Source of the DNA: Candidatus Limnocylindrales bacterium
GTDB lineage: Bacteria > Chloroflexota > Limnocylindria > Limnocylindrales > CSP1-4
Assembly (NCBI GenBank): GCA_036556145.1
Contig: DATBKB010000095.1
Coordinates: forward strand, 809 to 64,808
DNA length: 64,000 bases
Direction of reading: 5' to 3'
In this document: positions 1 through 64,000 of the stretch, piece after piece
How the letters are laid out: the number at the start of each line of letters is the position of its first letter
Numbering within the stretch: the first letter of the stretch is position 1
Translations under genes and position numbers: made by a program
The notes under the pieces: model-generated
Told to the model about the DNA's origin: nothing
Database searches by the model: none
What the model saw: only the letters and a program-made list of their open reading frames with translations

Positions 1-2422
1 TGACGCCTCGCGCGCCGGGCGAGTAGCGGTTGATCGTGTTCGTCTCCGTGCGGATCACCTGGCCGCCGGCGCTGATGAGGAGCAGCTCCTCGTCCTGCTT
101 CGTCACCTGCTGGACGGCGGCCACGCTGCCGGTCTTGCGGCCCTCGAGCGAGATCAGCCGGACGCCCTGGCCGCCGCGGTGCTTCCGCCGGAACTCCTCG
201 AGCGGGACGCGCTTGCCGTAGCCCGTCTCGGTGAGGACGAGGAGATCGGCGCCGGGCTCGACGACGCTCATCGCGACAACGCTGTCGCCCTTCTTCTTGA
301 GCAAGCGGATGCCGATGACGCCGGCCGCGTCGCGGCCCATCGGCCGCACCTCGCCCTCGGCGAACCGGGCGAGCATGCCTTCGGATGTCGCAATGATGAT
401 GTCGTCGCTGCCGGCCGAGACGTCGACCCAGGCGAGCTCGTCGTCGGAATTGATCGAGATCGCCCGGATGCCCGTCGCGCGGACGCGCTCGAACTGCTCG
501 AGCGGCGTCTTCTTGATCATGCCCTTGCGGGTCGCCATGACGAGGAAGTTGCCCGGCTCGAAATTCGGCACGACGATCGTCGCCATCGGCACCTCGCCGG
601 CCTCGACCTGGACACCCGGCAGGTTGATGATCGGGACGCCCTTCGCGTAGCGGCTGGCGTCGTTGATCTTGTGGACCTTCGTGCTGAAGACCCGGCCGCG
701 GTTCGTGAAGAACAGCGCCCAGTCGTGGGTGTTGGCCACGAGCAGGCTGTCGACGGCATCCTCCTCGCGGGTGACGTGGCCGATGATCCCGCGGCCGCCG
801 CGGTGCTGGCGTCGATAGGCCGCGACCGGCTGGCGCTTGATGTAGCCGCGGCCGCTGATCGTGATCACGACGTCCTCGTGGGAGATGAGGTCCTCGTCGC
901 TCATCTCGCCGCTGACGTCGTCCTCGACCTGGGTCCGGCGCTCGCCGGCGTACTTCCGCTTCAGCTCGCGCAGCTCGTCCTTGATGATTCCGAGCACGCG
1001 CGCCGCGTTGGCGAGGATGTCCTCGAGCTCGGCGATGAGCTGGATGACCTCGAGGTACTCGTCCTCGATCTTCTTCCGCTCGAGGGCCGCCAGCCGGGCG
1101 AGGCGCATGTCGAGGATCGCCTGGGCCTGCAGCTCCGAGAGCTTGAACTTCGTCATGAGGTTGGTCCGGGCGACGTCGACGTCGGCCGACTCCCGGATCG
1201 TCTTGATGACCGCGTCGAGGTGATCGAGCGCGACCTTGAGGCCCTCGAGGATGTGCGCCCTCGCGCGGGCCTTGGCGAGGTCGTACTCCGTCCGGCGCCG
1301 GACGATCTCGCGGCGGTAGTCGACGTAGTGCTGGAGGACGGACTTGAGCGGCAGCGTCTGGGGCTGCCCGTCGACGAGCGCCAGCATGTTCATGTTGAAC
1401 GCGAGCTGGAGGGCGGTGTGCTTGAAGAGGTTGTTGAGGACGCTGTGCGGGTTCGAGTCGCGCTTGACCTCGATGACGACCCGCATGCCGTCGCGGTCCG
1501 ATTCGTCGCGGAGATCGGCGATGCCGTCGATTCGCTTGTCCTTGACGAGCTCGGCGATCTTCTCGAGGAGCGCCGCCTTGTTGACCTGGTAGGGCAGCTC
1601 CGTGACGATGATCGCCATCTGATCGCCCCGGATCTCCTCGAACGCGACCTTGGCGCGCATGACGACGCGGCCGTGGCCGTGGGCGTACATCTGGCGGATC
1701 GCGTCGACCTTCTCGTTCTCGCCGGTGAGCGTCCGCTGGACCTCGTAGCGGTAGATCGTCCCCCCGGTCGGGAAGTCCGGACCCGTCACGTGCTTGCAGA
1801 GGTCGTCGGTCGTGATCGACGGATCGTCGATGAGGGCGATCGTCGCGTCGCAGATCTCGCCGAGGTGATGCGGCGGGATGTTCGTCGCCATCCCGACGGC
1901 GATCCCCGACGACCCGTTGATGAGGAGGTTCGGCAGCTTCGCCGGCAGGACCGTCGGCTCCTTCTGGGTGCCGTCGTAGTTGTCGGTGAAGTCGACCGTC
2001 TCCTTGTCGATGTCGGCGAGCATCTCGGCCGCGATGCCCGTCAGGCGTGCCTCCGTGTAGCGCATCGCCGCCGCGGCGTCGCCATCCACGCTGCCGAAGT
2101 TGCCCTGCCCGTCGACGAGCGGGTAGCGCATCGAGAAGTCCTGGGCGAGGCGGACGAGGGCGTCGTAGAGCGCCACGTCGCCGTGGGGGTGGTACTTGCC
2201 CATCACCTCGCCGACGATCGCCGCGCACTTGCGGTAGGACGAGGTGGCGCTCAGCCCCATCTCGCCCATCGTGTAGAGGATCCGCCGGTGGACCGGCTTC
2301 AGGCCGTCGCGAACGTCCGGCAGCGCGCGAGCGACGATGACGCTCATCGCGTAGTCGAGGTAGGCGACCTTCATCTCCTCCTCGATGCGGATGGCTCGGA
2401 CGTCGCCCAGTTCTTCGGTCAC
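1..2422 (-). CDS. gyrA: DNA gyrase subunit A (3' part runs off the window edge)
   Basis: Minus-strand translation gives the GyrA N-terminus ([50 protein letters not shown]...) and the C-terminal beta-pinwheel region further downstream. First in-frame start after an upstream TGA is GTG at 2422. Not in the ORF track because it is open at the window edge; the 179..2779 + ORF is its antisense artefact. Confidence 0.9.
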
Positions 2423-2456
2423 GGTCGCGGTTTCCTCCGGGTCGGCGGGAACGGTC

Positions 2457-3443
2457 TCATGTCAGCGGCGGCTCCGGCATCGGGCGGCCGAGGTCCATCG
2501 ACTCGAAGCGGGCCGCGGTTCCGGCGGCTCGGGACGTCGCCGCGGCGCCGGGCCGGCGGCGGATCCCGGTCAGGCTCTCGCGGAGCTCGTCGGCAGCGAC
2601 GGGATCGAGCTTCGCCAGCGCATCGCGGACGACCCATGCCCGGTGGCCGTCGTCGTCGCTCACCGCCGTCGCGGCCTCTCGCCGGCAGAACGCCTCGACC
2701 CCCGATCGGTCGACGAGGACGAGCGACCGCAGCGCCCAGGCGAGCGCCTTCTGGACATCCGGCTCGGCGTCGCCGATGAGCTCCCCGACGAGGGCGAGGC
2801 CCCGTCGCGCGACGTCCGGCTGGCGGCCTGCCGAGCGGTCGATGAACGGGATGGTCGCGACGGTCGACCCGACGAGCCGGCGCTCCCAGCGGGACGGCGA
2901 GTAGACGAGCTGCTCGAGCTCGGCCCAGCGGTACGGTTCGAGGAGAATGCCCCGGCCGTAGGGATGGGCGAGCGTGTCGACGGTGATCCAGTCGCCCGCA
3001 TCCCGGGCGGCCCGGCGCAGGAGCTGCCAGACCCGCTCCGGCTCCTTCGGGACCAGGGCCTCGAGGATGCCGAGCGCGAACCAGCGGTACTCGAGGGCCG
3101 TTTCCCGGAACAGCCGCTCCGCGATGAACAGGAGCGGCGCGGGCGAATCCTTGCGGGTCGCGCGGCGGAACGTCCGGGCGATCCCCGCCATCAGCGGCCA
3201 GCGGATCCCGAGGACCTCGCCGATGCCGGGGGCGATGAACTGCTGCCCGGCCACGTACTCCGGGTCGGCGAGGCCGGCGAAGCCGCGCCGCAGCTCCACC
3301 ACGAACTGGTCCGGGTCGCCGACGAGGTCCGCCAGCTCGAGGCCGAGCTCCTCGGCGCCCGCTCGTCGGGCGGCGACGAACGCCACCGCGCGCTGCGTGG
3401 TCGGCGAGGGCTTCGATCCCTTGATCGTGGTCGCGGCGGTCAT
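2457..3443 (-). CDS. DNA alkylation repair enzyme, AlkD/AlkC-like HEAT-repeat DNA glycosylase family
   Basis: 328 aa. Motifs align with B. cereus AlkD ([11 protein letters not shown] vs WWDTVDSLA; [12 protein letters not shown] vs NIWLRRTAIL; [13 protein letters not shown] vs FIQKAIGWALREY). Its start overlaps the stop of the upstream thioesterase (ATGA at 3440-3443). Confidence 0.7.
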
Positions 3444-4054
3444 GAGCCGTCCTGCCCGCGCGGTTCCCGGCTCCGAGCGGCGCCTGCCACCATCTCGGGC
3501 GTTTCGGGCTGAGCCGCGGCGGACAACCCGGTGTAGCGGAAGCCGTAACGGGCTCGGAGCTCGTCGCGCCGCTGGCGCGAGGCCGCGACGTAGATTCCCT
3601 CGGCCGTCGCGAGCTCGGTGCCCGTTTCGACATCGACGATGCGGCCCGCCGTATCGACGAGCCGCCGCCGGCTCCTCGTGATCCAGCCGTCGGCGCGAAA
3701 CGCGCGCCCCACCTCGACCGGGCGTCGGAAGTCGACCGCGAGGCGAGCGGTCAGTCCCCAGTTCTCCGCCCCGACCAGCGCCCAGGCCATGACCTCGTCG
3801 AGGATCGTGCAGAGGATTCCGCCGTGGGCGATCCCCTCCCAGCCCTCGAAACGGCGATCGAGCGCGCCCTCCGACCAGGCCCGCCCGGCCTCGACGTGGA
3901 TCAGCATGCGCAGGCCGTTGGCATTGAGCGTCCCGCAGGCGAAGCAGTGGTGTGGCGCGATCTCGAAGGGCGCGATCCCGGGTCCGGGGACGGCGCCGGC
4001 CGGCCGGCGGCCGGCCGCGCCATCGGACCCCGCGGCGGCCAGACGGTCGACCAC
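3440..4054 (-). CDS. PaaI/YbgC-like hotdog-fold acyl-CoA thioesterase
   Basis: Hotdog catalytic core GLRMLIHVEAGRAWSEG...IAHGGILCTILDEVMAWA (HGG motif). The six-frame ORF extends to 4162 but would overlap the gyrB 3' end; start set at in-frame GTG ~4054 just after the gyrB stop. Start uncertain. Confidence 0.6.
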   Translation of the reverse strand: MVDRLAAAGSDGAAGRRPAGAVPGPGIAPFEIAPHHCFACGTLNANGLRMLIHVEAGRAWSEGALDRRFEGWEGIAHGGILCTILDEVMAWALVGAENWGLTARLAVDFRRPVEVGRAFRADGWITRSRRRLVDTAGRIVDVETGTELATAEGIYVAASRQRRDELRARYGFRYTGLSAAAQPETPEMVAGAARSREPRGQDGS

Positions 4055-4067
4055 GCCCGCCCGGAGA

Positions 4068-6909
<2,842 letters not shown>

Positions 6910-6913
<4 letters not shown>

Positions 6914-7767
6914 GCGGATACCGCCTCAATCTCCTCTGGGCCGGCGGGCGCCGGCCGCTGGGTGGCTCCCGAGGGTCGAGCCGGAGGGGCCCCGACGCCC
7001 GGCCGCCCGTCTCGGCGGCGAAGCTCGTCGGCGAGCGCCCTGTAGGCCTCGGCGCCTCGGGAATCCGGTCGATAGAGAGCAATCGGCAGGCCATAGCTCG
7101 GGGCTTCGGATAGCCGGACGCTCCGCGGGATCACGGTATCGAAGACGCGCTCGTGAAGGTGGCGGCGGACCTCGGCGGCCACCTCTGACGAGAGGTTGGT
7201 TCGGGCGTCGTACATCGTGAGGACCACCCCCTTGATCTCGAGCGACGGGTTGAGGTGATCACGAATGAGCTGCGTCGTGGCGATCAAGTGGGTAAGGCCC
7301 TCGAGCGCGTAGTACTCGCACTGAATTGGAATCAGCACTGAATCCGCCGCCGTCAGGGCGTTGACGGTCAGCAGCCCGAGCGACGGCGGGCAGTCGAGGA
7401 GGATGTAGTCGTAGTCGTCGCGGATGCCGGTCAGCAGGCGAGCCAGCCGGCGCTCGCGCTGCTCGATGGGCGCGAGCTCGACCTCCGCTCCCGCCAGGCC
7501 GATCGACGACGGAATGAGGCGGACGCCCTCCGCGCCAGTCTCGACGATGAGATCCGCCAAGGCGACCGACTCGACGACGGCCTCGTACACCGATCGGTCG
7601 ACGGCGGACCTGTCGAAGCCAAAGCCGCTCGTCGCATTGCCTTGGGGATCGAGGTCGATGACCAGGACTCGCTCGCCAGCCCGCGCCAGGTAGGTCGCGA
7701 GGTTGACAACGGTCGTGGTCTTGCCGACTCCGCCTTTCTGGTTGGCGCAGGCGATCGTCTGCCCCAC
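6910..7767 (-). CDS. parA: Chromosome partitioning ATPase ParA/Soj
   Basis: Deviant Walker A KGGVGKTT and ParA/MinD family architecture; 285 aa. Confidence 0.9.
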
Positions 7768-7912
7768 TCAGAAACCTACTCGACGCGCCATCACAAGGCT
7801 TGAATTCTATCATCCTGGACCCGGCGACCGGCCCCTGACGGACGGCCCAGGCGGAGCATGCCAAGAGGCGGTTGACGCTCACTTCCCCCTGTCTTAGCCG
7901 CCGCTTACGGTG

Positions 7913-7926
7913 GTTTCACGTGAAAC
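7913..7926. promoter_or_regulatory. parS centromere-like site 1 (GTTTCACGTGAAAC)
   Basis: Perfect 14-bp palindrome matching the universal parS consensus tGTTTCACGTGAAACa, ~150 bp upstream of the parA start. Confidence 0.8.
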
Positions 7927-7961
7927 GCTGACAGCTCCCCCACCGCCGCCGACGGGTCGCT

Positions 7962-7975
7962 GTTTCACGTGAAAC
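7962..7975. promoter_or_regulatory. parS centromere-like site 2 (tGTTTCACGTGAAACa)
   Basis: Second identical palindrome 49 bp from the first; with flanks it matches the full 16-bp parS consensus. Confidence 0.8.
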
Positions 7976-8152
7976 ATCAAGACGAGGCGACTGGTCCGAA
8001 CTGGGCTCAACCACCCCTGACCTCAGTCCTATTGAAACGGGGCTCCGGCATCGTGGGATACTCCTCCCACGCTCCGTTTGCAGAGGTCGTTGGCCGCTCG
8101 AGAGGTCCTCGCCGGCGACCCTCGGCTGGCTACCCGGGGGTCGGCGTCCTGG

Positions 8153-8653
8153 ATGCGCTTCCTCGTCACCGCCATCGCCGCTCTGGCCGCGGCGCTGGCC
8201 GACGCGACGGTCGTCCCGTACCTTGGCGTCGCCGGCGCCCACCCCCACGTCCTGGTCGTTGCCGGCGTCATCTGGACAGTCGCTGCGGGCGTCGAATGCG
8301 GCCTGCTATGGGGCTTCCTCGGCGGCCTGGCTCTTGACGTGCTGGCACAACGTCCGCTTGGCTCAACAGCGTTCGTGCTCGTCGCGACCATGGGCGCCGC
8401 CGCCCTTCTTGGATCCTCGTCCGGTCGTGCGCGACGGCTTGCCGTGGTGCCCATCGCGTTCGTGTTGAGCCTCGCGAGCTCGCTGCTCTTCATCGTCGTG
8501 TACGGCGCCCTTCGCGGCCCGGTCCCCGAAATCGACCCCGTGCACGTCATCCTCCCTGGAGCCCTGTATGACGCTGTGCTGGCCGCCGCCGTGGGCCCAC
8601 TGGTCGTGGCGGCCTACGACCGACGACAGCCGGAGGAGGGCACCGAGTGGTGA
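8153..8653 (+). CDS. mreD: Rod shape-determining protein MreD
   Basis: Small polytopic membrane protein (MRFLVTAIAALAAALADATVVPYLGVAGAHPHVLVVAGVIW...) immediately upstream of and overlapping PBP2. ORF opens at 8078; start chosen at internal Met 8153. Confidence 0.6.
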   Translation: MRFLVTAIAALAAALADATVVPYLGVAGAHPHVLVVAGVIWTVAAGVECGLLWGFLGGLALDVLAQRPLGSTAFVLVATMGAAALLGSSSGRARRLAVVPIAFVLSLASSLLFIVVYGALRGPVPEIDPVHVILPGALYDAVLAAAVGPLVVAAYDRRQPEEGTEW

Positions 8654-10572
8654 CTCCCGCCAGCCCGAGGGAGGCCGCCAACGATCGACGCGTCGTCCGC
8701 TTTGTCGCATTCGGGCTTGTCGTCGTCCTGGCGCTCAGCGGCCTGACGGCGAGGTTGTTCTACCTCCAGATCGCCAAGGGCGCCGACTACTCGACCCTCG
8801 CCGAGCGCAACCGCGTGACCACCCGACCGGTGGCCTCGTCGCGAGGGCTGATTATCGACCGTGACGGTCAGCCGCTCGTCATGAACGTGCCCTCCTTCGC
8901 GGTGAAGATCCGGCCCGAGGACTTGCCGCTATCGCGACGGACCGAGGTCGTCGCCCGCCTCGCTGCACTGCTGGATACGGACCCCACCTCGATCATCATG
9001 GCGCTCGACGGGAGCCCCGGGTCGCGCTTCGACCTCGTGCGGATCGCCAGCGACGTCCCAAGGGAGACGGCGGACGTGATCGCTGAGTCGCGATTCGACC
9101 TCCCTGGCGTTGAGGTGGTCGTCGAACCCAGACGCGAGTACCCGCAGGGGGCCTTGGTCGCGCATCTCCTCGGCTACACCGCCCCGATACCGCCCGACCA
9201 GATGCCAGCCCTCAAGAAGACCGGCTACCAGCCGGACGACCTGATCGGCCGAGCCGGCGTCGAGGCCGTGTACGAGGGATATCTTCGCGGCGAGTACGGC
9301 GCCGAGAGCGTCGAACGTGACGCGACCGGGCGAACCATCCAGGTTCTCCAGACCGTCCGCCCGGCGAAGGCCGGCGATTCGCTCCGGCTGTCAATCGACA
9401 TCGACACCCAGCGCGAGGCCGAAAGGGCTCTCAAGTGGGGCATGGAGGCCGCAGGCCTGAAACGGGGTGTCGTGATCGCGATGAACCCTCAAACCGGCGA
9501 GGTTCTCGCGATGGTCAGCCTCCCGAGCTACGACAACAACGCCTTCAGTGGCGGCATCAGCAGCAAGGACTATCGGTCGCTGCTGCTGAACCCCGACAAG
9601 CCCCTCCTCAACCACGCGATCCAGGCCCACTACCCGCCGGGCTCGACGTTCAAGCTGGTGACCGGGACCGGGGCCCTCGCGGACGGCAGGGTGAAGGCCT
9701 CGACGAAGCTTCGGACCGCGAGCTACCTGACGCTCGGGTCGACCCGGTTTTACGACTGGAATCGACGCGGCTGGGGGGCCTGCAACCTGGATTGCGGCTT
9801 CGGTCACTCGAGCGACACCTACTTCTTCCAGCTCGCCGGCATGCTGGGCATCGATCGCCTCAGCTACTGGGCGAAGCAGTACGGCTTTGGCGCGAGAACC
9901 GGGATCGACCTCCCGAACGAGGTCGCCGGCATCGTGCCATCGAACCAGTGGAAGCTCGACACGATGGGCGAGCCGATCTACCCCGGCGAGGTCTACCAGG
10001 CGGGGATCGGGCAGGGCTACGACGTCGTGACGCCAATCCAGCTCATCACCGCGTACGCGGCACTCGCGAACGGCGGCAAGGTGTACCAGCCACAGGTGGT
10101 CCGCGAGATCGTCGGCCCGGACGGAACCGTCGTCCGTCCGTTCGCGCCGAAGCTCGTTCGGGAGCTGCCCGTCGGCTCCGACGTGCTCAAGGAAATGCGC
10201 CAGGCGGCGAGGAACGTCCAGCTCATCCGGCACACCTACAACCTCGTGGACCTCCCGATCGTCATGGCCGGCAAGTCCGGTACGGCCGAATTCGGGGTCC
10301 GCGACCGCCGAGGCCGTCTGCCCTTCCATTCCTGGTTCGTGGCGTTCGTGCCGAAGGACCCGAAGAAGCATTCCGACGATCCAAAAGGCCTCGACGCGGT
10401 GGCGCGAACGGACGCGGAGCTCGTCGTCCTCGCGTTCGCCTACGACTCCCGCACGAAGGGGAACGCGGCGACCGAGATCGTGAAGTACTTCTTCCAGCTG
10501 CACTTCGGAATCGAGAGGGACTACCGCAACCACCGCCTCCTCGAGCGCGGCAACTTCTACCAGAGCAACTGA
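8647..10572 (+). CDS. mrdA: Penicillin-binding protein 2 (elongasome transpeptidase)
   Basis: 641 aa; N-terminal anchor, dimerisation domain, transpeptidase with SxxK (GSTFK), SSD and KSGT motifs; precedes rodA. Confidence 0.85.
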   Translation: MVTPASPREAANDRRVVRFVAFGLVVVLALSGLTARLFYLQIAKGADYSTLAERNRVTTRPVASSRGLIIDRDGQPLVMNVPSFAVKIRPEDLPLSRRTEVVARLAALLDTDPTSIIMALDGSPGSRFDLVRIASDVPRETADVIAESRFDLPGVEVVVEPRREYPQGALVAHLLGYTAPIPPDQMPALKKTGYQPDDLIGRAGVEAVYEGYLRGEYGAESVERDATGRTIQVLQTVRPAKAGDSLRLSIDIDTQREAERALKWGMEAAGLKRGVVIAMNPQTGEVLAMVSLPSYDNNAFSGGISSKDYRSLLLNPDKPLLNHAIQAHYPPGSTFKLVTGTGALADGRVKASTKLRTASYLTLGSTRFYDWNRRGWGACNLDCGFGHSSDTYFFQLAGMLGIDRLSYWAKQYGFGARTGIDLPNEVAGIVPSNQWKLDTMGEPIYPGEVYQAGIGQGYDVVTPIQLITAYAALANGGKVYQPQVVREIVGPDGTVVRPFAPKLVRELPVGSDVLKEMRQAARNVQLIRHTYNLVDLPIVMAGKSGTAEFGVRDRRGRLPFHSWFVAFVPKDPKKHSDDPKGLDAVARTDAELVVLAFAYDSRTKGNAATEIVKYFFQLHFGIERDYRNHRLLERGNFYQSN

Positions 10573-10594
10573 TGAGCGATACACCGGATCAGAC

Positions 10595-11755
10595 ATGGGC
10601 GTGATGCGAGTTGAGCCGGCGCGCTTCACCGATTGGGCCTCGCGCCCCGTGGGGGCGGCGTGGCGCCTGTTCGACGCGCAGCTGGCGATCTACGCGGTCC
10701 TGCTCGCCTCCATCGGCATCGCCATGGCCTACAGCAACAGCGTCGATGCCGGGCGGTCGATCCTGGAGACCGGATCGACGTTCCTCCGCGGCCTCATGTG
10801 GGCCGGGATCGCGCTGGTCGCATTCGTCGCCGCGACGTCATTCGACTACCGGTGGCTGAAGACGTTCGCCTGGCCGGCGTACCTCGTGCAGCTCGGGTTG
10901 CTCGTCCTGACCCTTGCGATCGGCGACGGCGTCAGTGGCGCGTCCCGGTGGGTCTCGATCGGGCCGTTCGTGTTCCAGTTCAGCGAGCTGGCGAAGATCC
11001 TCATGATCATCGTGCTCGCCAACTACCTCGGCTCGAGGTCGGGCCGGCTGCACGGGCTCGGGCCGATTCTCGGCGCGTGCGTGCTGGTGGGCCCGCCGTG
11101 GCTCCTCGTGATGCTCCAGCCGGACCTCGGCACGTCCCTCGTGCTTGCAGCGATCACGGCCGGGATGCTGTTCATGTCGGGCGCCAGCCTCAAGTGGCTT
11201 GGCGCGCTGACCGCCGGCGCGATCGCGATCCTGCCCTTCGTCTGGACGTACGTCCTGCGCGACTACCAGCGCGAGCGGCTCACCTCGTTCCTCGACGCCG
11301 CGCCGGACATCCAGGGCGCCGGCTATCAGCTCTACCAGGCGCAGATCGCGGTCGGGTCGGGCGGGTGGATCGGCAAGGGGCTGACGAACTCGACCCAGAA
11401 CGGGCTCGACTTCCTCCCGGTCCAGACGACGGACTTCGTCTTCGCCGTCTTCGCCGAGGAGTTCGGCTTCCTGGGCGGTCTCGTCCTTTTCGCGCTCTTC
11501 GGCGCGCTGGTCTGGCGGATCCTCGTGATCGGTTGGCGATCGGCGGATCCGTTCGGGACCGTGTTCTGCTGTGGCGTCGCGGCAATGCTGCTGTTCCAGC
11601 TGGTCGTGAACGTCGGGATGGTCGTCGGCGTGATGCCGATCACGGGCATCCCGCTGCCGTTCGTCACCCACGGCGGCGCGTCGCTGGTGAGCCTCGCCAT
11701 CGGGCTCGGAATCGTCGAGAGCATCGCCATCAGGCAGACTCGCGCAGACTGGTAG
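10595..11755 (+). CDS. rodA: Peptidoglycan glycosyltransferase RodA (SEDS family)
   Basis: 386 aa FtsW/RodA/SpoVE family; conserved GWIGKGLTNSTQNGLDFLPVQTTDFVFAVFAEEFGFLGG and C-terminal PITGIPLPFVTHGG. Confidence 0.9.
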   Translation: MGVMRVEPARFTDWASRPVGAAWRLFDAQLAIYAVLLASIGIAMAYSNSVDAGRSILETGSTFLRGLMWAGIALVAFVAATSFDYRWLKTFAWPAYLVQLGLLVLTLAIGDGVSGASRWVSIGPFVFQFSELAKILMIIVLANYLGSRSGRLHGLGPILGACVLVGPPWLLVMLQPDLGTSLVLAAITAGMLFMSGASLKWLGALTAGAIAILPFVWTYVLRDYQRERLTSFLDAAPDIQGAGYQLYQAQIAVGSGGWIGKGLTNSTQNGLDFLPVQTTDFVFAVFAEEFGFLGGLVLFALFGALVWRILVIGWRSADPFGTVFCCGVAAMLLFQLVVNVGMVVGVMPITGIPLPFVTHGGASLVSLAIGLGIVESIAIRQTRADW

Positions 11756-11828
11756 CGCCGCCGTCGGGCCGCGAAACGCCCGGTTCGGCGGTCCACCCTC
11801 CGGGCCCACGATGTCGCGCGGTTCCGCC

Positions 11829-12524
11829 TCAGCCGCGGCGGAAGAATCCCCTGCGGTCGGTGGACTCCGGCGCTGCGGCCCGCCGTCGGCCAGCGCGCCG
11901 GAGGATCTCGTCGATCTCCGCCCGGTGTTGCCGGCCGATCGGCACCCGGTCCAGCCACTCGAGATACTCGAGGTCTCGCCGCGCGATCTCACCGAGCGAC
12001 CAGCCGGCATAACGCCCGAAGGAGAGCACGCTGCCCGATGGGTTTCCCGGCGGCGGACCGGCCGCCCCCGCGCCTTCGCGAGCGCGCATCGTCCGTGGGT
12101 CGTAGGTGCTGCCGACGGTCGATCGCCCAGGGGTCCAATCGGGCGATGTCGGGTCGCTGGGCGGCGGTGGCGCCTCGCCACGTCGGCGGGTCGCGCCTGG
12201 ACGTGTATCGGCGGGCGCGGATCCCGCCGCGGATCCGGCCGTCGTGTCCGCGCCCGCTGGAGAACGCGCCGCCGGAACGCGGCTGCGACGTCGGTCGGCG
12301 GCCAACCGCCTGGCGCGCTCGCGGTCGTACTCCGCTCTCGGCTCGGGCTCCCCCACGACGGCCCAGGCCGCGTTGATCGCCACCATCTTCGCGGCGGCCT
12401 CCGGGCCCGGCATGACGTCCGGGTGGTACTTGCGGGCGAGCCGCCGGTACGCGGCCTGGATCACCTCCGGGTCGGCCTCGGGATCGACCTGGAGGACCTT
12501 GTACGGATCCGGCTCGTCAGGCAC
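11829..12524 (-). CDS. J-domain (DnaJ-like) protein
   Basis: J-domain with HPD motif (DPYKVLQVDPEADPEVIQAAYRRLARKYHPD) then a Pro/Ala/Gly-rich region. ORF extends to 12731 but that part overlaps the AI-2E transporter; GTG at 12524 proposed as start. Confidence 0.55.
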   Translation of the reverse strand: MPDEPDPYKVLQVDPEADPEVIQAAYRRLARKYHPDVMPGPEAAAKMVAINAAWAVVGEPEPRAEYDRERARRLAADRRRSRVPAARSPAGADTTAGSAAGSAPADTRPGATRRRGEAPPPPSDPTSPDWTPGRSTVGSTYDPRTMRAREGAGAAGPPPGNPSGSVLSFGRYAGWSLGEIARRDLEYLEWLDRVPIGRQHRAEIDEILRRAGRRRAAAPESTDRRGFFRRG

Positions 12525-13776
12525 CCGCAGCCCCCGCCGGTTGCGGGGCCGCCGGTCCGCTGCCGGGCGCCCCGGGCTCGGGCGGCGAGAGGCGGCGGAA
12601 CAGGTATCGGAAGACGTTGCGCCCGGCGGCGGTGACGGGCAGGGCGAGGATCGCCCCGAGCAAGCCCGCGATCGCGCCGCCGACGACGAGGGAGAACATG
12701 ACGATGCTCGGGTGGAGCTCCACGGCGTCACCCTGGATCTTCGGGACCAGCAGGTTGTTCTCGAGCTGCTGGACGAGGAGGTAGAGGATCAGCGCAGCGA
12801 TCGCCGCCTGCGGCCCGGCCGTCAGTGCGAGAAGGACGGCCGGGACCGCCGCAAGGATCGGGCCGATGATCGGCAACAGCTCGAAGACGCCGGCGATGAT
12901 CGACAGCAGCAGCGCGAAACGCCCGAAGACGGGGTCGACCGTCGCGTTCAGGACGATCAGTCCGATGAAGGTCGCCACGCCGACCGTGGCGCCGAGGAAG
13001 AGCTGGCCGCGGATCCACTGCGAGAACACCCGCTCGACGATTCCGACGATCGCCCAGGCGTCCGCCCGCCAGGCCGGCGGCAGCGATCGGTCGGCGGCAG
13101 CCGTCAGCGCGGCCCGGTCCTTGAGGAGATAGAACGCCCAGACCGGGATGATGAGATAGCCGAAGATCGAGCTGACGAACCCGGCGGTGATGTTCACGAC
13201 AGGCAGCAGGACACCGACGTCGATCCCGTCGCTGAGGCTCGCGAGGCCGTGGTCGATTGCCTCGCGCAGCTGCGGCGGAAGATCGAGGCCGCGATAGTAG
13301 CGCTCGAGGTTCGACACGAGCCCCGGCAGATCGTCGGCGAACGACCTGATCTGCTCGACCAGGGGGCCGAGCATGAACGACAGGCCCTGGACGATCACGA
13401 GGATGACGACCGCGTACACGACGAGGATCGCGATCCAGCGAGGGACGCCGGTGCGCGACAGGCGCTCGACCGCCGGGCTCAGCAGATAGACGAGCAGCAG
13501 GCCGACGACGAACGGGCTCAGCGCCTCGCGGCCTTGCCACAGGAGGAACCCGAGGACCACGAGAGCGCCGATGACGAGCGCCACCCGCGGCGTCGGAGCG
13601 CCGACACGGCTGCCCGGTTCGACGGTGCCCAGGAACGGGCCTGGGGCTGTGGCCGTACGGGCCGCAGGCTCGGCAGCCGGGCGTGCGGCCGGCGGAGTGG
13701 GGGTTCCCGCCCCCAACCCCGGCCCCGACCCCGGCCGTCCGCGGTCCGGCGCGGCGTCGCGGGCGGGGTCGTCCAT
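12517..13776 (-). CDS. AI-2E family transporter (PerM/UPF0118)
   Basis: Polytopic membrane protein with AI-2E signature regions (...LLPIIGPILAAVPAVLLALTAGP..., ...LYLLVQQLENNLLVPKIQGDAVELHP...). Start taken at Met 13776 (alternative 13836). Confidence 0.75.
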   Translation of the reverse strand: MDDPARDAAPDRGRPGSGPGLGAGTPTPPAARPAAEPAARTATAPGPFLGTVEPGSRVGAPTPRVALVIGALVVLGFLLWQGREALSPFVVGLLLVYLLSPAVERLSRTGVPRWIAILVVYAVVILVIVQGLSFMLGPLVEQIRSFADDLPGLVSNLERYYRGLDLPPQLREAIDHGLASLSDGIDVGVLLPVVNITAGFVSSIFGYLIIPVWAFYLLKDRAALTAAADRSLPPAWRADAWAIVGIVERVFSQWIRGQLFLGATVGVATFIGLIVLNATVDPVFGRFALLLSIIAGVFELLPIIGPILAAVPAVLLALTAGPQAAIAALILYLLVQQLENNLLVPKIQGDAVELHPSIVMFSLVVGGAIAGLLGAILALPVTAAGRNVFRYLFRRLSPPEPGAPGSGPAAPQPAGAAGA

Positions 13777-13796
13777 GGTGCCGCAGACTACCAGAC

Positions 13797-14525
13797 GTGG
13801 ATTCCGATTCCGCCCGCGCGGCGGGCGCCGAGGCACCGCCCCGGCAGCGCTGGCGAATCGCCTACAGCCGACGGGCGAGCGACGAGCCCGAGCGCGACTT
13901 CACCAGCCGGTGGATCGACCGGCTCGTGGCCGCGGGCCTCCCACTCGCGACGCGCGCCACCGGCCGTCCGCGACCGGCGCTGAGCCTCGCCGCGCCGCTC
14001 CCGCTCGGTGTGGACGGGGACCGCGAGCTGGCCGACCTCCTGCTTGGCGACCAGCTCCCTGCCTGGCGGGTCCGCGAGGCCGTCGCGCAGACGATGCCCG
14101 AGGGTTGCCGCCTCGTGGGCCTCGACGACGTCTGGGTCGGCGCGCCGGCACTCGCCGGCTCGGTCATCGGCGCGGACTATCGCGCGACGCTCGACGGCGG
14201 CGACGACCCCGGACCCGCCGCCGTCCGTCATGCCGCAGGCACCCTGACGGACGCCGCGGAGCTGCCGAGGGAGCGGGTCAGGAGCGGCCGAAAGGGCGGC
14301 CCGGCCGTGACCTACGACCTGCGCCCGCTCCTGGCCGGAATCGAGGTCGGCGACGATCGACCGACGACCCTCCGGCTCCGCGTGAGGTTCGACCCGGCCC
14401 TGGGATCCGGACGACCCGAGGAAGTTCTCGCCGCCCTCGGCGACGCCCTCGGCCGCCCTATCGCCGCCTCGCGGATTGTGCGCGAGCGGCTGCTGGTCAA
14501 GGGCGAGGACGACGGCGCCGCCTGA
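13797..14525 (+). CDS. DUF2344 (TIGR03936) protein, conserved neighbour of rplU-rpmA
   Basis: Matches DUF2344 pattern (RWRIAYSRRASDEPERDFTSRWIDRLVAAGLPLATRATGRPRPALSLAAPLPLGVDGDRELADLLL); conserved position immediately upstream of rplU. Start uncertain (GTG 13797; ORF opens 13683). Confidence 0.6.
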   Translation: MDSDSARAAGAEAPPRQRWRIAYSRRASDEPERDFTSRWIDRLVAAGLPLATRATGRPRPALSLAAPLPLGVDGDRELADLLLGDQLPAWRVREAVAQTMPEGCRLVGLDDVWVGAPALAGSVIGADYRATLDGGDDPGPAAVRHAAGTLTDAAELPRERVRSGRKGGPAVTYDLRPLLAGIEVGDDRPTTLRLRVRFDPALGSGRPEEVLAALGDALGRPIAASRIVRERLLVKGEDDGAA

Positions 14526-14549
14526 ACGTCGAATCCCCCCGATTTCCGT

Positions 14550-14578
14550 TTGACGCTCCGTGCGGGCGGCCGTACACT
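14550..14578 (+). promoter_or_regulatory. Candidate sigma70-type promoter for rplU-rpmA-rpmE (TTGACG-17nt-TACACT)
   Basis: -35 TTGACG (14550-14555), 17-nt spacer, -10 TACACT (14573-14578), ~90 nt upstream of the rplU ATG. Confidence 0.4.
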
Positions 14579-14666
14579 CCGCACTCGCGCCTCGGCCCGG
14601 TCGAGCCGCGTCTCCCTGTCCGTCGCAGCGGTCGCCCGCGGCCCGCGACCGCAATCCTGAGGACCC

Positions 14667-15488
14667 ATGTACGCAGTCATCGAGGCCGGCGGCAAGCAAT
14701 ACCGCGTCGAGGTCGGCACGGAGCTCGAGCTCGACCTTCTCGACGCCGAGCCCGGCCAAGCCCTGACGCTCGACCGCGTCCTCTTCGTCGGCGACGGCGA
14801 GGAGACCGCGATCGGCCGGCCGCTCGTGGCAGACGCCGCGGTCGTCGCCGAGGTCGTCCGTCGGGACCGCGGCGAGAAGATCATCGTCTTCAAGTACCGG
14901 CCCAAGGCCCGGCGCCGAGCCCGGAAGGGGCACCGCCAGGACCACACGGTCCTCCGGATCACGGACGTCCGGCTCGGCTCGAAGAGCGCCGCCGACGACG
15001 TCCGCAAGGCCGAGGAGCGCGCCCGGACGGATCGGAAGCGCCTCGAGGAGGCCGCCGCACGGCAGGCCGCCGAGGACGCCGCGCTCGCCGATCGGCTGGC
15101 CAAGGCCAAGGCGGCCGACGCAGCCGCGGAGCCGGCAGCCGAGTCGCGGCGGGGTCGCGGGGCCGAGCCGGCCCAGGGGTCGGCGAAGGCCGGGCCGGAG
15201 CCTGCGAAGGCCGCCAAAGCCGAGCCGGCGAAGCGCGCGAAGGCCGAGCCGGCGCGCACGACGACCCGGGTCAAGCCGTCGGGCAAGGCCGCCGGAACGG
15301 CCCCGGCGAAGTCTGAGAAGGCCGGCAAGGCGGCGACCGGGAAGGCCGGGGCGAAGCCGCCGGCCAAGGCGAGCGGGTCCGGCAAGACCGCAGCGTCGGA
15401 CAAGGGCCGGGCGAAGGCGCCGGACCGCAAGGGCAAGACCAGTGACACGAAGGCCGCGCCGAAGCGCGGTGCGAAGAAGGACAAGTAA
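14667..15488 (+). CDS. rplU: 50S ribosomal protein L21 with ~170-aa Lys/Ala-rich C-terminal extension
   Basis: N-terminal ~105 aa is canonical L21 ([23 protein letters not shown]...[31 protein letters not shown]), followed by a low-complexity AKA/AEP-rich basic tail. Confidence 0.85.
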
Positions 15489-15490
15489 CG

Positions 15491-15787
15491 ATGGCCCACA
15501 AGAAGGCCGGCTCCAGCTCGAAGAACGGACGCGACAGCGTCGGCCAGCGCCTCGGCGTCAAGGCCGGCGACGGCCAGCTCGTGCCCGCCGGCACGATCCT
15601 CGTCCGCCAGCGCGGCATGACGTTCCTCGCCGGCTCGGGCGCCGGGATCGGCAAGGACTACACGGTGTTCGCGACCGTCGCGGGGACCGTTCGATTCGAG
15701 CACGAGGCGAAGGACAAGAAGCGCGTCCGCGTCGAGCCCGCGGCCCAGGCGGCGGAGGCGGCCCAGGCCGCGGAGGCGACCGCATGA
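15491..15787 (+). CDS. rpmA: 50S ribosomal protein L27
   Basis: [50 protein letters not shown]...; short Ala/Glu-rich C-terminal extension. Confidence 0.9.
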
Positions 15788-15996
15788 AGCCGAAGATTCA
15801 CCCCAAGTACCACCAGGCGAAAGTCCACTGCGGCTCGTGCGGCACCGAATGGACCGTCGGGTCGACGAAACCGGAGCTCCGCGTCGACGTCTGCGCCAAC
15901 TGCCACCCGTTCTTCACGGGCAAGCAGACGATCATCGACACGGCCGGCCAGGTCGAGCGCTTCCAGAAGCGCCTGGAGCGCCAGGTCCGGACTTGA
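15783..15996 (+). CDS. rpmE: 50S ribosomal protein L31
   Basis: [28 protein letters not shown]...[14 protein letters not shown] (CxxC...CxxC zinc-ribbon type). ATG overlaps the rpmA stop (ATGA). Confidence 0.85.
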
Positions 15997-16020
15997 GCAT
16001 TCGCTCCATCGCGACCGACG

Positions 16021-16047
16021 AACGGCGGGCCGCACGGCCCGCCGTTC
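16021..16047 (+). terminator. GC-rich hairpin downstream of rpmE (aacggcgggcc-gcac-ggcccgccgtt)
   Basis: Perfect 11-bp stem, 4-nt loop, 25 bp after the rpmE stop; no U-tract (the I-shaped terminators common in high-GC Actinobacteria also lack one). Confidence 0.4.
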
Positions 16048-16072
16048 ACTGTCTGCCCACTAGACTCTGACG

Positions 16073-17083
16073 ATGCCGCGGTTCAACTACGGCGGGCAGG
16101 CGCTCATCGAGGGCGTCCTGATGCGTGGCCGGGACGCGATCGCCGTCGCGCTGCGCCACCCCGATGGGCGGATCGTGTACGCCACGGAGCGGCTGGGCTC
16201 TCGTTTCCACGGCACCCGCTGGGCCAAGCTGCCGCTCATTCGCGGCCTCGTCGTCCTCTACGAGACGCTCATCGTCGGCACGCGCTGGCTCGTCCGAAGC
16301 GCCGGGGTCCAGGCCCAGGAAGAGGACGTCGAGATCGGTCGCGGCGCGATCGCGGCAATGCTGGGCATCACGCTGCTCGCGGCCGTCGGGCTGTTCTTCC
16401 TCCTGCCGCTGCTCCTGTCGACGTTCATCGCCGGCGGCAGCACGAACCGGCTCGCCCAGCCGGCGATCGAAGGCATCATCCAGGTCGGCATCTTCCTCGC
16501 GTACCTCGTCGCGATCTCGCGGATGGAGGACATCCACCGCGTCTTCCAGTACCACGGCGCCGAGCACATGACGATCCATGCCCTCGAGGCGGGCGATCCG
16601 CTCGACCGCGAGTCGGTCTCGAAGTATCCGACCGCGCACCCACGCTGCGGCACGGAGTTCATCGTCGTCCTGCTCGCGCTGTCGATCTTCACGTTCTCGC
16701 TCGTCGGCAAGCAGGAGCCGGTCGTGATGATCGGCAGCCGGTTCGCGCTGATCCCCGTCCTCGCCGCGCTGGGCTACGAGGTGCTTCGCCTCGGGGCGCG
16801 CTTCCGGTCGAACCCGATCGTCAAGCTGATCATGTATCCGGGCATGCTCGTCCAGAAGATCACGACGAAGCAGCCGACGCCGGACATGATCGAGGTCGCG
16901 ATCGTCTCGATGGAGGAAGCGCTCAGGGCCGACGGCGAGACCCTGCCGCGCGGTGCGGGCACGCTCGAGCGCGATGTCCTCGAGGTCCCCGGCCCGGGCG
17001 GACCAGCTCGCCGCGCCACGCCGGTCGGCGAGGCCGAGGCCGTCGCCCCGATCTCGATCGACCCGCCGCTCCCCGGGCTGTGA
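16073..17083 (+). CDS. DUF1385 (YqhQ-like) membrane-associated protein
   Basis: Conserved DUF1385 core ([40 protein letters not shown]); typical neighbour of rpmE/prfA. Confidence 0.8.
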
Positions 17084-18183
17084 GCGGGCTGGACGCCAAG
17101 CTCGCCGAGGTCGCCCGCCAGTACGACGACCTCCAGACCGAGCTTTCACGGCCCGAGGTCGTGACCAACCCCGACTCGCTCCGCCGCCTCGGCAAGGAGA
17201 TGGCCCGGCTCGAGCCCGTGGTGGCCGCCTTCCGCCGGCTGGAGGCCACCCGATCGGAGCTGGCCGGCGCGAAAGAGCTCCGCGACGGCGACGGCGACGA
17301 CGAGCTGCGGGCCATGGCCCGGGCCGAGGTCGACCGCCTCGCCGCCCAGGAGGCCGGCCTGCTCGAGCAGCTGCGGCTGCTGCTCCTGCCCCGCGACCCG
17401 AACGACGATCGCGACGTCATCCTCGAGGTCCGTGCCGGGACCGGCGGCGACGAGGCGGCCCTCTTCGCCGGCGAGCTGCTGCGGATGTACCTCAAGTACG
17501 CCGACCGGCGTCGCTTCGGCGCGGAGGTCCTGAGCCGCCACGAGACCGGCATCGGCGGGATCAAGGAAGCGATCGTCGAGATCCACGGGGACGGCGCCTG
17601 GAGCCGGATGAAGTTCGAGGGCGGCGTCCACCGGGTCCAGCGCATCCCCGCGACCGAGTCGTCGGGCCGGATCCACACGTCGACGGCGACCGTCGTCGTC
17701 ATGCCCGAGGCCGAGGAGGTCGAGATCGATATCGACGAGGACAAGGACCTGCGGATCGAGGTGAAGCGCTCGTCGGGCCCGGGCGGGCAGTCCGTCAACA
17801 CGACGGACTCCGCGGTCCGGATCACCCACCTCGAGACCGGCCTCGTCGTCGAGATCCAGGACGAGAAGAGCCAGCACAAGAACAAGGCCAAGGCGCTCGC
17901 CGTCCTGCGGTCGCGGCTGTACGACCGCGAGCTGGAGAAACAGCGCGCGGCGGATTCGGCGGCGCGGAAGTTGATGGTCGGCGGTGGCGACCGCTCCGAC
18001 AAGATCCGGACGTACAACTTTCCGCAGGATCGGGTGACCGATCACCGGATCGGGCTCACGGTCCACAACCTGCCCGCGATCCTGGGCGGCGACCTCGACG
18101 CCCTCGTCGACGCGCTCGTGATGGCCGATCAGGCGGAGCGGCTCGCCGCGGTCACGGAGGCACCCGTTGGCGCGCGCGGCTGA
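17080..18183 (+). CDS. prfA: Peptide chain release factor 1
   Basis: 367 aa; GGQ motif ([25 protein letters not shown]) and PxT-type recognition region; overlaps DUF1385 stop. Confidence 0.95.
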
Positions 18184-20473
18184 GCGCGGCCGCACGGCGG
18201 CCCACGGGGCGCCGGCCTCGGCGCGCGCGGGCGGCGGGCCCGAGGGCGTCACCTGGATCGACCCGCTGCCGGTGTCGATCCAGCACGCGACGGACCTCGG
18301 CAGCGTCCAGGTCCTCAAGCACGAGAACGCCTTCCTGCTGACCGACCAGTTCGGCGACATCCACGCCGACTCGCGCGGCCTCGGCCTCTATTGCGGCGAC
18401 ACCCGCGTGCTGTCGTGCTCCGTCATGCGCGTCGCCGGCCTGCGCCCCGTGCTCCTCCAGGGATCGATGGGCGGCAACTTCCGCGGCACGATTCACCTCA
18501 CGAACCCGAACATCGACCGGAACATCGCCGCCAAGACCGGCGCGAGCGACCCGATGGCGGGACGAAAGCTCGGCATCACGCGGGAGCGGCTCATCGGCGC
18601 CGGCGCGCTCCAGGAGCGCCTCGTCGTCGAGAACCACGCCGAGCACCAGGAGACGTTCGACATCGAGCTCGAGCTGGCCGCCGACGGTGCCGATATCTTC
18701 GAGGTGCGCGGCTACCCGCGCCCCAAACGCGGCACGTGCCTGCCGATCGCCTGCACCGATCGCCGCATGACCTTCCGCTACGACGGGCTCGACGGGGTGC
18801 GGCGAGCGACGCACGTCGTCCTCGGGCAGGCCCCCCGCTCCATCGGCCCCGCGGTCGAGGACGACGTCCACCCGCCGGTGGGTGGCTGGGTTCGCGTCTG
18901 CTGGCGGTTCACGCTCGCTCCGGGCGAGCGGCGCGAAGTGTCGTGGCTGACGTGGCTGACCGAGGCGCCCAGCGACAATCGCGATACAGAGCTGTTTCCC
19001 GAACCGCCGCGGGTCGCGGCGGACGAGGCGGCAGGCGCCTATCACGCCTGGGTGCGAGGCTCGACGGCCGTCCAGACGGACCATGAGCTGTTCAACCTCA
19101 CGCTGACGCGGGGCCTCAACGACCTGCGGCTCCTCGTGAACGCCGGGCCGGGCGAGGCGGAGCGGTACATCGCGGCCGGCGTGCCCTGGTTCTCGACGCT
19201 GTTCGGGCGCGATTCGATCATCGCCTCGCTGCAGGTCCTCGGCTTTCGCCCGCAGCTGGCCCTCGAGACGCTCGAGGTCCTCGCCGCCCGCCAGGCGACC
19301 GCCGTCGACGACGAACGCGACGCCGAACCGGGCAAGATCCTGCACGAGGTCCGGACCGGTGAGATGGCACGGACCGGGGAGCTGCCGTTCCGGCCCTACT
19401 ACGGCAGCGTCGACGCGACGCCGCTGTGGCTCATCCTCCTCGGCCAGACGTACGACTGGACCGGTGACCGCGGGCTCATCGATCGCTTCTGGCCGAATGC
19501 GCTCGCCGCGCTCGAATGGATCGACCGCTACGGCGACCGGGACGGCGACGGCTTCGTGGAATACGCCCGACGGACCGACCGCGGCCTCGTCAACCAGGGC
19601 TGGAAGGACTCGACCGACGCGATCCGGGACCGAAGCGGGCAGCCGGCGTCGCCGCCGATCGCCCTGGCCGAGGTCCAGGGCTACGTGTACGACGCGAAGC
19701 TCCGCATGGCGGGTCTCGCCCGCGTCCGCGGCGAGACGCCGCTCGCCGACCGCCTCGAGAGGGACGCGGAGGCGCTGCGCGAACGCTTCGAGGCCGCCTT
19801 CTGGCTCGACGGCGAGCGGTACTACGCGATGGCGCTCGACGCGGACAAGCGGCCGGCCGACGCGATCGGCTCGAACGCCGGGCAGTGCCTCTGGACCGGG
19901 ATCGTCTCGAACGAGCGTGCCCGCTTCGTCGCCGACCGGCTCCTCGCTCCGGAGCTCTTCTCCGGCTGGGGCATTCGCACGTACGCGTCCGGGCAGCCCG
20001 GCTACAACCCGCTCGGCTACCACACCGGGTCGGTGTGGCCGCACGACACGTCGCTCATCGCCGGCGGCCTCAAGCGGTACGGCTTCCACGACGAGGCCAA
20101 CCGCCTCGTCGGCAGCGTGTTCGAGGCGGCCCAGCGATTCCCGGAGTTCCGGCTGCCGGAGCTGTTCTGCGGCTTCGACCGCGACACCTCGCCGATGCCG
20201 GTGCCGTACCCGGTGGCATGCTCGCCGCAGGCCTGGGCGGCCGGCGCGGCGTTCCTGTTCCTCCAGACGATGCTCGGCCTCCGGCCGCATGCCGACCGGC
20301 GCGAGCTCGAGCTGTTCCGGCCGAACCTGCCGGACTGGCTCGGCAAGGTCACGCTGACGAACCTGCGCATCGGCGACGCGGCCGTCGATCTGCTCTTCCA
20401 CCGCTGGCGTGGCACGACCTCGGCGGAGGTCCTCCGCAAGGTCGGCGACGTCGCGGTCACGATCCGCCTCTGA
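18167..20473 (+). CDS. Amylo-alpha-1,6-glucosidase family protein (glycogen debranching enzyme-like, GDE_C domain)
   Basis: 768 aa; N-terminal GDE_N-like and C-terminal (alpha/alpha)6 barrel with conserved [19 protein letters not shown] and [10 protein letters not shown] motifs. Alternative GTG start ~18248 avoids overlap with prfA. Confidence 0.8.
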
Positions 20474-20484
20474 GCCTGCTGGCG

Positions 20485-21375
20485 GTGGCGACCGTCGAGG
20501 AGCTGCTGCGGCCGGCGATCGAGCGGCTTCGCGCCGCCGGCTCGGACACGGCACGCCTCGACGCCGAGCTGCTGCTCGCGCACGCGATCGGCACTGACCG
20601 GACGGCGATCATCGCCCATCCCGACGCCCGCGTCGGCGACGGCTCGGCCGAGAAGTTCGAGGTCGGCGTCGCCCGGCGCGAGCGCGGCGAGCCGGTGGCG
20701 TACATCCGCGGCTTCAAGGAATTCCACGGTCGGGCGTTCGCGACCGATCCGCGCGCCCTCATCCCTCGCCCCGAGACGGAGCGCCTCGTCGAGCTCGCCG
20801 AGGCCGAGGTCATGCGCCGGCTCACCTCGGCGCCCCGGCCTGCCGGCGCCCCGCCGATCCGGATCGCCGACGTCGGCACGGGGGCGGGCACGATCGCGGT
20901 CGCCCTCGCGGCGGGGCTGCGGCGGCGCGGCGTGCTGAACGAGGTCGAGATCGTCGCCTCGGACGTGAGCGCGGAGGCGCTCGACCTGGCGCGTGAGAAT
21001 GCAGTCGGGCATTCGGTCGCCGACCGGATGACGTTCGCCGAGGCCGATCTCGTGCCGCCGGGCGGGCCGTTCGACCTCGTCGTCGCCAACCTGCCGTACA
21101 TCCCGTCCGCCGACGTGCCGAAGCTCCCGGTGGCCGCCTCATTCGAGCCGCGACTGGCGCTCGACGGCGGGCCCGACGGCCTGGCGGTCATCGGCGCGCT
21201 CGTCGGGCGGCTGGGGGCCGGGCTTCGGCCGGGCGGCCACGCGCTGCTCGAGATCGGCGCGGACCAGGCGGACCGCGCCGTGGCCCTCGTCGAGGAGCGG
21301 CTGCCGGGCTGGCGCACCGCCGTCGCCGCCGATCTCGGCGGGGCGCCGCGCGTCCTCAGGGTCGAGCGGCCGTGA
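20485..21375 (+). CDS. prmC: Release factor glutamine N5-methyltransferase PrmC/HemK
   Basis: Class I SAM MTase (VADVGTGAGTIAV, NLPY substrate motif VVANLPYIP); start GTG 20485 (CTG 20476 also possible) just after the glucosidase stop. Confidence 0.8.
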   Translation: MATVEELLRPAIERLRAAGSDTARLDAELLLAHAIGTDRTAIIAHPDARVGDGSAEKFEVGVARRERGEPVAYIRGFKEFHGRAFATDPRALIPRPETERLVELAEAEVMRRLTSAPRPAGAPPIRIADVGTGAGTIAVALAAGLRRRGVLNEVEIVASDVSAEALDLARENAVGHSVADRMTFAEADLVPPGGPFDLVVANLPYIPSADVPKLPVAASFEPRLALDGGPDGLAVIGALVGRLGAGLRPGGHALLEIGADQADRAVALVEERLPGWRTAVAADLGGAPRVLRVERP

Positions 21376-22037
21376 GCCGGCCGGCGTCGGCGAGCACGCC
21401 GATCGTCCCCGACGACGAGCGGGGAGTGGCCGCGGCCGTGTCCGTGCTCGACGCGGCCGGGATCGTCGCGATCCCGACCGACACGGTGTACGGGATCGCC
21501 TGCCGCATCGATGCCCCAGGCGGGATCGAGCGGCTCTTCGCGGCCAAGGACCGGCCACCCGACAGGGCGATCATGGTTCTCGTCGACGAGCTCGACCAGG
21601 TCGCGCCGCTCGTCGAGGTGACGGCCGCGGCGGAGGCGTTGCGGGGCCTCTGGCCGGGCGGGCTGACGCTGGTGCTGCCGCTGCGGCCCGGCGCCGCCCC
21701 GCCCGCCGCACTCACGGCCGGGACGCGGACGCTCGGGGTTCGGGTGCCGGACCACGCCACGCCACGGGCCCTCGCCAGGGCCGTCGGGCCGCTGCCGACG
21801 ACGTCCGCCAACCCGTCCGGAGAGCCGGAGGCGCGCTCCGCCGCGGACGTCGCGGCACGACTCGCCGGGCGCCTCGACCTCATCCTCGACGGCGGGGAGA
21901 GCCGCGGCGGCGTGCCGTCCACCGTCGTGGACTGCGGCGCCGACCGGCCCCGGGTCCTGCGCGCCGGGGCGATCGCGGTCGAGCGGATCGCGGCCGCCCT
22001 CGAAGCCGCTGGAATCGACCACGAGGTGGGGCCGTGA
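21372..22037 (+). CDS. tsaC: L-threonylcarbamoyladenylate synthase (TsaC/YrdC/Sua5 family)
   Basis: YrdC-fold motifs (IVAIPTDTVYGIACRIDAP, PLPTTSANPSGEPEARSAADVAARLAGRLDLILDGG); conserved prfA-prmC-sua5 linkage. Confidence 0.8.
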   Translation: MSRPASASTPIVPDDERGVAAAVSVLDAAGIVAIPTDTVYGIACRIDAPGGIERLFAAKDRPPDRAIMVLVDELDQVAPLVEVTAAAEALRGLWPGGLTLVLPLRPGAAPPAALTAGTRTLGVRVPDHATPRALARAVGPLPTTSANPSGEPEARSAADVAARLAGRLDLILDGGESRGGVPSTVVDCGADRPRVLRAGAIAVERIAAALEAAGIDHEVGP

Positions 22038-22813
22038 GGGGCGCCTTGTCGCTGCTCGTCCTCATCGTGGCTGCCTGCGCCGGGCCGGCTCCGTCGCCGC
22101 CCACGGGGCCGACGAGCGTCGGGTCGCCTGTGCCCAGCCAGCCGCCTGGCGCGGTCAACCCGACGCGGATCTGCGACGTGTCCCAGGACGACGTCAAGCC
22201 CGTCGCGACCTGCACGGAGATCATCGGCCGGGTGCTGCTCGCGCTCGGGCCGGACCGGGCGTCGGTGCGGGCGGCCTGGATGCGCCACGGCGCGCCGTGC
22301 CCGCCGAACGCGCGCTGTGCCCCGCCGCCACCCGGCTCGGCCTTCGTCGTGCTCGACGTCGACGGGGGCGCGACGATGGCGGTCCGGGTCGCGATCGGGG
22401 ACGGGCAGGTGGAGGTCGGCCAGCCTGAGCAGCTGGCCTGGGATGAGTGGCCGGCGACGGGCGAGGTCGCACCGCCGCCGGCGGCCCCGGTGGTCGGCGA
22501 GGCGGTACCGGCGGAGATCGCCGGCCGGCAGGCACTGCCGTTCTGTGGCGAGGACCTGCCCAACACGGACGACCGTCAGGATCGCACCTGTTTCTGGGCG
22601 GCGGTCCGGGACGCCCGTCCGGCCGAGCTCATCGTTCGCGGGGGCGAGTCCGCGCTGGAGGTGATGCGCTACGTCGGACGCGGTCCGGTCCTCGTCTACC
22701 GGCAGGCCGTCGAGGGCGGCACGTGGATCCGCGACGACTGCGCGATCGGAGGTGCGTTTGACGATGAGCTCACCTTCGTCGTCAGCGAGTGCCTGTCGAC
22801 GCCGGTGAGGTGA
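22034..22813 (+). CDS. Putative lipoprotein (hypothetical)
   Basis: Signal peptide with lipobox ([11 protein letters not shown], Cys15); no recognisable conserved domain. Confidence 0.55.
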
Positions 22814-22910
22814 CGCTCTCAGGCGCTCGAGTCGTGGGAAGATACGCCTCGTTCGAGCGGCGGTAGCGGCGCCGGCGGGAGGGACCCGCGCCGCCGGGAA
22901 GGGAGCGCGC

Positions 22911-24239
22911 ATGACCGTCTCGCAGGCCTCGGGGCTCGGCTGGGCGAAGCTCGCGGACGTCGACCCCGAGCTGTGGGAGGCAATGGAGGGCGAGCGCCGC
23001 CGCCAGCACGACAAGATCGAGCTCATCGCCAGCGAGAACTACACCTTCGCCGCGGTCATGGAGGCTCAGGGCAGCTGGCTCACGAACAAGTACGCCGAGG
23101 GGCTGCCCGGCAAGCGCTATTACGGCGGCTGCGAGTTCGTCGACGTCGCCGAGACGCTCGCCCAGGAGCGGGCCCTCGCGCTCTTCCCCGGCGCCGAGCA
23201 CGTCAACGTCCAGCCGCACTCCGGCGCGCAGGCCAACATGGCGGCCTACTTCAGCGTCCTCGACCCGGGCGATCGGATCCTCGGCATGAAGCTCGACCAG
23301 GGCGGCCACCTGACCCACGGGATGAAGCTCAACTTCTCGGGTCGCCTGTTCGAGGTCCACGCGTACGGCGTCCGCGAGGACGACGAGCGGATCGACTACG
23401 ACGCGCTCGAGCGCCAGGCGAAGGAGGTCCGCCCGAAGGTCGTCGTCGCCGGCGCCTCGGCCTACCCGCGGATCATCGACTTCGAGCGGATGGCCGCGAT
23501 CGCCCACGGCGTCGGGGCGCTGCTGTTCGTCGACATGGCCCATATCGCCGGCCTCGTCGCGGCCGGCCAGCACCCGAGCCCGTTCCCGCACGCCGACATC
23601 GTCACGACCACGACGCACAAGACCCTTCGCGGCCCGCGCGGCGGGCTGATCTTCTCGCGCGAGAACCTCCCCCGCGAGATCGACGCGACCGCGTTCCCGA
23701 ACGTCAAGACGACGCTCGCCGCGACCATCGACAAGACGGTGTTCCCCGGGGTCCAGGGCGGACCGCTCATGCACGTCATCGCGGGCAAGGCCGTCGCGTT
23801 CCGCCTCGCCGCCGGTGACGAGTTCCGGGCCGACATGGTGCGGACCGTTTCCAACGCCAAGCTCCTGGCCGAGACGCTCGCGGGCCAGGGCGCGAGGGTC
23901 GTGTCCGGCGGCACCGACAACCACCTGATGCTCGTCGACGTGACCCCGCTCGGCGTCACCGGCAAGGAGGCGGAGACCCTCCTCGACGAGATCGGCATCA
24001 CCGTCAACAAGAACCAGATCCCGTTCGACAGGAACCCGGCAAACACATCGTCCGGGATCCGGGTCGGGACGCCGGCCGCGACGACGCGCGGCTTCGGCCC
24101 ACCCGAGATGCGCGCGATCGGGCGGCTCATCGTCGAGGCGATCAACCGGCGCGACGACGCCCGCGCCGGCGAGCGCCTCGCGGCTGAGGTTCGCGACATC
24201 TGCGACCGGTTCCCGGTCCCGGGGCTGCCCGCGGCGTGA
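22911..24239 (+). CDS. glyA: Serine hydroxymethyltransferase
   Basis: 442 aa; full-length SHMT with the PLP-Lys region ([14 protein letters not shown]) and substrate loops. Confidence 0.95.
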
Positions 24240-25357
24240 GGTTCGTCTCCGACGTCGGGGCGACCGTTCCGTTCCTCGTCCTCGCCTTCGCCTCGGCGAC
24301 GGCTCTCGCGTTCGCGCTGACGCCGGTCGTCCGCCGTCTCGCGGTTCGCTACGGGATGGTCGACCGGCCGAACCACCGCCGGGTCAACACCCGGCCGGTG
24401 CCCCGCTCGGGCGGGCTCGCGATCGCGGCGGCATTCCTCGCGGTGGCCGCGGTGCTCGTGGCCCTGAACCTCGTCTTCGAGTGGGTCAGGATGCCGCCCC
24501 CGCTCAACGAGTGGCACCTCGTCGCGTTGCTCGGCGGCGGGGCGGCCGCGGCGGCGATCGGCTTCATCGACGACGCGCTCGATCTCCGCGCCCGATGGCA
24601 GCTGCTCGGCCAGGTCGCGCTCGCGGTGGGGGCCGTCCTGCTCGGCGTCCAGATCGCGACGGTCAACAACCCGTTCGCCGATGGCGTCATCCGCTTCGAC
24701 GAGCCGGTCATCCCGCTCATCACGGTCCTCTGGATCATCGGGATGATCAACAGCGTGAACTTCATCGACGGCCTCGACGGGCTGTCGTCGGGGATCGGGC
24801 TCATCGCGGCGTTGACGCTGGGCGTCATCAGCCTGACGGTCCAGATCCAGCAGCCGTTCGTCGGGGTGCTCTGCTTCGCGCTCGCGGGCGCGCTGCTGGG
24901 ATTCCTCCGCTGGAACTTCAACCCGGCGTCGATCTTCCCGGGCACGAGCGGCACGATGTTCATCGGCTACACGCTGGCGGTCCTGTCGGTTCTCGGCAGC
25001 GCGAAGGTCGCGGTCGCCCTGCTCGTCCTCGGCGTCCCGATCATCGACGCCTTCTGGATCATCGTCCGCCGCCTCGTCGCGCGGCGTTCGCCCTTCACGC
25101 CCGACCGCGGCCATATCCATCACCGGCTGCTCGACCTGGGGCTGTCGCACCGGCAGACGGTCGTGCTGATCTACGGGATCTGTGCGGCGCTCGGCGTCCT
25201 GTCCCTCGTTCTCAGCGGTGCGAGCCAGGTCTACGCGTTCCTCGGCGTGTTCGTCGGGACGGGCCTGCTGTTGCTGCTGCTTGCGTGGGGCAAACTCGGC
25301 GACGGCGCCCTCGAGGCGGAGTCCTACGAGCCGGAGACCGGAGCGGATCGCGGCTGA
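24236..25357 (+). CDS. wecA: UDP-GlcNAc:undecaprenyl-phosphate GlcNAc-1-phosphate transferase (WecA/Rfe, MraY-like GT4)
   Basis: Polytopic; MraY/WecA motifs ([16 protein letters not shown]; [15 protein letters not shown]; C-terminal [10 protein letters not shown]); start overlaps the glyA stop. Confidence 0.85.
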
Positions 25358-25553
25358 GGCGGGTTTGGGATGTCACGACCACCAGGCCGTCTGACGGAAC
25401 GATTTCGCACCGCGGAGTAAGCTGGGGCGACGCTCCCGCGCTCCAGGCCGGAGCTGCCACCCCCACGACGTGAGGAGCCGTCCGCGAGGGGTCGACTGTC
25501 CGGTTTCCTGAGGGCGGACCGGGTCGGAGCGCCGGGTCGACAGTGGGGAGGCC

Positions 25554-26336
25554 ATGTCGCTCAGCCAGCCGAAGCCTGACCCGATCGATTCGCCGCCGAC
25601 CGAGACGTGGCCCGACGTTCCGCATCTCCGGCTGGCCCCGCCACTGCCTGTCGAGGAGGGCGCCCCTGCCGCCCCTCCACGGGCCAGGCGGCAGCCGCGG
25701 GCGCGCCGATCGCGCCCGCTGCTCGAAGCGCACGTCTGGACCGACCTGCCGGCCGAGGCGAAGTGGCGTGCCCGCCCGATGGCGCTCGGGAAGGTCAGGC
25801 GGAGCCGCATCGCCGCCCCCGTCGTCCACAGGCGCGGTGCCGCCTTCGCGCTCGCGGCCGCGGGCGCGCTCGCGATCGCGGCGCTGGCGATCGCCGGCCG
25901 CCCCGACCAGGGGCCGGACCAGGCCGTGCTGGGGCTCGCGACCGACGCCACGAGCTCACCCACGGTGCTGGCGAGCAAGGGGTACTCGCTCACGATCGAG
26001 CCGACCGCATCGCCCACCGCCGGATCGCCATCGGCCCAGCCCCCGCCGACCGCGTCGCCGACGCCAACGGCCGAGCCGACGGTCCTGCCCACGGCTCCCG
26101 TCATCACGGCTCCGGGAACCCCTCGTCCGACGGCGGCCCCGACCGCGACGCCACGACGCACGCCGCGTCCCACACCGAGACCGACGCCGGTGCCCACGCC
26201 GGTGCCGACCCCGCCTCCGACGCCCACACCGACGCCGACCCCGACGCCCACACCGACGCCGACCCCCACTCCGACCCCGGAACCAACTCCGACTCCGACT
26301 CCGACTCCGACCCCGCTCGTCACCGAGATCCCCTGA
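25554..26336 (+). CDS. Hypothetical membrane-anchored protein with Pro/Thr-rich repeat C-terminus
   Basis: Central TM helix (AAFALAAAGALAIAALAIAG) followed by ~120 aa of TP/PT repeats (TPTPTPTPTPTPEPTPTPTPTP) encoded by an imperfect ccgac(g/c)cc microsatellite at ~26150-26320. Codon bias could mimic a gene here. Confidence 0.45.
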   Translation: MSLSQPKPDPIDSPPTETWPDVPHLRLAPPLPVEEGAPAAPPRARRQPRARRSRPLLEAHVWTDLPAEAKWRARPMALGKVRRSRIAAPVVHRRGAAFALAAAGALAIAALAIAGRPDQGPDQAVLGLATDATSSPTVLASKGYSLTIEPTASPTAGSPSAQPPPTASPTPTAEPTVLPTAPVITAPGTPRPTAAPTATPRRTPRPTPRPTPVPTPVPTPPPTPTPTPTPTPTPTPTPTPTPEPTPTPTPTPTPLVTEIP

Positions 26337-26388
26337 CCGGCTCGAACCAGTTCTCCTGCTATACTCCCGCCGCTTTGACAGGTCGCCC

Positions 26389-26613
26389 ATGAACGAGCCC
26401 TTCCGGGCGGGGGCCTATCTCGCCCTCTTCTCGGAAATCGGGTTTCTTCTCCTGGTCACGACCCTCGTCGGAGTGCTTGTCGGGTACTGGATCGACAGGC
26501 AGCTGGCAACGCTTCCCATCTTTGCCGTGGCGGGCTTGTTCGTCGGACTCGGCATGGGAGCGGTAGGCGTCAAGCGGCTGATCGATCGGTTCCTGGCGAG
26601 CTTCGACGACTGA
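26389..26613 (+). CDS. AtpZ/AtpI-like small membrane protein preceding the ATP synthase operon
   Basis: 74 aa, two TM helices (MNEPFRAGAYLALFSEIGFLLLVTTLVGVLVGYWIDRQ...), at the position usually occupied by atpI/atpZ. Confidence 0.55.
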   Translation: MNEPFRAGAYLALFSEIGFLLLVTTLVGVLVGYWIDRQLATLPIFAVAGLFVGLGMGAVGVKRLIDRFLASFDD

Positions 26614-26685
26614 CCGAGGCGACCCGTCCGGCCCCAGGGCGCGACGCCGGCGCGGCGACCGGCCGCGCACCAACAGGGAGGAACG

Positions 26686-27777
26686 TTGGCAGGTCGAGGT
26701 GAGCCCGACCGTCGCACGGACGCGGAGCGGCGGATGCAGGAGGCGCTCGGGCCGGAGCTCGCCGGCGACGCCGTCGCCGCGGCGGGCGAGGTCGCTCAGC
26801 CGTCACGGTCTGTCCTCCGGCCGATCCTGCTCGCGACCCTCGGGATCGTCGCCCTTCTCGCGATCGGCTATGTCGTGGCGCCGCCTTTTCCGCCCGGCGG
26901 CCAGCCCGGAGAGCCCATCAACTTCCCGACGGATGCGATCGCGGCCAACTTCGAGCTGCCGGCGCCTCACGTGGTGGTCGACCTCGACAAGAGCTCGCCG
27001 CCCAGCCACGACCTCGTGACGTTCGACCTCACGATCTCCTCGTCGATCCTGACCGGCTGGATCATCATGGCGATCATCGTTGTGCTCGCGATCCTGCTGT
27101 CGCGCGGCATCGAGGTCATGCCGTCACGCGCGCAGAACGCGCTCGAGTACGTCTACGAGGGCCTGGCCAACTTCGCGACATCGCTTGGCGGCCCGGCGGC
27201 CCGCCGCTACGTGCCGATCTTCGCCGCGCTGTTCGTGTTCATCCTGTTCTCGAACTGGAGCGGCCTCCTGCCGGGGGTCGGCCGCATCCCGCAGGTGCGC
27301 GCGCCGACGAGCGACCTCAACGTCACGGCCGGCCTGGCCCTGTTCGCCTTCTCCCTCTTCCACGTCGAGGGCATCCGCAACCTCGGCGTCCGCGGCTACT
27401 TCGGCAAGTTCTTCAGCCTGCGCGCCTTCCGTGAGGAGGGCTTCGGCGCAGGGATCATCGCGCTGTTCGTCGGCGTGATCGAGTTCATGCTCGAGTTCGT
27501 CAAGCCCGTGACGCTGGCGATGCGACTCTTCGGCAACATCTATGGCGGCGAGGTCGCGCTCGGCGTCATCACCGCGCTGACGATCGCGGTGATCCCGGTG
27601 GCGATGCTCGGCCTCGAGGTCCTGCTGAACTTCATGCAGGCGCTGATCTTCTCGGTCCTGACGCTCATGTTCACGCTCATCGCCATCGAGGGCCACCACG
27701 ACCAGGAGCACGCCGACGCGACGCACGACGAGGTCGAGGCGATGCCGAAGGGAGCGGTCGCACCGGTCCACGGCTAG
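26686..27777 (+). CDS. atpB: F0F1 ATP synthase subunit a
   Basis: Conserved C-terminal helices with the essential Arg region (LAMRLFGNIYGGEV..., LNFMQALIFSVLTLMF). Has a ~100-aa N-terminal extension; true start may be the internal Met at 26734. Confidence 0.9.
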   Translation: MAGRGEPDRRTDAERRMQEALGPELAGDAVAAAGEVAQPSRSVLRPILLATLGIVALLAIGYVVAPPFPPGGQPGEPINFPTDAIAANFELPAPHVVVDLDKSSPPSHDLVTFDLTISSSILTGWIIMAIIVVLAILLSRGIEVMPSRAQNALEYVYEGLANFATSLGGPAARRYVPIFAALFVFILFSNWSGLLPGVGRIPQVRAPTSDLNVTAGLALFAFSLFHVEGIRNLGVRGYFGKFFSLRAFREEGFGAGIIALFVGVIEFMLEFVKPVTLAMRLFGNIYGGEVALGVITALTIAVIPVAMLGLEVLLNFMQALIFSVLTLMFTLIAIEGHHDQEHADATHDEVEAMPKGAVAPVHG

Positions 27778-27844
27778 CGCAACAAGGGTCAATTCGGAAC
27801 GTGTGAACCGGCGGTGAGCCGGCTGCTAGGAGGAGCGACACCAC

Positions 27845-28066
27845 ATGGAAATGATCGGAGCGGGACTGGCCGCGCTGGGGGTCATCGGTCCGGGCATCGG
27901 CATCGGGATCCTGACCGGCCTCTCGACGAGCGCCATCGGGCGCAATCCGGACGCCACGCCCCAGATCCGGGCCACCTTCATCATCGGCGCCGCGTTCGCC
28001 GAGGGCCTCGGCGTCCTCGCCGTCGTGGTCGGCCTGCTCGTCATCTTCCTGGGTCGCCCGGCCTAG
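27845..28066 (+). CDS. atpE: F0F1 ATP synthase subunit c
   Basis: 73-aa hairpin proteolipid with the conserved carboxylate helix (IIGAAFAEGLGVLAVVVGLLVIF). Confidence 0.9.
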   Translation: MEMIGAGLAALGVIGPGIGIGILTGLSTSAIGRNPDATPQIRATFIIGAAFAEGLGVLAVVVGLLVIFLGRPA

Positions 28067-28087
28067 GCCGAACCCGCGAGGCTGACC

Positions 28088-28663
28088 GTGGATCTCTACA
28101 CCGTCGCGGCGGCGGCGCAGGAGCTGGCCGCCCTCGCGGCCGAGGAAGGCGCTGCCGAGGCAACGTTCCAGATCAACCTGTTCTGGATCCTCACCCAGGC
28201 AGCGAGCTTCGGGCTGTTCCTCGTCATCCTGTACTTCGCCGCGTTCCGCCGGATCGGCGGCGTCCTCGAGGAGCGGCGCCAGCGGATCGAGCAAGGGCTC
28301 CGCGACGCGGAGCAGGCCCGCCGCGACCGCGAGCGTGCCCAGGAGGAGCACGCCGCGGCCCTGGCCGAGGCGCGGCGCGAGGCGCAGGAGATCCTCGGCC
28401 GGGCGGAGCGGCTTGCCCAGGAGTCGCGGGATGCCGACATCGCCGCCACCCGCGAGGAGCTCGAGCGCATGCGCCAGCGGGCCGCCGAGGACATCGACGC
28501 CGAGAAGCAGCGCGCGATCGCCGACCTCCGCCGCGAGGTCGCCGACCTGGCTCTCGCCGCCGCGACCCGTGTTCTCGGCGAGTCGATGACCGACGAGCGC
28601 CAGCGCCGGCTCGTCAACGAATTCCTGGCCGAGGCCGGGACCACCAGCGACCGGCGCCGCTGA
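28088..28663 (+). CDS. atpF: F0F1 ATP synthase subunit b
   Basis: N-terminal TM helix followed by long charged coiled coil (191 aa); position between atpE and atpH. Confidence 0.8.
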   Translation: MDLYTVAAAAQELAALAAEEGAAEATFQINLFWILTQAASFGLFLVILYFAAFRRIGGVLEERRQRIEQGLRDAEQARRDRERAQEEHAAALAEARREAQEILGRAERLAQESRDADIAATREELERMRQRAAEDIDAEKQRAIADLRREVADLALAAATRVLGESMTDERQRRLVNEFLAEAGTTSDRRR

Positions 28664-29232
28664 TGGCCCGCGGGACGAGTGCCGCTCGTCGCTACGCCGA
28701 GGCCGCCTTCGAGCTTGCCGAGAAGGCGAAGAGCCAAGACGCCTGGGCGAAGGACCTGCGACTCGCGGCCGAGCTCCTCGCCGACGAACGGATCCGGGGC
28801 GTCCTCGACAACCCCGCCGTTCCGACCGCGGATCGCGATTCGCTCGTCACGAAGCTGCTCGGCAAGCGCGTCTCCGGGCAGGTCGGAAATCTCGTCCGGC
28901 TGCTCGCGCAGCGCAACCGGATCGAGCTCCTGCCCGTGGTCGCCGCCGAGTTCCGGCGCCTCCTCAACCGCCAGAACGGCGTCGTCGAGGCGATCGTCAC
29001 GAGCGCACTCCCGCTCACGCCCAAGGAGCTCGAGGCCCTCCGCAAGCGCCTCGAGGGGATGACCGGCGCGACCGTCGAGCTCGAGACCGCGGTCGACGAC
29101 TCGCTCATCGGTGGCCTCACGGTCCGGATCGGTGACCGGCTCCTCGACGCGAGCGTCCGCGGCCGGCTCGAGCGACTCCGCAAGCAGCTCAGCGGCCGCG
29201 GCGGCGCGGGCAGCGTGGCGAGCCTGCGGTGA
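28663..29232 (+). CDS. atpH: F0F1 ATP synthase subunit delta
   Basis: OSCP/delta family (MARGTSAARRYAEAAFELAEKAK..., C-terminal LIGGLTVRIGDRLLDASVRGRLERLRK); ATG overlaps the atpF stop (ATGA). Confidence 0.8.
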   Translation: MARGTSAARRYAEAAFELAEKAKSQDAWAKDLRLAAELLADERIRGVLDNPAVPTADRDSLVTKLLGKRVSGQVGNLVRLLAQRNRIELLPVVAAEFRRLLNRQNGVVEAIVTSALPLTPKELEALRKRLEGMTGATVELETAVDDSLIGGLTVRIGDRLLDASVRGRLERLRKQLSGRGGAGSVASLR

Positions 29233-29289
29233 CGCCGATGACGGCGACCTTCCCGACCTCCACCCCTACAGCACCAACCTGGAGACCCG

Positions 29290-31006
29290 ATGGCCATCAA
29301 GTCTGACGAGATCGTCACGATCATCAAGTCCGCGATCGAGGGCTTCGACGAGAAGACCGAAACGCGCAGCGTCGGCACGGTCGTCGAGGTCGGCGACGGC
29401 ATCGCCCAGATCTACGGGCTGTCGGGCGCACTCGCCTCGGAGCTCCTCGAGTTCCCGAACGGGGTGATGGGCATGGCCCTCAACCTCGAGGAGGAGACCG
29501 TCGGCGCGGTGATCCTCGGCGAATACAAGGAGATCGAGGAAGGCGACACGGTCAAGACGACCGGGCGGGTCGTCGAGGTCCCGGTCGGCCAGGCGCTCCT
29601 CGGGCGCGTCGTGAACCCGCTCGGCCAGCCGCTCGACGACAAGGGCCCGATCGAGTCGAAGCGCACTCGCCCCGTCGAGCGCATTGCCCCAGGCGTCATC
29701 GTCCGCACGGGCGTCGACACGCCGGTCCAGACGGGCATCAAGGCGATCGACGCGCTCATCCCGATCGGCCGCGGGCAGCGCGAGCTGATCATCGGCGACC
29801 GGCAGACGGGCAAGACCGCCATCGCGATCGACGCGATCATCAACCAGAAGGGCAAGGGCCTGGTCTGCGTCTACGTCGCGATCGGCCAGAAGCTCTCGAC
29901 GGTCGCCAAGACCGTGGCCGTTCTCGAGCAGTACGGCGCGATGGACCACACGATCGTCGTCGTCGCCGGCGCCGAGGAACCGGCCCCGCTCCAGTTCCTC
30001 GCGCCCTACGCCGCGACCGCGATGGGCGAGGAGGTCATGGAGGAGGGCGTGGAGCTCGAGGGCAAGACGGTCAAGGATGCCCTGTGCGTCTACGACGACC
30101 TCAGCAAGCACGCCTGGGCCTACCGCGAGATGTCGCTGCTCCTCCGCCGCCCGCCGGGCCGCGAGGCGTACCCGGGCGACGTCTTCTACCTCCACAGCCG
30201 CCTCCTCGAGCGGGCGGCCCGGCTCAACGAGGCCAACGGCGGCGGCTCGCTCACGGCTTTGCCGGTGATCGAGACTCAGGCGGGTGACGTGTCGGCGTAC
30301 ATCCCGACGAACGTCATCTCGATCACCGACGGCCAGATCTTCCTCGAGACCGACCTGTTCAACGCCGGCCAGCGGCCGGCGCTGAACATCGGCATCTCGG
30401 TGTCGCGCGTCGGCTCGGCGGCCCAGACCAAGGCGATGAAGAAGGTCGCCGCGCCGCTCAAGCTCGACCTTGCCCAGTACCGCTCGCTCGCGGCGTTCGC
30501 GCAGTTCGCCTCGGACCTCGACAAGGCGACCCGCGACCAGCTGACGAGAGGCGAGAAGCTGTCCGAGGTCATCAAGCAGCCGCAGTACCAACCCCTGCCC
30601 GTCGAGAAGCAGGTCGCGATCCTCTACGCCGCAACGACGGGCGCGCTCGACGATGTCCCGACGCCGCGGGTCAAGGAGTTCGAGAGCCAGTTCTACCGGT
30701 TCCTCGAAAGCGAGCGGCCGAAGATCCTCCAGGAGATCGGCTCGTCGAACGACCTCAACCCGGATCTCGCCAAAGCCCTCGACGAGGCGATCGAGGCGTT
30801 CCGCGAGGCCTTCGGGGTCGGCCGCCGGGCGGCGAAGGGCGACAAGGCCGAGGCGAAACCCGCGGACCAGGGCGCGGCGAAACCCGACAAGGGCGAGGCC
30901 AGGACGGCCGCCAGGGCCGCGGCGACGTCAGCCGAAACGTCGGGCGCCAAGCCCGCCGCGAAGGCCGATTCGAAGCCGGCCGACGAAGCCGAGGCGAAGC
31001 CGGCGA

Positions 31007-31014
<8 letters not shown>
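29290..31014 (+). CDS. atpA: F0F1 ATP synthase subunit alpha with ~60-aa Lys/Ala/Glu-rich C-terminal tail
   Basis: Walker [19 protein letters not shown]; full alpha subunit followed by a low-complexity tail ([60 protein letters not shown]). Confidence 0.95.
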
Positions 31015-33288
<2,274 letters not shown>

Positions 33289-33291
33289 GCC

Positions 33292-33714
33292 ATGCCGCTC
33301 CTCCTGGAGATCGTCACCCCGGAGCGCCTCGTCTTCTCCGAGCAGGTCGATGCCGTCGTCCTGCCGGGGAGCGACGGCGAGCTGGGCGTCCTGCCACACC
33401 ACGCGCCGCTCGTCTCGACCCTCGGGATCGGCGAGCTGCGGATCCGACGGGGCGGCGAGGAGGAGCTGTTCGCGATCGCCGGCGGGTTCCTCCAGGTCCG
33501 GCCGGACAAGGTCGTGGTCATGGCCGAGACGGCCGACATGGCCTCCGAGATCGATCTGGAGCGGGCCCGCCAGGCCCGCGAGGAGGCCGAGCGCGCCCTC
33601 GAGACCGGCTACCAGGAGGGTGCCGACCTCGCCGCCGCGCGGGCGGCCCTCCAGCAGGCGCTCCTGCGGATCCGGGTCGCCGAGCGGCGCCACCGCGAGG
33701 GTCGCCGGCGCTGA
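33292..33714 (+). CDS. atpC: F0F1 ATP synthase subunit epsilon
   Basis: Beta-sandwich N-domain (LEIVTPERLVFSEQVDAVVLPGSDGELGVLPHHAPL) plus C-terminal helical hairpin. Confidence 0.9.
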   Translation: MPLLLEIVTPERLVFSEQVDAVVLPGSDGELGVLPHHAPLVSTLGIGELRIRRGGEEELFAIAGGFLQVRPDKVVVMAETADMASEIDLERARQAREEAERALETGYQEGADLAAARAALQQALLRIRVAERRHREGRRR

Positions 33715-33790
33715 CGCGTACCCGTGCCCCACGGCGTCCGGGCCGGATTGCCACCACATCGGGGGCCGTCGCCCGTCATGATTCGGCCTG

Positions 33791-35137
33791 ATGGCTGACG
33801 CCAAGCCCTTCCAGTGGGAGTACTCGCCCGAGCCCGTGGCCCGGGAGGTGTTCCGGATTCAGGGCGGAACCCCACTGAAGGGCACCGTTCCGATCAGCGG
33901 GGCGAAGAACGCGGCGCTGAAGATGCTCGCCGCGGCCACGCTCACCGGCGAGCGCTGCCGGTTCACGAACGTGCCCGAGATCGAGGACGTCCGGGCGATG
34001 ACCGAGACGCTCCAGGACCTCGGCGTCGTCGTCGACCACCCGGCCCCGAACGTCTACGAGGTCGCCTCGGGCGACGTCGAGTGGCTGTTCGTGCCCCTCG
34101 AGGCGGCGGCCCGGATGCGGGCGAGCTTCGTCCTCCTCGGGCCGCTGCTGAGCCGCTTCGGCCGCGTGATCATCAGCAACCCGGGCGGCGACCGGATCGG
34201 GCGGCGTCCGGTCGACCTCCACGTCGAGGCGATGCGCGCTCTTGGGGCCCAGATCGAGTACCGCAACGGCTACTTCTTCGCGACCGCGCCGGGCCGGCTC
34301 CGCGGCGCCGAGGTGCGGTTCCCGCTCGTCTCCGTCATGGGCACGGAGAACGCGATGCTCGCGGCGAGCCTCGCCGACGGCCACACGGTCATTCGGCCGG
34401 CCGCCCAGGAGCCGGAGGTCGACGACCTCATCGCGTTCCTCCAGAAGATGGGCGCCGAGGTCGAACGGACGTACGAGGACACGATCGAGGTCGAGGGCCG
34501 CCGCCGCCTCCGGGGCGCGGAGCATCGGGTCATCCCCGATCGAATCGAGGCCGGCACGTTCGTTGTTGCCGCGGGCGTCACCGGCGGCACGCTTCGGCTC
34601 GAGGGCGCGCCGTGCGAGCATCTGCAGGCCTTCGTCGACGTCGTCGGCCGGTCGGGACTGTCGATCGCCTGCGGCCGCGACACGATCGAGGTCGATGCGA
34701 CGGCCGTCGGCCCCGGCGCGTACCGGCCCACGGACATCGAGACCGCGCCGTACCCCGGCCTCGCGACCGACCTCCAGCCGCCGACCTCGGTGTTCCTCAC
34801 CCAGGCGAACGGCCGCTCGACCGTCCACGAGACGATCTTCGAGGACCGCCTCGAGTGGCTGACCGAGCTCCGGCGCATGGGCGCGAGCGTCGAGATCCTC
34901 GACCCGCACCGCGCCGCGATCGACGGCCCGGCCCGGTTGCGCGGCACGGACGTGGAGATCGGCGACCTGCGCGCCGGCGCATCGTTGATCCTCGCCGCGC
35001 TTGCCGCGGAGGGCACGACGACGATCCGGGGGGCTCATCACGTGCACCGGGGGTATGAGAACATCGAGCGCAAGTTCCTGGACGTCGGGGCCAGGATCGA
35101 GCGCCTGGCAGAGAGGGCACTGGCGACCCGCGCATGA
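33791..35137 (+). CDS. murA: UDP-N-acetylglucosamine 1-carboxyvinyltransferase
   Basis: EPSP-synthase-fold MurA ([14 protein letters not shown], catalytic loop region); 448 aa; short N-terminal extension. Confidence 0.9.
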
Positions 35138-36132
35138 AGATCGGGATCGACCTCGGGACGGCGAACGTCCTCGTCTACGTCAAGGGCAAGGGCATCGTCA
35201 TCCAGGAGCCGTCGGTCGTGGCGGTCAGTGACGACAACCGGATCGTCGCCGTCGGTGAGGAGGCGCGGGAGATGATCGGGCGAACGCCCGGCAACATCAC
35301 CGCGATCCGGCCGATGAAGGACGGTGTCATCGCCGACTACGTCATCACCGAGGCGCTGCTCCGCTTCTTCATCGGCAAGGCGACGAAGAGCCGGATCGCG
35401 CTCACGAAGCCGGACGTGATGATCAGCGTCCCGGCCGGCGTGACGAGCGTCGAGAAGCGGGCGGTTCGCGACGCCGCCCTCAAGGCGGGAGCGAAGGAGG
35501 CCTACCTCATCGAGGAGCCGCTCGCGGCGGCGATCGGCGCGAACGTCCCGATCAGCGGGCCGTCGGGGAACATGGTCATCGACATCGGCGGCGGGACGAC
35601 GGAGATCGCCGTCATCGCCCTCGGCGGGATCGTCGTCTCGACGTCGCTCCGTGTCGGCGGCAACAAGTTCGACGAGGCGATCGCGAGCTACATCCGCAAG
35701 AAGTACAACCTCATGATCGGCGAGCGCACCGCCGAGGAGGTGAAGATCGCGATCGGGACGGCGCTGCCGCTCGAGCGCGAGCTGTCGATGGAGGTCCGCG
35801 GCCGCGACCTGATCGCCGGGTTGCCGCGGACGATCCCGATCACGAGCTCCGAGGTCATGGAGGCGATCGAGGCGCCGCTTCAGCAGCTCGTCGGGGCCGT
35901 ACGGGGCGTCCTCGAGCAGACGCCGCCCGAGCTGTCGAGCGACATCATCGACAAGGGCATGGTCCTCTCGGGTGGCGGGGCGCTGCTTCGCAACATCGAC
36001 AAGCTGCTGACGCAGGTGACCGGCGTGCCCTGCCACGTGGCCGAGAACTCGCTCAACTGCGTCGCCCTGGGGACCGGTCTCGCCCTCGAGCACTTCGACT
36101 TCTTCAAGAAGTCGCTCGTGCAGCAGCTCTAG
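35134..36132 (+). CDS. mreB: Rod shape-determining actin homologue MreB
   Basis: [31 protein letters not shown]..., phosphate-1/2 and adenosine motifs of the actin/Hsp70 fold; 332 aa. Confidence 0.9.
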
Positions 36133-36142
36133 GCCGAGTTCC

Positions 36143-36901
36143 CTGCGCGCGTTTCTCGACCTCCATTGCCATACGCGGGCGAGCTTCGACTGCCTCGCGG
36201 CCCCCGAAGCGGTCGTCCGCGCGGCGGCCGCGCGCGGCCTGACCCACCTCGCGATCACCGACCACGACCGGATCGACGGCGCGCTGGCCGGGCGCGAGGC
36301 GGCGGCTCGTCTCGCGGCCGCGGGCGGCCCTGAGCTCGAAGTGCTGGTCGGTGAGGAGATCCGGACCGCGGACGGCGACCTGATCGGCGTGTTCCTCGAG
36401 CGCCCCGTGCCGCCGGGCCTGAACGCCGCCGAGACGGCCGCCGCGATCCGGGAGCAGGGTGGCCTCGTCGGACTGCCCCACCCCTTCGACCGCTTCCGGG
36501 GCACGCTGGGACGACGCGCCGGCACGGACGCCGCGGCCGGCGGCATGGCGGCGATCGCGGCCGAGGTCGACTGGATCGAGGCCTGGAACGCCCGGCTCGT
36601 CGGCCGCGGCAACGAGCGGGCCGCCGAGCTCGCGCTCGAGCACGGCCGGCCGGGCGTCGCCGTCTCCGACGCTCATTCGGTCATCGAGGTCGGCGTCGCG
36701 TACTCGGTCGTCGACGGCGACCCGTCCACGCCGGCCGGCCTGCGGGCGGCGCTCGGGTCGGTGTCGCTCGTGACCGGGCGGGCGTCGTACGCGGTTCGGG
36801 CGATCACCCCGGTCGCGAAGCTCGTCCAGCGGGCGCGTGGCAATCGTCGGGTCGCCGCCGATCCCGCACCGGCCTCGCCGGCCCGGGCGCCGCGCTCGTG
36901 A
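36143..36901 (+). CDS. PHP-domain metal-dependent phosphoesterase
   Basis: N-terminal PHP motif FLDLHCHTRASFDCLAAP...LAITDHDRIDG and downstream His residues. No ATG/GTG start in frame after the mreB stop; CTG at 36143 used as a placeholder, so the start is uncertain. Confidence 0.5.
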   Translation: MRAFLDLHCHTRASFDCLAAPEAVVRAAAARGLTHLAITDHDRIDGALAGREAAARLAAAGGPELEVLVGEEIRTADGDLIGVFLERPVPPGLNAAETAAAIREQGGLVGLPHPFDRFRGTLGRRAGTDAAAGGMAAIAAEVDWIEAWNARLVGRGNERAAELALEHGRPGVAVSDAHSVIEVGVAYSVVDGDPSTPAGLRAALGSVSLVTGRASYAVRAITPVAKLVQRARGNRRVAADPAPASPARAPRS

Positions 36902-37983
36902 CGACCGTGCCGCCGGACGAGGCGCCCCGACCGGCAGAGACTGAACGCGAGGTCTCGCCGGACGAGCTCGCCATTGGCCGGCGCCTCCGCCAGCCGCGGA
37001 CGATCATCGGGCTGGCCTTGCCCATCGCGGCCATCGCCGTGTTCGCCTGGCTCAATCGGGACCAGCTCGCCCGCGTCCCGGGACTCATCCTCCAGGTCAA
37101 CCCGCTTCTCGTCCTCGCCGCGTTCGCCGTGTTCTACGCCGGCTTCCCGCTGCGCGGCCTGCGCTGGGCGCTCCTCATCCGCGCGACGGGCTTCCGCCTG
37201 GGGACCCGCGACGCGACCGAGATCATCTTCCTGTCCTGGCTCATCAACTGCCTCGTTCCGGCCAAGCTCGGCGACCTGTACCGGGCGTGGCTGCTGAAGA
37301 TCAACAGCACGGTGTCGCTGAGCCGGACGTTCGGAACCGTCTTCATCGAGCGGATCCTCGACCTCTTCGCGATCGTCGTGCTCGGGCTGGCGGCCGGGTT
37401 CTGGAGCTTCCGGACCGGGATGTCGACCGAGATCCAGACGGTCTTCGGCATCGGCGTCGTCGTCGTCGTCCTGCTCGCCCTGGGGCTCCTGACGCTTCGC
37501 AACTTCGGCCGGCGGATCCTCGTCGCCCTGCCGATCCCGCACCGCATCGTCGAGTACTACGACCGGTTCGAGGAGGGCGTGTTCGGTGCGGTCGGCCTGC
37601 GCCGACTCCCGCCGCTCGTCGTCCTGACCGGCCTGATCTGGGCGACCGAGGCGTTCCGGCTCTTCCTCGTCGTCGCCGCCTTCAACTTTCCCGACGTCAG
37701 CCTCGGGATCTCGGGGGCATTCTTCGTCGCGCTGATCGGTTCGCTGCTGACGGCCGTCCCGCTGAGCCCGGCCGGGCTCGGGATCGTCGAAGGCGCCGTC
37801 GTCTGGGTCCTCGTCAATGCCTACGGCGTGGCCCTGCCCGAGGCGACGGCCATCGCCCTCGTCGACCGGACGATCAGCGTCTTCTCGATCATCATCCTCG
37901 GCTCGATCGCCTATCTCGCCTCGCCGAAGCGCCGCGGGGCCGGCCTCAGCCGGCCGCCGGCGGAGGCAGCCGGAAGCGGCTAG
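36898..37983 (+). CDS. Lysylphosphatidylglycerol-synthase-TM-like (UPF0104) flippase-like membrane protein
   Basis: 8 predicted TM helices, LPG_synthase_TM-type pattern (LRGLRWALLIRATGFRLGTRDATEIIFLSWLINCLVPAKLGDLYRAW). Confidence 0.65.
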   Translation: MTTVPPDEAPRPAETEREVSPDELAIGRRLRQPRTIIGLALPIAAIAVFAWLNRDQLARVPGLILQVNPLLVLAAFAVFYAGFPLRGLRWALLIRATGFRLGTRDATEIIFLSWLINCLVPAKLGDLYRAWLLKINSTVSLSRTFGTVFIERILDLFAIVVLGLAAGFWSFRTGMSTEIQTVFGIGVVVVVLLALGLLTLRNFGRRILVALPIPHRIVEYYDRFEEGVFGAVGLRRLPPLVVLTGLIWATEAFRLFLVVAAFNFPDVSLGISGAFFVALIGSLLTAVPLSPAGLGIVEGAVVWVLVNAYGVALPEATAIALVDRTISVFSIIILGSIAYLASPKRRGAGLSRPPAEAAGSG

Positions 37984-38249
37984 CCTGTTGCCTGGCGGCA
38001 CCGCCCCGGAGCCCGGACAGGGGACGCATCCGGGCGGGGCCAACGGCCGTACTACCAATCGCCAGGGGGCCATCGGACCGCGGGTGGCACCGCACCGGCG
38101 CACACCCCACACGACCACCAGCGCCGGTCCCCGAGCGGTCCGAAGCCGGAAGTACGAACGGGTGATACGGCCCGATCGGGGGCCACGGGATCATCTCTCC
38201 AGCGCGCCGCCGCCTGCGGGCGCCCATCTGACGGAGCAAACGGGCAGAC

Positions 38250-38780
38250 ATGACGAGCCAGAACGGGCGAGCGTTCAACGAGTGGCTCCGCGCCCAGCTC
38301 AAGGCCAAGAAGATGTCGCAGCGGCAGCTGGCGCAGCAGTCGGGTGTTGACCACTCGACGATCTCGCGCCTCATTCGCGGCGACCGGATGCCCTCGCTCG
38401 GCACGGCCACGAAGCTGGCCCGCGGCCTCCGTGAGCTCCGCGACGACGCCGACACGCCGCAATACCTCGGCCTCGTGGCCGCGGGGGCGACGAACCCGAC
38501 GGCTCGCGTCGAGTACGCGCTCCGGGCGGACGAGCTCCTCAGCGAGCCCCAGGTCCGCCAGGTGATGGAGTACTACCTCGCCGTCCGGATGCGCCGCTTC
38601 GGCCGAGCGTTCCAGCCCGGCGACCCGTCGACCGAACGCGCCGTCGAGCGGCCCGCTCCGCGCCCGTCGCCCGCCGCGCCCATGGGCAGCGAGCCGGTCG
38701 TCGCCGGCGTCTCCACCGCCCCCCGCCTCGCCGTCCGGCCCGTGGGCCGGCCGGGCAGCCGACCGCCGGGGCGCTACTAG
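38250..38780 (+). CDS. XRE-family helix-turn-helix transcriptional regulator
   Basis: HTH_XRE (LKAKKMSQRQLAQQSGVDHSTISRLIRGDRMPSLGTATKLARGL) with an extended Pro/Ala-rich C-terminus. Confidence 0.6.
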   Translation: MTSQNGRAFNEWLRAQLKAKKMSQRQLAQQSGVDHSTISRLIRGDRMPSLGTATKLARGLRELRDDADTPQYLGLVAAGATNPTARVEYALRADELLSEPQVRQVMEYYLAVRMRRFGRAFQPGDPSTERAVERPAPRPSPAAPMGSEPVVAGVSTAPRLAVRPVGRPGSRPPGRY

Positions 38781-38888
38781 CACACTCCAGGGCACGACCC
38801 GGATGACCTCCACGTCCGGGTCACGGGGACAGCGAACGCCGGCCTCCGGGCCGGCGTTCGCGATTCCTGGCTCCTCGGGCCGTCGCCC

Positions 38889-40457
38889 TCAGGGCGCCAC
38901 CGCGGCCACCGGGGCGTAGATCGAGAGGACCGTCCGGGACGAGGCATCGAACCGGGCCTCGAGGCTCCACGAGCCGTCGAGCGAGGCCACGCGGCGGTCC
39001 TCGGCGGTGCCGCCACACGGGCCCGAGAAAGCCTCGAGGAGCCGATCGCAGGCGATAACGACGACGTGGTCGCGGGGCGACCGGGCGTCGTCCGGTGGCC
39101 GGCCGAGGCGACCCAGCGGGAACGCATAGGCGTCCGTCGACTTGATCGCCGGCTCGCCGAGGAGGACGTACGGCCGGCCTCCGAGCGCCTGGAGGAGCTG
39201 GGCGGCGGCCCGCTCGGCGCCGGGATAGCCGCCGTCCGAAGCGACGCGCGGCGGCCAGATCGCGACGTTGACCGCGACGATGCCGGCGACCGCCGCCGTG
39301 ACCGCCACCCGGGCCACTCGGACCGAGCGTCGGCGCGCCCGCCAGACGGCGCCGGCGGCGAGCCCGACGATGACGAAGACGACCGGGTCGAGGAACGCGT
39401 GGTAGTGGTCGTTCGGAAGACCGGGCACGACCCGCGCGAGGCTCGACGACACGATCGCGATTGACGTCGCACCCCAGGCGAGCGTCGCGGCCAGCCAGCG
39501 GACCGCCGTCCGCTCGCTGCCCCGGGCTGCGACGAGCCGCCAGCCGAGGGCGGCGAGCACCATCGTCGCGGCGACGACGGCGACCTGCGGCCGGTCGGTG
39601 GCGAGCCCGGCGAGTGGCCACGACAGGACCCGGAGCCAGACGATCGCGATCCGGACCGGCAGTGGCCCGGCGTCGTCGTCGACGTCCGACCGGATGAACT
39701 CGATGAGCGCCCGCGACTCCGGGAAGCCCAGGCCGATCTCGTGGGCGAGGAGCGGGAGGTAGCTCGCGGCGATGATCGCCGCGCCCGCCAGGCCCGCAGC
39801 CAGCACGCGCGCCCGTCCCTCGCCCGGGTCGCAGCGGCCGGCATCGACGAACAGCAGCCCGGCCAGGGGGAGGAGCTGCACGGCGCCCAGGACGTGGCAA
39901 TGCATCGTGACGGCCTGGGCGACGGCGGCGAGGAGCCACCAGCGCGCATGGCGTGTCGTCCATGCCCGCCACGCCGCGGCGAGCGCGGCGGCGCTCGACA
40001 GCGCGATGAGGTTCGGGTTCCAGATGAAGGTCGACTCCTCGATCGCGCTTGCCGAGACGGCCATGAGCCCGGCCGCCACGAGGCCGGCAACCGCGCCGGC
40101 CCCCGGCGCCGCCATCGCCCGGCCCAGCCACCAGACCACGGCGACGGCGACGACCCCGGCCGCGGCGATGGCCGCCACGACCGCGAGCGGGTTCGCTCCC
40201 GACACGGCCGCGAACGGGGCGAGGAGGTAGTAGTAGAGGGCGCCGTGGTGGAAGCCGCCGACGGATGTCGGCGGCCCCACCAGCGGGACCGTGCCGTCGC
40301 GAACGAGGGCCTGGAGCACCAGCATGTCGTGGCCCTGGTCCGCGTCCCACGTCCCGCGCGTGGCGAGGTCGACGAACCGGACCGCGATGGCGGCGACGAG
40401 GAGGCCGACGAGGCCGAGCCACTCGCGGCGAGTGACCGGGGCGTGCTCGGCCGTCAC
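38889..40457 (-). CDS. GT-C fold membrane glycosyltransferase, PMT_2/ArnT-like (GT39/GT83 family), copy 1
   Basis: ~520 aa polytopic protein; N-terminal loop with acidic motif (TRGTWDADQGHDMLVLQALVRDG) and YYY-type pattern typical of ArnT/Pmt-like enzymes. GTG start 8 nt after the nfo stop; the six-frame ORF extending to 41537 is a different-frame overlap with nfo. Confidence 0.7.
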   Translation of the reverse strand: MTAEHAPVTRREWLGLVGLLVAAIAVRFVDLATRGTWDADQGHDMLVLQALVRDGTVPLVGPPTSVGGFHHGALYYYLLAPFAAVSGANPLAVVAAIAAAGVVAVAVVWWLGRAMAAPGAGAVAGLVAAGLMAVSASAIEESTFIWNPNLIALSSAAALAAAWRAWTTRHARWWLLAAVAQAVTMHCHVLGAVQLLPLAGLLFVDAGRCDPGEGRARVLAAGLAGAAIIAASYLPLLAHEIGLGFPESRALIEFIRSDVDDDAGPLPVRIAIVWLRVLSWPLAGLATDRPQVAVVAATMVLAALGWRLVAARGSERTAVRWLAATLAWGATSIAIVSSSLARVVPGLPNDHYHAFLDPVVFVIVGLAAGAVWRARRRSVRVARVAVTAAVAGIVAVNVAIWPPRVASDGGYPGAERAAAQLLQALGGRPYVLLGEPAIKSTDAYAFPLGRLGRPPDDARSPRDHVVVIACDRLLEAFSGPCGGTAEDRRVASLDGSWSLEARFDASSRTVLSIYAPVAAVAP

Positions 40458-40465
40458 GTCCGGGG

Positions 40466-41425
40466 TCAGACCGGCTCGGGCTCGGAGGGCATGCCGGCGC
40501 GCCCGCCGCGGAGATGGAGCGCCTCGGGCGGCAGCGGCTCGACGGACTCGCCGCGAGCCAGGGCCCGGGCCCGCGCGACGTTGACCGCGTCGTAGCCCTC
40601 GTCCATGCCGGGCGTCTCGACGACGTACGGGACGTCGCCCAGCCGCGGGTGGCGAAGGATGTGACCCATGCCGATCTCGCCGATGGTCCCCGCGCCGACG
40701 TGCTGGTGACGGTCGAGGCGCGACCCGGACTCGGACTTCGAGTCGTTGAGGTGGATGAGCCGCAGCCGCTCGAGGCCGATGAGCCGGTCGAAGCTCTCGA
40801 GCACGGCATCGACCTCGTCCGGCTCGGAGATCCGGTAGCCCGCGGACCAGAGGTGAGCCGTGTCGAGGCAGAAGCCGACTCGCTCGTCGGCGATGCCGCG
40901 CCGCCCGACGGCATCGGCGATCGCGGCGAGATCCTCGACCGTCGCGCCGACCGCGAACCCGCCCCCGGCGGAGTTCTCGAGCAGCAGCGTGGCGGCGTTC
41001 GGACCCGGCGGCACCTCGGCCAGGACGGCCGCGACACCGTCGGCGAGACGCTCGATCCCCGCCCGGCTGCCCGCCTGGCGGTGCGAACCGGTGTGGACGT
41101 TGACGAGCCGCGCGCCGAAGCCCGGCGCCGCGCGGAGCTCGGTCGCAAGGACATCGACCGACTTGGCGAAGAACGCCGGGTCCGGGCCGGCGAGGTTGAC
41201 GAGGTACGCCGCGTGGATCGAGACGGGGTCGATCCCGTGGGCCGCGATCCGCTCGCGGAAGGCCGCCTGCTCCGCGGACGGCTCGTTGCGTCGCTTCCAT
41301 GCCGTCGGGTTGTCGCCGAAGATCTGGAGCGCCGCGGCACCGATCTCGGCCGCCCGGTCGGCCGCCTTCACCAGCCCGTGGGCCTGCGGCAGGTGGGCGC
41401 CGATGCGGCGTCGGTCGGGGAGCAT
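40466..41425 (-). CDS. nfo: Endonuclease IV (AP endonuclease family 2)
   Basis: TIM-barrel Nfo motifs (GAHLPQAHGL, VHTGSH, HLNDSK, DRHQHVGAGTIG); start ATG at 41425 (MLPDRRRIGAHLP). Confidence 0.85.
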   Translation of the reverse strand: MLPDRRRIGAHLPQAHGLVKAADRAAEIGAAALQIFGDNPTAWKRRNEPSAEQAAFRERIAAHGIDPVSIHAAYLVNLAGPDPAFFAKSVDVLATELRAAPGFGARLVNVHTGSHRQAGSRAGIERLADGVAAVLAEVPPGPNAATLLLENSAGGGFAVGATVEDLAAIADAVGRRGIADERVGFCLDTAHLWSAGYRISEPDEVDAVLESFDRLIGLERLRLIHLNDSKSESGSRLDRHQHVGAGTIGEIGMGHILRHPRLGDVPYVVETPGMDEGYDAVNVARARALARGESVEPLPPEALHLRGGRAGMPSEPEPV

Positions 41426-41500
41426 CCGGGCAATGGTAGCGAGGCGCTCCGGCGGCTCGCGGGGTTTGACGCGCCGGCGAAGCGTCGGCACGCTGGCCGG

Positions 41501-42136
41501 ATGAGCGACGCGCCGGAACCCGCACGCGACCCCACACTCGACCCCGACCTGCTGCCCGCGCTCAAGGCCCTCACCGATCCGATCCGGCTGCGGATCCTCG
41601 GCCGCCTCGCGGCGGGCCCAACCGCGCCCGGCTCGCTCGCGGCGGAGCTCGAGCTGCCGCTGGCTGCGGTCATCAAGGCGGTCGGCCTGTTGCGCGGAGT
41701 CGAACTCGTCCGGGCGGGCCGCGGCCGGGACGCCGCGGTCGAGCTGCGCCTCGACACGCTCCAGGCGCTCGGCCGCCATCTCGACGTCGTCGAGCACGGT
41801 CCGGCGCGGTCCACGGCGGCTGGCGAGGACGGCGAGGTCGCTCGGGAGGACGCGAAGATCCTGCGCGCGTTCCTCGAGGACGGCCGGCTCACGTCCATCC
41901 CGGCGCAGGAGAAGAAGCGGCTGGTCATCCTGCGCTGGCTCCGCGACCAGGTGTTCACCGAGGATCGCGAGTACCCGGAGAAGGAGGTCAACCAGCGCCT
42001 GGCCTTGTTCCACCCGGACGTCGCGGCCCTGCGGCGGTACATGGTCGACAACGGACTCGCGACGCGGGCCGCCGGGGTCTACCGGCGCGCCGAGTCGCGC
42101 CCAGGCTCGGCGAGCGAGAGCTCGGAGCCGAGCTAG
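41501..42136 (+). CDS. ArsR-type HTH / DUF2087 domain transcriptional regulator
   Basis: N-terminal winged HTH (LKALTDPIRLRILGRLAAGP) and C-terminal DUF2087-like region (LRWLRDQVFTEDREYPEKEVNQRLALFHPDVAALRRYMVDNGL); divergent from nfo. Confidence 0.6.
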   Translation: MSDAPEPARDPTLDPDLLPALKALTDPIRLRILGRLAAGPTAPGSLAAELELPLAAVIKAVGLLRGVELVRAGRGRDAAVELRLDTLQALGRHLDVVEHGPARSTAAGEDGEVAREDAKILRAFLEDGRLTSIPAQEKKRLVILRWLRDQVFTEDREYPEKEVNQRLALFHPDVAALRRYMVDNGLATRAAGVYRRAESRPGSASESSEPS

Positions 42137-42717
42137 CGGCGCCCGCCCCGGCCGGGCGTGTACTCGCCGCCGATCACCGGCTCGATGAGCCCGAAGTCAC
42201 CATCGTCACGGCGGTACAGGACGCCGACGCGCTCGGTCTCGGCGTTGACGAACACGAAGAACTCGTGACCGAGCTCCTCCATCCGGGCGATGGCGTCCTC
42301 CTCGAACATTGGCTCGATCGCGAAGCGCTTGACCTTGACGATGCGGCGATCGCGGTCCGGCTCGGCCGTGCCGTCGGCGATGCGGCGGAGCAGGGCCTTC
42401 TCCTCGACCGGACGAGCCCGGACGCGGGGCTTCTCCTTGAAGTCGACCGCCCGCCGCTCGATCTTGTCGACGACCGTGTCGATGCCGGCCTCGTGGCTCA
42501 CGCCGGCCGCGTGGCCGCGGAGCGTCTGGCCGTCGATGACGAGCGTGACCTCCACGATGTGGGAGTCGTCGGCGCTGCGATGCTGCTCGACGGAGAGCTC
42601 GACGATCGCATCGCTGCGGTCGTCGAGGATGCGTTCCATCCGTCGCAGGCGCTTCTCGGCGTATCGTCTGACCCGGTCGGGGACGGCGATGTTCTTGCCC
42701 TTGACGATCGTCCGCAC
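42133..42717 (-). CDS. hpf: Ribosome hibernation-promoting factor, long form
   Basis: S30AE N-domain (IVKGKNIAVPDRVRRYAEKRLRRMER) plus C-terminal dimerisation domain. GGGAGG Shine-Dalgarno 5 nt upstream of GTG at 42717; the 423-aa ORF upstream is unsupported extension. Confidence 0.85.
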   Translation of the reverse strand: MRTIVKGKNIAVPDRVRRYAEKRLRRMERILDDRSDAIVELSVEQHRSADDSHIVEVTLVIDGQTLRGHAAGVSHEAGIDTVVDKIERRAVDFKEKPRVRARPVEEKALLRRIADGTAEPDRDRRIVKVKRFAIEPMFEEDAIARMEELGHEFFVFVNAETERVGVLYRRDDGDFGLIEPVIGGEYTPGRGGRR

Positions 42718-42776
42718 GACCACCTCCCGGCGTCCGAGTATAGGCCGCTCCGGGGTTCGCTCAGCGGCGTCCGGCG

Positions 42777-43460
42777 TCACCGCTCCCGGGCGACAGCGAC
42801 CGCCGACACGGCCATGGCGCCGGCCTCGAGCAGCGGCTCGGCACAGGCGGCGAGCGTTGCACCGGTCGTGATGACGTCGTCGACGAGCACGACCCAGCGG
42901 CCGCGGAGCCAGGCATTCGCGTCCCGGCGTCCCGACCTGAGCCGGAACGCACCGCGGACGTTCGTCGCCCGTGTCCGGCGGTCGAGGTCGAACTGGGCGG
43001 TCGTCGCCCGGGTCCGCTCGAGGGCGAGGTCGGCCGGCAGCCGCAGCTCGCGCGCCGTCGCCGACGCGATGAGCTCCGCCTGGTCGTAGCCACGCGCGCG
43101 CCGCCGGTCCGCGTGGACCGGCACCGGCACGATGACGTCCCCACCGGCGGCGGCACGGGCCCAGCGCCGCGCAACGGCCGCCCCAAGGGGCTCGGCCAGG
43201 CGGCGCTCGCCGCCGTACTTCAGCTGGTGAAGCGCCTTGCGCACGACGCCGCCGAACGGCGCGCACCACTCGAGCTGGAGCAGCGGCACGGGGATCGTCG
43301 CCGGCAGGCCGATCGGCACGCCCGGGGGCAGCGTGAGCCGGGCGTCGAGCGCGGGCGCGCACGACGAGCAGATCGGCTCGCCTTCGCGCCCGCAACCGGG
43401 ACACGCCGGCGGCAACGCCAGGTCGAGGAGGCGGCCCGCGAGCGGTCGGAGGAGCGCCAC
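42777..43460 (-). CDS. comF: ComF family protein (ComFC-like phosphoribosyltransferase with N-terminal zinc ribbon)
   Basis: CPGCG...CSSC zinc finger and PRTase motif VVLVDDVITTGATL; conserved comFC-hpf linkage. Start GTG 43460 (uncertain). Confidence 0.65.
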   Translation of the reverse strand: MALLRPLAGRLLDLALPPACPGCGREGEPICSSCAPALDARLTLPPGVPIGLPATIPVPLLQLEWCAPFGGVVRKALHQLKYGGERRLAEPLGAAVARRWARAAAGGDVIVPVPVHADRRRARGYDQAELIASATARELRLPADLALERTRATTAQFDLDRRTRATNVRGAFRLRSGRRDANAWLRGRWVVLVDDVITTGATLAACAEPLLEAGAMAVSAVAVARER

Positions 43461-43546
43461 CGCGAGATCATCGCGACCGGCGCTTACCGCGCGGTTGCGA
43501 GCTCGAGCCCGCCCTCGCGTACTCGACCGCGCCGTGGCCCGGCCGG

Positions 43547-43933
43547 TCAGTCCGGCGACGAGCCCTCGAGCGCGATGACGTCGCCGACGGCCGTGCCGGT
43601 CGCGTCGATCGTGCCCGCCGGCAGCTCGAGGACGCCGTCGGCCGCGCGGACGAGCGGCACGATCCCGAGCCACGGCCGGAGCGAGCGGTGGACGGAGACG
43701 ACGTGGCGCGCGCCGCGATCGTCGGCCCGACCGACGAAGACCGCATCGATCGGGAAGCGCATGAACATCATGTGGATGCCGTTGCTGGCGGGCAGCCACA
43801 GGCCGGCGCCGTCGCCGAGCGCGGCCCGGCCCATGAGGCCCAGGAACTTCGCCCACAGCCCGGCCGCGGTCTCGAGGCGCGCCGCCAGGACCCGGTGCCG
43901 GGTGACGTTGCGGGCGACGGTCGGATAGGTCAC
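43547..43933 (-). CDS. DUF192 domain protein (COG1430)
   Basis: 128 aa; DUF192 pattern (GLWLPASNGIHMMFMRFPIDAVFV...VHRSLRPWLGIV). Confidence 0.6.
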   Translation of the reverse strand: MTYPTVARNVTRHRVLAARLETAAGLWAKFLGLMGRAALGDGAGLWLPASNGIHMMFMRFPIDAVFVGRADDRGARHVVSVHRSLRPWLGIVPLVRAADGVLELPAGTIDATGTAVGDVIALEGSSPD

Positions 43934-43958
43934 GACGGTCCCCCGGGGAGTGAGCGGC

Positions 43959-44885
43959 TCAGTTCCCCAGGTTCTGCATGATGAGGATCAGGGCCGGCCC
44001 GAGGATGACGATGAAGAGCGACGGGAAGATGCACCCGACGAGCGGGAAGAGCATCTTGATCGGCGCCTTCGCCGCCTGCTCCTCGGCACGCTGCCGGCGC
44101 TCGATTCGCAGCTGCTCCGACTGGACCTGGAGCACCTTCGAGATCGACACGCCGAGCTGCTCGGCCTGGATGATCGCACCGATGAAGTTCGTCAGCGCCG
44201 AGACGTCGGTGCGCGGGACGATGTCGCGGAGCGCGTCGCGGCGCGCCTTGCCGACACGGATCTCGGCCAGCGCCCGGCGGAACTCGTCGGTCAGCGGGCC
44301 CTTGAGCTTCTCGACGACCTTGCCGAGGGCGCCGTCGAAGCCGAGGCCGGCCCGGACGGAGATCGTCAGGAGGTCGAGCGCGTCGGGGATCTGGAGGAGG
44401 ATCGCCTTCTGGCGGGCCCGCACGCGGCCACCCAGCCAGAACTCCGGCAGCGTGTAGCCGAGGAGCAGGCCGACGCCACCCAGGCCGAGGCCCATCGTGA
44501 GGTTGCGGCCGAGCAGGCCGATCAGGACGAAGAAGATGCCGGCGCCGACGAGGGCGCCGATCGCCTTGATGCCCAGCCAGTCGCCGACGCGGAGGTTGCC
44601 CGGGTGGCCGGCGAGGGCGAGGCGCTTCTCGGTCCGCTCCGTGAACGACTGGCTCGTGACGCGGGCGACCGCGCCCGACAGCTGCATCGCCAGCGGGCGC
44701 AGCGTCCGCTCGAGGAACGGCTGCTGGAGCTCGAGCTCCTCGAGGTTCTTCGCCTGCATCGTGCCCAGCTGGGTCAGCCGGGCCTGAACCGGGTCGACCG
44801 ACGACGAGCCGGCGAGCCCGAGGAAGATCAGCAGGATCGCCAGCGCGGCGACCCCGGCAATGACGATCGGCAGGATTGCGGGCAT
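43959..44885 (-). CDS. tadC: Tad pilus platform protein TadC (type II secretion system F family)
   Basis: T2SSF domain (LPDALDLLTISVRAGLGFDGALGKV), 3 TM segments. Confidence 0.8.
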   Translation of the reverse strand: MPAILPIVIAGVAALAILLIFLGLAGSSSVDPVQARLTQLGTMQAKNLEELELQQPFLERTLRPLAMQLSGAVARVTSQSFTERTEKRLALAGHPGNLRVGDWLGIKAIGALVGAGIFFVLIGLLGRNLTMGLGLGGVGLLLGYTLPEFWLGGRVRARQKAILLQIPDALDLLTISVRAGLGFDGALGKVVEKLKGPLTDEFRRALAEIRVGKARRDALRDIVPRTDVSALTNFIGAIIQAEQLGVSISKVLQVQSEQLRIERRQRAEEQAAKAPIKMLFPLVGCIFPSLFIVILGPALILIMQNLGN

Positions 44886-44889
44886 CTGC

Positions 44890-45900
44890 TCAGACCTCGA
44901 TGTCGACGATCTTGCGGATGAGCATGAACCCGATGAACATCATGAACAGGCCGAAGGCCATGATGATGATCCCGGCCGGCAGGCCGAGGATCCCGGGCGG
45001 ATTCGCGAACATCGGGTCGAAGAACTTGGGGGCGGCGACGAAGATGAAGCCGGCGAGGCCGATCGGCAGGAAGCCGACGACGTAGCCCGACAGCCGCTGC
45101 TGCGCCGTCAGCGTGCGAATCTCGCCCTTGATCCGGATCCGCTCGCGGATCGTGTACGCGATGGAGTCGAGGATCTCGGCGAGGTTGCCACCGACGGTGT
45201 GCTGGATCGAGATCGCCGTCGCCATCAGCTCGAGGTCGTCCGACCGCACGCGGCGGACCATGTTCTCGAGCGCCTGCTCGAACGGCAGGCCGAGGTTGAC
45301 CTCACGGATGACGCGGCCGAACTCGGTCGAGACCGGCGGCCGCGACTCGCGGACGACGAGCTCGATCGCCTGGAGGAACGACGAGCCGGCGCGCAGCGCG
45401 TTGGCGATGAGGGTGATCGTGTCAGGCAGCTGCTTGTCGAACGCCCGGAGGCGTCCGCTCTTGCGCCGGGTGAGCCACATCCGCGGCATGATGAAGCCCA
45501 GGAGCGCGGCCACGAGCAGCGCGACCGGGCTGCGCAGCGCGGGCAGGCCCAGGGACAGCGCGACGAACAGCATCGGCGTGCCGACGATCGAGCCGGCCCA
45601 GATGCCGAGGAACTCGCTCACCTTGAGCTTGAGGTCGGCTCGCGCGATCTCCCGGGCGAGGTTCGCACCGAAGTCCCGCTGCTCGACGACCTTGTTGAGC
45701 TGGGTCAGCGCCGCGCTCTGGGCGAGGATGTCGGCCAGGCCGCCCTGACCCGCCGCGGCCGCCTTCTGGTCACGGCCGGCCGCGTAGCGCTCGAGGCGGG
45801 CGCTGATTCCCGAGCTGCCGCCGGACGTCGCGATTCCGACGGCGATCAGGACGATCGCCAGTGCGGCGACCCCCGCGATCGCAATCGTCATTCCGTCCAC
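44890..45900 (-). CDS. tadB: Tad pilus platform protein TadB (type II secretion system F family)
   Basis: T2SSF domain (LPDTITLIANALRAGSSFLQAIELVV), paralogous to tadC and adjacent to it. Confidence 0.8.
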   Translation of the reverse strand: MDGMTIAIAGVAALAIVLIAVGIATSGGSSGISARLERYAAGRDQKAAAAGQGGLADILAQSAALTQLNKVVEQRDFGANLAREIARADLKLKVSEFLGIWAGSIVGTPMLFVALSLGLPALRSPVALLVAALLGFIMPRMWLTRRKSGRLRAFDKQLPDTITLIANALRAGSSFLQAIELVVRESRPPVSTEFGRVIREVNLGLPFEQALENMVRRVRSDDLELMATAISIQHTVGGNLAEILDSIAYTIRERIRIKGEIRTLTAQQRLSGYVVGFLPIGLAGFIFVAAPKFFDPMFANPPGILGLPAGIIIMAFGLFMMFIGFMLIRKIVDIEV

Positions 45901-45920
45901 GAGCGCTTCCTCCTTCCGAC

Positions 45921-47333
45921 CTAGTAGGCGAAGCCGAAGATGTTCGGGGCGAGGTGGATGCCCATGACCTCGAACTTCTCGACGAACTTCGGCCGGATCC
46001 CGGTCGGCTTGAGGCGACCCTGGATCTTGCCGTCGACGACGCCCGTCTGCTCGAAGACGAAGACGTCCTGCATGACGATGACGTCGCCTTCCATGCCCTG
46101 GACCTCGGTGATGTTCGTGATCTTCCGGGTCCCGTCCTTGAGGCGGCTCTGGTGGACGATGAGGTCCACCGCCGAGGAGATCTGCTCACGGATGGCGCGG
46201 ACCGGCAGGTCGACGCCGGCCATGAGCACCATCGTCTCGAGGCGCGACAGCATGTCGCGCGGCGAGTTGGCGTGACCGGTCGACATCGACCCGTCGTGGC
46301 CGGTGTTCATCGCCTGGAGCATGTCGAGCGCCTCGCCGGCGCGGCACTCTCCGACGATGATCCGGTCGGGCCGCATTCGGAGGGAGTTGCGGACGAGCTC
46401 CCGGATCGGGATCGCGCCCTTGCCTTCGATGTTCGGCGGCCGCGACTCGAGGGTGACGACGTGCTCCTGTCGAAGCTGGAGCTCGGCCGCGTCCTCGATC
46501 GTGACGATCCGCTCATCGTTCGGAATGAACGAGGAGAGGACGTTGAGGGTCGTGGTCTTGCCCGAGCCGGTACCGCCGGAGACGAAGATGTTCAGCCGGG
46601 CCTCGACGCAGGCGCGGAGGAAGTCGAACATGTCCGGCGTCGCCGTCCCGAAGCGGACGAGGTCGTCGACCGTGAACGGGCTGGCCGAGAACTTCCGGAT
46701 CGTGATGACGGGGCCGACGAGCGACAGGGGCGGGATGATCGCGTTGACGCGCGAGCCGTCGGTCAGGCGGGCGTCGACCATCGGGCTCGACTCGTCGACG
46801 CGGCGTCCGATCGGGGCGATGATCCGATCGATGATCCGCATGACGTGGTCGTCGTTCTGGAACACGACGTTCGTCAGCTCGAGGCGGCCGCTGCGCTCGA
46901 TGTAGACCTGACGCGGGCCGTTGACCATGACTTCGGAGATCGACTCGTCGCGGAGGAGCGGCTCGAGCGGGCCGAGGCCGATGATCTCGTCGGTGATCTG
47001 CTCGAGCATTCGGACCCGCTCGGCGCGGGTCAGGGCCAGGCCCTCCTCGTCGATGACCTTGCCGAAGATCTCCTCGATCTGGCGGCGAACCTCGACCTGG
47101 TTGGACAGGTCGAGCTTGGGGTCGAGGTCCTGGATGACGCGGTTCTGGATCCGGAACTTGACGTCCCGGAACGACTCGCGGACAGGGCCCTGGGCCATCA
47201 GCCGGGCCGCGGACGTCGCGGGCGGGCCGCCGCTCGGGGGCGTCGGCGCGGCCGGCGAGCCGGCGCCGGACCCAGCGGGCGTGGCCGGGCCACTGCCCGG
47301 TCGGGCGGACTCGATTCGCTTCAGGAGGGACAT
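45921..47333 (-). CDS. cpaF: Tad pilus secretion ATPase CpaF/TadA
   Basis: VirB11/CpaF-type hexameric ATPase; Walker A VSGGTGSGKTT, Asp box, His box (TGHDGSMSTGHANSP). Confidence 0.9.
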   Translation of the reverse strand: MSLLKRIESARPGSGPATPAGSGAGSPAAPTPPSGGPPATSAARLMAQGPVRESFRDVKFRIQNRVIQDLDPKLDLSNQVEVRRQIEEIFGKVIDEEGLALTRAERVRMLEQITDEIIGLGPLEPLLRDESISEVMVNGPRQVYIERSGRLELTNVVFQNDDHVMRIIDRIIAPIGRRVDESSPMVDARLTDGSRVNAIIPPLSLVGPVITIRKFSASPFTVDDLVRFGTATPDMFDFLRACVEARLNIFVSGGTGSGKTTTLNVLSSFIPNDERIVTIEDAAELQLRQEHVVTLESRPPNIEGKGAIPIRELVRNSLRMRPDRIIVGECRAGEALDMLQAMNTGHDGSMSTGHANSPRDMLSRLETMVLMAGVDLPVRAIREQISSAVDLIVHQSRLKDGTRKITNITEVQGMEGDVIVMQDVFVFEQTGVVDGKIQGRLKPTGIRPKFVEKFEVMGIHLAPNIFGFAY

Positions 47334-47380
47334 CGCTCAGACCCCTTTCGCCCCGCAGGGGCGTGCTTCGACCACCGTCA

Positions 47381-48622
47381 TCACCGCCATGCGAAGAGAG
47401 ACTTCCGGGCAGCCGGCTTCTGCGGCTCGGCCGCGGGCACCGGCTCGCGCTCGCCGACCACGGCGGCGGCGAGCCGAAGGATGTCGTGCGAGACCTGCGC
47501 CTCGCGGTTGCTCAGGAAGAAGGGCACGCCGCGGTTGAGCGCGTAGACGACGCTCCGGCCGTCGCTGACGATCGTGTGATCGACCTTGCGGCCGATCGAG
47601 TTCTCGACGTCGGTGACCTTGATCCCGAGCGTTGAGTCGGCCCGATTGAGGACGAGGCGAACCTTGCCCGTCTCGTAGCCGAGCTGCTCCGCGACCTCCA
47701 GGAAGAGGCGCATGTTCTTGATGCTCGTGATCTCGAGGCTGAGCATCGTCAGGATGATGTCGGCGCTGTCGAGGATGCCGAGGGTCGTGTCGTTGAACCA
47801 CGACGTGCAGTCGACGACGACGAGGTCGTGCTTCGCCCGGAGCGCCTCGAGGACCTTCTTGACGCCGGACGGGTTGATGAGCTCGGCCATCTCGGGGGAC
47901 GGTGGGGCGAGCAGGACGCCGATGCCGGCGGAGTGGTTGATGACGAAGGTATCGAGCGAGTCGGCCTCGCCCGCCTCGAGCTCCGGCACGAGGTCGGCGA
48001 TCGACTTGTTGCGGGGGTTGAGGTTGAGGAGCACGCCGACGTCGCCGAACTGGAACGAGCCGTCGACGAGGACGACGTCCTTGCCGAGCTCGGTCGCCGC
48101 GGCCACCGCGAGGTTCACGGCGACCGTCGTGCGGCCGACGCCGCCCTTCGGGCTGAAGACCGCGACGAGGATCCCGGGATCGCGGGACGGGCCGTCGGTC
48201 CCGCTCGCGACCGGCACGGCCGCGGCCATCCGCGACAGCTTCTCCCGCTCGCGGATGTAGACCTGCCGGATCGAGGCGGTCAGCTCGTCGCTGCTGAACG
48301 GCTTGACGAGGAACTCGCGCGCGCCGGCGAGCATCGAGCGCCGAAGGTAGTCGGCCTCGCCCTGGACGGACATCATGACGACCGATGCCGTCGGCGCCCG
48401 CGCGGCGAGCTGTTCGGTCGTGCTGATGCCGTCCATGTCCGGCATGTTGATGTCCATCAGCACGACGTCCGGCTGGAGCTTCACGGCGAGCTCGATCGCC
48501 TCGCCACCCGACGACGCGGACCCGACCACCTCGATGTCGGCCTCGAAGCCGAGGAGCTTGGTCAGGTGATCCCGCGTCTCCGGGATGTCGTCGACGATCA
48601 GGACCTTGATCTGGTCGGCCAT
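47381..48622 (-). CDS. cpaE: CpaE/TadZ-like pilus assembly protein (N-terminal receiver domain + ParA/MinD-like ATPase domain)
   Basis: REC-like N-terminus (KVLIVDDIPETRDHL...VVLMDINMPDMDG) fused to deviant Walker A ATPase (VFSPKGGVGRTTVAVNLA). Confidence 0.85.
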   Translation of the reverse strand: MADQIKVLIVDDIPETRDHLTKLLGFEADIEVVGSASSGGEAIELAVKLQPDVVLMDINMPDMDGISTTEQLAARAPTASVVMMSVQGEADYLRRSMLAGAREFLVKPFSSDELTASIRQVYIREREKLSRMAAAVPVASGTDGPSRDPGILVAVFSPKGGVGRTTVAVNLAVAAATELGKDVVLVDGSFQFGDVGVLLNLNPRNKSIADLVPELEAGEADSLDTFVINHSAGIGVLLAPPSPEMAELINPSGVKKVLEALRAKHDLVVVDCTSWFNDTTLGILDSADIILTMLSLEITSIKNMRLFLEVAEQLGYETGKVRLVLNRADSTLGIKVTDVENSIGRKVDHTIVSDGRSVVYALNRGVPFFLSNREAQVSHDILRLAAAVVGEREPVPAAEPQKPAARKSLFAWR

Positions 48623-48750
48623 CTGGGAGCTGTCAGTTCCCTAGCGAGACTTGCGATGGATGGGAGCGACGGGCGCGGGACGTTGCGTCCGCGCGCCCGT
48701 CGGGGCCTGTCCGGGGAGCCGGCCGCCCCTGGCGACCGCTCGATCGGTGA

Positions 48751-49632
48751 CTACTGCCGCTCCGGCAGGATTGCTTCGACGAGCTGCGGGATGAGGACGT
48801 CGTACTCGTCGACGAGGACCCGCAGGGTCACGCCGGTCGTGCCGGCCGCCTCGCCGGGGATGACGTTGCCCTGCTCGTCGCGGAAGTCGTTCGGCGAGCG
48901 CAGGACGAGCGACACCGTGCCGTCCATCTGGGCGAACTTGATGACCTCGGCCTGCTGCGGCGTCACCGAGAGGATGACGATCTCCTGCTGGCCGGTGAGG
49001 GTCACGCCCTGCTCACCCTGGGTCTGGCCCTCGGTCGTCTCCCGCGGCGGGAGCAGGGTGCCGATGACCTGCATGCCCTGGAGCAGCAACTTGACGCTGG
49101 TGGCGTTGATGCCCGAGACGACGTTGATCGTGTCGTCCGACGGGTTGAGCGTGACGACCGGGAACTTGTCGGTGCCGAAGCCGACGAGCAGGTCGACGTA
49201 GTCACCCTGTCGGATGACGGTGCCGACGCCCGAGACCTGGTCGACCTGGATCGCGATCGCGCGCTGTCCGGGCGGCACCGTGACGTTGATGAGGCCGGTC
49301 GAAGCTCCGGTATCGAAGTCGCGGGCCGTCAGCTGCTTGCCGGCCGCGATGTCCTGACGGGCGATCTTGCCGAGCAGGAGGCTGGCGTCCGGGAAGGCCT
49401 GCGCGTCACGCTGGGTGACCGCGAGGTTCTTGCTGGTGAGCATGTCCGCGGTGATCGGCGTGCCGAGCGCGATGGCTCGGGCGGCGAACACCGTCGGGAG
49501 CTGCGATGGCGTCTGCGTGCCGCCGCCGCCACCGCGGTCGCCCTGGAAGACGACCACGATTCCGACGAAGGCGACGATCGCGAGGAAGACGCCGATGAGC
49601 AGGACGAGCCGATTCGAGCGCTTCAAGTGCAT
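48751..49632 (-). CDS. cpaB: Flp pilus assembly protein CpaB/RcpC (SAF domain)
   Basis: N-terminal TM anchor then SAF/CpaB region (PTVFAARAIALGTPITADML..., ATSVKLLLQGMQVIG). Confidence 0.8.
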   Translation of the reverse strand: MHLKRSNRLVLLIGVFLAIVAFVGIVVVFQGDRGGGGGTQTPSQLPTVFAARAIALGTPITADMLTSKNLAVTQRDAQAFPDASLLLGKIARQDIAAGKQLTARDFDTGASTGLINVTVPPGQRAIAIQVDQVSGVGTVIRQGDYVDLLVGFGTDKFPVVTLNPSDDTINVVSGINATSVKLLLQGMQVIGTLLPPRETTEGQTQGEQGVTLTGQQEIVILSVTPQQAEVIKFAQMDGTVSLVLRSPNDFRDEQGNVIPGEAAGTTGVTLRVLVDEYDVLIPQLVEAILPERQ

Positions 49633-49829
49633 TCTCCCCGTGTGTGACAGGTGGCACCATGATGGGGAGGGCCTCGGGGGCCCGCGACTATACGGATTGG
49701 CTAGGACCCCCGGGAAGATTCGGCAGGAAACGCCGCGTGACGAAAGGTCGCCCGCAAGGTGGCCCTCCGGCCCGACCGGTGCTCAGGCAAGGTTCGACGC
49801 AAGGTCCGGCAGGCCGCGGGCCGGCGCGG

Positions 49830-49988
49830 GTGCTCTCGAGCCGCCCGCGGCGCCCGCTGCGCCTCTGGAGCCGCCCGCGGCGCCTGCTGCGCCCTCTCGA
49901 GCCGAGCGCTGCGCCTGCTGCGCCTCTGGGAGCCGCCCGCGGCGCCCGCTGCGCCCTCTCGAGCCGCCCGCTGCGCCTCCCGCGGGCC
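49830..49988. repeat. Tandem direct repeat array 1: five ~31-bp units, consensus TCTCGAGCCGCCCGCGGCGCCCGCTGCGCC
   Basis: Units at 49830, 49864, 49895, 49925 and 49957, directly abutting with no spacers; non-coding flp1-cpaB intergenic region. Confidence 0.7.
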
Positions 49989-50039
49989 CCCGCCTTCTCG
50001 CAGGTACGCACCCTGCGCGTGGTAGATCGCGGACCGGGC

Positions 50040-50285
50040 CGCTTCGTCAATCGGCTACGCACCAGGTGCGTACCTGAGCCCTCGTTCGCGCCTTTCGCCC
50101 TGCCGCGCGGCGCCAACACGCACCACGTGCGTACCTGAGCCTCGGTCCCGCACGTCGCCTACCCGCGCGGCGCCAACACGCACCGGGTGCGTACATGAGT
50201 GCTCGTCGGCGCCGTCTGCCCTGCCACGCGGCGCGAACCCGAACCACGTGCGTACCCCGGCCTCGGTCTGCGACGCTCCGCGGGC
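50040..50285. repeat. Tandem direct repeat array 2: ~4 units of ~60 bp, each carrying a TACGCAC-N3-GTGCGTA inverted repeat
   Basis: Palindromes at 50056-50072 (TACGCACcagGTGCGTA), 50118-50132 (ACGCACcacGTGCGT) and 50178-50192 (ACGCACcggGTGCGT); degenerate fourth copy ~50245; half-site GTACGCAC at ~50003. Units share the flank GCCGCGCGGCGCCAACACG...GTACCTGAGCCTCGGTC. Confidence 0.6.
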
Positions 50286-50322
50286 AACGAAAAAGCGGCC
50301 CGCCGTTCGTCCGGCGGGCCGC
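50286..50322 (-). terminator. Intrinsic terminator downstream of flp1 (minus strand)
   Basis: Perfect 11-bp GC stem (gcggcccgccg / cggcgggccgc), 6-nt loop; on the minus strand followed by UUUUUCGUU; 20 bp after the flp1 stop. Confidence 0.6.
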
Positions 50323-50343
50323 TTTGATTGGCGGTTCAGGGGG

Positions 50344-50538
50344 TCAGGGCGTGACGCTGTCGATCGAGCTGCCGATGACGCTGAGCTTGTCGCTCACCTG
50401 GCTGCCCAGGAACATGAGCGCGGAGATTGCGACGATCGCGATCAGGGCGAGAATGAGTGCGTATTCGGCCAGGCCCTGGCCATCCTCGTCGCGGCGGATG
50501 AGCGAATAGAGCCGGACGAGTGCGGAGCGGATGCCCAC
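50344..50538 (-). CDS. flp: Flp family type IVb pilin 1
   Basis: Flp motif G-x4-EY (RRDEDGQGLAEYALILALIAIVAI), hydrophobic helix and Ser/Thr-rich tail; AAGGAGGTG RBS 5 nt before GTG at 50538 (ORF track start 50622 is an unsupported extension). Confidence 0.75.
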   Translation of the reverse strand: MGIRSALVRLYSLIRRDEDGQGLAEYALILALIAIVAISALMFLGSQVSDKLSVIGSSIDSVTP

Positions 50539-50769
50539 CAGTTCACCTCCTTTCATCGGAGTCGTTGGCGGACCCGGTTGCCACAGGGCTACTGCCGGTC
50601 CGGCGCCGCTCGTACAGGCCACACTAGGTTTGCCGGTACGGGTGTCAATGACCCGAATGGGGGGAGTGGTGACGAGGCGCCACGAGCGTCCGCCACGCTC
50701 CCCGGAAGAGTCGAACCGCCGGCCCGACAGGCGGGCCGGCGGTCCGGATGGTCGCGAGTCAGGAGGCGA

Positions 50770-50940
50770 CTAGATCGAGTCGCCGACCGTGCTGAGGATC
50801 GTGCTGACCTGCGAGCCGAGGAAGATCAGCGCGACGATCGCGACGATCGCGATGAGGGCGAGGATCAGCGCGTACTCGGCGAGACCCTGGCCTTCCTCGT
50901 CGCGACGGAACGACGCGATAAGTGCATGAAGGAACGACAT
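50770..50940 (-). CDS. flp: Flp family type IVb pilin 2
   Basis: MSFLHALIASFRRDEEGQGLAEYALILALIAIVAIVALIFLGSQVSTILSTVGDSI; AGGAGG RBS 9 nt upstream of ATG 50940. Confidence 0.75.
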   Translation of the reverse strand: MSFLHALIASFRRDEEGQGLAEYALILALIAIVAIVALIFLGSQVSTILSTVGDSI

Positions 50941-51196
50941 GTGCTTCGACACCTCCTTTCCTTCAGAAAGTCCCTCGGTATACGCCGAAGGCGAGGCCAA
51001 CGTACGAACGCCGGCATGGGTGCCGCAATGGGACTTCAGGGATAGGACCTGGTGCGTCGGCGCCCTCGTCACGCACGGGCCCGGGGCAGCCCGTCAACGG
51101 GAGTCGTGGAGGGGAGAGCGGCCGCCCGGTGGGCGGCGGGCAAAACGAAACCGCCGGGCCCGAAGGCCCGGCGGTTAGACCGTTCTGGCGTGACGA

Positions 51197-51367
51197 CTAG
51201 ATCGAGTCGCCGACGGTGCTGAGGATCGTGCTGACCTGGGCGCCCAGGAAGATCAGGGCGACGATCGCAACGATCGCGATGAGGGCGAGGATCAGCGCGT
51301 ACTCGGCGAGACCCTGGCCATCCTCGTCGCGGCGAAGCGCGGCGAAGAGCGAGTGAATGAGCGCCAT
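51197..51367 (-). CDS. flp: Flp family type IVb pilin 3 (near-identical paralogue of pilin 2)
   Basis: MALIHSLFAALRRDEDGQGLAEYALILALIAIVAIVALIFLGAQVSTILSTVGDSI; AGGAGG RBS 9 nt upstream of ATG 51367. Confidence 0.75.
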   Translation of the reverse strand: MALIHSLFAALRRDEDGQGLAEYALILALIAIVAIVALIFLGAQVSTILSTVGDSI

Positions 51368-51519
51368 CTGAGGCTGCCTCCTGGATGAGTTCCACCCTCG
51401 GTCGAGGGCCTCAGCCACTATTGCAGCGCCCATCCGGCCGGGAAACTAGCGGAATCGTACTGCCGAAGGGTCCCAGTAGCGTGGGTTCGGGCACCGCCCG
51501 GTCAACGGCCGGGCGCCCC

Positions 51520-51702
51520 CTAGCGGCCCTCGGACGCCTCCACGGCCCGGGCGATGAAGTCGAGCACGTCGGCGACCGTGCCGCCGGCGAACGTCAGCAG
51601 GCCCAGGGCGAAGAGCGCCGCGCCGCCGAGGATCAGGCCGTACTCGACGATGCCCTGGCCGGCGATGCGCCGAGGCACCGGTCGACCGGGGCGTCGAGTC
51701 AC
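51520..51702 (-). CDS. Divergent Flp-like prepilin 4
   Basis: VTRRPGRPVPRRIAGQGIVEYGLILGGAALFALGLLTFAGGTVADVLDF...; G-x4-EY motif present; GTG start overlaps the stop of the upstream degenerate kinase (GTGA). No obvious RBS. Confidence 0.5.
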   Translation of the reverse strand: MTRRPGRPVPRRIAGQGIVEYGLILGGAALFALGLLTFAGGTVADVLDFIARAVEASEGR

Positions 51703-52847
51703 CGCGACGCCGTCGTCGGCTCGGCGGACGTGGCGTCCGCGATCACGAGCAGCGTGCCGCCGTCGTCGATGAGCTGGACGGTCGCCCCGATTGGCGCCGC
51801 TCGCTGCTGGATCTCCCGCCAGGCGGCGTCGGGGAGCGTCAGCTGCCACGCCTGGCGAGCCGCCTCGGCCGCCTTGAGCTGGTCCGCGCGGCGATCCTCC
51901 ATCATCGCCGCGAGCGCCGGCGGGACGTCCTTGCCGGCCTTCTTGTCGCGCTCGGCCTCGACCGGCACGCTCGGCCGCTCACCGCTTCGCTTCGCGCTGA
52001 CCCGGGCCTCGAGCTGGTCTGACCAGTCGAGGCGGATCGCCAGCGAATCGGGGGCCTGGGAGAGGTAGGCGGCGAGCGCCTCGTCGACGATGCGGAAGAG
52101 CGCGCTCTCGATCTCGACCGGCAGCCGCCGGTCGGCCCCGAGCGAGTCGAACGACACCGCGACGCCCGCCCGGCGGCCGCGGTCGCGGGCGGCGCGGCGG
52201 AGCGTGGGCACGAGCCCGAGGTCGTCGAGGACCATCGGCCGGACGTCGAAGATGAAGGACTTCGTCGCCTCGAGCGTCTGCTGGACCATGCCGATGAGGA
52301 GCCCGACCTCGGTCCGCGCCCGGGCGGTGTCGGTGGCGAGGAGCCGTTCCACGATCTGGGCCTGGAGGACGATGTTCGTCAGGCTCTGCGCGGGACCGTC
52401 GTGCATCGCGCGCGCAATCTCGCGGCGAAGATCCTCCTGGGCGGCGAGGACGGCCCGCGACGCCGCCGGCGGCAGCGACCCGTCGGCGGCGGACAGCGTC
52501 CGGGCCGGTGCATCGGCAGCCGCGAGCTTGCCGAGCGACTCGCGGAAGCGCGCGAGTGTCTTCCGCTTGCCCTCGAGGACGTCGACCTGGGCCTCCATGA
52601 GCGCCGCCCGACGCGTCAGCGTGACGAGCTGGTCGCTGAGCTCGAGGCGCTCCTTGAAGTCGGCGTTGCGGTCGACGAGGATCGTCATCTTGTCCGCAGC
52701 CTGCTTGCGCTTCTGCTCGTGGCGAGCGGACTCGGCCTTCGCCTGGTTGATGAGCAGCTCGATCTCACGGAGCTCCTTGTCGAGCACGGCAAGCTCCGCG
52801 GCGAGGGGCTGATCGGCGGGCGCGGAGGCGGTCACGGAATCGGTCAC
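51699..52847 (-). CDS. DegS-like cytoplasmic histidine kinase paralogue with degenerate ATP-binding domain (putative pseudokinase)
   Basis: Coiled-coil N-terminus and HisKA_3 H-box (LRREIARAMHDGPAQSLTNIVLQAQIVERL). C-terminal region lacks clear N/G1/G2 boxes (no KHA, no DxGxG/GxGL) and carries a low-complexity insertion. Confidence 0.65.
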   Translation of the reverse strand: MTDSVTASAPADQPLAAELAVLDKELREIELLINQAKAESARHEQKRKQAADKMTILVDRNADFKERLELSDQLVTLTRRAALMEAQVDVLEGKRKTLARFRESLGKLAAADAPARTLSAADGSLPPAASRAVLAAQEDLRREIARAMHDGPAQSLTNIVLQAQIVERLLATDTARARTEVGLLIGMVQQTLEATKSFIFDVRPMVLDDLGLVPTLRRAARDRGRRAGVAVSFDSLGADRRLPVEIESALFRIVDEALAAYLSQAPDSLAIRLDWSDQLEARVSAKRSGERPSVPVEAERDKKAGKDVPPALAAMMEDRRADQLKAAEAARQAWQLTLPDAAWREIQQRAAPIGATVQLIDDGGTLLVIADATSAEPTTASR

Positions 52848-52914
52848 GCGAGCGCGGTCCCCTGACTTCTGGTCGGAGTTCGTGGAGCGGTGATGGGTCG
52901 GCCGGTGCCCGGGG

Positions 52915-53661
52915 TCAGTCCTCGGGCATCCGGATCCATCCCTGGCGCATCGCGTACACGACGGCCTGGGTGCGGTCGTTCACCGACAGCTTGCGCAGGA
53001 TCGAGCTCATGTGGTTCTTGACGGTCTGCTCGCTGATCGACAGGGAGTAGGCAACCTGCTTGTTCGTCATGCCCTGGGCGATGTTGTCGAGGATCTCGAC
53101 CTCGCGCGGCGAGAGCGGCGCGAAGATCGGGGCCGCTTCCTGGCCGTAGACGGCCAGCTCGCGGAACTCCTTGAGCACGCGGCTCGCGACCGACGGCTTC
53201 GCGAAGACCTTGTCGTTGATCAGGTACTCGCCCGTGACGACGCGGCGAATGATCGTGACGAGGTCGTCGGGTCCGACGTCCTTGAGGATGAACGCGGCCG
53301 CGCCGGCCTTGATCGCATCGAACAGCGCGTCCTCGTCCTCACTGACGGCGAGCACGATGATCCCCGTCGACGGCAGCTCGCGCTTGATCCGCTGGGTCGT
53401 CTCGATGCCGCCGGGGGCGGGCAGCGAGAGGTCCATGAGGATGATGTCCGGCGACGTCTCGAGCGACCGGTCGACCGCGGAGCGGCTGTCGTCGGCCTCG
53501 CCGACGACGTCGAAGTCCGACTCGCGCTCGATGATGTTCTTGATCCCGACCCGGAACAGGGCGTGGTCGTCGACGATGAGGATCCGGGTCTTCTCGCCCG
53601 GACCACGCCGGTCGGGGCCGCCCCGACGGCGCTCCGGGCCGCTGTAGTCGATTGCCGTCAT
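52915..53661 (-). CDS. NarL/FixJ (DegU-like) response regulator
   Basis: REC domain (ILIVDDHALFRVGI...IILMDLSLPAPGGIETT) and LuxR-type HTH (LSPREVEILDNIAQGMTNKQVAYSLSISEQTVKNHMSSILRKL). Confidence 0.85.
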   Translation of the reverse strand: MTAIDYSGPERRRGGPDRRGPGEKTRILIVDDHALFRVGIKNIIERESDFDVVGEADDSRSAVDRSLETSPDIILMDLSLPAPGGIETTQRIKRELPSTGIIVLAVSEDEDALFDAIKAGAAAFILKDVGPDDLVTIIRRVVTGEYLINDKVFAKPSVASRVLKEFRELAVYGQEAAPIFAPLSPREVEILDNIAQGMTNKQVAYSLSISEQTVKNHMSSILRKLSVNDRTQAVVYAMRQGWIRMPED

Positions 53662-54734
53662 GTCGTCTCCTTTGCTCCCATCGGGATCGCGAGCCGGACG
53701 ACCGTGCCCTCACCGGGTCGCGATCGTACGTCGAGACGGGCCCCGATCAGCTCGGCCCGCTCCTGCATGAACCGGACTCCGAAGTGGCGGCGACCCTGGG
53801 TGGTCGCCGTGGCGAGGTCGAATCCCCGCCCGTCATCGCGAATTTCGAGGACCCAGTCCTCACCTTCGACCCGGGTCGTGACGGACACCTTGGAGGCCGA
53901 GGCGTGCTTGCGGACATTCTGGAGCGCCTCCTGCGCGACGCGCAGGGCGACGGTCTGGGCGGCGTCCGGGAGCCGCCCGTCGGGAGCCGTGAGATCGCTC
54001 TCGACGGTGACATGGATGAGCGATCCGGCCTGACGGATCGTCTCCTCGAGCGCGCCGTTGAGGCCGACGGCGTCGAGGAGCGGTGGCCGGAGCTGGCCGA
54101 TGAAGCCCCGAACCTCGCCGAGCTCGCGGCGCAGGAGGTCGCGCAGCGAGAGCAGCTCGATCCGGGCCTGGCGCGGATCCTTGCCGACGATCCGCTCGAT
54201 GTATTCGACCTGGAAGATCGCGTTCGACAGCACCTGCGCCGGCCCGTCGTGGACCTCCTGGGCGAGCCGCGAGCGCTCGGCCTCCTGGGCCTGGACGATC
54301 CGCAGGTTCACGTCCGCGGTGCCGCCGCCACCCGATGGGTTGATGAGGCTCGTGTCGCCGCGCTCGAGGAAGAGCCACAGCGATTCGAGATTGCGGACGG
54401 CGAGCTCGAGGCGGTTGAGCTCGGCCTGTTGACGGCCCAGCTCGCCACGGCGGCGATGGAGCTCCTGGCGCGGATCGATCTTGCCCGCGGCCGGGGGCCG
54501 AATCGCTTCCCGGGCGGCGTCTCGCGCCTCGACGCGGCGTCGCAACGCGAGCCAGGCCGCCTGCTCCTCGCCGTAGGCGGTGCGGTACTCCTCGCGGAGC
54601 GCGCGCAGCTTGTTCGCGGTGGACGCGAGGGCGGCCTTCGCCTCGGCATGGAGCCCCTCGATGCGCCCGACCGGCGACTCGGCCCCGGCGCGTGCTGCGT
54701 CCATCTGGCGGCGAGTATACGGAACGTCTTTCAT
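53658..54734 (-). CDS. DegS-like cytoplasmic sensor histidine kinase (HisKA_3 + HATPase_c)
   Basis: Coiled-coil N-terminus, H-box (RLAQEVHDGPAQVLSN), N-box (QEALQNVRKHASA), G1 (IRDDGRGFD), G2 region. Start ATG 54734 overlaps the stop of the upstream GT (ATGA); stop overlaps the RR start (ATGA). Confidence 0.85.
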   Translation of the reverse strand: MKDVPYTRRQMDAARAGAESPVGRIEGLHAEAKAALASTANKLRALREEYRTAYGEEQAAWLALRRRVEARDAAREAIRPPAAGKIDPRQELHRRRGELGRQQAELNRLELAVRNLESLWLFLERGDTSLINPSGGGGTADVNLRIVQAQEAERSRLAQEVHDGPAQVLSNAIFQVEYIERIVGKDPRQARIELLSLRDLLRRELGEVRGFIGQLRPPLLDAVGLNGALEETIRQAGSLIHVTVESDLTAPDGRLPDAAQTVALRVAQEALQNVRKHASASKVSVTTRVEGEDWVLEIRDDGRGFDLATATTQGRRHFGVRFMQERAELIGARLDVRSRPGEGTVVRLAIPMGAKETT

Positions 54735-56401
54735 CGGCAGACCACCCGGAAGACGCGCGTGCCCTCGAGCGCCGCCGCGAGTCGGGGATCGTCGGGGGTG
54801 CCGAGCGGGACCTCGTCGAAGCACTCGGTGCCCGGTCCGCCGGCGTCGAGGATCGCGGGCCACACCTCGTGCTGGCCGCCGTGGATCACGAGCGTGCGCG
54901 TCCCGGGGAACGCGGCCGCGAGCGCGAGCACCGACGCCGGTCGCTCGTCCGGGAGCGCGAGCCCGCGGGCGCCGGTCGTCTCGGCCAGCCAGATCGGGTA
55001 GTCGGTAATGACGGGGCCGATGTCCCGCAGCGGCAGGCCGGCCGCGGCCATCTCGGCCTCGAGCGCCACGTACCGGTTGGCGGTCTCGCGCGAGCCGGCG
55101 CCGAACGACGGCAGCAGCGCGATCGAGAAGAGCGCCGCGCCGGCCACCGTCAGCGTCGCCCCGAGCCAGGCCACCGGCCGCGTCCAGCCCCGCAGCCGGC
55201 CGACCCGGGCAATCAGCGCGTCGAGGCCGAAGAGCGCCGAGACGATGAGCAGCACGTGGACCGGTCCCGCGGCGTGGAGAAACGTGCCCCACGTCGTCGC
55301 GACCGGGAACAACAGGCTCGTCACCGTGAACGTCAGGGCCGAGACGAGGACGACCGGCCGCAGCGCAACCGAGCGGACGAGCCACGGCAGCGCGACGAGC
55401 CCGACGATCGACACGGGGGCGCCCGGCGCGAGCAGGACGTTGACGAGGTTGTGGGCGAGGCCGTCGACGCGCATCTCGATGAGGCGCGCCGGCCCGACCG
55501 CGAGGTACCGGGCGAGCGTCGGCGGGTCGGCCCAGGCGAAGACGTCCGAGCCGCGGACGGAGAGCGCGTTCGACAGCGCCTGTCCCGGCAGCGGGTTGCC
55601 GAAGACGATCCAGTCGCGGATCGCCCACGGGGCGAAGAGGGCCAACGCGATGACGCCCGGCACCGCCACCATCGCGACCTTGCGGCGCCGGTCCGGCCCG
55701 CGTCGCGACCACATGATGAGCACCCAGGCGAGCGCAAGCCAGGCCGCTTCGTTCCGCGTCCACGCCGCGAGGCCGAGCAGCGCGCCGAGGCCGACGAGCC
55801 GGGCGTCGAGGAGCCGCAACTCCTCGGCGGCCCGGGCGGCTCGCGTCATGAGAAGGCACGCGCCGAGGGCGAGCACCGTGAACGGCATCGTCGAATCGGG
55901 CAGGGCGCTGTGGAGCAGGAGCGGCAGCGACACGGCGGCCGTCAGACCGGCACCGAGCGCGAGCGTTCGCGCGCGACCCGGCGGCAGGCCGCGCTCCGCG
56001 GCAAGGTCGGCCGCGAGTCGCCAGGCCAGCGGCGGGACGGCCGCGCCGACGAGCACCGAGCTCAGCTGCGCCGCGGCAAACGTCGAGCCGAGCACCGCCA
56101 TCGGCATCGCCGCGAGCAGCGTCGGGAGCGGCAGCCAGACCTCGAATGCGGCGCGCGGGATCTCGAGCGGCGGCGTGCCGTAGCTCCAGAGCGCGTCGCT
56201 CACCATGCCACGGCCCTCGAGGATGTTCGCGGCGACCGCGACGTAGTAGGCGGTGTCCTCGGGCTTCGGGAACACGACGAGCGACGCGGCGACGACTCGA
56301 ACCGCGAGACCGAGGGCGACGACGGCCGCGAGGGCCGCGATCGCGGGCAGCGTGAGGACCGCCCGCACCGAGACGGGAGCGAGGGTCGCCGGCCGGGTCA
56401 C
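54731..56401 (-). CDS. GT-C fold membrane glycosyltransferase, PMT_2/ArnT-like (GT39/GT83 family), copy 2
   Basis: ~556 aa polytopic; first-loop acidic motif (FPKPEDTAYYVAVAANILEGRGMVSDALW) typical of Pmt/ArnT-like GT-C enzymes. GTG start at 56401 overlaps the stop of copy 3; the six-frame ORF to 57547 is a frame overlap. Confidence 0.7.
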   Translation of the reverse strand: MTRPATLAPVSVRAVLTLPAIAALAAVVALGLAVRVVAASLVVFPKPEDTAYYVAVAANILEGRGMVSDALWSYGTPPLEIPRAAFEVWLPLPTLLAAMPMAVLGSTFAAAQLSSVLVGAAVPPLAWRLAADLAAERGLPPGRARTLALGAGLTAAVSLPLLLHSALPDSTMPFTVLALGACLLMTRAARAAEELRLLDARLVGLGALLGLAAWTRNEAAWLALAWVLIMWSRRGPDRRRKVAMVAVPGVIALALFAPWAIRDWIVFGNPLPGQALSNALSVRGSDVFAWADPPTLARYLAVGPARLIEMRVDGLAHNLVNVLLAPGAPVSIVGLVALPWLVRSVALRPVVLVSALTFTVTSLLFPVATTWGTFLHAAGPVHVLLIVSALFGLDALIARVGRLRGWTRPVAWLGATLTVAGAALFSIALLPSFGAGSRETANRYVALEAEMAAAGLPLRDIGPVITDYPIWLAETTGARGLALPDERPASVLALAAAFPGTRTLVIHGGQHEVWPAILDAGGPGTECFDEVPLGTPDDPRLAAALEGTRVFRVVCR

Positions 56402-58026
56402 GAGCCGCACCGATCGTCGGTCGCGGTGACGCACACCGGATAGAGCGCGATCTCCGGCCCTGGCCGGGGCGGCGCGTAGGCCCGGAAGATCGGCCGGCCG
56501 ATCCAGCTCGGACGCGACTGGCCGAGGAGCACCGGCGCGAGCGGCGCGACGATGTCGTCGCGCTCGAGGACGAGCCAGCGCGTGCCGTAGGCGCGCGCGA
56601 CGGACTCGATCGTGTCGAGTGGGTCGTTGGGGGTCACGACGCCGCCGCGGCCCGTGGCGTAGCGCATGCCCGCGGCATCGATCGACAGGATTCGATCGTT
56701 CATGCCCGCGCCCGCGGCATCGAGGGCGACCGCGACGGCGGAGCGCGCCTCGCGCTTGCGATCCCAGCCGGCGTGGACCGAGACCGCCGACGCGACCGCG
56801 GCGAACAGCGCGAATACGACCGCGGCGGTCGTGAAGATGCGCGTCGCACCGGCCGGATTCCAGGACCGGCGGCGGGCGGCCGTCCAGGCGACGCCGACGG
56901 CGATCCCCTCGACGGCCAGGATGTACGAGTGGGGGACCAGCGCGACCGCGCTGTGGATGAACGTGCCGCCGGGCACGTGGACCGCCGAGACGAGCGCCGA
57001 GAATGCGAACAGCAGCCCGGCGTAGGCGAAGAACGGCCCGAAGTCGCGCGACCGCCGCCGCGCCCAGCCGCCGATCGCCATGAGCGGCACGAGGAGGCCC
57101 GCGCCGACGAGCGTCGTGTAGATGAGCGCCGCCGCGATGAGGCCGCCGATACGGCTCGCGACGAGCGGCCCGGCGCCCTGGCCGAGGAAGGAGTCGAGGT
57201 TGGCCGGCGTGGTGATGCTGTTCCACTCGTCGATCGAGCGGATGTAGAGGACCCTGCCCGTCGCCGCCGACGGGGACAGCGAGCCGAAGACCTCGAGCTG
57301 GCGCAGCCACCACGGCCCGACGGCGAGGAGGAACAGCACGAGTGCCGCGACCGCGGCCCAGGCCGGGATCGCCGGCGCACGGCCGCCGCCCGCACGCCAC
57401 GCCCGCCACCGGTCGTACAGCACCGCGAGACCGAACGTTGCCGCGAGCAGGACCCCGTCGTTGCGCGACATCGTCGCAAGGCCGACGAGCAGGCCACCGA
57501 GGACGAACGACCGGGGATGGCCCTTGAGCCCGCGCGCGGCCATCCACAGCGCCCCGACGGCGAGCGGCTGGAACAGCGAGAAGTTGTCCGGCTGGGGCAT
57601 GAAGACCAGCGACAGCGCCGGGATCGCGGTGAGGATCCCTGCCGCGAACGCGACGGCCGGGCTCGCCCCAGCTTCGCGTGCGATGGCCCAGCAGAGCGGC
57701 GCCGCGATGGCGCCGATGAGCGCGAACGGCAGCGCCGACGCGAACGCCGTCGGTCCCAGGACCGCGATGAACGGAACCTGGACGAACGACGCGAGCGGCA
57801 TCCAGTGGGCGTTGCTCGGAATCGGCAGCGTCGGATCCGACGGGATCCCGCCACCGACCTCGGCGAAGATCCAGATGAAGTCGACGCTCAGCCCGTGGCC
57901 CGTCGCGAGCGCCCGCGCGACGTCGGTGTAGTAGTAGCTGTCGGGGTAGGCAGGGTCGGGGAACAGCGCGACCAGGACCAGTCGCGCCGCGAGCGCCAGT
58001 ACGTAAAGGAGGGTGGGGATGCCCAC
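56398..58026 (-). CDS. GT-C fold membrane glycosyltransferase, PMT_2/ArnT-like (GT39/GT83 family), copy 3
   Basis: ~542 aa polytopic; VGIPTLLYVLALAARLVLVALFPDPAYPDSYYYTDVARALATGHGLSVDFIW; GTG start 58026 proposed (ORF track extends to 58995 through low-complexity Arg/Glu/Asp sequence that is probably not translated). Confidence 0.65.
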   Translation of the reverse strand: MGIPTLLYVLALAARLVLVALFPDPAYPDSYYYTDVARALATGHGLSVDFIWIFAEVGGGIPSDPTLPIPSNAHWMPLASFVQVPFIAVLGPTAFASALPFALIGAIAAPLCWAIAREAGASPAVAFAAGILTAIPALSLVFMPQPDNFSLFQPLAVGALWMAARGLKGHPRSFVLGGLLVGLATMSRNDGVLLAATFGLAVLYDRWRAWRAGGGRAPAIPAWAAVAALVLFLLAVGPWWLRQLEVFGSLSPSAATGRVLYIRSIDEWNSITTPANLDSFLGQGAGPLVASRIGGLIAAALIYTTLVGAGLLVPLMAIGGWARRRSRDFGPFFAYAGLLFAFSALVSAVHVPGGTFIHSAVALVPHSYILAVEGIAVGVAWTAARRRSWNPAGATRIFTTAAVVFALFAAVASAVSVHAGWDRKREARSAVAVALDAAGAGMNDRILSIDAAGMRYATGRGGVVTPNDPLDTIESVARAYGTRWLVLERDDIVAPLAPVLLGQSRPSWIGRPIFRAYAPPRPGPEIALYPVCVTATDDRCGS

Positions 58027-58140
58027 GGCGCGGTGCAGGGTAGCACCGGCCCTAAGCCAATCGGACCAGTACGAATCGGCTAGCGAGGGGGGCGAACGGA
58101 TGGGCTGACGGGGCGGTTCGCGCCGCGCAGATTCGGCCCC

Positions 58141-59046
58141 ATGCCATCCCCGTGGGCCGGCTCCGGCCGTCGCGTGCTCCGTGCGGTCGGTGCCACGCTC
58201 GCCGCATTCGGCTTCGTCATCGGGGTCCAGATCGCGGTCATCCACTTCCAGGTCGATCCCTTCGCCGACGTCCGCGCGTACTACGACGCCGCGACCCGGC
58301 TCAACGCCGGCGCCGGCCTCTATGACCAGGCCGTTGGGACCAACGAGGCCGCGTTCTACCGGTACCCGCCGCTGCTCGCCATCGCCTTCCGGCCGCTCGC
58401 CCTGCTGCCGTTCGAGGCCGCGGCGCTCGTCTGGGAGGTCGTCGTCGTCGGGGCGTTCGCGCTGACCCTGTGGCGGGTGGGTCTCGGCCGGCGGACGCTC
58501 CTGCTCGTCGGGCTGCTCGGCCTGCCGATCGGCTGGAGCATGGCGATTGGCCAAGCCCAAGTTCCGGTCACGCTCCTGACCGCGCTGGGCACGCCGCTGG
58601 CGCTCGCCCTGGCGACGAACCTCAAGGTCCTGCCGGCCCTCGCGGCCGTCTGGTGGATCGGCCGCCGCGACTGGGCGGCGCTCACCCGGTTCGCCACATG
58701 GATGGTCGCCCTCATCGCTCTCCAGCTCGTCCTCGAGCCTCGCGGCTCGCTCGCCTTCCCGGCCGTCCTGACCCTCGACCACGTCGGCCAGGTCCGGAAC
58801 TTCTCCCCGTACGTCGTCTCGCCCGCCCTCTGGGTGGCACTCGTCGCGGCCGGCGGGCTGCTCGCGGTTCGCCTTGCCCCGACGCGGTATGGCTGGGCGG
58901 CGGCCGTCGCCCTCTCGGTGCTCGCGACGCCGCGCCTCCTCACGTACCAGCTGATGACGCTCATCGCGGCCCTCCGAGAGCCCGCATCGTCCCATCGGGC
59001 TGTCGCGCCGGCGCCCGCGGCGGCGCCTGCGAGGAGCGTCGCGTGA
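58141..59046 (+). CDS. DUF2029/GT87-family membrane glycosyltransferase (PimE-like mannosyltransferase-like), copy 1
   Basis: Polytopic; DUF2029 hallmark YxYPP (AAFYRYPPLLAIAF) and VRAYYDAATRLNAGAGLYD loop. Confidence 0.7.
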   Translation: MPSPWAGSGRRVLRAVGATLAAFGFVIGVQIAVIHFQVDPFADVRAYYDAATRLNAGAGLYDQAVGTNEAAFYRYPPLLAIAFRPLALLPFEAAALVWEVVVVGAFALTLWRVGLGRRTLLLVGLLGLPIGWSMAIGQAQVPVTLLTALGTPLALALATNLKVLPALAAVWWIGRRDWAALTRFATWMVALIALQLVLEPRGSLAFPAVLTLDHVGQVRNFSPYVVSPALWVALVAAGGLLAVRLAPTRYGWAAAVALSVLATPRLLTYQLMTLIAALREPASSHRAVAPAPAAAPARSVA

Positions 59047-60290
59047 TCGACGCCCGAACCCCGGCTCGCTCGAGGACCGGCGGGGCCGCTGCGCGGCACC
59101 GGGGCGCCGGCCGCGCCGGCGGCTGGCTGGCCGCGGTCGCCTGGCTGCTCCTCGGCGGCGGGATGTGGGCCGGGATCGGCCTCCTCGCTGCCCGGATGTT
59201 CGCCACCGACCCGCCGACCGCCGGCTTCGACCTCGAGCTCCTGCTCGCCGCGGGCCGCGACGTCGCCGCCGGCCGGTCGCCCTACGACCCCGCGATCGTC
59301 GCCGGCGCGGCCCCTGCCGGGACGCAGCTCTTCTACTCGTACCCGCCGCTCGTCGCGCAGGCCATGTCGCTGCTGGCCGGCCTGCCGGCCGGCGCCGTCT
59401 TCGCCGCCTGGTCCGTGACCGCCGTCGCGGGCGTCGGCATCGCGGCGTTCCTCCTGCGTCGGGCGCTCGGGGTCAGGCTCGAGAGCGGTCTCGCGATCGC
59501 CGGCGCGGTCGCCGCCTCGGCGGTCGTGCTGCCGTTTGCCATCGGCATCCTGTTCGGCAACGTCGACGCGTTCTTCCCCCTGCTGTACGGCTTGCTCCTC
59601 GCCGGGTGCCTGGCGTGGGGACGCCCGGCGCAGCTCGTCGGCGGCGCGGCGATCGCGGTCGCGGCCCTCGTAAAGGTCCACCCCGCCTCGATCGGCATCT
59701 GGCTGGTCGCCCGGCTCGTCCGCGCTCGCCGCGAGGGTCGGTCCTGGCCGGTGAACGGCGTCGTCGTCGGCAGCGCGGTGGCCGGCGCCGCCCTGCTCGG
59801 GCTGAGCCTCATCGCGGGTGGCCTTGCGCCGTGGCTCGAGTACGCGAAGGTCGCCGGCGTCATCGGCGGGTCGGACCTGCTCGATCCGCGCAACGCCGGG
59901 CTGGCGGCGCAGGTCGCCCTCCTCGCCGGGGGCGACAACGGCCTCGTCCGCATGCTCCAGCTCCCCGTCGCCGTGGGCGCCGCCGCGGTCTCGGCCTGGT
60001 CCGCATGGTCTCGTGACGACGTCGTCGAGAGCCTCGCCTGGGGGGCGGCCGCGTCGCTCGTCGTGCTGCCCGTGACCTGGTACCACTACCCGGCGGCGCT
60101 GCTCCCGTTCGGGATCGCGGCGATGCTCCGGGCGCACGAGACCGCGACGGCGCCGCGGACGGCCGCGCTGCTCGCCGGCGCCTGCGCGGTCGCCGCCGCG
60201 GCGCTCTTGTGGCTGCCGCTGCTGTGGGTCGCCGTCGCGCTCGTCATCGCGGCAACGCGGGCCAGCTGGCCCGAGGCGGCCCGGCGATGA
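59043..60290 (+). CDS. DUF2029/GT87-family membrane glycosyltransferase, copy 2
   Basis: QLFYSYPPLVAQAMS motif; GTG start overlaps the stop of copy 1 (GTGA). Confidence 0.7.
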   Translation: MIDARTPARSRTGGAAARHRGAGRAGGWLAAVAWLLLGGGMWAGIGLLAARMFATDPPTAGFDLELLLAAGRDVAAGRSPYDPAIVAGAAPAGTQLFYSYPPLVAQAMSLLAGLPAGAVFAAWSVTAVAGVGIAAFLLRRALGVRLESGLAIAGAVAASAVVLPFAIGILFGNVDAFFPLLYGLLLAGCLAWGRPAQLVGGAAIAVAALVKVHPASIGIWLVARLVRARREGRSWPVNGVVVGSAVAGAALLGLSLIAGGLAPWLEYAKVAGVIGGSDLLDPRNAGLAAQVALLAGGDNGLVRMLQLPVAVGAAAVSAWSAWSRDDVVESLAWGAAASLVVLPVTWYHYPAALLPFGIAAMLRAHETATAPRTAALLAGACAVAAAALLWLPLLWVAVALVIAATRASWPEAARR

Positions 60291-61303
60291 GCCGCGCCCA
60301 GTCGCTCACGTGGTCGGGCGTGTGGCCCGCGCTCTCCGCGCGCCTCGGACCCTCGCATCGGAAGCTCGCCTGGTACACGCTGACGGTCATCGGGCTCGTC
60401 GCCCTGCCGTACATCATCGTGCTCAACCGGGTGCGCTCGACGTGGGGCTTCGACGCCTACGCGTACTGGGCGATCGACCTCGGCGACCTCTACGGGCGGT
60501 CCCTCCAGAACACGTCGGGCTACGGCGCGTTCCGCTACACGCCGGCGATCGGTCAGGCGTTCTCGGTCTTCGGCGTGCTGCCGTGGGAGGCGTTCTTCGC
60601 CGGCTGGTTCGCGCTCATGCTCGTGGCGCTCGTGTGGATGGCGGGCCGCGACGCCCTCCCGCTGCTGGCGTTCCCGCCGCTCGCCCTCGAGCTGTACCAC
60701 GCGAACGTCCACCTGTTCATGGCCGTCGCGATCGTCCTCGGCTTCCGCTGGCCCGCGACGTGGGCGTTCCTCGTCCTCACGAAGGTCACGCCCGGGATCG
60801 GGCTCCTGTGGTTCGCGATCCGCCGGGAGTGGCGAAGCCTCGCGATCGCCCTCGGCGTGACGGTCGGACTGGCGACCCTCTCGTTCGTCGTCGCCCCGGC
60901 CCTCTGGCGCGAGTACGTCCTGACGATGGTCGACAACCTGTTCTACGACCGCGGCCGGCCCTACCCGATCCCCGTCCCGATTGCCGTCCGGCTCGTCCTC
61001 GCCGCCGCCCTCGTCATGTACGGCGCCCGGACCGACCGCCGCTGGCTGGTCCCGGTCGCCTCGACGATCGCGCTCCCGATCATCTGGTGGCACGGCCTGT
61101 CGATGCTCATCGCGGCCATCCCGCTCTGGCGGGCGGATCGCGCGGCGCGCGCCGCCGGTCGCGCCGCCGGTCACGCCGCGGGTCCCGCCGCGGGTCCCGC
61201 CGCCGGTCACGCCGCGGGTCCCGCCGCCAGCCGCCCGGCGCTCGCCGGCACCGGGGCGGACCCTCGTCGAACGTCGACCGGACGTTCGGGGGAGGTCCGG
61301 TGA
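60287..61303 (+). CDS. DUF2029/GT87-family membrane glycosyltransferase, copy 3, with Ala/Gly-rich repeat C-terminus
   Basis: GAFRYTPAIGQAF motif; ATG overlaps the stop of copy 2 (ATGA). C-terminal AAGRAAGHAAGPAAGPAAGHAAGPAA encoded by five tandem 15-bp repeats (~61140-61230). Confidence 0.7.
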   Translation: MSRAQSLTWSGVWPALSARLGPSHRKLAWYTLTVIGLVALPYIIVLNRVRSTWGFDAYAYWAIDLGDLYGRSLQNTSGYGAFRYTPAIGQAFSVFGVLPWEAFFAGWFALMLVALVWMAGRDALPLLAFPPLALELYHANVHLFMAVAIVLGFRWPATWAFLVLTKVTPGIGLLWFAIRREWRSLAIALGVTVGLATLSFVVAPALWREYVLTMVDNLFYDRGRPYPIPVPIAVRLVLAAALVMYGARTDRRWLVPVASTIALPIIWWHGLSMLIAAIPLWRADRAARAAGRAAGHAAGPAAGPAAGHAAGPAASRPALAGTGADPRRTSTGRSGEVR

Positions 61304-61355
61304 GGACTCGTGCCAACCAGAATTCACCGATACCGCAGCACACGAGGGGACTCAC

Positions 61356-61517
61356 GTGGATTCGCTGATCCTCGCCTACATCGATCCGGGCTCCGGGAGC
61401 CTCATCATCCAGGCGGTGATCGCGACCCTGCTGGCGGTCCCGTTCTTCCTCCGCGAGCAGATCGGCCGGGTCGTCCGCAGCGTTCGTCGCGACAAGCCGA
61501 ACGACCGCCCGTCCTGA
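61356..61517 (+). CDS. Small hypothetical membrane protein (53 aa)
   Basis: VDSLILAYIDPGSGSLIIQAVIATLLAVPFFLREQIGRVVRSVRRDKPNDRPS; GAGGGGA Shine-Dalgarno 6 nt upstream of GTG; one TM helix. Confidence 0.4.
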   Translation: MDSLILAYIDPGSGSLIIQAVIATLLAVPFFLREQIGRVVRSVRRDKPNDRPS

Positions 61518-61554
61518 GCGGGCCGGGCAACTCCACCGCCGACCACCCCGCCCG

Positions 61555-62976
61555 GTGATCGACGCCGCCCCGGCGACCGACCGTCCCCGTCCGGCCGCCG
61601 CCCCCGATCCCGGCTCCTTCCGCGACCCGAGCGGCTTCGTCTTCCGCCGCGACGGGGCGGTGCTCCGCCAGATCAATGCGGCGTTCGCCGTTCGCTGGGA
61701 CGACCTCGAGTCGAGCGGGCTGCTCGACGCGCTCCAGGCGAAGGGCATGCTCGTCGCCCACGTCCCCGCGCCGATCGACACGGCGCTCCGCCCGGACATC
61801 GCCCACGCGGTCATCCGCCCGGAGCCGATCGACTTCGTCTCGTACCCGTACGAGTGGTCGTTCGGCCAGCTCCGTGACGCGGCCCTGCTGACGCTCGACG
61901 TCCAGGCCGCCTGCCTCGAGGCCGGATTCACGCTCCGCGACGCGACCGCGTACAACGTCCAGTTCCATCGCGGCCGGCCGATCCTCATCGACACGCTCTC
62001 GTTCGAGCGGGCCCTGCCGGGCCGCCCCTGGACGGCCTACCGCCAGTTCTGCGAACACTTCCTCGCCCCGCTGGCTCTCATGGCGACGCGGGACGCCCGC
62101 TGCGGGCTGATGCTTCGTGAGTTCGTCGACGGGATCCCGCTCGATCTCGCGGCCCGGCTGCTGCCGTTCCGGACGAAGCTCCGGCTCGGGCTCCTGTCGC
62201 ACGTCCACCTCCACGCCAGGGCCCAGACCCGCTACGCAAATGTCGCCGACGCGGACCGGGTACGGGTGGCGACGATGAGCCCGCTCCGCCAGCGCGCGCT
62301 CATCGACTCGCTCCGGCGAACCGTCGCCGGGCTGCGCTGGGATCCGTCGGGCACCGAGTGGGCCGACTACGCCGAGCACACGAGCTACGACGACGACGCG
62401 GCCCGGGCCAAGGACAGCCTCGTCCGGGACTTCCTCGCCGCGGCGGGCGGCGATCGCGTGTGGGACCTCGGCGCGAACACCGGCCGGTTCAGCCGGATCG
62501 CGGCCGGCCTCGGCCGCCGCGTCGTGGCCTGGGACGTCGACCCGGCAGCCACGGAGCGCCACTACCGCCGCGTCCGGACGGACGGCGAGACGGCGATCCT
62601 CCCCCTCGTCCTCGATCTCGCGAACCCAAGCCCGGGCCTCGGCTGGGCCGGGAGCGAGCGACGCTCGCTCGCCGAACGCGCCGACGCGGACACGGTCCTT
62701 GCCCTCGCCCTCGTCCACCACCTCGCGATCGGCCGGAACGTGCCGCTCGACCGGCTCGCGGCCTTCTTCGCCGGCCTCGCCCCGAACGTCGTCATCGAGT
62801 TCGTGCCGAAGGACGACCCCATGGTGCGGCGGCTCCTCGCCACGCGCGAGGACGTCTTCGCCGACTACTCCGCCGAGGGCTTCCGGGCGGCCTTCGGCCG
62901 CCGGTTCGAGATCCTCGCCGAGGCGCCGATTCCGGGGATGACCCGGAGCCTCTTCCGGATGCGCCGGCGGGGCTGA
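61555..62976 (+). CDS. Two-domain protein with C-terminal class I SAM-dependent methyltransferase
   Basis: 473 aa; C-terminal Rossmann MTase motif I (VWDLGANTGRFSRIAAGLGRRVVAWDVD) and post-I acidic residue; ~270-aa N-terminal domain of unknown function. Confidence 0.7.
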   Translation: MIDAAPATDRPRPAAAPDPGSFRDPSGFVFRRDGAVLRQINAAFAVRWDDLESSGLLDALQAKGMLVAHVPAPIDTALRPDIAHAVIRPEPIDFVSYPYEWSFGQLRDAALLTLDVQAACLEAGFTLRDATAYNVQFHRGRPILIDTLSFERALPGRPWTAYRQFCEHFLAPLALMATRDARCGLMLREFVDGIPLDLAARLLPFRTKLRLGLLSHVHLHARAQTRYANVADADRVRVATMSPLRQRALIDSLRRTVAGLRWDPSGTEWADYAEHTSYDDDAARAKDSLVRDFLAAAGGDRVWDLGANTGRFSRIAAGLGRRVVAWDVDPAATERHYRRVRTDGETAILPLVLDLANPSPGLGWAGSERRSLAERADADTVLALALVHHLAIGRNVPLDRLAAFFAGLAPNVVIEFVPKDDPMVRRLLATREDVFADYSAEGFRAAFGRRFEILAEAPIPGMTRSLFRMRRRG

Positions 62977-63130
62977 CCGGGCGGAGTCCGGGGGCCTCTG
63001 GTACCCGCCGGTATGGTCCTTTCGGGGTGGTTCGAAGGCGGCCGGTGAGCCCATACGATCCGGCCCGGGCCGGGCGGCGGCGAGCGCTCCGCCGAGCCCG
63101 TCTCCGACTCCAGGAGCCGCTCGAATCGCC

Positions 63131-64000
63131 CTCTACCCGATCCTCATCGCGGCCGCGCTCGTCGCCGAGCTGTTCGTCACCTCCGGGGTCAGCCCGGCGG
63201 TCGTCATCCGCAGCCTGGTCGTGGCGCTGGCCTTCGGCGCCCTGCTGAGCGGCGCCGGCCGCGGGCTGCTCGGTGATCGCCACCGCGGCGGGGTCCTCGC
63301 GACGTTCGTCATCATGCTGTTCCTCGTCGGGGCGGACGTTCGCCTCGCCGCCCTCCTCGGCGTTGTGATCGCGCTGCTCTTCGCCGAGCGGTACCTGCTC
63401 CCGCCCGCCCGGCGCGTGCGGTGGGCGATCATCGGCCGGTTCTTCTCGCGGGCGACGGCGATCTTCCTGCTCGCGATCGGCATCCAGGCGGTCCAGGCCG
63501 GGACGCCGGGTGTCATCGTCCGTGCGCTGACCGAGGAGGCGCCGTTCCGGCCCGCGTCGCCTGCCGTCGCGGGCGCGGAGGACCTCCCCGACATCTACCT
63601 GCTCCTCCTCGACGGCCACGCCCGGCCGGACGTCCTGAGCCAGGTCATCGGCCACGACCCGTCCGCGCTCGTCTCGGGGCTCGAGGCCCGCGGCTTCAGC
63701 GTCGCGCGGCAGAGCCGGACGAACTACTCACTGACCGTGCAGGTCCTCGCCTCGATGTTCAACATGCGGCCGCTCCAGGAGATCGACGCGGTCAAGGGCC
63801 TCATCGCCGGCACGGAATCGCGCCCGCCGGGCGCGATCATCCGCAGCGCGATCAACGACGGCCCGGTCCTCGAGCGACTTCGCGACGAGGGCTACCAGCT
63901 GACGGCCCTCGCCTCGAGCTACGAGGAGCCGGCCCTCCGCAGCGTCGACCGCTGGATCGACACCGGCGAGCTCAACGAGTTCGAGGTCAACCTCTTCCGG
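63131..64000 (+). CDS. Membrane protein with C-terminal extracytoplasmic domain, possibly sulfatase/alkaline-phosphatase-superfamily-like; open at window edge
   Basis: Frame open from ~63000 to the window end without a stop (so absent from the ORF track). Three N-terminal TM helices (LYPILIAAALVAELFV..., VLATFVIMLFLVGADVRLAALLGVVIALLF..., AIIGRFFSRATAIFLLAIGI) then a soluble domain with DIYLLLLDGHARPD. Start codon not identified. Confidence 0.4.

Follow-up and report, generated by a model that had tools for sequence, protein, structure and literature searches.

On the minus strand of a 64,000-nt stretch of DNA (hereafter, the window) from a Candidatus Limnocylindrales MAG (Chloroflexota; uncultured, soil and freshwater), genes for GT-C glycosyltransferases are followed by a two-component system, Flp pilin genes, and Tad pilus machinery. 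This order raises the question of whether the transferases serve the pilus. Such a dedicated role was proposed in a preliminary description of the locus. Here, we favor, at a probability of roughly 0.4, a broader reading: a surface locus, found across the Limnocylindria lineage, in which one two-component system would control both a Flp/Tad pilus and a module for extracytoplasmic glycosylation.

Gene Content, Spacing, and Transcription Signals

All minus-strand genes were confirmed by third-position GC frame and Pfam analysis, and the gene order, coordinates, and four exact 4-nt overlaps of the preliminary description were reproduced. The operon-like block opens with GT3 (56398-58026), coding for a GT-C glycosyltransferase, and its paralogue GT2 (54731-56401), recognized by similarity to GT3. 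It continues with HK (53658-54734), a soluble histidine kinase with a coiled-coil N-terminus (Pfam HisKA_3 and HATPase_c), RR (52915-53661), a NarL/GerE-type response regulator (Pfam REC and GerE), and a degenerate histidine kinase, hereafter the pseudokinase (51699-52847), which has a DHp domain (Pfam HisKA_3 only) and no ATPase domain. Four Flp pilin genes follow: the divergent flp4 (51520-51702; motif G/QGIVEY), the major-type flp3 (51197-51367; 39-aa mature form) and flp2 (50770-50940), and the longer-tailed flp1 (50344-50538). Tandem repeats (49833-50256, no strand assigned; 31 nt × 4.8 and 61 nt × 3.3) lie between flp1 and cpaB. The Tad machinery block (43959-49632) runs from cpaB (48751-49632; Pfam RcpC/SAF) through cpaE (47381-48622; REC and AAA_31 (ParA)), cpaF (45921-47333; T2SSE), and tadB (44890-45900; T2SSF) to tadC (43959-44885; T2SSF). 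Beyond it, Pfam assigned a DUF192 gene (43547-43933), a comF-like phosphoribosyltransferase gene (42777-43460), and hpf (42133-42723). Three divergent GT87 (DUF2029) GT-C genes on the plus strand (58174-59046, 59043-60290, and 60287-61303; Pfam GT87) were missing from the earlier gene list. The PMT_2 gene at 38889-40457, which had been counted as the first GT39-like copy, has no detectable similarity to GT3.

The overlaps are GTGA (GT3/GT2), ATGA (GT2/HK), ATGA (HK/RR), and GTGA (pseudokinase/flp4), and the remaining gaps measure 67, 155, 256, 231, 711, and 128 nt. The locus had been described as one translationally coupled string; this holds for GT3-GT2-HK-RR and for pseudokinase-flp4, and elsewhere gaps of 67-711 nt separate the genes. 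The 711-nt gap is the flp1-cpaB spacer; a long spacer at this place is seen only in this genome and its closest relative. A TTGAC-N17-20-TAnnnT element was found in 75 of 200 regions upstream of flp genes, against 0.4 in shuffles. In the window, flp2 has its own promoter (50999-51028), and that of flp1 reads TTGACA-N16-TAGTGT (50621-50648). Strong terminator hairpins follow flp3 (51149-51176; −31.2 kcal/mol, z −5.5), flp2 (~50712-50746; −34.2 kcal/mol, z −6.4), and flp1 (~50291-50325; −31.7 kcal/mol, z −5.4). Read from these signals of the major flp genes and from the 711-nt gap, the cluster is not a single transcript; the conserved promoters and the terminators argue against the co-transcription of the whole string that had been put forward.

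A conserved promoter region precedes GT3 (58030-58083, minus strand) and comprises a palindrome/extended −10 element and an upstream block (CTAGCCGATTCGTACTGGTCCGA, 58061-58083). The promoter-like element, CCGGTGC-TAnnnT-GCACCGG, ends 3 nt 5′ of the GTG start. Its position is fixed: of 118 loci, 83 have GGTGC and 90 have GCACC there, and 94 have CGTAC at −50. Every loop of the palindrome matches TAnnnT, and compensatory changes are absent from the outer bases of the arms. No operator common to the GT3 and flp promoters could be demonstrated, the sole shared element being a GCACC pentamer. The tandem repeats carry ACGCACC-N3-GGTGCGT palindromes (4 found, 0.27 expected).

Each of the four Flp genes encodes a short prepilin in which a hydrophobic helix comes after the G/xxxxEY processing motif. 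Altogether, 285 Flp genes were collected in 88 sequences, window included, and weak Pfam Flp_Fap matches were seen in relatives. CpaB/RcpC, TadZ/CpaE, TadA/CpaF, TadB, and TadC were all detected with Pfam, and CpaE carries a canonical receiver domain. Pfam scans of genes in the window detected no TadV/CpaA, TadE/F, or RcpA/CpaC. Judged by this gene content, the prepilin peptidase and pseudopilins must be located elsewhere in the genome; the absence of a secretin would fit a single-membrane envelope.

Neither HK nor the pseudokinase has a hydrophobic segment or a recognized sensor domain. The pseudokinase retains the His box, has lost the N-box Asn, and is 35% identical to HK over the DHp. A DegS N-terminal domain (PF05384) was not among the Pfam matches of HK at E ≤ 0.01. 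No NCBIfam family matched HK or RR at cut-off, the best being MctS/NarL-type and far below the cut-offs. RR is 80-97% identical in relatives.

The GT-C Pair and Neighboring Glycan Genes

By sequence, GT3 matched only the broad Pfam family PMT_2 (PF13231; 34.8 bits, E 2e-8) and not the PMT domain (PF02366), and GT2 had no Pfam or NCBIfam match. GT2 and GT3 share 28% identity across 491 aa (E 4e-21). The best database matches of GT3 were 63-76% identical, and a search with its profile found no solved GT-C protein by sequence. The AF2 model of GT3 (pTM 0.74) was matched by Foldseek at probability 1.0 to STT3, AglB, PglB, ArnT, DPY19, and AftA, with TM values of 0.44-0.55; STT3, AglB, PglB, and ArnT ranked best, at about 0.5. 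About 11-12 hydrophobic spans, read from overlapping segments, agree with the multi-span membrane module of GT-C_A enzymes, and GT2 showed 12 segments. In GT3, Asp29 sits in the AYPDSYYY loop and is found in every family member, including those 25-53% identical; of 126 GT2 orthologues, 107 have E48 and 116 have D49. GT3 has a GT-C fold by its model, and both proteins carry a conserved acidic residue in the first extracytoplasmic loop.

Two closer assignments were rejected. CAZy GT39/PMT identity was dropped, since GT3 matched only PMT_2, GT2 matched nothing, and neither falls into an NCBIfam family. ArnT/GT83, the lipid A aminoarabinose transferase, gave no orthologue-level NCBIfam match and resembles GT3 by fold only (TM 0.55, 15% identity). 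The earlier labels "GT39-like" and "DegS-like" are apt for domain or architecture resemblance and for nothing beyond. No orthology of GT3/GT2 to characterized lipid A, arabinogalactan, or lipomannan enzymes was found, so the doubt that the preliminary description had attached to such an orthology does not arise.

A GT2-family gene (distinct from the gene GT2) lies upstream of GT3 on the opposite strand in 90 related loci. It directly adjoins GT3 (108-270 nt) in about 30 loci; elsewhere, it is up to ~8.9 kb away, and the intervening DNA usually contains GT87 genes. Among solved structures, the closest to its product are Dol-P-Man synthase (E 6.5e-13) and ArnC. This synthase gene is absent within the 64,000-nt window. 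In the closest relative it is found 8.75 kb upstream of GT3, a position whose equivalent falls past the window end here, and in this genome it is probably located just past the right end. Judged by gene content, the GT-C genes and the synthase-like gene are, in relatives, arranged like a three-component system for extracytoplasmic glycosylation. A GtrA-type flippase was sought, and none was identified in the loci examined; in one relative, a 118-aa gene overlapping the synthase gene had no Pfam match. The GT87 Pfam matches are weak (32-49 bits), and some relatives add GT4, PIG-L, and FemAB-type acetyltransferase genes on the GT87/synthase side.

Conservation of the Arrangement and Its Readings

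The order GT3-GT2-HK-RR-pseudokinase-flp (two to six copies)-cpaB/E/F-tadB/C is kept in essentially all of the ~130 related loci examined (GT3 identity 50-100%). Neighbors were counted in loci with at least 50% GT3 identity and sufficient flanking DNA: GT2 was present in 108/109, HK in 87/88, RR in 88/88, the pseudokinase in 67/67, at least one flp in 67/67, and cpaE/F in 62/63 testable loci, counts that are not independent events because all loci are phylogenetically related. The arrangement is far beyond chance, and the synteny of GT3/GT2, HK, RR, and flp was present class-wide, in nearly every testable locus. The GT2-HK and HK-RR gaps are near zero throughout (GT2-HK median at most 5 nt in relatives), and overlaps or near-zero gaps in GT3/GT2/HK/RR persist as protein identity drops to ~50%. 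This operon-like spacing upholds the earlier claim that the GT-C pair is tied, physically and evolutionarily, to the two-component system and flp/tad. The core order is fixed, and the flanking GT87 genes vary in copy number and orientation among relatives. Since the gene order is kept lineage-wide, pili and sugar modification are probably under a common switch, and we regard the whole as a real, conserved, and probably co-regulated glycosylation and pilus locus.

From the gene content, fold, order and spacing, and flp promoters and terminators, we infer the following scheme for the donor, hetero-complex, regulon, and acceptor. The GT2-family enzyme, encoded divergently upstream of GT3 in relatives, would load a sugar onto polyprenyl phosphate. 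After flipping, the GT3 and GT2 paralogues would transfer it to an extracytoplasmic acceptor, probably as a hetero-complex because their genes are translationally coupled, and the product would possibly be extended by GT87 enzymes. The conserved promoter at GT3 would serve a single GT3-GT2-HK-RR operon, and the amount of transferase would thereby follow the activity of the soluble kinase and the NarL-type regulator. RR would drive the individually promoted flp genes, and the CpaE receiver domain may be a further target of HK or the pseudokinase. The acceptor would most likely be an envelope glycoconjugate or secreted proteins generally, and not the pilin exclusively.

A narrower reading, which we hold only tentatively, makes the pair specific to the pilus: GT3/GT2 would attach O-linked sugar to exposed C-terminal Ser/Thr of Flp, or of the TadE/F/G pseudopilins, either before the pilus is assembled or while it is, and the two-component system would match pilin and transferase supply. 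In all testable loci whose GT3 identity is at least 50%, the GT pair, the regulator, and flp stand side by side, and it is this position that points to Flp as a possible, if rather uncertain, acceptor. The 39-aa major pilin has three conserved Ser among variable neighboring surface positions (Ser29 and Ser33, ~90%; Ser38, ~79%), and the pilin and GT3 are both unusually conserved. TfpW provides a precedent for a GT-C pilin glycosyltransferase (bioRxiv 10.1101/2020.04.19.049825), and a modification of Aggregatibacter Flp1, itself inferred, is cited in PMC12307814. Among six distant contexts of GT3-family genes, two or three have Tad genes nearby: in L166, tadB-tadC and TadE/TadG lie 4-9 kb from GT87-GT3-GT2; in L168, a GT3-like gene is followed from 1.3 kb downstream by tadZ-tadB-tadC-tadE-tadE-tadG-tadA; and in L165, possibly a third case, a CpaF-like gene lies 8.4 kb from the GT3-family gene. 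Such recurrence in different arrangements would favor a Tad-specific acceptor, but three of the six contexts have no Tad genes within 10 kb.

Deletion variants speak against this narrower reading. In L115, L094, and L141, flp/tad is gone from the locus and an intact GT3 stays, with or without GT2, HK, and RR (in L115, DUF192, the comF-like gene, and hpf are still there); RR is kept in all of them. These deletions may be recent, and the genomes, inspected at this locus, may hold further tad loci. The L171/L118 sub-lineage retains GT3-GT2-RR-pseudokinase at the locus, with no flp gene detected there. The Ser/Thr-rich tails, earlier taken as an argument for glycosylation, are generic to Flp pilins, and glycan density was not seen on the S/T-rich Caulobacter Tad pilin (PMC10710030). 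The pilin has no N-glycosylation sequon. The adjoining multi-enzyme GT87/GT2-family set is more typical of polymer synthesis. We therefore no longer call the transferases dedicated to the pilus, since an intact GT3 survives flp/tad deletion (L115, L094) and the pair adjoins this variable glycan set. In its boldest form, which we consider doubtful, the pilus reading would make GT3/GT2 the first dedicated Flp/Tad (type IVc) pilus glycosyltransferases: a heteromeric GT-C pair would O-glycosylate conserved Ser of the 39-aa Flp (or pseudopilins) with a polyprenyl-phosphate-linked sugar, the kinase/pseudokinase/regulator set would control the pair and gate assembly via the CpaE receiver, and the GT3-Tad link would reach beyond Limnocylindria. 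We found no enzyme for Flp/Tad pilin modification described in the literature.

An improbable proposal, compatible with the other readings, is that the soluble HK senses, by direct contact, what state the GT-C proteins in the membrane are in (e.g., donor or acceptor flux), the GT genes being its input device. The lack of a hydrophobic segment or sensor domain in both kinases, the GT2 stop/HK start overlap (gap at most 30 nt in 75 of 99 relatives), and the single reading frame shared by GT2 and HK in two contigs (L059, L094) would suit such contact, but both apparent fusions are possibly assembly or frameshift errors, and some lineages do without HK while keeping GT3-GT2-RR-pseudokinase (L118, L171). 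It is quite unlikely that the GT genes, regulator, and tad are adjacent by ancestry and functionally unconnected: the strongly syntenic loci are all in one class, so the arrangement could be a single ancestral event, and the rest of the window holds conserved housekeeping genes (gyrAB, parAB, prfA, glyA, murA, mreB, and the atp operon), but the GT3/GT2/HK/RR gaps stay near zero at ~50% protein identity, the GT87 flank varies freely whereas the core order does not, and the Tad association of GT3-family genes is rearranged in L166 and L168.

The class-wide locus of GT-C pair, regulator, and pilin is a concrete, testable candidate for Flp/Tad pilin modification in an abundant, uncultured lineage of soil and freshwater Chloroflexota. 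If the pilin is not the acceptor, the locus would show envelope glycosylation and adhesive or DNA-uptake pili switched together via an unusual soluble kinase/pseudokinase pair. Pilin glycosylation elsewhere guards against pilus-specific phages (bioRxiv 10.1101/150227), and the acceptor question therefore bears on phage-host ecology here.

Comparison with Known Systems

As seen in relatives, the locus resembles GtrA/GtrB/GtrV, CsbB-YfhO, ArnC-ArnT, and Ppm1-Pmt in having a GT2-family polyprenyl-phosphate-sugar synthase homologue beside a GT-C protein with an acidic residue in loop 1. It differs from these three-component systems in its two paralogous, translationally coupled GT-C genes, which form an operon-like block together with the genes of the soluble kinase and the regulator and lie just upstream of the pilin genes, and in the lack of an identified flippase and of sequence-level orthology to characterized members. 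The actinobacterial O-mannosylation/lipomannan system (Pmt GT39, PimE/MptA-C GT87, and Ppm1) likewise combines a PMT_2-like GT-C, GT87, and a Dol-P-Man-synthase-like GT2-family enzyme, whereas here GT3 matches only the broad PMT_2, the gene GT2 is unmatched, and the GT87 matches are weak.

DegS-DegU of Bacillus subtilis shares the soluble HisKA_3 kinase and the NarL/GerE-type (REC-GerE) regulator. HK/RR resemble it in domain architecture, short of established orthology: the Pfam DegS N-terminal domain was not detected here, and the NCBIfam scores are below cut-offs. The Bacillus region has the order degSU-comF-flagellar-hpf, and comF and hpf are downstream here too. In a published account, comF stands upstream of flgM (bioRxiv 10.1101/2025.07.11.664319). 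A two-component system belonging to a Tad locus, part of the combination presented earlier as a novelty, has precedents: in Pectobacterium, such a system flanking flp/tad activates the flp/tad genes (PMC3767616), and PprAB of P. aeruginosa likewise includes an activating regulator encoded beside flp/tad (PMC6821963). Unlike in these cases, the kinase here is soluble and of the HisKA_3 type, is accompanied by a conserved pseudokinase, and shares an operon-like block with glycosyltransferases, and CpaE has a receiver domain.

TfpW is a D-arabinofuranosyltransferase of group IV type IVa pilins in P. aeruginosa, whereas the pilin here is Flp/type IVc. The tfpW gene belongs to a strain-variable island, where it directly follows the pilin gene. 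TfpW demonstrates that Ser/Thr residues of a type IV pilin can be glycosylated by a GT-C enzyme whose donor is a polyprenyl-phosphate sugar (bioRxiv 10.1101/2020.04.19.049825); compared with TfpW by position and description only, the GT genes here are core, class-wide, and upstream of flp, with three regulatory genes in between.

Gene content and conservation of the locus

All genes named in the preliminary description were found on the minus strand at the positions it had assigned, as judged by third-position GC, ORF analysis, and Pfam searches. In this DNA, of about 72% G+C, the order is GT3 (56398-58026; Pfam PMT_2), its paralogue GT2 (54731-56401; no Pfam match, 28% identity to GT3, E = 4e-21), HK for a soluble kinase with HisKA_3/HATPase_c domains, RR for a REC-GerE regulator, a pseudokinase gene (51699-52847), four Flp pilin genes (flp4 to flp1), each with the G/xxxxEY motif, the Tad set (cpaB, cpaE, cpaF, tadB, and tadC), and DUF192, a comF-like gene, and hpf. 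The pseudokinase has HisKA_3 as its sole domain; it retains the His box and has lost the N-box Asn. The four 4-nt overlaps reported between consecutive genes proved exact. Three GT87 genes recognized by Pfam, which the preliminary description lacks, lie divergently and directly upstream of GT3 (58174-61303). Beside them, a conserved cytoplasmic protein of 473 aa is encoded (61555-62976; 61-81% identity in relatives), and its sole clue is a faint methyltransferase resemblance (E = 0.009). The GT gene described as copy 1 (38889-40457) does encode a PMT_2 protein, but its similarity to GT3 is undetectable. The neighboring ORF 40466-42013 extends far upstream of its AP_endonuc_2-matching part, and the 692 nt between hpf and the AP-endonuclease gene (41441-42132) hold no convincing gene call. 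An Rfam search of 38000-64000 gave no match. A protein of a Candidatus Limnocylindrales MAG matches GT3 at 100% identity. Outside the locus, the window consists of origin-proximal housekeeping DNA; positions 1-37983 carry gyrA, gyrB, parB, parA, mreD, PBP2, rodA, L21/L27, prfA, prmC, a sua5 homologue, glyA, a WecA/TagO-like GT4-family gene, the atp operon, murA, and mreB. We take the gene order of this part to resemble the Bacillus prfA...atp...murA...mbl region, and the degSU-comF-hpf arrangement is presumably likewise reminiscent of Bacillus.

The first GT3 alignment (37 distant sequences) was too diverse for a locus search, and closer sets were used instead. Scans of genomes and metagenomes, both saturated by Limnocylindria, yielded 160 related loci; the contexts of distant GT3 genes were collected individually from the encoding contigs, outside the two scans. 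The synteny search suggested in the preliminary description revealed that the order of GT3/GT2, HK, RR, and flp genes is conserved in related loci. Among loci with a GT3 of at least 50% identity and sufficient flank, GT2 was present in 108 of the 109 testable loci, HK in 87/88, RR in 88/88, the pseudokinase and at least one flp gene in 67/67 each, and cpaE/F in 62/63; since the 160 loci are mutually related and some are possibly duplicated between the collections, these counts are not independent events. The median upper-bound gap in relatives is 5 nt from GT2 to HK and -4 nt from HK to RR. Unlike this core spacing, the number and orientation of the upstream GT87 genes differ among relatives. 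The pseudokinase equals the true kinase in conservation and is retained even in lineages without the kinase gene (L118 and L171). In two related loci (L059 and L094), GT2 and the kinase share one continuous reading frame, which may reflect either a frameshift error or a genuine fusion; the latter would argue for physical contact of the two proteins. We conclude that the observation is real and that the locus is a conserved glycosylation-plus-pilus unit.

Transcription units and regulatory elements

The locus had been described as one coupled string. The genes are co-directional, but they do not form one coupled unit, as gaps of 67-711 nt separate them at six junctions: RR to pseudokinase (67 nt), flp4 to flp3 (155 nt), flp3 to flp2 (256 nt), flp2 to flp1 (231 nt), flp1 to cpaB (711 nt), and cpaB to cpaE (128 nt). 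Each of flp3, flp2, and flp1 has a hairpin on its 3′ side, with energies between -31 and -34 kcal/mol (z -5.4 to -6.4). A simple sigma-70 scan of the region found no promoter, and the flp promoters were detected by cross-species comparison only. The sequence TTGAC-N17-20-TAnnnT occurred about 85 nt 5′ of the start codon in 75 of the 200 distinct upstream regions of major flp genes in relatives, as compared with 0.4 in shuffles, and a GCACC element is located 23-25 nt upstream of the -35 hexamer. In the window, these promoters lie at 50621-50648 and 50999-51055.

No Shine-Dalgarno sequence precedes GT3. A near-invariant element, CCGGTGC-TAnnnT-GCACCGG, stops 3 nt before its GTG in the window and 1-3 nt short of the start codon in relatives, and another conserved block, CTAGCCGATTCGTACTGGTCCGA, is located ~40-60 nt upstream; the two are within 58030-58083 (minus strand). 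Both are conserved in nucleotide sequence in ~80-94 of 118 related loci. An RNA hairpin was considered for the palindrome and rejected, because its outer arms vary without compensation and its loop in every case fits a -10 hexamer preceded by TG. From these two features, we infer that the element is an extended -10 promoter, possibly of a leaderless mRNA. Together with the CTAGCCGATTCGTACTGGTCCGA block, it looks like a promoter plus a candidate regulator site. The genes probably form the following units: GT3-GT2-HK-RR, which perhaps continues through pseudokinase-flp4; three flp genes transcribed singly; and cpaB through tadC, possibly with DUF192.

By eye, a few upstream regions of flp and GT3 seemed to share an operator, ATAG-N3-A-N-TCGT; it was rejected, as it occurred in 11/118 GT3 regions versus 2/200 flp regions. 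No operator shared by GT3 and flp was demonstrated, and the upstream elements have only the GCACC pentamer in common. The pentamer occurs in three places, namely the element before GT3, the one upstream of flp, and ACGCACC-N3-GGTGCGT palindromes in the flp1-cpaB spacer. At 49833-50256, this spacer holds two tandem arrays, one of a 31-nt unit (x4.8) and one of a 61-nt unit (x3.3). The palindromes belong to the 61-nt units (50006-50192; 4 found versus 0.27 expected) and are window-specific. The spacer is only ~230 nt in most relatives, and the closest relative, L004, is the only one in which it is about as long as in the window. The argument for co-regulation is drawn from the gene arrangement, which suggests that the glycosylation-plus-pilus unit is probably co-regulated. 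The TadZ/CpaE homologue (cpaE, 47381-48622, minus strand) contains a full receiver domain (Pfam E = 9e-29), and in both this domain and RR the usual Asp-Asp, Asp, Ser/Thr, and Lys positions are occupied. The adjacent kinase could thus also act on the CpaE receiver, and a branched phosphorelay that would reach both transcription and assembly is plausible.

Glycosyltransferases and their acceptor

The AF2 model of GT3 (pTM 0.74) gave TM values of ~0.5 to the GT-C enzymes STT3, AglB, PglB, ArnT, DPY19, and AftA, with none preferred. The first-loop Asp29 of GT3 is invariant throughout the family, and GT2 retains a Glu-Asp pair. NCBIfam contained no equivalog for the GT3, GT2, or GT87 genes; its sole match was the first GT87 gene with the PRK13375 mannosyltransferase (40.8 bits versus a cut-off of 413). 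A PDB sequence search with the GT3 profile returned nothing. In the homology check that had been put forward, therefore, no curated family or solved structure matched GT3/GT2 by sequence, which indicates that, on sequence grounds, these proteins are a distinct GT-C subfamily. As for the designation "GT39-like", the PMT_2 match stands, but "GT39" is a label from that broad model.

Upstream of GT3 on the opposite strand, 90 related loci carry a GT2-family gene (~280 aa), which is of the polyprenyl-phosphate-sugar-synthase-like class and separate from the paralogue GT2. It adjoins GT3 directly in ~30 loci and is elsewhere up to ~8.9 kb away, usually with GT87 genes between. The best solved relatives of its product are dolichol-phosphate mannose synthase and ArnC. 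In the closest relative, this gene is 8.75 kb upstream, a spot equivalent to one beyond the end of the window. The predicted layout is that of a three-component extracytoplasmic glycosylation system, and in some relatives the upstream side also carries GT4, PIG-L, and FemAB-type acetyltransferase genes.

We favor, with a probability of about 0.4, an envelope or general acceptor whose glycosylation is co-regulated with the pili. Dedicated glycosylation of the pilus, as first proposed, is possible and somewhat less probable. In its favor, the GT genes adjoin the flp/tad genes, and the 39-aa major pilin keeps Ser29 and Ser33 (~90%) and Ser38 (~79%). GT3-family genes are also found close to Tad genes that are arranged differently: in one distant locus (L166), tadB-tadC and TadE/TadG lie 4-9 kb from GT87-GT3-GT2; in another (L168), tadZ-tadB-tadC-tadE-tadE-tadG-tadA begins 1.3 kb downstream of a GT3-like gene; and in a third (L165), a CpaF-like gene is 8.4 kb away. 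However, no Tad gene lies within 10 kb in L163, L167, and L169/L170, and the short contigs L083 and L162 have unrelated neighbors. A motif search for Flp-type genes in distant loci L163 and L165-L168 found none. The transferase, moreover, survives in natural deletion variants. In L115 (8356-16320), an intact GT3 is followed by an RR remnant, DUF192, comF, hpf, and nfo, with GT2 through tadC missing. L094 (5148-11725) keeps GT3-GT2-HK-RR and has the flp and cpaB/E/F genes removed, the 5′ part of its pseudokinase gene being joined to the 3′ part of tadB; in L141, only fragments of GT2 and HK are left. L118 and L171 are without HK and cpaB, and the motif search did not turn up any flp gene at their loci. 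In this sub-lineage, an opposite-strand sulfotransferase gene (L171, 8603-9505; L118, ~8472-9761) occupies the usual flp/cpaB site.

The Ser/Thr-rich pilin tails (QVSTILSTVGDSI) had been read as plausible O-glycosylation sites; such tails, however, are typical of Flp pilins. The Tad pilin of Caulobacter is similarly Ser/Thr-rich. No glycan density is seen in the Caulobacter Tad pilus (PMC10710030). The pilins of the locus have no N-x-S/T sequon. That the GT-C proteins provide the soluble kinase with its sensory input is improbable, although this is compatible with the other readings. Mere inherited synteny has a low probability too; order and spacing are maintained while HK, the pseudokinase, and CpaB drop to ~50% identity.

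Comparison with known systems

A two-component system beside a Tad locus is already known: the flp/tad locus of Pectobacterium is flanked by one (PMC3767616), and that of P. aeruginosa by PprAB (PMC6821963). TfpW is a GT-C glycosyltransferase of type IVa pilins (bioRxiv 10.1101/2020.04.19.049825), and a modification of Flp1 has been inferred in Aggregatibacter (cited in PMC12307814). Our literature search found no paper tying glycosyltransferases to Tad pili in Chloroflexi and none mentioning pili in Limnocylindria. The components of the locus are of known kinds, and what is new is their present combination and its class-wide conservation.

Follow-up and report, generated by a model that had tools for sequence, protein, structure and literature searches.

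A probable pilin-gene array of a monoderm-type Tad locus in Limnocylindria contains a divergent Flp gene coupled to a degenerate kinase gene

We analysed a 64-kb stretch of DNA (the window) from a soil Chloroflexota bacterium of Limnocylindria, a class of abundant, uncultured Chloroflexota of soil and freshwater. Four small Flp prepilin genes lie in a row on the minus strand and head a Tad/Flp gene cluster, with cpaB, cpaE, cpaF, tadB and tadC directly downstream (Table 1). Using Pfam and NCBIfam, we found matches of the machinery genes to T2SSE (1.9e-65), T2SSF (1.9e-20 and 1.2e-19), RcpC (4.9e-20) and TIGR03177 (2.1e-36), together with AAA_31/CbiA and REC domains. No domain of the secretin RcpA/CpaC was found among the scanned ORFs of the locus, as expected for a locus of monoderm type. 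Eighty related genomes share the gene order, which runs from a DegS-like kinase, a LuxR regulator and a degenerate kinase (psHK) through the Flp array to cpaB-cpaE-cpaF-tadB-tadC-DUF192; the DUF192 gene follows tadC in every related locus where that stretch was captured. Upstream of the kinase lies a 559-aa multi-TM protein that is conserved in related loci and that returned nothing in Pfam (E up to 1) or in a PDB sequence search.

Table 1 Features of the Flp array and its surroundings, by position in the window
Feature	Position	Strand	Evidence or description
Tad machinery operon cpaB-cpaE-cpaF-tadB-tadC-DUF192	43547-49632	-	Domain matches, synteny
DUF192 gene	43547-43933	-	Domain match
tadC	43959-44885	-	T2SSF
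tadB	44890-45900	-	T2SSF
cpaF/tadA	45921-47333	-	T2SSE
cpaE/tadZ with N-terminal REC	47381-48622	-	Domain matches
cpaB	48751-49632	-	RcpC/CpaB
cpaB regulatory region	49633-49805	-	Conserved in 65 loci
Lineage-specific insertion in the flp1-cpaB spacer	49833-50256	.	Repeat arrays of 31/62 bp and 61 bp
Predicted intrinsic terminator after flp1	50286-50325	-	14-bp GC stem, 6-nt loop, UUUUUCGUU tail (U5 tract); -39.3 kcal/mol, z = -5.0
flp1, T-type (terminal) prepilin, 64 aa	50344-50538	-	Flp_Fap E 1.4e-5
flp1 promoter-like element TTGACA-N16-TAGTGT	50621-50648	-	Conserved as ATTGACACC...CCTAG(T/G)GT in 5/6 aligned genomes
Hairpin after flp2	50712-50746	-	15-bp GC hairpin, poor U tail; -42.3 kcal/mol (75-nt segment), z = -2.8
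flp2, M-type prepilin copy 2, 56 aa	50770-50940	-	Leader MSFLHALIASFRRDEEG; Flp_Fap E 2.5e-6
flp2 promoter-like element GAAGTCCCATTGCGG-N18-TACGTT	50999-51037	-	Upstream block partly conserved in aligned genomes
Predicted intrinsic terminator after flp3	51139-51176	-	12-bp stem, UUCG loop, U-rich tail
flp3, M-type prepilin copy 1, 56 aa	51197-51367	-	Leader MALIHSLFAALRRDEDG; Flp_Fap E 1.5e-5
Conserved upstream blocks of flp3	51414-51462	-	CAGTACGAT..CTAGT.. and GCTGCAATAGTGGC; orthologous upstream alignment
flp4, R-type Flp-like prepilin	51520-51702	-	Conservation, hhalign, profile HMMs
psHK, cytoplasmic DegS-like degenerate kinase	51699-52847	-	HisKA_3 DHp domain, CA-like predicted fold
LuxR/NarL-type response regulator (REC + GerE)	52915-53661	-	76-97% identical across the class
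Cytoplasmic DegS-like histidine kinase (HisKA_3 + HATPase_c)	53658-54704	-	Stop overlaps regulator start

All four Flp genes lie where the preliminary description had placed them, and each encodes the G-x4-EY motif it had claimed, followed by a hydrophobic stretch. At 64, 56, 56 and 52-60 aa for flp1, flp2, flp3 and flp4, the products fall within the small-prepilin range (~50-80 aa). The processing site reads DG/QGLAEY in flp1-3 and AG/QGIVEY in flp4, and its G, Q, G, E and Y are invariant in both Flp family alignments. Flp_Fap (Pfam PF04964) matches flp1-3 with 25.1-27.6 bits against a gathering score of 32.2 (E 1.5e-5 to 2.5e-6) and the flp4 of the window alone with 13.3 bits (E 0.074), and an NCBIfam scan of the four proteins gave no meaningful match. 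Searching the six-frame translation of the window with profile HMMs of the relatives recovered exactly flp1-4 (E 1e-22 to 2e-7) and nothing else at E < 1.

Comparison of 82 loci shows that the Flp genes form three conserved classes, R (flp4), M (flp2 and flp3) and T (flp1), most often arranged as R-M-M-T (29 loci). The M type is present in 1-5 copies per genome, which encode one mature pilin of 39 residues, every copy with its own conserved leader. The near-identity reported earlier for flp2 and flp3 holds, with 48 of 56 residues identical and a single S/A difference between the mature parts. Leader nucleotide identity is 0.82-0.96 between orthologs (compared with the closest relatives, L002 and L003) versus 0.58-0.69 between paralogs, and identity of the mature part is about equal in the two comparisons. 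Recent duplication of flp2/flp3 was rejected, since the leaders are orthologous between genomes. The T-type ortholog is the final flp gene in most full-length related loci. As had been claimed, flp1 is distinct at both ends: its leader differs, ending in RRDEDG before the mature QGLAEY..., and its tail is longer, with the C-terminal extension SDKLSVIGSSIDSVTP. Translation of flp1 probably begins at the GTG of 50538, which comes after AGGAGG, rather than at 50541; the JGI call is the ATG at 50556.

The R-type gene, flp4, is indeed divergent (32% identical to flp1). Its product has a short basic leader, unlike the acidic leaders (RRDEEG) of the M and T types, and a mature part QGIVEYGLIL...AVEASEGR; the gene has neither a strong SD nor a terminator of its own. 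Translation from the GTG at the upstream gene's stop gives 60 aa, and from the GTG at 51678, the start chosen by the JGI gene caller, 52 aa. An exact-sequence look-up of the 60-aa form found no entry, since in the public gene call translation begins at the later GTG. In 71 of the 82 related loci, an R-type gene occupies the corresponding place, with GQG-EYGL, L and G as invariant positions, and a subclade with only R and one M gene still keeps it. Profiles of the flp4 type and the flp1-3 type match each other in hhalign at 99.4% (E 5e-21); among 25 flp4-type relatives, 17 match Flp_Fap at E < 0.1 (best 2.8e-5) and 10 match Class_IIIsignal, and a public collection holds 2573 flp4-related proteins. 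Differences at codon positions 1/2/3 (0.34/0.21/0.48) follow a coding-type pattern. A dN/dS of ~1 had been set beforehand as the value that would speak against a conserved gene; we obtained 0.38 against L002 and 0.27 against L003. By these sequence comparisons, flp4 is a real, conserved gene. Its pN/pS of ~0.57, against 0.22 in the T type, is the highest of the three classes.

Coupling of flp4 to the kinase-like gene upstream, also claimed before, is evident from the overlap of its GTG start with the stop of this HisKA_3-only gene (GTGA). Across the class, the distance from the psHK stop to the R-type start is between -4 and +30 nt in 58 of the 69 loci compared, and an NTGA overlap occurs in 28; flp4 forms the end of a likely regulatory operon of kinase, LuxR regulator and degenerate kinase. 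The HisKA_3 match of psHK (9.3e-12) includes the phospho-accepting His, and MHDGPAQ is invariant in 21 homologs. Pfam found no HATPase_c match in psHK, and G boxes could not be detected. Aligned with the true kinase next to it, psHK can be followed as far as the N box, in which QEALQN is replaced by DEALAA (Asn to Ala). The predicted fold of psHK resembles DesK DHp+CA. It is a kinase-like protein with no detectable ATPase domain, in line with the earlier label of pseudokinase.

We read the region, with a probability of about 60%, as an array of pilin genes that belongs to a Tad (type IVc, Flp) pilus locus of monoderm type. The array is ordinary, and its sole unusual part is the divergent pilin gene coupled to a degenerate kinase gene. 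In a working model of the array, flp2 and flp3 would provide the bulk fibre subunit, with a dosage of 1-5 copies between genomes, and flp1 and flp4 would be low-copy accessory pilins (minor, priming or tip) that fill the place of the TadE/TadF genes of other tad loci. Through translational coupling, flp4 would be expressed weakly and in step with the regulators. An A24 peptidase encoded elsewhere in the genome would cut all four prepilins at G/QGxxEY, behind the Gly. The two-component system would drive the flp promoters and/or a separately promoted cpaB-cpaE-cpaF-tadB-tadC-DUF192 operon, and may also act on the CpaE receiver domain. We infer the minor-pilin role of flp1 and flp4 only from their position, their conservation and signals that suggest weaker expression. 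The genome may, like those of Chloroflexales (PMC7332563), hold TadE/F-like genes at another site, and then neither gene would have to take on such a role. For flp4, a sensor role fits the conserved coupling to psHK equally well.

Such a role is central to a possible but rather doubtful alternative, in which flp4 is not a fibre component but the membrane partner of the soluble psHK, made one-for-one with it. From flp4, the DegS-like kinase and the LuxR regulator would receive information on the state of the membrane pilin pool or the Tad platform, and feedback control over pilin and machinery genes would follow, by analogy with PilA-PilS and PilA-PleC. The class-wide translational coupling of the R type to psHK argues for this, although the coupling may merely set a low expression level. 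Both psHK and the true kinase lack TM segments and hence an obvious input from the membrane, but few residues, if any, of a cleaved flp4 would face the cytoplasm, which is the compartment of psHK. An invariant H-box and a DesK-like fold combined with missing ATP-binding motifs would suit a modulator or phosphatase role of psHK, and both the retention of the R type in the subclade with just R and one M gene and the short, basic leader of flp4 are consistent with a partner function. The G/xxxxEY site with its invariant Glu5, however, is what is expected of a subunit that enters the fibre. A wider proposal, that flp4 is a pilin-derived signalling TM peptide, processed or not and stoichiometric with psHK, through which a wholly cytoplasmic two-component system senses the membrane pilin pool or the Tad platform, and that the class runs Tad without TadE/F by using short Flp paralogues, we hold to be unlikely. 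As a lead, the psHK-flp4 pair is of modest interest. In Pseudomonas (PilA-PilS/PilR) and Caulobacter (PilA-PleC), pilin genes are tied to a histidine-kinase system and pilin monomers may signal, and here too such a system is associated with pilin genes. PilS and PleC are membrane-bound kinases whose ATPase domains are functional, whereas both kinase-like proteins here are soluble and DegS-like, one of them degenerate, and the link consists only of conserved gene coupling.

The preliminary description had also noted a strong terminator directly after flp1 and taken it to suggest high pilin expression with read-through attenuation into cpaB. The terminator is predicted to be strong (Table 1), and an equivalent hairpin follows the flp1 counterpart in 5 of 5 related loci inspected; flp1 has the best promoter and terminator of the array. 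Read-through attenuation, in contrast, found no support and is not needed. Because they have their own promoter-like blocks, strong SD (AGGAGG) sites and hairpins, flp1, flp2 and flp3 appear to be separate transcription units. The promoter-like elements of the flp genes were taken from cross-genome conservation; a strict sigma-70 consensus scan of 49500-53000 gave no sites. An Rfam search of the whole window at gathering scores returned no matches, indicating no known RNA family in the long flp leaders.

The conserved region upstream of cpaB contains two direct-repeat pairs, ACCTTGCG-N4-ACCTTKCS (49741-49760 and 49786-49805; also written ACCTTGC-N5-ACCTTGC), together with TTTCCTGCC, a -10-like TATAGT at 49687-49692 (TGGTATAGT-type -10) and a conserved 5' leader, GGTGCCACCTGTCACAC (49642-49658). 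This repeat arrangement is unique in the window, and none of 100 shuffles reached its 4 matches. It is quite improbable, in our view, that a single transcription unit spans the pilin genes and the cpaB operon, with the flp1 terminator attenuating read-through and giving high pilin and low machinery levels. The conserved terminator and the shared strand and order of all genes are compatible with it, and some read-through is possible, but cpaB has regulator-type direct repeats, a -10 and a leader in 65 loci, and a transcript would have to pass three hairpins, as flp3 and flp2 also end in them. The flp1-cpaB spacer, moreover, varies from 195 to 755 nt across related loci and tolerates a ~500-bp repeat insertion in the window. 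This insertion consists of a 31/62-bp GC-rich tandem array (49833-49978) and a 61-bp array with 4-5 palindromes GTACGCAC-NN-GGTGCGT (50004-50255). We rejected the palindrome as a class-wide element: besides the window sequence (L001), it was found once, in one related locus. Since it is nearly absent from relatives, we regard it as a local insertion outside the conserved system.

As described before, no gene for a TadV/CpaA peptidase or for TadE/F/G was found in the 64 kb. No ORF of the window carries the A24 G.GD.K motif in a plausible frame (a hydrophobic ORF), Pfam gave no match to Peptidase_A24, TadE or TadG among the locus genes and multi-TM ORFs of the window, and a class-III-signal heuristic applied to the six-frame translation found no TadE-like ORF of at least 90 aa. 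In 80 relatives, the A24 motif is likewise missing within 10 kb on either side of the locus. The notability given to the missing peptidase is overstated, since for the tad loci of Actinobacteria a tadV at a separate site is described as typical (PMC4322843). Chloroflexales, in turn, keep tadE/E/G apart from rcpC-tadZABC (PMC7332563). In view of these arrangements, absence from 64 kb says little about the genome, and a locus with no linked peptidase, also the reported state in Actinobacteria, is compatible with Tad locus membership. Most probably the genome encodes the missing partners at other sites; for the A24 peptidase, this is an assumption drawn from other phyla.

A lineage with no A24 peptidase at all, in which Flp would be matured otherwise or stay uncleaved, possibly with help from DUF192 or the 559-aa membrane protein, is very unlikely. 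It would agree with the lack of the motif in the window and around the locus in relatives, with a conserved upstream multi-TM protein that matches no family, and with the conservation of DUF192 after tadC, an association also seen in a Bacillota tad operon (PMC12786226). The G/xxxxEY site, however, is invariant in all Flp classes, which argues for a canonical peptidase, and unlinked tadV is the rule in Actinobacteria (PMC4322843). The DUF192 protein of the window has no predicted TM segment, nothing ties DUF192 to proteolysis, and the search spanned just ~20 kb per genome. That flp4 is a decaying duplicate or a functionless chance ORF in GC-rich DNA is scarcely credible and was rejected on the conservation data: its window copy has no Pfam match at E 0.01, long chance ORFs are frequent at 70% GC and its pN/pS is the highest of the classes, but its position and invariant residues in 71 of 82 loci, the bias of substitutions to the third codon position, the 2573 public relatives and the conserved start-stop coupling all speak for a gene.

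Among known systems, we compared the locus with the actinobacterial tad loci of Micrococcus luteus (tad-1/tad-2), Mycobacterium tuberculosis (Rv3654c-Rv3660c) and Bifidobacterium breve (PMC4322843), with which it shares the lack of a secretin, the order tadZ-tadA-tadB-tadC, small G/XXXXEY Flp prepilins and the lack of a peptidase gene in the locus. The actinobacterial loci carry tadE/F(/G) beside flp, whereas Limnocylindria have none in the locus or within 10 kb (80 genomes). Limnocylindria differ further in their three short-Flp classes, cpaB/rcpC, DUF192 and the embedded module of kinase, regulator and degenerate kinase. Several small flp genes in tandem also head the tad operon of Pasteurellaceae (flp-1/flp-2 in A. 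actinomycetemcomitans, flp1-flp2-flp3 in H. ducreyi), where one is the main fibre subunit. Those loci are of diderm type with tadV, rcpCAB, tadD and tadEFG all linked, unlike the locus studied here, and to our knowledge their flp copies are neither class-wide conserved classes nor regulator-coupled. Chloroflexales, from the same phylum, have the same core of rcpC/cpaB-tadZ-tadA-tadB-tadC plus flp (PMC7332563); they are reported with tadE/E/G, of which the region examined in Limnocylindria has none, and the pilin array and regulator module differ. In Bulleidia (Bacillota), the monoderm tad operon likewise ends in a gene for a DUF192 (PF02643) protein, but it opens with tadV and includes tadE, tadF and tadG (PMC12786226), none of which lies near the Limnocylindria locus. 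The three-class array with its kinase-coupled Flp offers a handle on how monoderm Tad assembly is primed when no pseudopilin genes are nearby, and on how pilin supply is regulated.

A literature search for pili of Limnocylindria returned no papers, and nothing is published on surface appendages of the class. Judged by gene order, the Tad locus is part of the conserved core genome of Limnocylindria. Its neighbours in the window resemble origin-proximal housekeeping genes, as judged by eye. The same arrangement in every sampled genome, together with these housekeeping-like surroundings, suggests that Tad pili belong to the core traits of Limnocylindria and are not the product of a mobile colonisation island.

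The flp region of the window (50344-51702, minus strand) is best read as an ordinary Tad pilin array of the monoderm type that belongs to the core of Limnocylindria, and the locus agrees with the core definitions of both Flp pilins and a Tad machinery locus. As the preliminary description held, its four small ORFs, flp1 to flp4, all carry a G-x4-EY motif, and the mature parts of flp2 and flp3 differ at one S/A position. In each of the four a hydrophobic helix comes after the motif, and flp2 and flp3 are 48/56 identical overall. Pfam Flp_Fap matches flp1-3 with E-values of 1.4e-5 to 2.5e-6 (25-27.6 bits, under the gathering score of 32.2 bits), and flp4 has no Pfam match at E 0.01. Profile HMMs made from relatives, run on a six-frame translation of the 64 kb, recover precisely flp1-flp4 and no further Flp ORF below E 1. 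The GTG at 50538, 7 nt past AGGAGG, is the most likely start of flp1. The flp4 GTG at 51702 shares GTGA with the upstream stop; a second GTG at 51678, chosen by the public gene call, is an alternative start.

Features of the tad locus in the window, in order of position
Feature	Position	Strand	Description
DUF192 gene	43547-43933	minus	DUF192 (PF02643)
tadC	43959-44885	minus	T2SSF
tadB	44890-45900	minus	T2SSF
cpaF/tadA	45921-47333	minus	T2SSE, 1.9e-65
cpaE/tadZ	47381-48622	minus	strong N-terminal receiver domain
cpaB	48751-49632	minus	RcpC, TIGR03177
cpaB regulatory region	49633-49805	minus	two pairs of direct repeats ACCTTGCG-N4-ACCTTKCS, TATAGT -10-like element, conserved leader GGTGCCACCTGTCACAC; layout shared with 65 related loci
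flp1	50344-50538	minus	product (V)GIRSALVRLYSLIRRDEDG/QGLAEYALILALIAIVAISALMFLGSQVSDKLSVIGSSIDSVTP
flp2	50770-50940	minus	product MSFLHALIASFRRDEEG/QGLAEY...STVGDSI
flp3	51197-51367	minus	product MALIHSLFAALRRDEDG/QGLAEY...STVGDSI
flp4	51520-51702	minus	product VTRRPGRPVPRRIAG/QGIVEYGLILGGAALFALGLLTFAGGTVADVLDFIARAVEASEGR
psHK	51699-52847	minus	HisKA_3-only protein, 382 aa; upstream of flp genes
LuxR-type response regulator	52915-53661	minus	upstream of flp genes
Soluble kinase	53658-54704	minus	348 aa, HisKA_3 + HATPase_c; upstream of flp genes
Multi-TM protein	within 54731-58995	minus	559 aa; directly upstream of kinase gene
PMT_2-family membrane glycosyltransferase	within 54731-58995	minus	865-aa ORF; directly upstream of kinase gene

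A genome scan with an alignment of psHK, the degenerate DegS-like kinase gene, yielded 80 related loci, all from MAGs labelled Limnocylindria, Limnocylindrales, Chloroflexota, Chloroflexia or Anaerolineaceae; psHK homologs are numerous, and the named ones bear the label Chloroflexota or Candidatus Limnocylindrales. By tblastn with the window proteins, each related locus of sufficient length keeps the complete order PMT2, 559-aa protein, kinase, regulator, psHK, flp genes, cpaB, cpaE, cpaF, tadB, tadC, DUF192, in which cpaB through DUF192 lie downstream of the flp genes on the same strand. A JGI soil metagenome contig shares the gene order of the window and has a flp2 identical to its own.

The Flp-like ORFs of these loci fall into three classes. 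The R type (flp4-like, QG[LIV][VI]EYG...) lies immediately 3' of psHK and occurs in 71 of 82 sequences; the M type (flp2/flp3-like) is present in 1-5 copies per genome, with mature parts almost the same within one genome; and the T type (flp1-like, ...SDKLSVIGS..SV.P) is the last flp gene in every case. R-M-M-T, the architecture of the window, is the commonest (29 loci), and a deeper subclade has R and one M only. The R type appears to be a real Flp-family gene, since its profile matches that of M/T (99.4% probability, E 5e-21), 17/25 of its proteins match Flp_Fap (10/25 match archaeal Class_IIIsignal), and a search with its profile finds 2573 related proteins, to many of which JGI gives the name 'Flp pilus assembly pilin Flp'. 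Its substitutions also have a coding pattern (codon positions 1, 2 and 3 differ pairwise by 0.34/0.21/0.48), and dN/dS of the window's flp4 is 0.38 and 0.27 when set against the two relatives closest to the window. flp4 is thus conserved as a coding sequence, a point on which the preliminary description had let its reading depend. Class-wide pN/pS is highest for R (about 0.57), followed by M (0.41) and T (0.22).

That flp4 is coupled to the pseudokinase gene, as proposed earlier, holds across the class: a start codon in the R frame lies at -4 to +30 nt from the psHK stop in 58/69 loci, and in 28, including the window with its GTGA, stop and start overlap as NTGA. flp4 lacks both a strong Shine-Dalgarno sequence and a downstream hairpin; AGGAGG-type sites are present at each of flp1-3. 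R-type leaders are short and basic; M/T leaders end in acidic RRDE(E/D)G. 'Pseudokinase' is a fair label for the psHK motifs, because the N box QEALQN of the true kinase is DEALAA in psHK and the two can be aligned only from the H box as far as the beginning of the N box. The AlphaFold model of psHK (mean pLDDT 80.5) retains a likeness to DesK DHp+CA. A less conservative reading makes flp4 a pilin-derived signalling partner of psHK; we regard this reading as unlikely. As part of an ordinary pilin array, flp2 and flp3 would probably supply the bulk subunit and flp1 and flp4 accessory pilins, with translational coupling tying flp4 expression to the regulatory operon.

flp1-3 have the marks of separate units. 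Hairpins follow flp3 (12-bp stem, U-rich tail), flp2 (15-bp stem, poor U tail) and flp1 (14-bp stem, U5 tail, z = -5.0). An alignment over six genomes reveals conserved upstream blocks for flp1 (ATTGACACC-N-CCTAGTGT; TTGACA-N16-TAGTGT in the window, 50621-50648), flp2 (GAAGTYCYATTGAC and a TAnnnT element, 50999-51037) and flp3 (two blocks, 51414-51462). The flp2/flp3 duplication is old, because each leader-coding part has its ortholog in other genomes: nucleotide identity is 0.82-0.96 between orthologs (compared with the two closest relatives) and 0.58-0.69 between paralogs. Similarity of the mature-coding parts is about level in ortholog and paralog comparisons, being somewhat higher within genomes (0.92, pS 0.22) than between them (0.84, pS 0.30), and some homogenisation is possible. 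flp2 and flp3 thus look to be maintained as two sources of one mature pilin with different leaders and separate promoters. In the psHK-cpaB interval of the related loci, M-type leaders are of two kinds, MAL... and MS.L.ALI.SF..., and seem to be under constraint of their own, since each is kept between genomes.

Read-through attenuation into cpaB, suggested earlier, is not borne out as the main link between pilins and machinery, although some read-through may occur. The final ~170 nt 5' of cpaB are conserved in 65 loci, with ACCTTGC-N5-ACCTTGC direct repeats, TTCCTGC, TCCTAATGGTCCTAGCCCTTTGGTATAGTCGCG and the leader TGCTACAGTGGTGCCACCTGTCACA; the repeats of the window (49741-49760 and 49786-49805) are found nowhere else in the 64 kb, and their count was reached in 0/100 shuffles. 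This region is a likely binding site for a response regulator. In five relatives inspected, 195-755 nt of spacer lie beyond a flp1-type terminator. The spacer of the window contains a local, lineage-specific insertion of roughly 500 bp (49833-50256), a 31/62-bp GC-rich tandem array plus a 61-bp array bearing 4-5 copies of the palindrome GTACGCAC-NN-GGTGCGT. This insertion, which may be an array of binding sites or a small repeat element, is absent from the relatives inspected; one close relative (L003) has a long but different spacer. A conserved control region behind a variable spacer argues against attenuation as the main link. At 49612-49632 (minus), the cpaB ATG of the window is unconserved; similarity to the relatives sets in at a TTG two codons further on (MKRSNRL...), probably the real start.

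The reported lack of a prepilin peptidase and of TadE/F/G-like genes in the 64 kb was confirmed: no ORF of the window has the A24 motif G.GD.K in a plausible frame, and no TadE-like ORF was found. Pfam searches of locus genes and window membrane-protein ORFs returned other families only (MreD, AI-2E transporter, DUF1385, GT4, LPG synthase, GT87). G.GD.K is likewise missing from the 80 related loci, each taken with some 10 kb of flanking sequence, and the absence generalises to this locus across the class; tadV, tadE/F/G and secretin genes are absent within the sequence examined. An unlinked tadV is described as typical of Actinobacteria (PMC4322843), and tadE/E/G are reported as set apart in Chloroflexales (PMC7332563).

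Among described systems, actinobacterial tad loci come closest; the Limnocylindria locus differs from them in its three short Flp classes, its embedded kinase/regulator/degenerate-kinase module, and its cpaB and DUF192. It is a known kind of system with one variant feature of modest interest. The DUF192 gene follows tadC in the related loci wherever that part is captured, and a Bacillota tad operon is another in which DUF192 has been noted (PMC12786226). In monoderms its product could be a Tad accessory protein that has gone unrecognised.

The CpaE/TadZ receiver domain scores 100 bits against Pfam Response_reg and, on visual inspection, shows the acidic pocket and Asp normal for such domains, so it might be phosphorylated by the locus kinase; the TadZ receiver domain has been described as atypical, unlike this one. 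The PMT_2 and 559-aa genes have overlapping or almost touching ends, a layout common to all related loci. The 559-aa protein matches nothing in Pfam, NCBIfam or the PDB sequences, and a tie of the two genes to the tad locus via pilin or envelope glycosylation is possible. Positions 1-36132 contain gyrA, gyrB, parB, parA, mreD, mrdA, rodA, the ATP synthase operon, murA and mreB (by eye from translations, part checked with Pfam), placing the tad locus in an origin-proximal housekeeping region and not in an island.

Follow-up and report, generated by a model that had tools for sequence, protein, structure and literature searches.

A candidate envelope-glycan locus in Limnocylindria joins tandem GT87 glycosyltransferases to a three-gene module found in many bacterial phyla

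Described systems and the layout of the locus

Components of several described systems can be compared with the locus considered here. In E. coli O9a, the bifunctional kinase/methyltransferase WbdD caps the polymannan O antigen with methyl phosphate (PMC3482155). The only Tad pilus for which a structure has been solved, that of Caulobacter, contains no density for glycosylation (PMC10710030). Other points of comparison are the PimE/GT87 mannosyltransferases of mycobacteria and the membrane enzymes LtaS, EptA, PptA and BcsG.

We analysed a 64-kb stretch of DNA, referred to below as the window, from the metagenome-assembled genome of a soil Candidatus Limnocylindrales bacterium (Limnocylindria, Chloroflexota); an actinobacterial origin was rejected. 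Third-position GC indicates that positions 58141-64000 of its plus strand are one uninterrupted coding run, which encodes, in order, three GT87 proteins (GT87-A, -B and -C), a microprotein, a kinase-like/methyltransferase fusion (D) and a membrane enzyme (E) whose gene is open-ended (Table 1). The sequence past the window end, on the 3' side, was judged from three relatives (L001, L083 and L084). A second operon runs in the opposite direction. The gap between the two, given as 115 bp in the initial annotation, is bordered by a GTG at 58026 (minus) and an ATG at 58141 (plus), and is 114 nt long. A simple sigma-70 scan found no promoter in this gap, and promoter, terminator and Rfam scans produced no match.

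Table 1. Features of the locus and related genes in the window
Feature	Position	Strand	Evidence or remark
wecA	24236..25357		Glycos_transf_4
Third PMT_2 gene	38889..40457
Flp/Tad locus: Flp-like gene, three Flp pilins, CpaB, CpaE/TadZ (receiver domain), TadA, TadB, TadC	43959..51702	-	Pfam
HK (HisKA_3), LuxR-type response regulator (RR), second HK (HK2)	51699..54734	-	Profile matches
up2, 556 aa, up1 paralogue	54731..56401	-	BLASTP 30% identity over 369 aa, E 1e-21
up1, 542-aa PMT_2-like GT-C, first gene of divergent operon	56398..58026	-	Pfam PMT_2 34.8 bits
Divergent intergenic region, up1 (-) vs GT87-A (+)	58027..58140	.	114 nt
GT87-A, 301-aa polytopic GT-C glycosyltransferase	58141..59046	+	Pfam GT87 34.3 bits
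GT87-B, 415 aa	59043..60290	+	Pfam GT87 48.6 bits; YSYPP
GT87-C, 338 aa, low-complexity C-terminal tail	60287..61303	+	Pfam GT87 32.6 bits; FRYTP
Microprotein VDSLILA-YIDPGSGS-LIIQ, 53 aa, one TM helix, basic tail	61356..61517	+	Conserved homologues
D, whole gene, 473 aa	61555..62976	+
D, N-terminal protein-kinase-like domain (predicted)	61555..62388	+	AF2 model fold match, invariant residues
D, C-terminal class I SAM methyltransferase domain	62389..62976	+	Foldseek, DLGANTG
E, multi-TM N-terminus and extracytoplasmic alkaline-phosphatase/sulfatase-superfamily domain	63053..64000	+	Open at window end; start uncertain

The domain assignments of the initial annotation (three GT87 proteins, a PMT_2-like GT-C, a SAM methyltransferase and a sulfatase-superfamily membrane protein) were borne out, as was its count of six GT-C genes in the window (the three GT87 genes, up1, up2 and the third PMT_2 gene). 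Its proposal that these genes make up one toolkit did not survive: the microprotein, D and E form a self-contained module, which occurs in many phyla where no GT87, PMT_2 or Tad gene accompanies it. The reading that we favour, with somewhat better than even confidence, is that the block is a composite envelope-glycan locus of two evolutionary units, in which the module adds or processes a phosphate-based decoration of a surface glycan. The first unit would be the three paralogous, coupled GT87 GT-C enzymes, and the second the autonomous microprotein/D/E module.

The GT87 array and the divergent pilus operon

All three GT87 proteins score above the gathering cutoff of the Pfam family (PF09594, 25 bits), in agreement with the earlier assignment of three tandem GT87 genes. 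They are tandem paralogues, about 30% identical to one another, with some 8-10 hydrophobic segments by hydropathy (about 8-9 in GT87-A) and an Asp in the first outer loop (Asp43 in GT87-A numbering) that is invariant across the three genes. Their translational coupling, also proposed earlier, can be read in the sequence as a GTGA overlap at 59043-59046 (A/B) and an ATGA overlap at 60287-60290 (B/C), and the same overlaps are present in the relative L001. A YxYPP motif had been ascribed to all three proteins; it is found in GT87-A (YRYPP) and GT87-B, but not in GT87-C, where the corresponding FRYTP has YTP rather than YPP. The tail of GT87-C (AAGxAAG) is encoded by a 12-nt tandem repeat at 61150-61228.

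We then compared these proteins with the mycobacterial PimE/GT87 mannosyltransferases, which they resemble in being polytopic, in the first-outer-loop Asp and in two motifs, one of the Y-x-Y-P-P type and the other KVxP. Unlike PimE, the GT87 proteins of the window are shorter (301-415 aa), are tandem paralogues and belong to a Chloroflexota host. Against the PimE equivalog (NCBIfam NF009915), GT87-A scored 41.9 bits where the cutoff is 413, and GT87-B and -C did not match. The initial annotation had named a canonical PIM/LM/LAM pathway as the finding that would overturn it; PIM/LAM was rejected as the identity of the block on this test, and a scan of the genes at 22-64 kb of the window showed no PIM/LM/LAM partner. 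Searched against PDB sequences, GT87-A and GT87-B had no match. Both the GT87 and the PMT_2 genes belong to known families, of which they are ordinary members. Like other GT-C enzymes, the GT87 proteins most likely act at the outer face of the membrane, where polyprenyl-phosphate sugars would be their donors for lengthening a glycan; the donor synthase may be encoded by a GT2 gene that lies just downstream in relatives. Relatives differ in how many GT87 genes they have and in where these lie, with between zero and three upstream of the module, and in those from Limnocylindria the module is followed by GT2, GT4 and additional GT87 genes.

The divergent operon begins with the up1/up2 pair and continues through two-component genes into a Flp/Tad locus, identified by its Pfam matches (Flp_Fap, RcpC, T2SSE and T2SSF) and by Flp pilins that carry GQG/LAEY, that is, a G/xxxEY site. 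Overlaps of 4 nt join up1 to up2, up2 to HK, HK to RR, and HK2 to the Flp-like gene, which places the GT-C pair at the head of the pilin operon. At their C-terminus, the mature Flp pilins share a conserved tail with Ser residues, GGQVSxILSxVGxS. The divergent arrangement of the block and the GT-C/two-component/Flp-Tad string, noted in the initial annotation, is kept in five relatives (L001, L002, L016, L083 and L084) that share 64-81% identity with the window in D, and the linkage of GT87, PMT_2, two-component and Tad genes is conserved only in such close relatives.

Could the block be a toolkit dedicated to the pilus? If so, the PMT_2-like pair would put a first sugar on a Ser of the Flp pilin, the GT87 enzymes would extend it, and the module would add a phospho- or methyl group, comparable to the PptA phosphoforms of Neisseria pilin. 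The position of the GT-C pair in the pilin operon, the divergent arrangement in the five relatives and the Ser-containing pilin tail are consistent with this idea. However, the module is found across phyla without Tad genes, the count and placement of GT87 genes vary even among relatives, and the solved Tad pilus shows no density for glycosylation (PMC10710030). We regard the pilus-specific role put forward earlier, for which the evidence is synteny, as plausible but doubtful, and a general envelope-glycan role as more likely. The wecA gene, which had been suggested as a source of lipid-linked primer, is real, but no specific link to the block, 33 kb away, could be upheld: its neighbours are glyA on one side and the ATP synthase operon on the other, a housekeeping setting, and it was rejected as a dedicated primer enzyme.

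A module of a microprotein, a fusion protein and a membrane enzyme

The description of D as a two-domain SAM methyltransferase held for its C-terminal half only. This domain has Foldseek matches to ChlM, AzeJ, NodS and WbdD at E about 1e-7, a weak Pfam Methyltransf_23 match and an invariant DLGANTG SAM-binding motif. The N-terminal half was modelled with AF2 from a 14-sequence alignment (residues 1-278, pLDDT 79), and the top 50 PDB matches of the model are all protein kinases, with modest TM-scores of 0.33-0.44. Residues D129, N134 and D146, which follow the pattern of a catalytic Asp, an Asn and a metal-binding Asp, are invariant in 20 D sequences from several phyla. No sequence profile detects this domain: NCBIfam gave no match, and neither did Pfam even at E ≤ 10. 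Judged by the model's fold similarity and the motif pattern, the N-terminal half is a predicted protein-kinase-like fold, so that D would be a kinase-like/methyltransferase fusion with the domain pair of WbdD in reversed order.

Like WbdD, D combines a class I SAM methyltransferase and a protein-kinase-like domain in one cytoplasmic polypeptide; WbdD structures are themselves among the methyltransferase matches, and members of the D family sometimes sit in polysaccharide clusters with Wzm/Wzt. The two proteins differ in that the kinase-like domain of D comes first and the methyltransferase last, ending at residue 473, with similarity at the level of the fold only, and in that D has neither the C-terminal coiled-coil ruler nor the membrane helix. 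They also differ in their partners, which are WbdA and Wzt for WbdD, and the microprotein and an alkaline-phosphatase-superfamily enzyme for D.

This last enzyme, E, had been described as a membrane-anchored sulfatase-like protein. The superfamily and the membrane anchoring are sound, as is the DGHARPD motif reported for it (the last open reading frame holds LLLLDGHARPD), but the sulfatase nucleophile motif is missing. Public gene calls start E at GTG 63221, and a conserved first TM helix lies upstream of this position without a canonical start codon. No Pfam family matched the fragment in the window, while full-length homologues are borderline matches to Pfam Sulfatase (PF00884; cutoff 25 bits, scores 28.8 and 26.9). 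A profile of the E family matches PDB sulfatases at 2.7e-7, its best PDB matches being true sulfatases, and matches the EptA-like structure 4kav only marginally (E 0.068). Residues D211, N248, T252, H388, H393 and D465-x-G467 are invariant, and D204 and Y249 are present in at least 90% of sequences. The Cys/Ser-x-Pro-x-Arg motif of type I (formylglycine) sulfatases is absent; in its place is N-Y-x-x-T with an invariant Thr, which makes E, judged by its residues, more likely a phosphotransferase than a sulfatase, although it could also be a hydrolase. E resembles LtaS, EptA, PptA and BcsG in having a multi-TM N-terminal domain followed by a catalytic domain outside the cell (by hydropathy). It also shares with them the Asp residues of the metal site, a D-(H/E)-G motif and a Thr, here invariant, in the place of the nucleophile. 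In sequence it is only marginally similar to them (27-29 bits for Pfam Sulfatase, 4kav as above).

The third component is the small membrane ORF of the initial annotation, which is real: its stand-alone homologues, 46-92 aa long, number 818. Their core motif, Y[IL]DPG[ST]GS, is followed by one TM helix and a basic tail. Outside Chloroflexota, the microprotein begins with a Sec signal peptide whose AxA immediately precedes the motif Tyr. This layout of short motif, TM helix and basic tail may resemble that of sorting signals such as LPXTG and PEP-CTERM; unlike those signals, the microprotein has no cargo domain between signal peptide and motif and no linked sortase- or exosortase-like gene. No Pfam or NCBIfam model matches it, and a literature search for the motifs of the module found no paper.

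How widespread is this combination? At E ≤ 1e-30, the D family comprises 2,736 representatives (50% identity clusters) of uniform two-domain length. Matching against species-representative genomes confirmed D relatives at 593 stretches, and the 80 loci retained are spread over Chloroflexota, Gemmatimonadota, Acidobacteriota, Bacteroidota, Planctomycetota, Proteobacteria, Actinomycetota and others. By HMM counts, 74 of 81 loci have the microprotein upstream of D, and 41 of 55 have an E-like gene within 3.5 kb of D, with E non-adjacent in about a quarter. No further neighbour is conserved, as 136 nearest neighbours match 150 Pfam families, none of them in more than five. The microprotein, D and E are thus an autonomous three-gene module present across many phyla, for which we found neither a curated Pfam or NCBIfam family nor a publication.

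The surroundings of the module bear on two further explanations. In one locus (L043) it lies amid two GT4 genes, Wzm, GT2 and a Wzt with Wzt_C, and in another (L040) amid epimerases and Bac_transf. Wzm and Wzt are near the module in only two of about 80 loci, L043, where Pfam confirmed Wzt_C and ABC2_membrane, and L072, where they were identified by tblastn similarity only. The Wzt tblastn search had matched eight loci, six of which proved to have generic ABC ATPases without the C-terminal part of Wzt. If D were a chain terminator of the WbdD type, it would cap a cytoplasmic, ABC-exported polysaccharide with methyl phosphate and so set its chain length, and E and the microprotein would be accessory or unrelated. 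The presence in D of both WbdD catalytic folds (PMC3482155) and the Wzm and Wzt genes of these two loci fit such a role. Nevertheless, we consider it improbable: the domain order is reversed, with the methyltransferase terminal and no coiled-coil ruler, neither Wzm nor Wzt was matched in the 64-kb window or found in most loci, and WbdD systems have nothing that corresponds to the near-universal pairing (74 of 81 loci) of D with an exported microprotein.

Alternatively, the GT87 array, the module and the Tad operon may be neighbours by descent in one lineage, with different targets and no shared function. The mobility of the module and its otherwise unrelated neighbours speak for this view; among other Limnocylindria (L005-L012), it adjoins miaA, PHP-domain and other genes. 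Yet the synteny survives in relatives whose identity in one slowly evolving protein is no more than 64-81%, and GT2, GT87 and a 400-aa protein recur beside the module in five loci (L001, L016, L052, L074 and L083). Adjacency without shared function seems to us a rather remote explanation.

A possible role at the cell surface

Under the composite-locus reading, the three-gene module probably decorates a cell-surface sugar polymer. D would act in the cytoplasm with the same domain pair as WbdD, the methyl-phosphate capper of polymannan. E would be a multi-TM enzyme that uses Thr as its nucleophile and has the same build as LtaS, EptA and PptA, which transfer phospho-groups. The microprotein, as a small type-I membrane protein, may display Y[IL]DPG[ST]GS outside the cell, where it might connect the cytoplasmic and external enzymes in a complex, or might itself be their acceptor. 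From these parts we infer a phosphate-based decoration, possibly of methyl phosphate, which the module either attaches to a surface glycan or glycolipid or processes there. Because D is cytoplasmic while the GT-C enzymes and E are outside, a substrate common to all of them would need a flipping step.

A bolder proposal is that this is a new three-component system, with the Sec-exported microprotein, laid out like a sorting signal without cargo (AxA, then Y[IL]DPG[ST]GS, TM helix and basic tail), as an obligatory membrane subunit, or as the acceptor or primer, for a new kind of surface modification based on phosphate, for example methyl phosphate; in Limnocylindria this system would have been recruited to the GT-C glycosylation of Flp pilins. 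We think it unlikely that all of this is correct. The conserved coupling of GT-C and Flp pilin genes offers a testable case for glycosylated Tad pili. Although it is represented by thousands of sequence clusters across phyla, the module has had no curated model, publication or assigned function. It unites what appear to be both folds that E. coli uses for methyl-phosphate capping with an outside enzyme of phosphotransferase type and a highly conserved exported microprotein, and its chemistry could reveal a common, overlooked modification of the bacterial surface.

The GT87 block and its divergent neighbours

The window has a G+C content of ~72%, and third-position GC analysis was used to tell real genes from many spurious ORFs. 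We found a single plus-strand gene string that runs from 58141 to the window end, and comprises three GT87 glycosyltransferase genes (A, B and C), a small ORF encoding a microprotein, a kinase-like/methyltransferase fusion gene (D), and a gene for a membrane protein of the sulfatase/alkaline-phosphatase superfamily (E). D is identical to an NCBI protein from a "Candidatus Limnocylindrales bacterium" MAG (84-kb contig), which places the host in Chloroflexota and not among the actinobacteria. The initial annotation had described this block in much the same way, and only small corrections were needed. Its family calls were also largely right: A, B and C each exceed the Pfam GT87 threshold, the divergent gene up1 is PMT_2-like, D contains a class I methyltransferase, and full-length homologues of E reach Pfam Sulfatase by a narrow margin.

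Features of the block and of other parts of the window
Feature	Position	Strand	Description
A	58141-59046	+	GT87, 301 aa
B	59043-60290	+	GT87, 415 aa
C	60287-61303	+	GT87, 338 aa
Tandem repeat in C	61150-61228		12 nt, 6.6 copies
Small ORF	61356-61517	+	microprotein, 53 aa
D	61555-62976	+	kinase-like/methyltransferase fusion, 473 aa
E	about 63053 to 64000	+	open-ended at window end
up1	56398-58026	-	PMT_2-like, divergent neighbour of A
up2	54731-56401	-	paralogue of up1
Flp1-cpaB gap	49633-50343		711 nt
CpaE/TadZ-type ATPase gene	47381-48622	-	N-terminal response-regulator receiver domain
Third PMT_2 gene	38889-40457	-	PMT_2-like GT-C; lies beside a xylose-isomerase-like TIM-barrel gene (both within 38889-41797)
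LPG_synthase_TM-domain gene	36898-37983
murA-like and mreB genes	33791-36132		follow the F1Fo ATP synthase operon
glyA, WecA/MraY-family gene, full F1Fo ATP synthase operon	22911-33714		in a row

The three GT87 proteins are paralogues with ~30% identity; all have an Asp in loop 1, the motif Y-x-Y-[PT]-P, and KVxP. The YxYPP hallmark ascribed to all three is indeed present in A and B, but C has YTP in place of YPP. Their proposed translational coupling is borne out by GTGA and ATGA start/stop overlaps, which recur in the related locus L001. The tandem repeat in C encodes an AAGxAAG low-complexity tail; at 301 aa, the orthologue in L001 is shorter and, judging from its length, apparently lacks this tail. 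With up1, up2 and the third PMT_2 gene, the earlier count of six GT-C genes holds.

On the minus strand, up1, up2, a HisKA_3 kinase gene and a LuxR-type regulator gene overlap by 4 nt at every junction. A 67-nt gap then separates the regulator from a second kinase gene, which has a 4-nt overlap with a Flp-like gene; after these come three Flp pilins, CpaB, CpaE/TadZ, TadA, TadB and TadC. From this gene order and these overlaps, we conclude that the up1/up2 pair heads the pilus operon. The receiver-domain architecture of the CpaE/TadZ-type ATPase is also found in L002 and L083, and in the Flp1-cpaB gap neither an Rfam match nor an ORF with the GC3 signature of coding sequence was found.

The arrangement of a Tad/two-component/GT-C string divergent from GT87 genes and the genes for the microprotein, D and E is kept in L001, L002, L016, L083 and L084, whose D proteins are 64-81% identical to that of the window. 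These loci carry between 0 and 3 upstream GT87 genes and, beyond E, encode a GT2, further GT87s, a conserved ~400-aa protein, a FemAB-like protein and a GT4. The proposal that the whole forms a unifying toolkit for glycosylating the pilus draws only on this conserved synteny, on the translational coupling of the genes, and on the presence of Ser in the pilin tails. A structure has been solved for just one Tad pilus, and it shows no glycosylation (PMC10710030). The toolkit idea is only partly supported. The suggestion of wecA as a dedicated primer enzyme did not stand: wecA has no specific link to the block and sits in the glyA-atp region, among housekeeping genes that have nothing to do with it.

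D and E resemble enzymes of known fold

The AlphaFold model of D (pLDDT 82, pTM 0.86) has a C-terminal class I methyltransferase domain that structurally matches ChlM, AzeJ, NodS and the methyltransferase domain of WbdD. The N-terminal 278 residues matched no Pfam model, even at E<=10; when they were modelled alone (pLDDT 79), the top 50 PDB matches were all protein kinases (E about 1e-4, TM-scores 0.33-0.44). A catalytic-loop pattern, LRD129ATAYN134 with ILID146, is invariant across sequences of several phyla. By these fold matches and this motif, D combines the two folds found in WbdD, an enzyme that adds a phosphate to the terminal mannose of the O9a polymannan before methylating that phosphate (PMC3482155). 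Unlike WbdD, D has the reverse domain order and no coiled-coil ruler.

The window fragment of E contains LLLLDGHARPD and matched no Pfam family, while full-length homologues only just exceed the Pfam Sulfatase cutoff. A profile built from 12 homologues matched PDB sulfatases (6s21, E 2.7e-7) and, only weakly, an EptA-like structure (E 0.068). Throughout the family, D211, N248, T252 (L001 numbering), H388, H393 and D465-x-G467 do not vary, and D204 and Y249 occur in at least 90% of its sequences; the Cys/Ser-x-Pro-x-Arg motif was not found in them. In its overall build, including an N-terminal TM bundle, E resembles the LtaS/EptA/PptA phospho-group transferases, and is a candidate member of that class.

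The start of E is unusual. No in-frame ATG, GTG or TTG occurs at 62977-63221 upstream of GTG 63221, yet this stretch encodes the first TM helix, which is conserved (ARIALYPILIAAALVAELF, about 63119-63180), and has a coding-like GC3 signal; public gene calls for close homologues begin at differing internal codons. Either initiation at a non-canonical codon (ATA 63053 or ATC 63125) or a fault in the assembly is suggested by this.

The microprotein, D and E across phyla

The D family is very large and of uniform build: a cutoff of E<=1e-3 gives 7,672 cluster representatives and one of E<=1e-30 gives 2,736, nearly all with a length of about 455-475 aa. When species-representative genomes were scanned, D relatives were confirmed in 593 matched stretches, from which 80 loci (46-71% identity) were retained; these represent Chloroflexota, Gemmatimonadota, Acidobacteriota, Bacteroidota, Planctomycetota, Proteobacteria, Actinomycetota and others. 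The microprotein is encoded directly upstream of D in 74 of 81 loci, often overlapping it, and an E-like gene lies within 3.5 kb in 41 of the 55 loci with enough flank. Among the 136 nearest neighbours of this module (57 loci), 150 different Pfam families were represented, and since none recurs in more than five loci, the module is an autonomous unit.

The microprotein consensus is A-Y-[IL]-D-P-G-[ST]-G-S-x-x-x-Q, followed by a single TM helix and a basic tail. In phyla other than Chloroflexota, the microprotein starts with a typical Sec signal peptide whose AxA immediately precedes the Tyr, which should place the motif at the mature N-terminus, outside the cell. Of its 818 homologues, the best 120 listed are free-standing proteins 46-92 aa in length, and almost every one is annotated as hypothetical or has no name. 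NCBIfam and Pfam hold no model for the microprotein or the D N-terminal domain, E reaches Pfam Sulfatase only borderline, and a literature search for the module motifs returned no paper containing them.

Several other proteins are encoded near the module. In L001, the GT87 genes are separated from the microprotein gene by an inserted gene for a ~700-aa protein with a spermine-synthase-like domain (L001:7537-9636); homologues are found near the module in L009, L052 and L074, and the window lacks it at that position. The ~400-aa protein recurrent in Limnocylindria (L074:7166-8371, corresponding to L001:15143-16372) and a 233-aa protein adjoining the module solely in L043, a gammaproteobacterial MAG (L043:8968-9669), belong to no Pfam/NCBIfam family. 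In some loci (L046:2532-4640, L069) there is a further membrane protein of the sulfatase family, larger (~700 aa) and more canonical than the first, which in L046 scores 85 bits on Pfam Sulfatase.

Function of the locus

Some genomes place the module within polysaccharide clusters: in L043 with two GT4s, Wzt with Wzt_C, Wzm, a sulfotransferase, a GT2 and a TPR-PMT_2 protein, and in L040 with epimerases plus a sugar transferase of the initiating type. If D acted purely as a WbdD-type terminator, this would fit just two loci, those with Wzm/Wzt. The reading with the best support takes the block for a composite envelope-glycan locus, in which the GT87 enzymes probably lengthen a glycan at the outer face from polyprenyl-phosphate sugar donors. 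A phosphate-based decoration is probably added or processed by the module, with the microprotein perhaps linking the cytoplasmic and external enzymes or serving as their acceptor. Of most value in this analysis is that it brings to light a three-gene module that is widespread yet uncharacterised.
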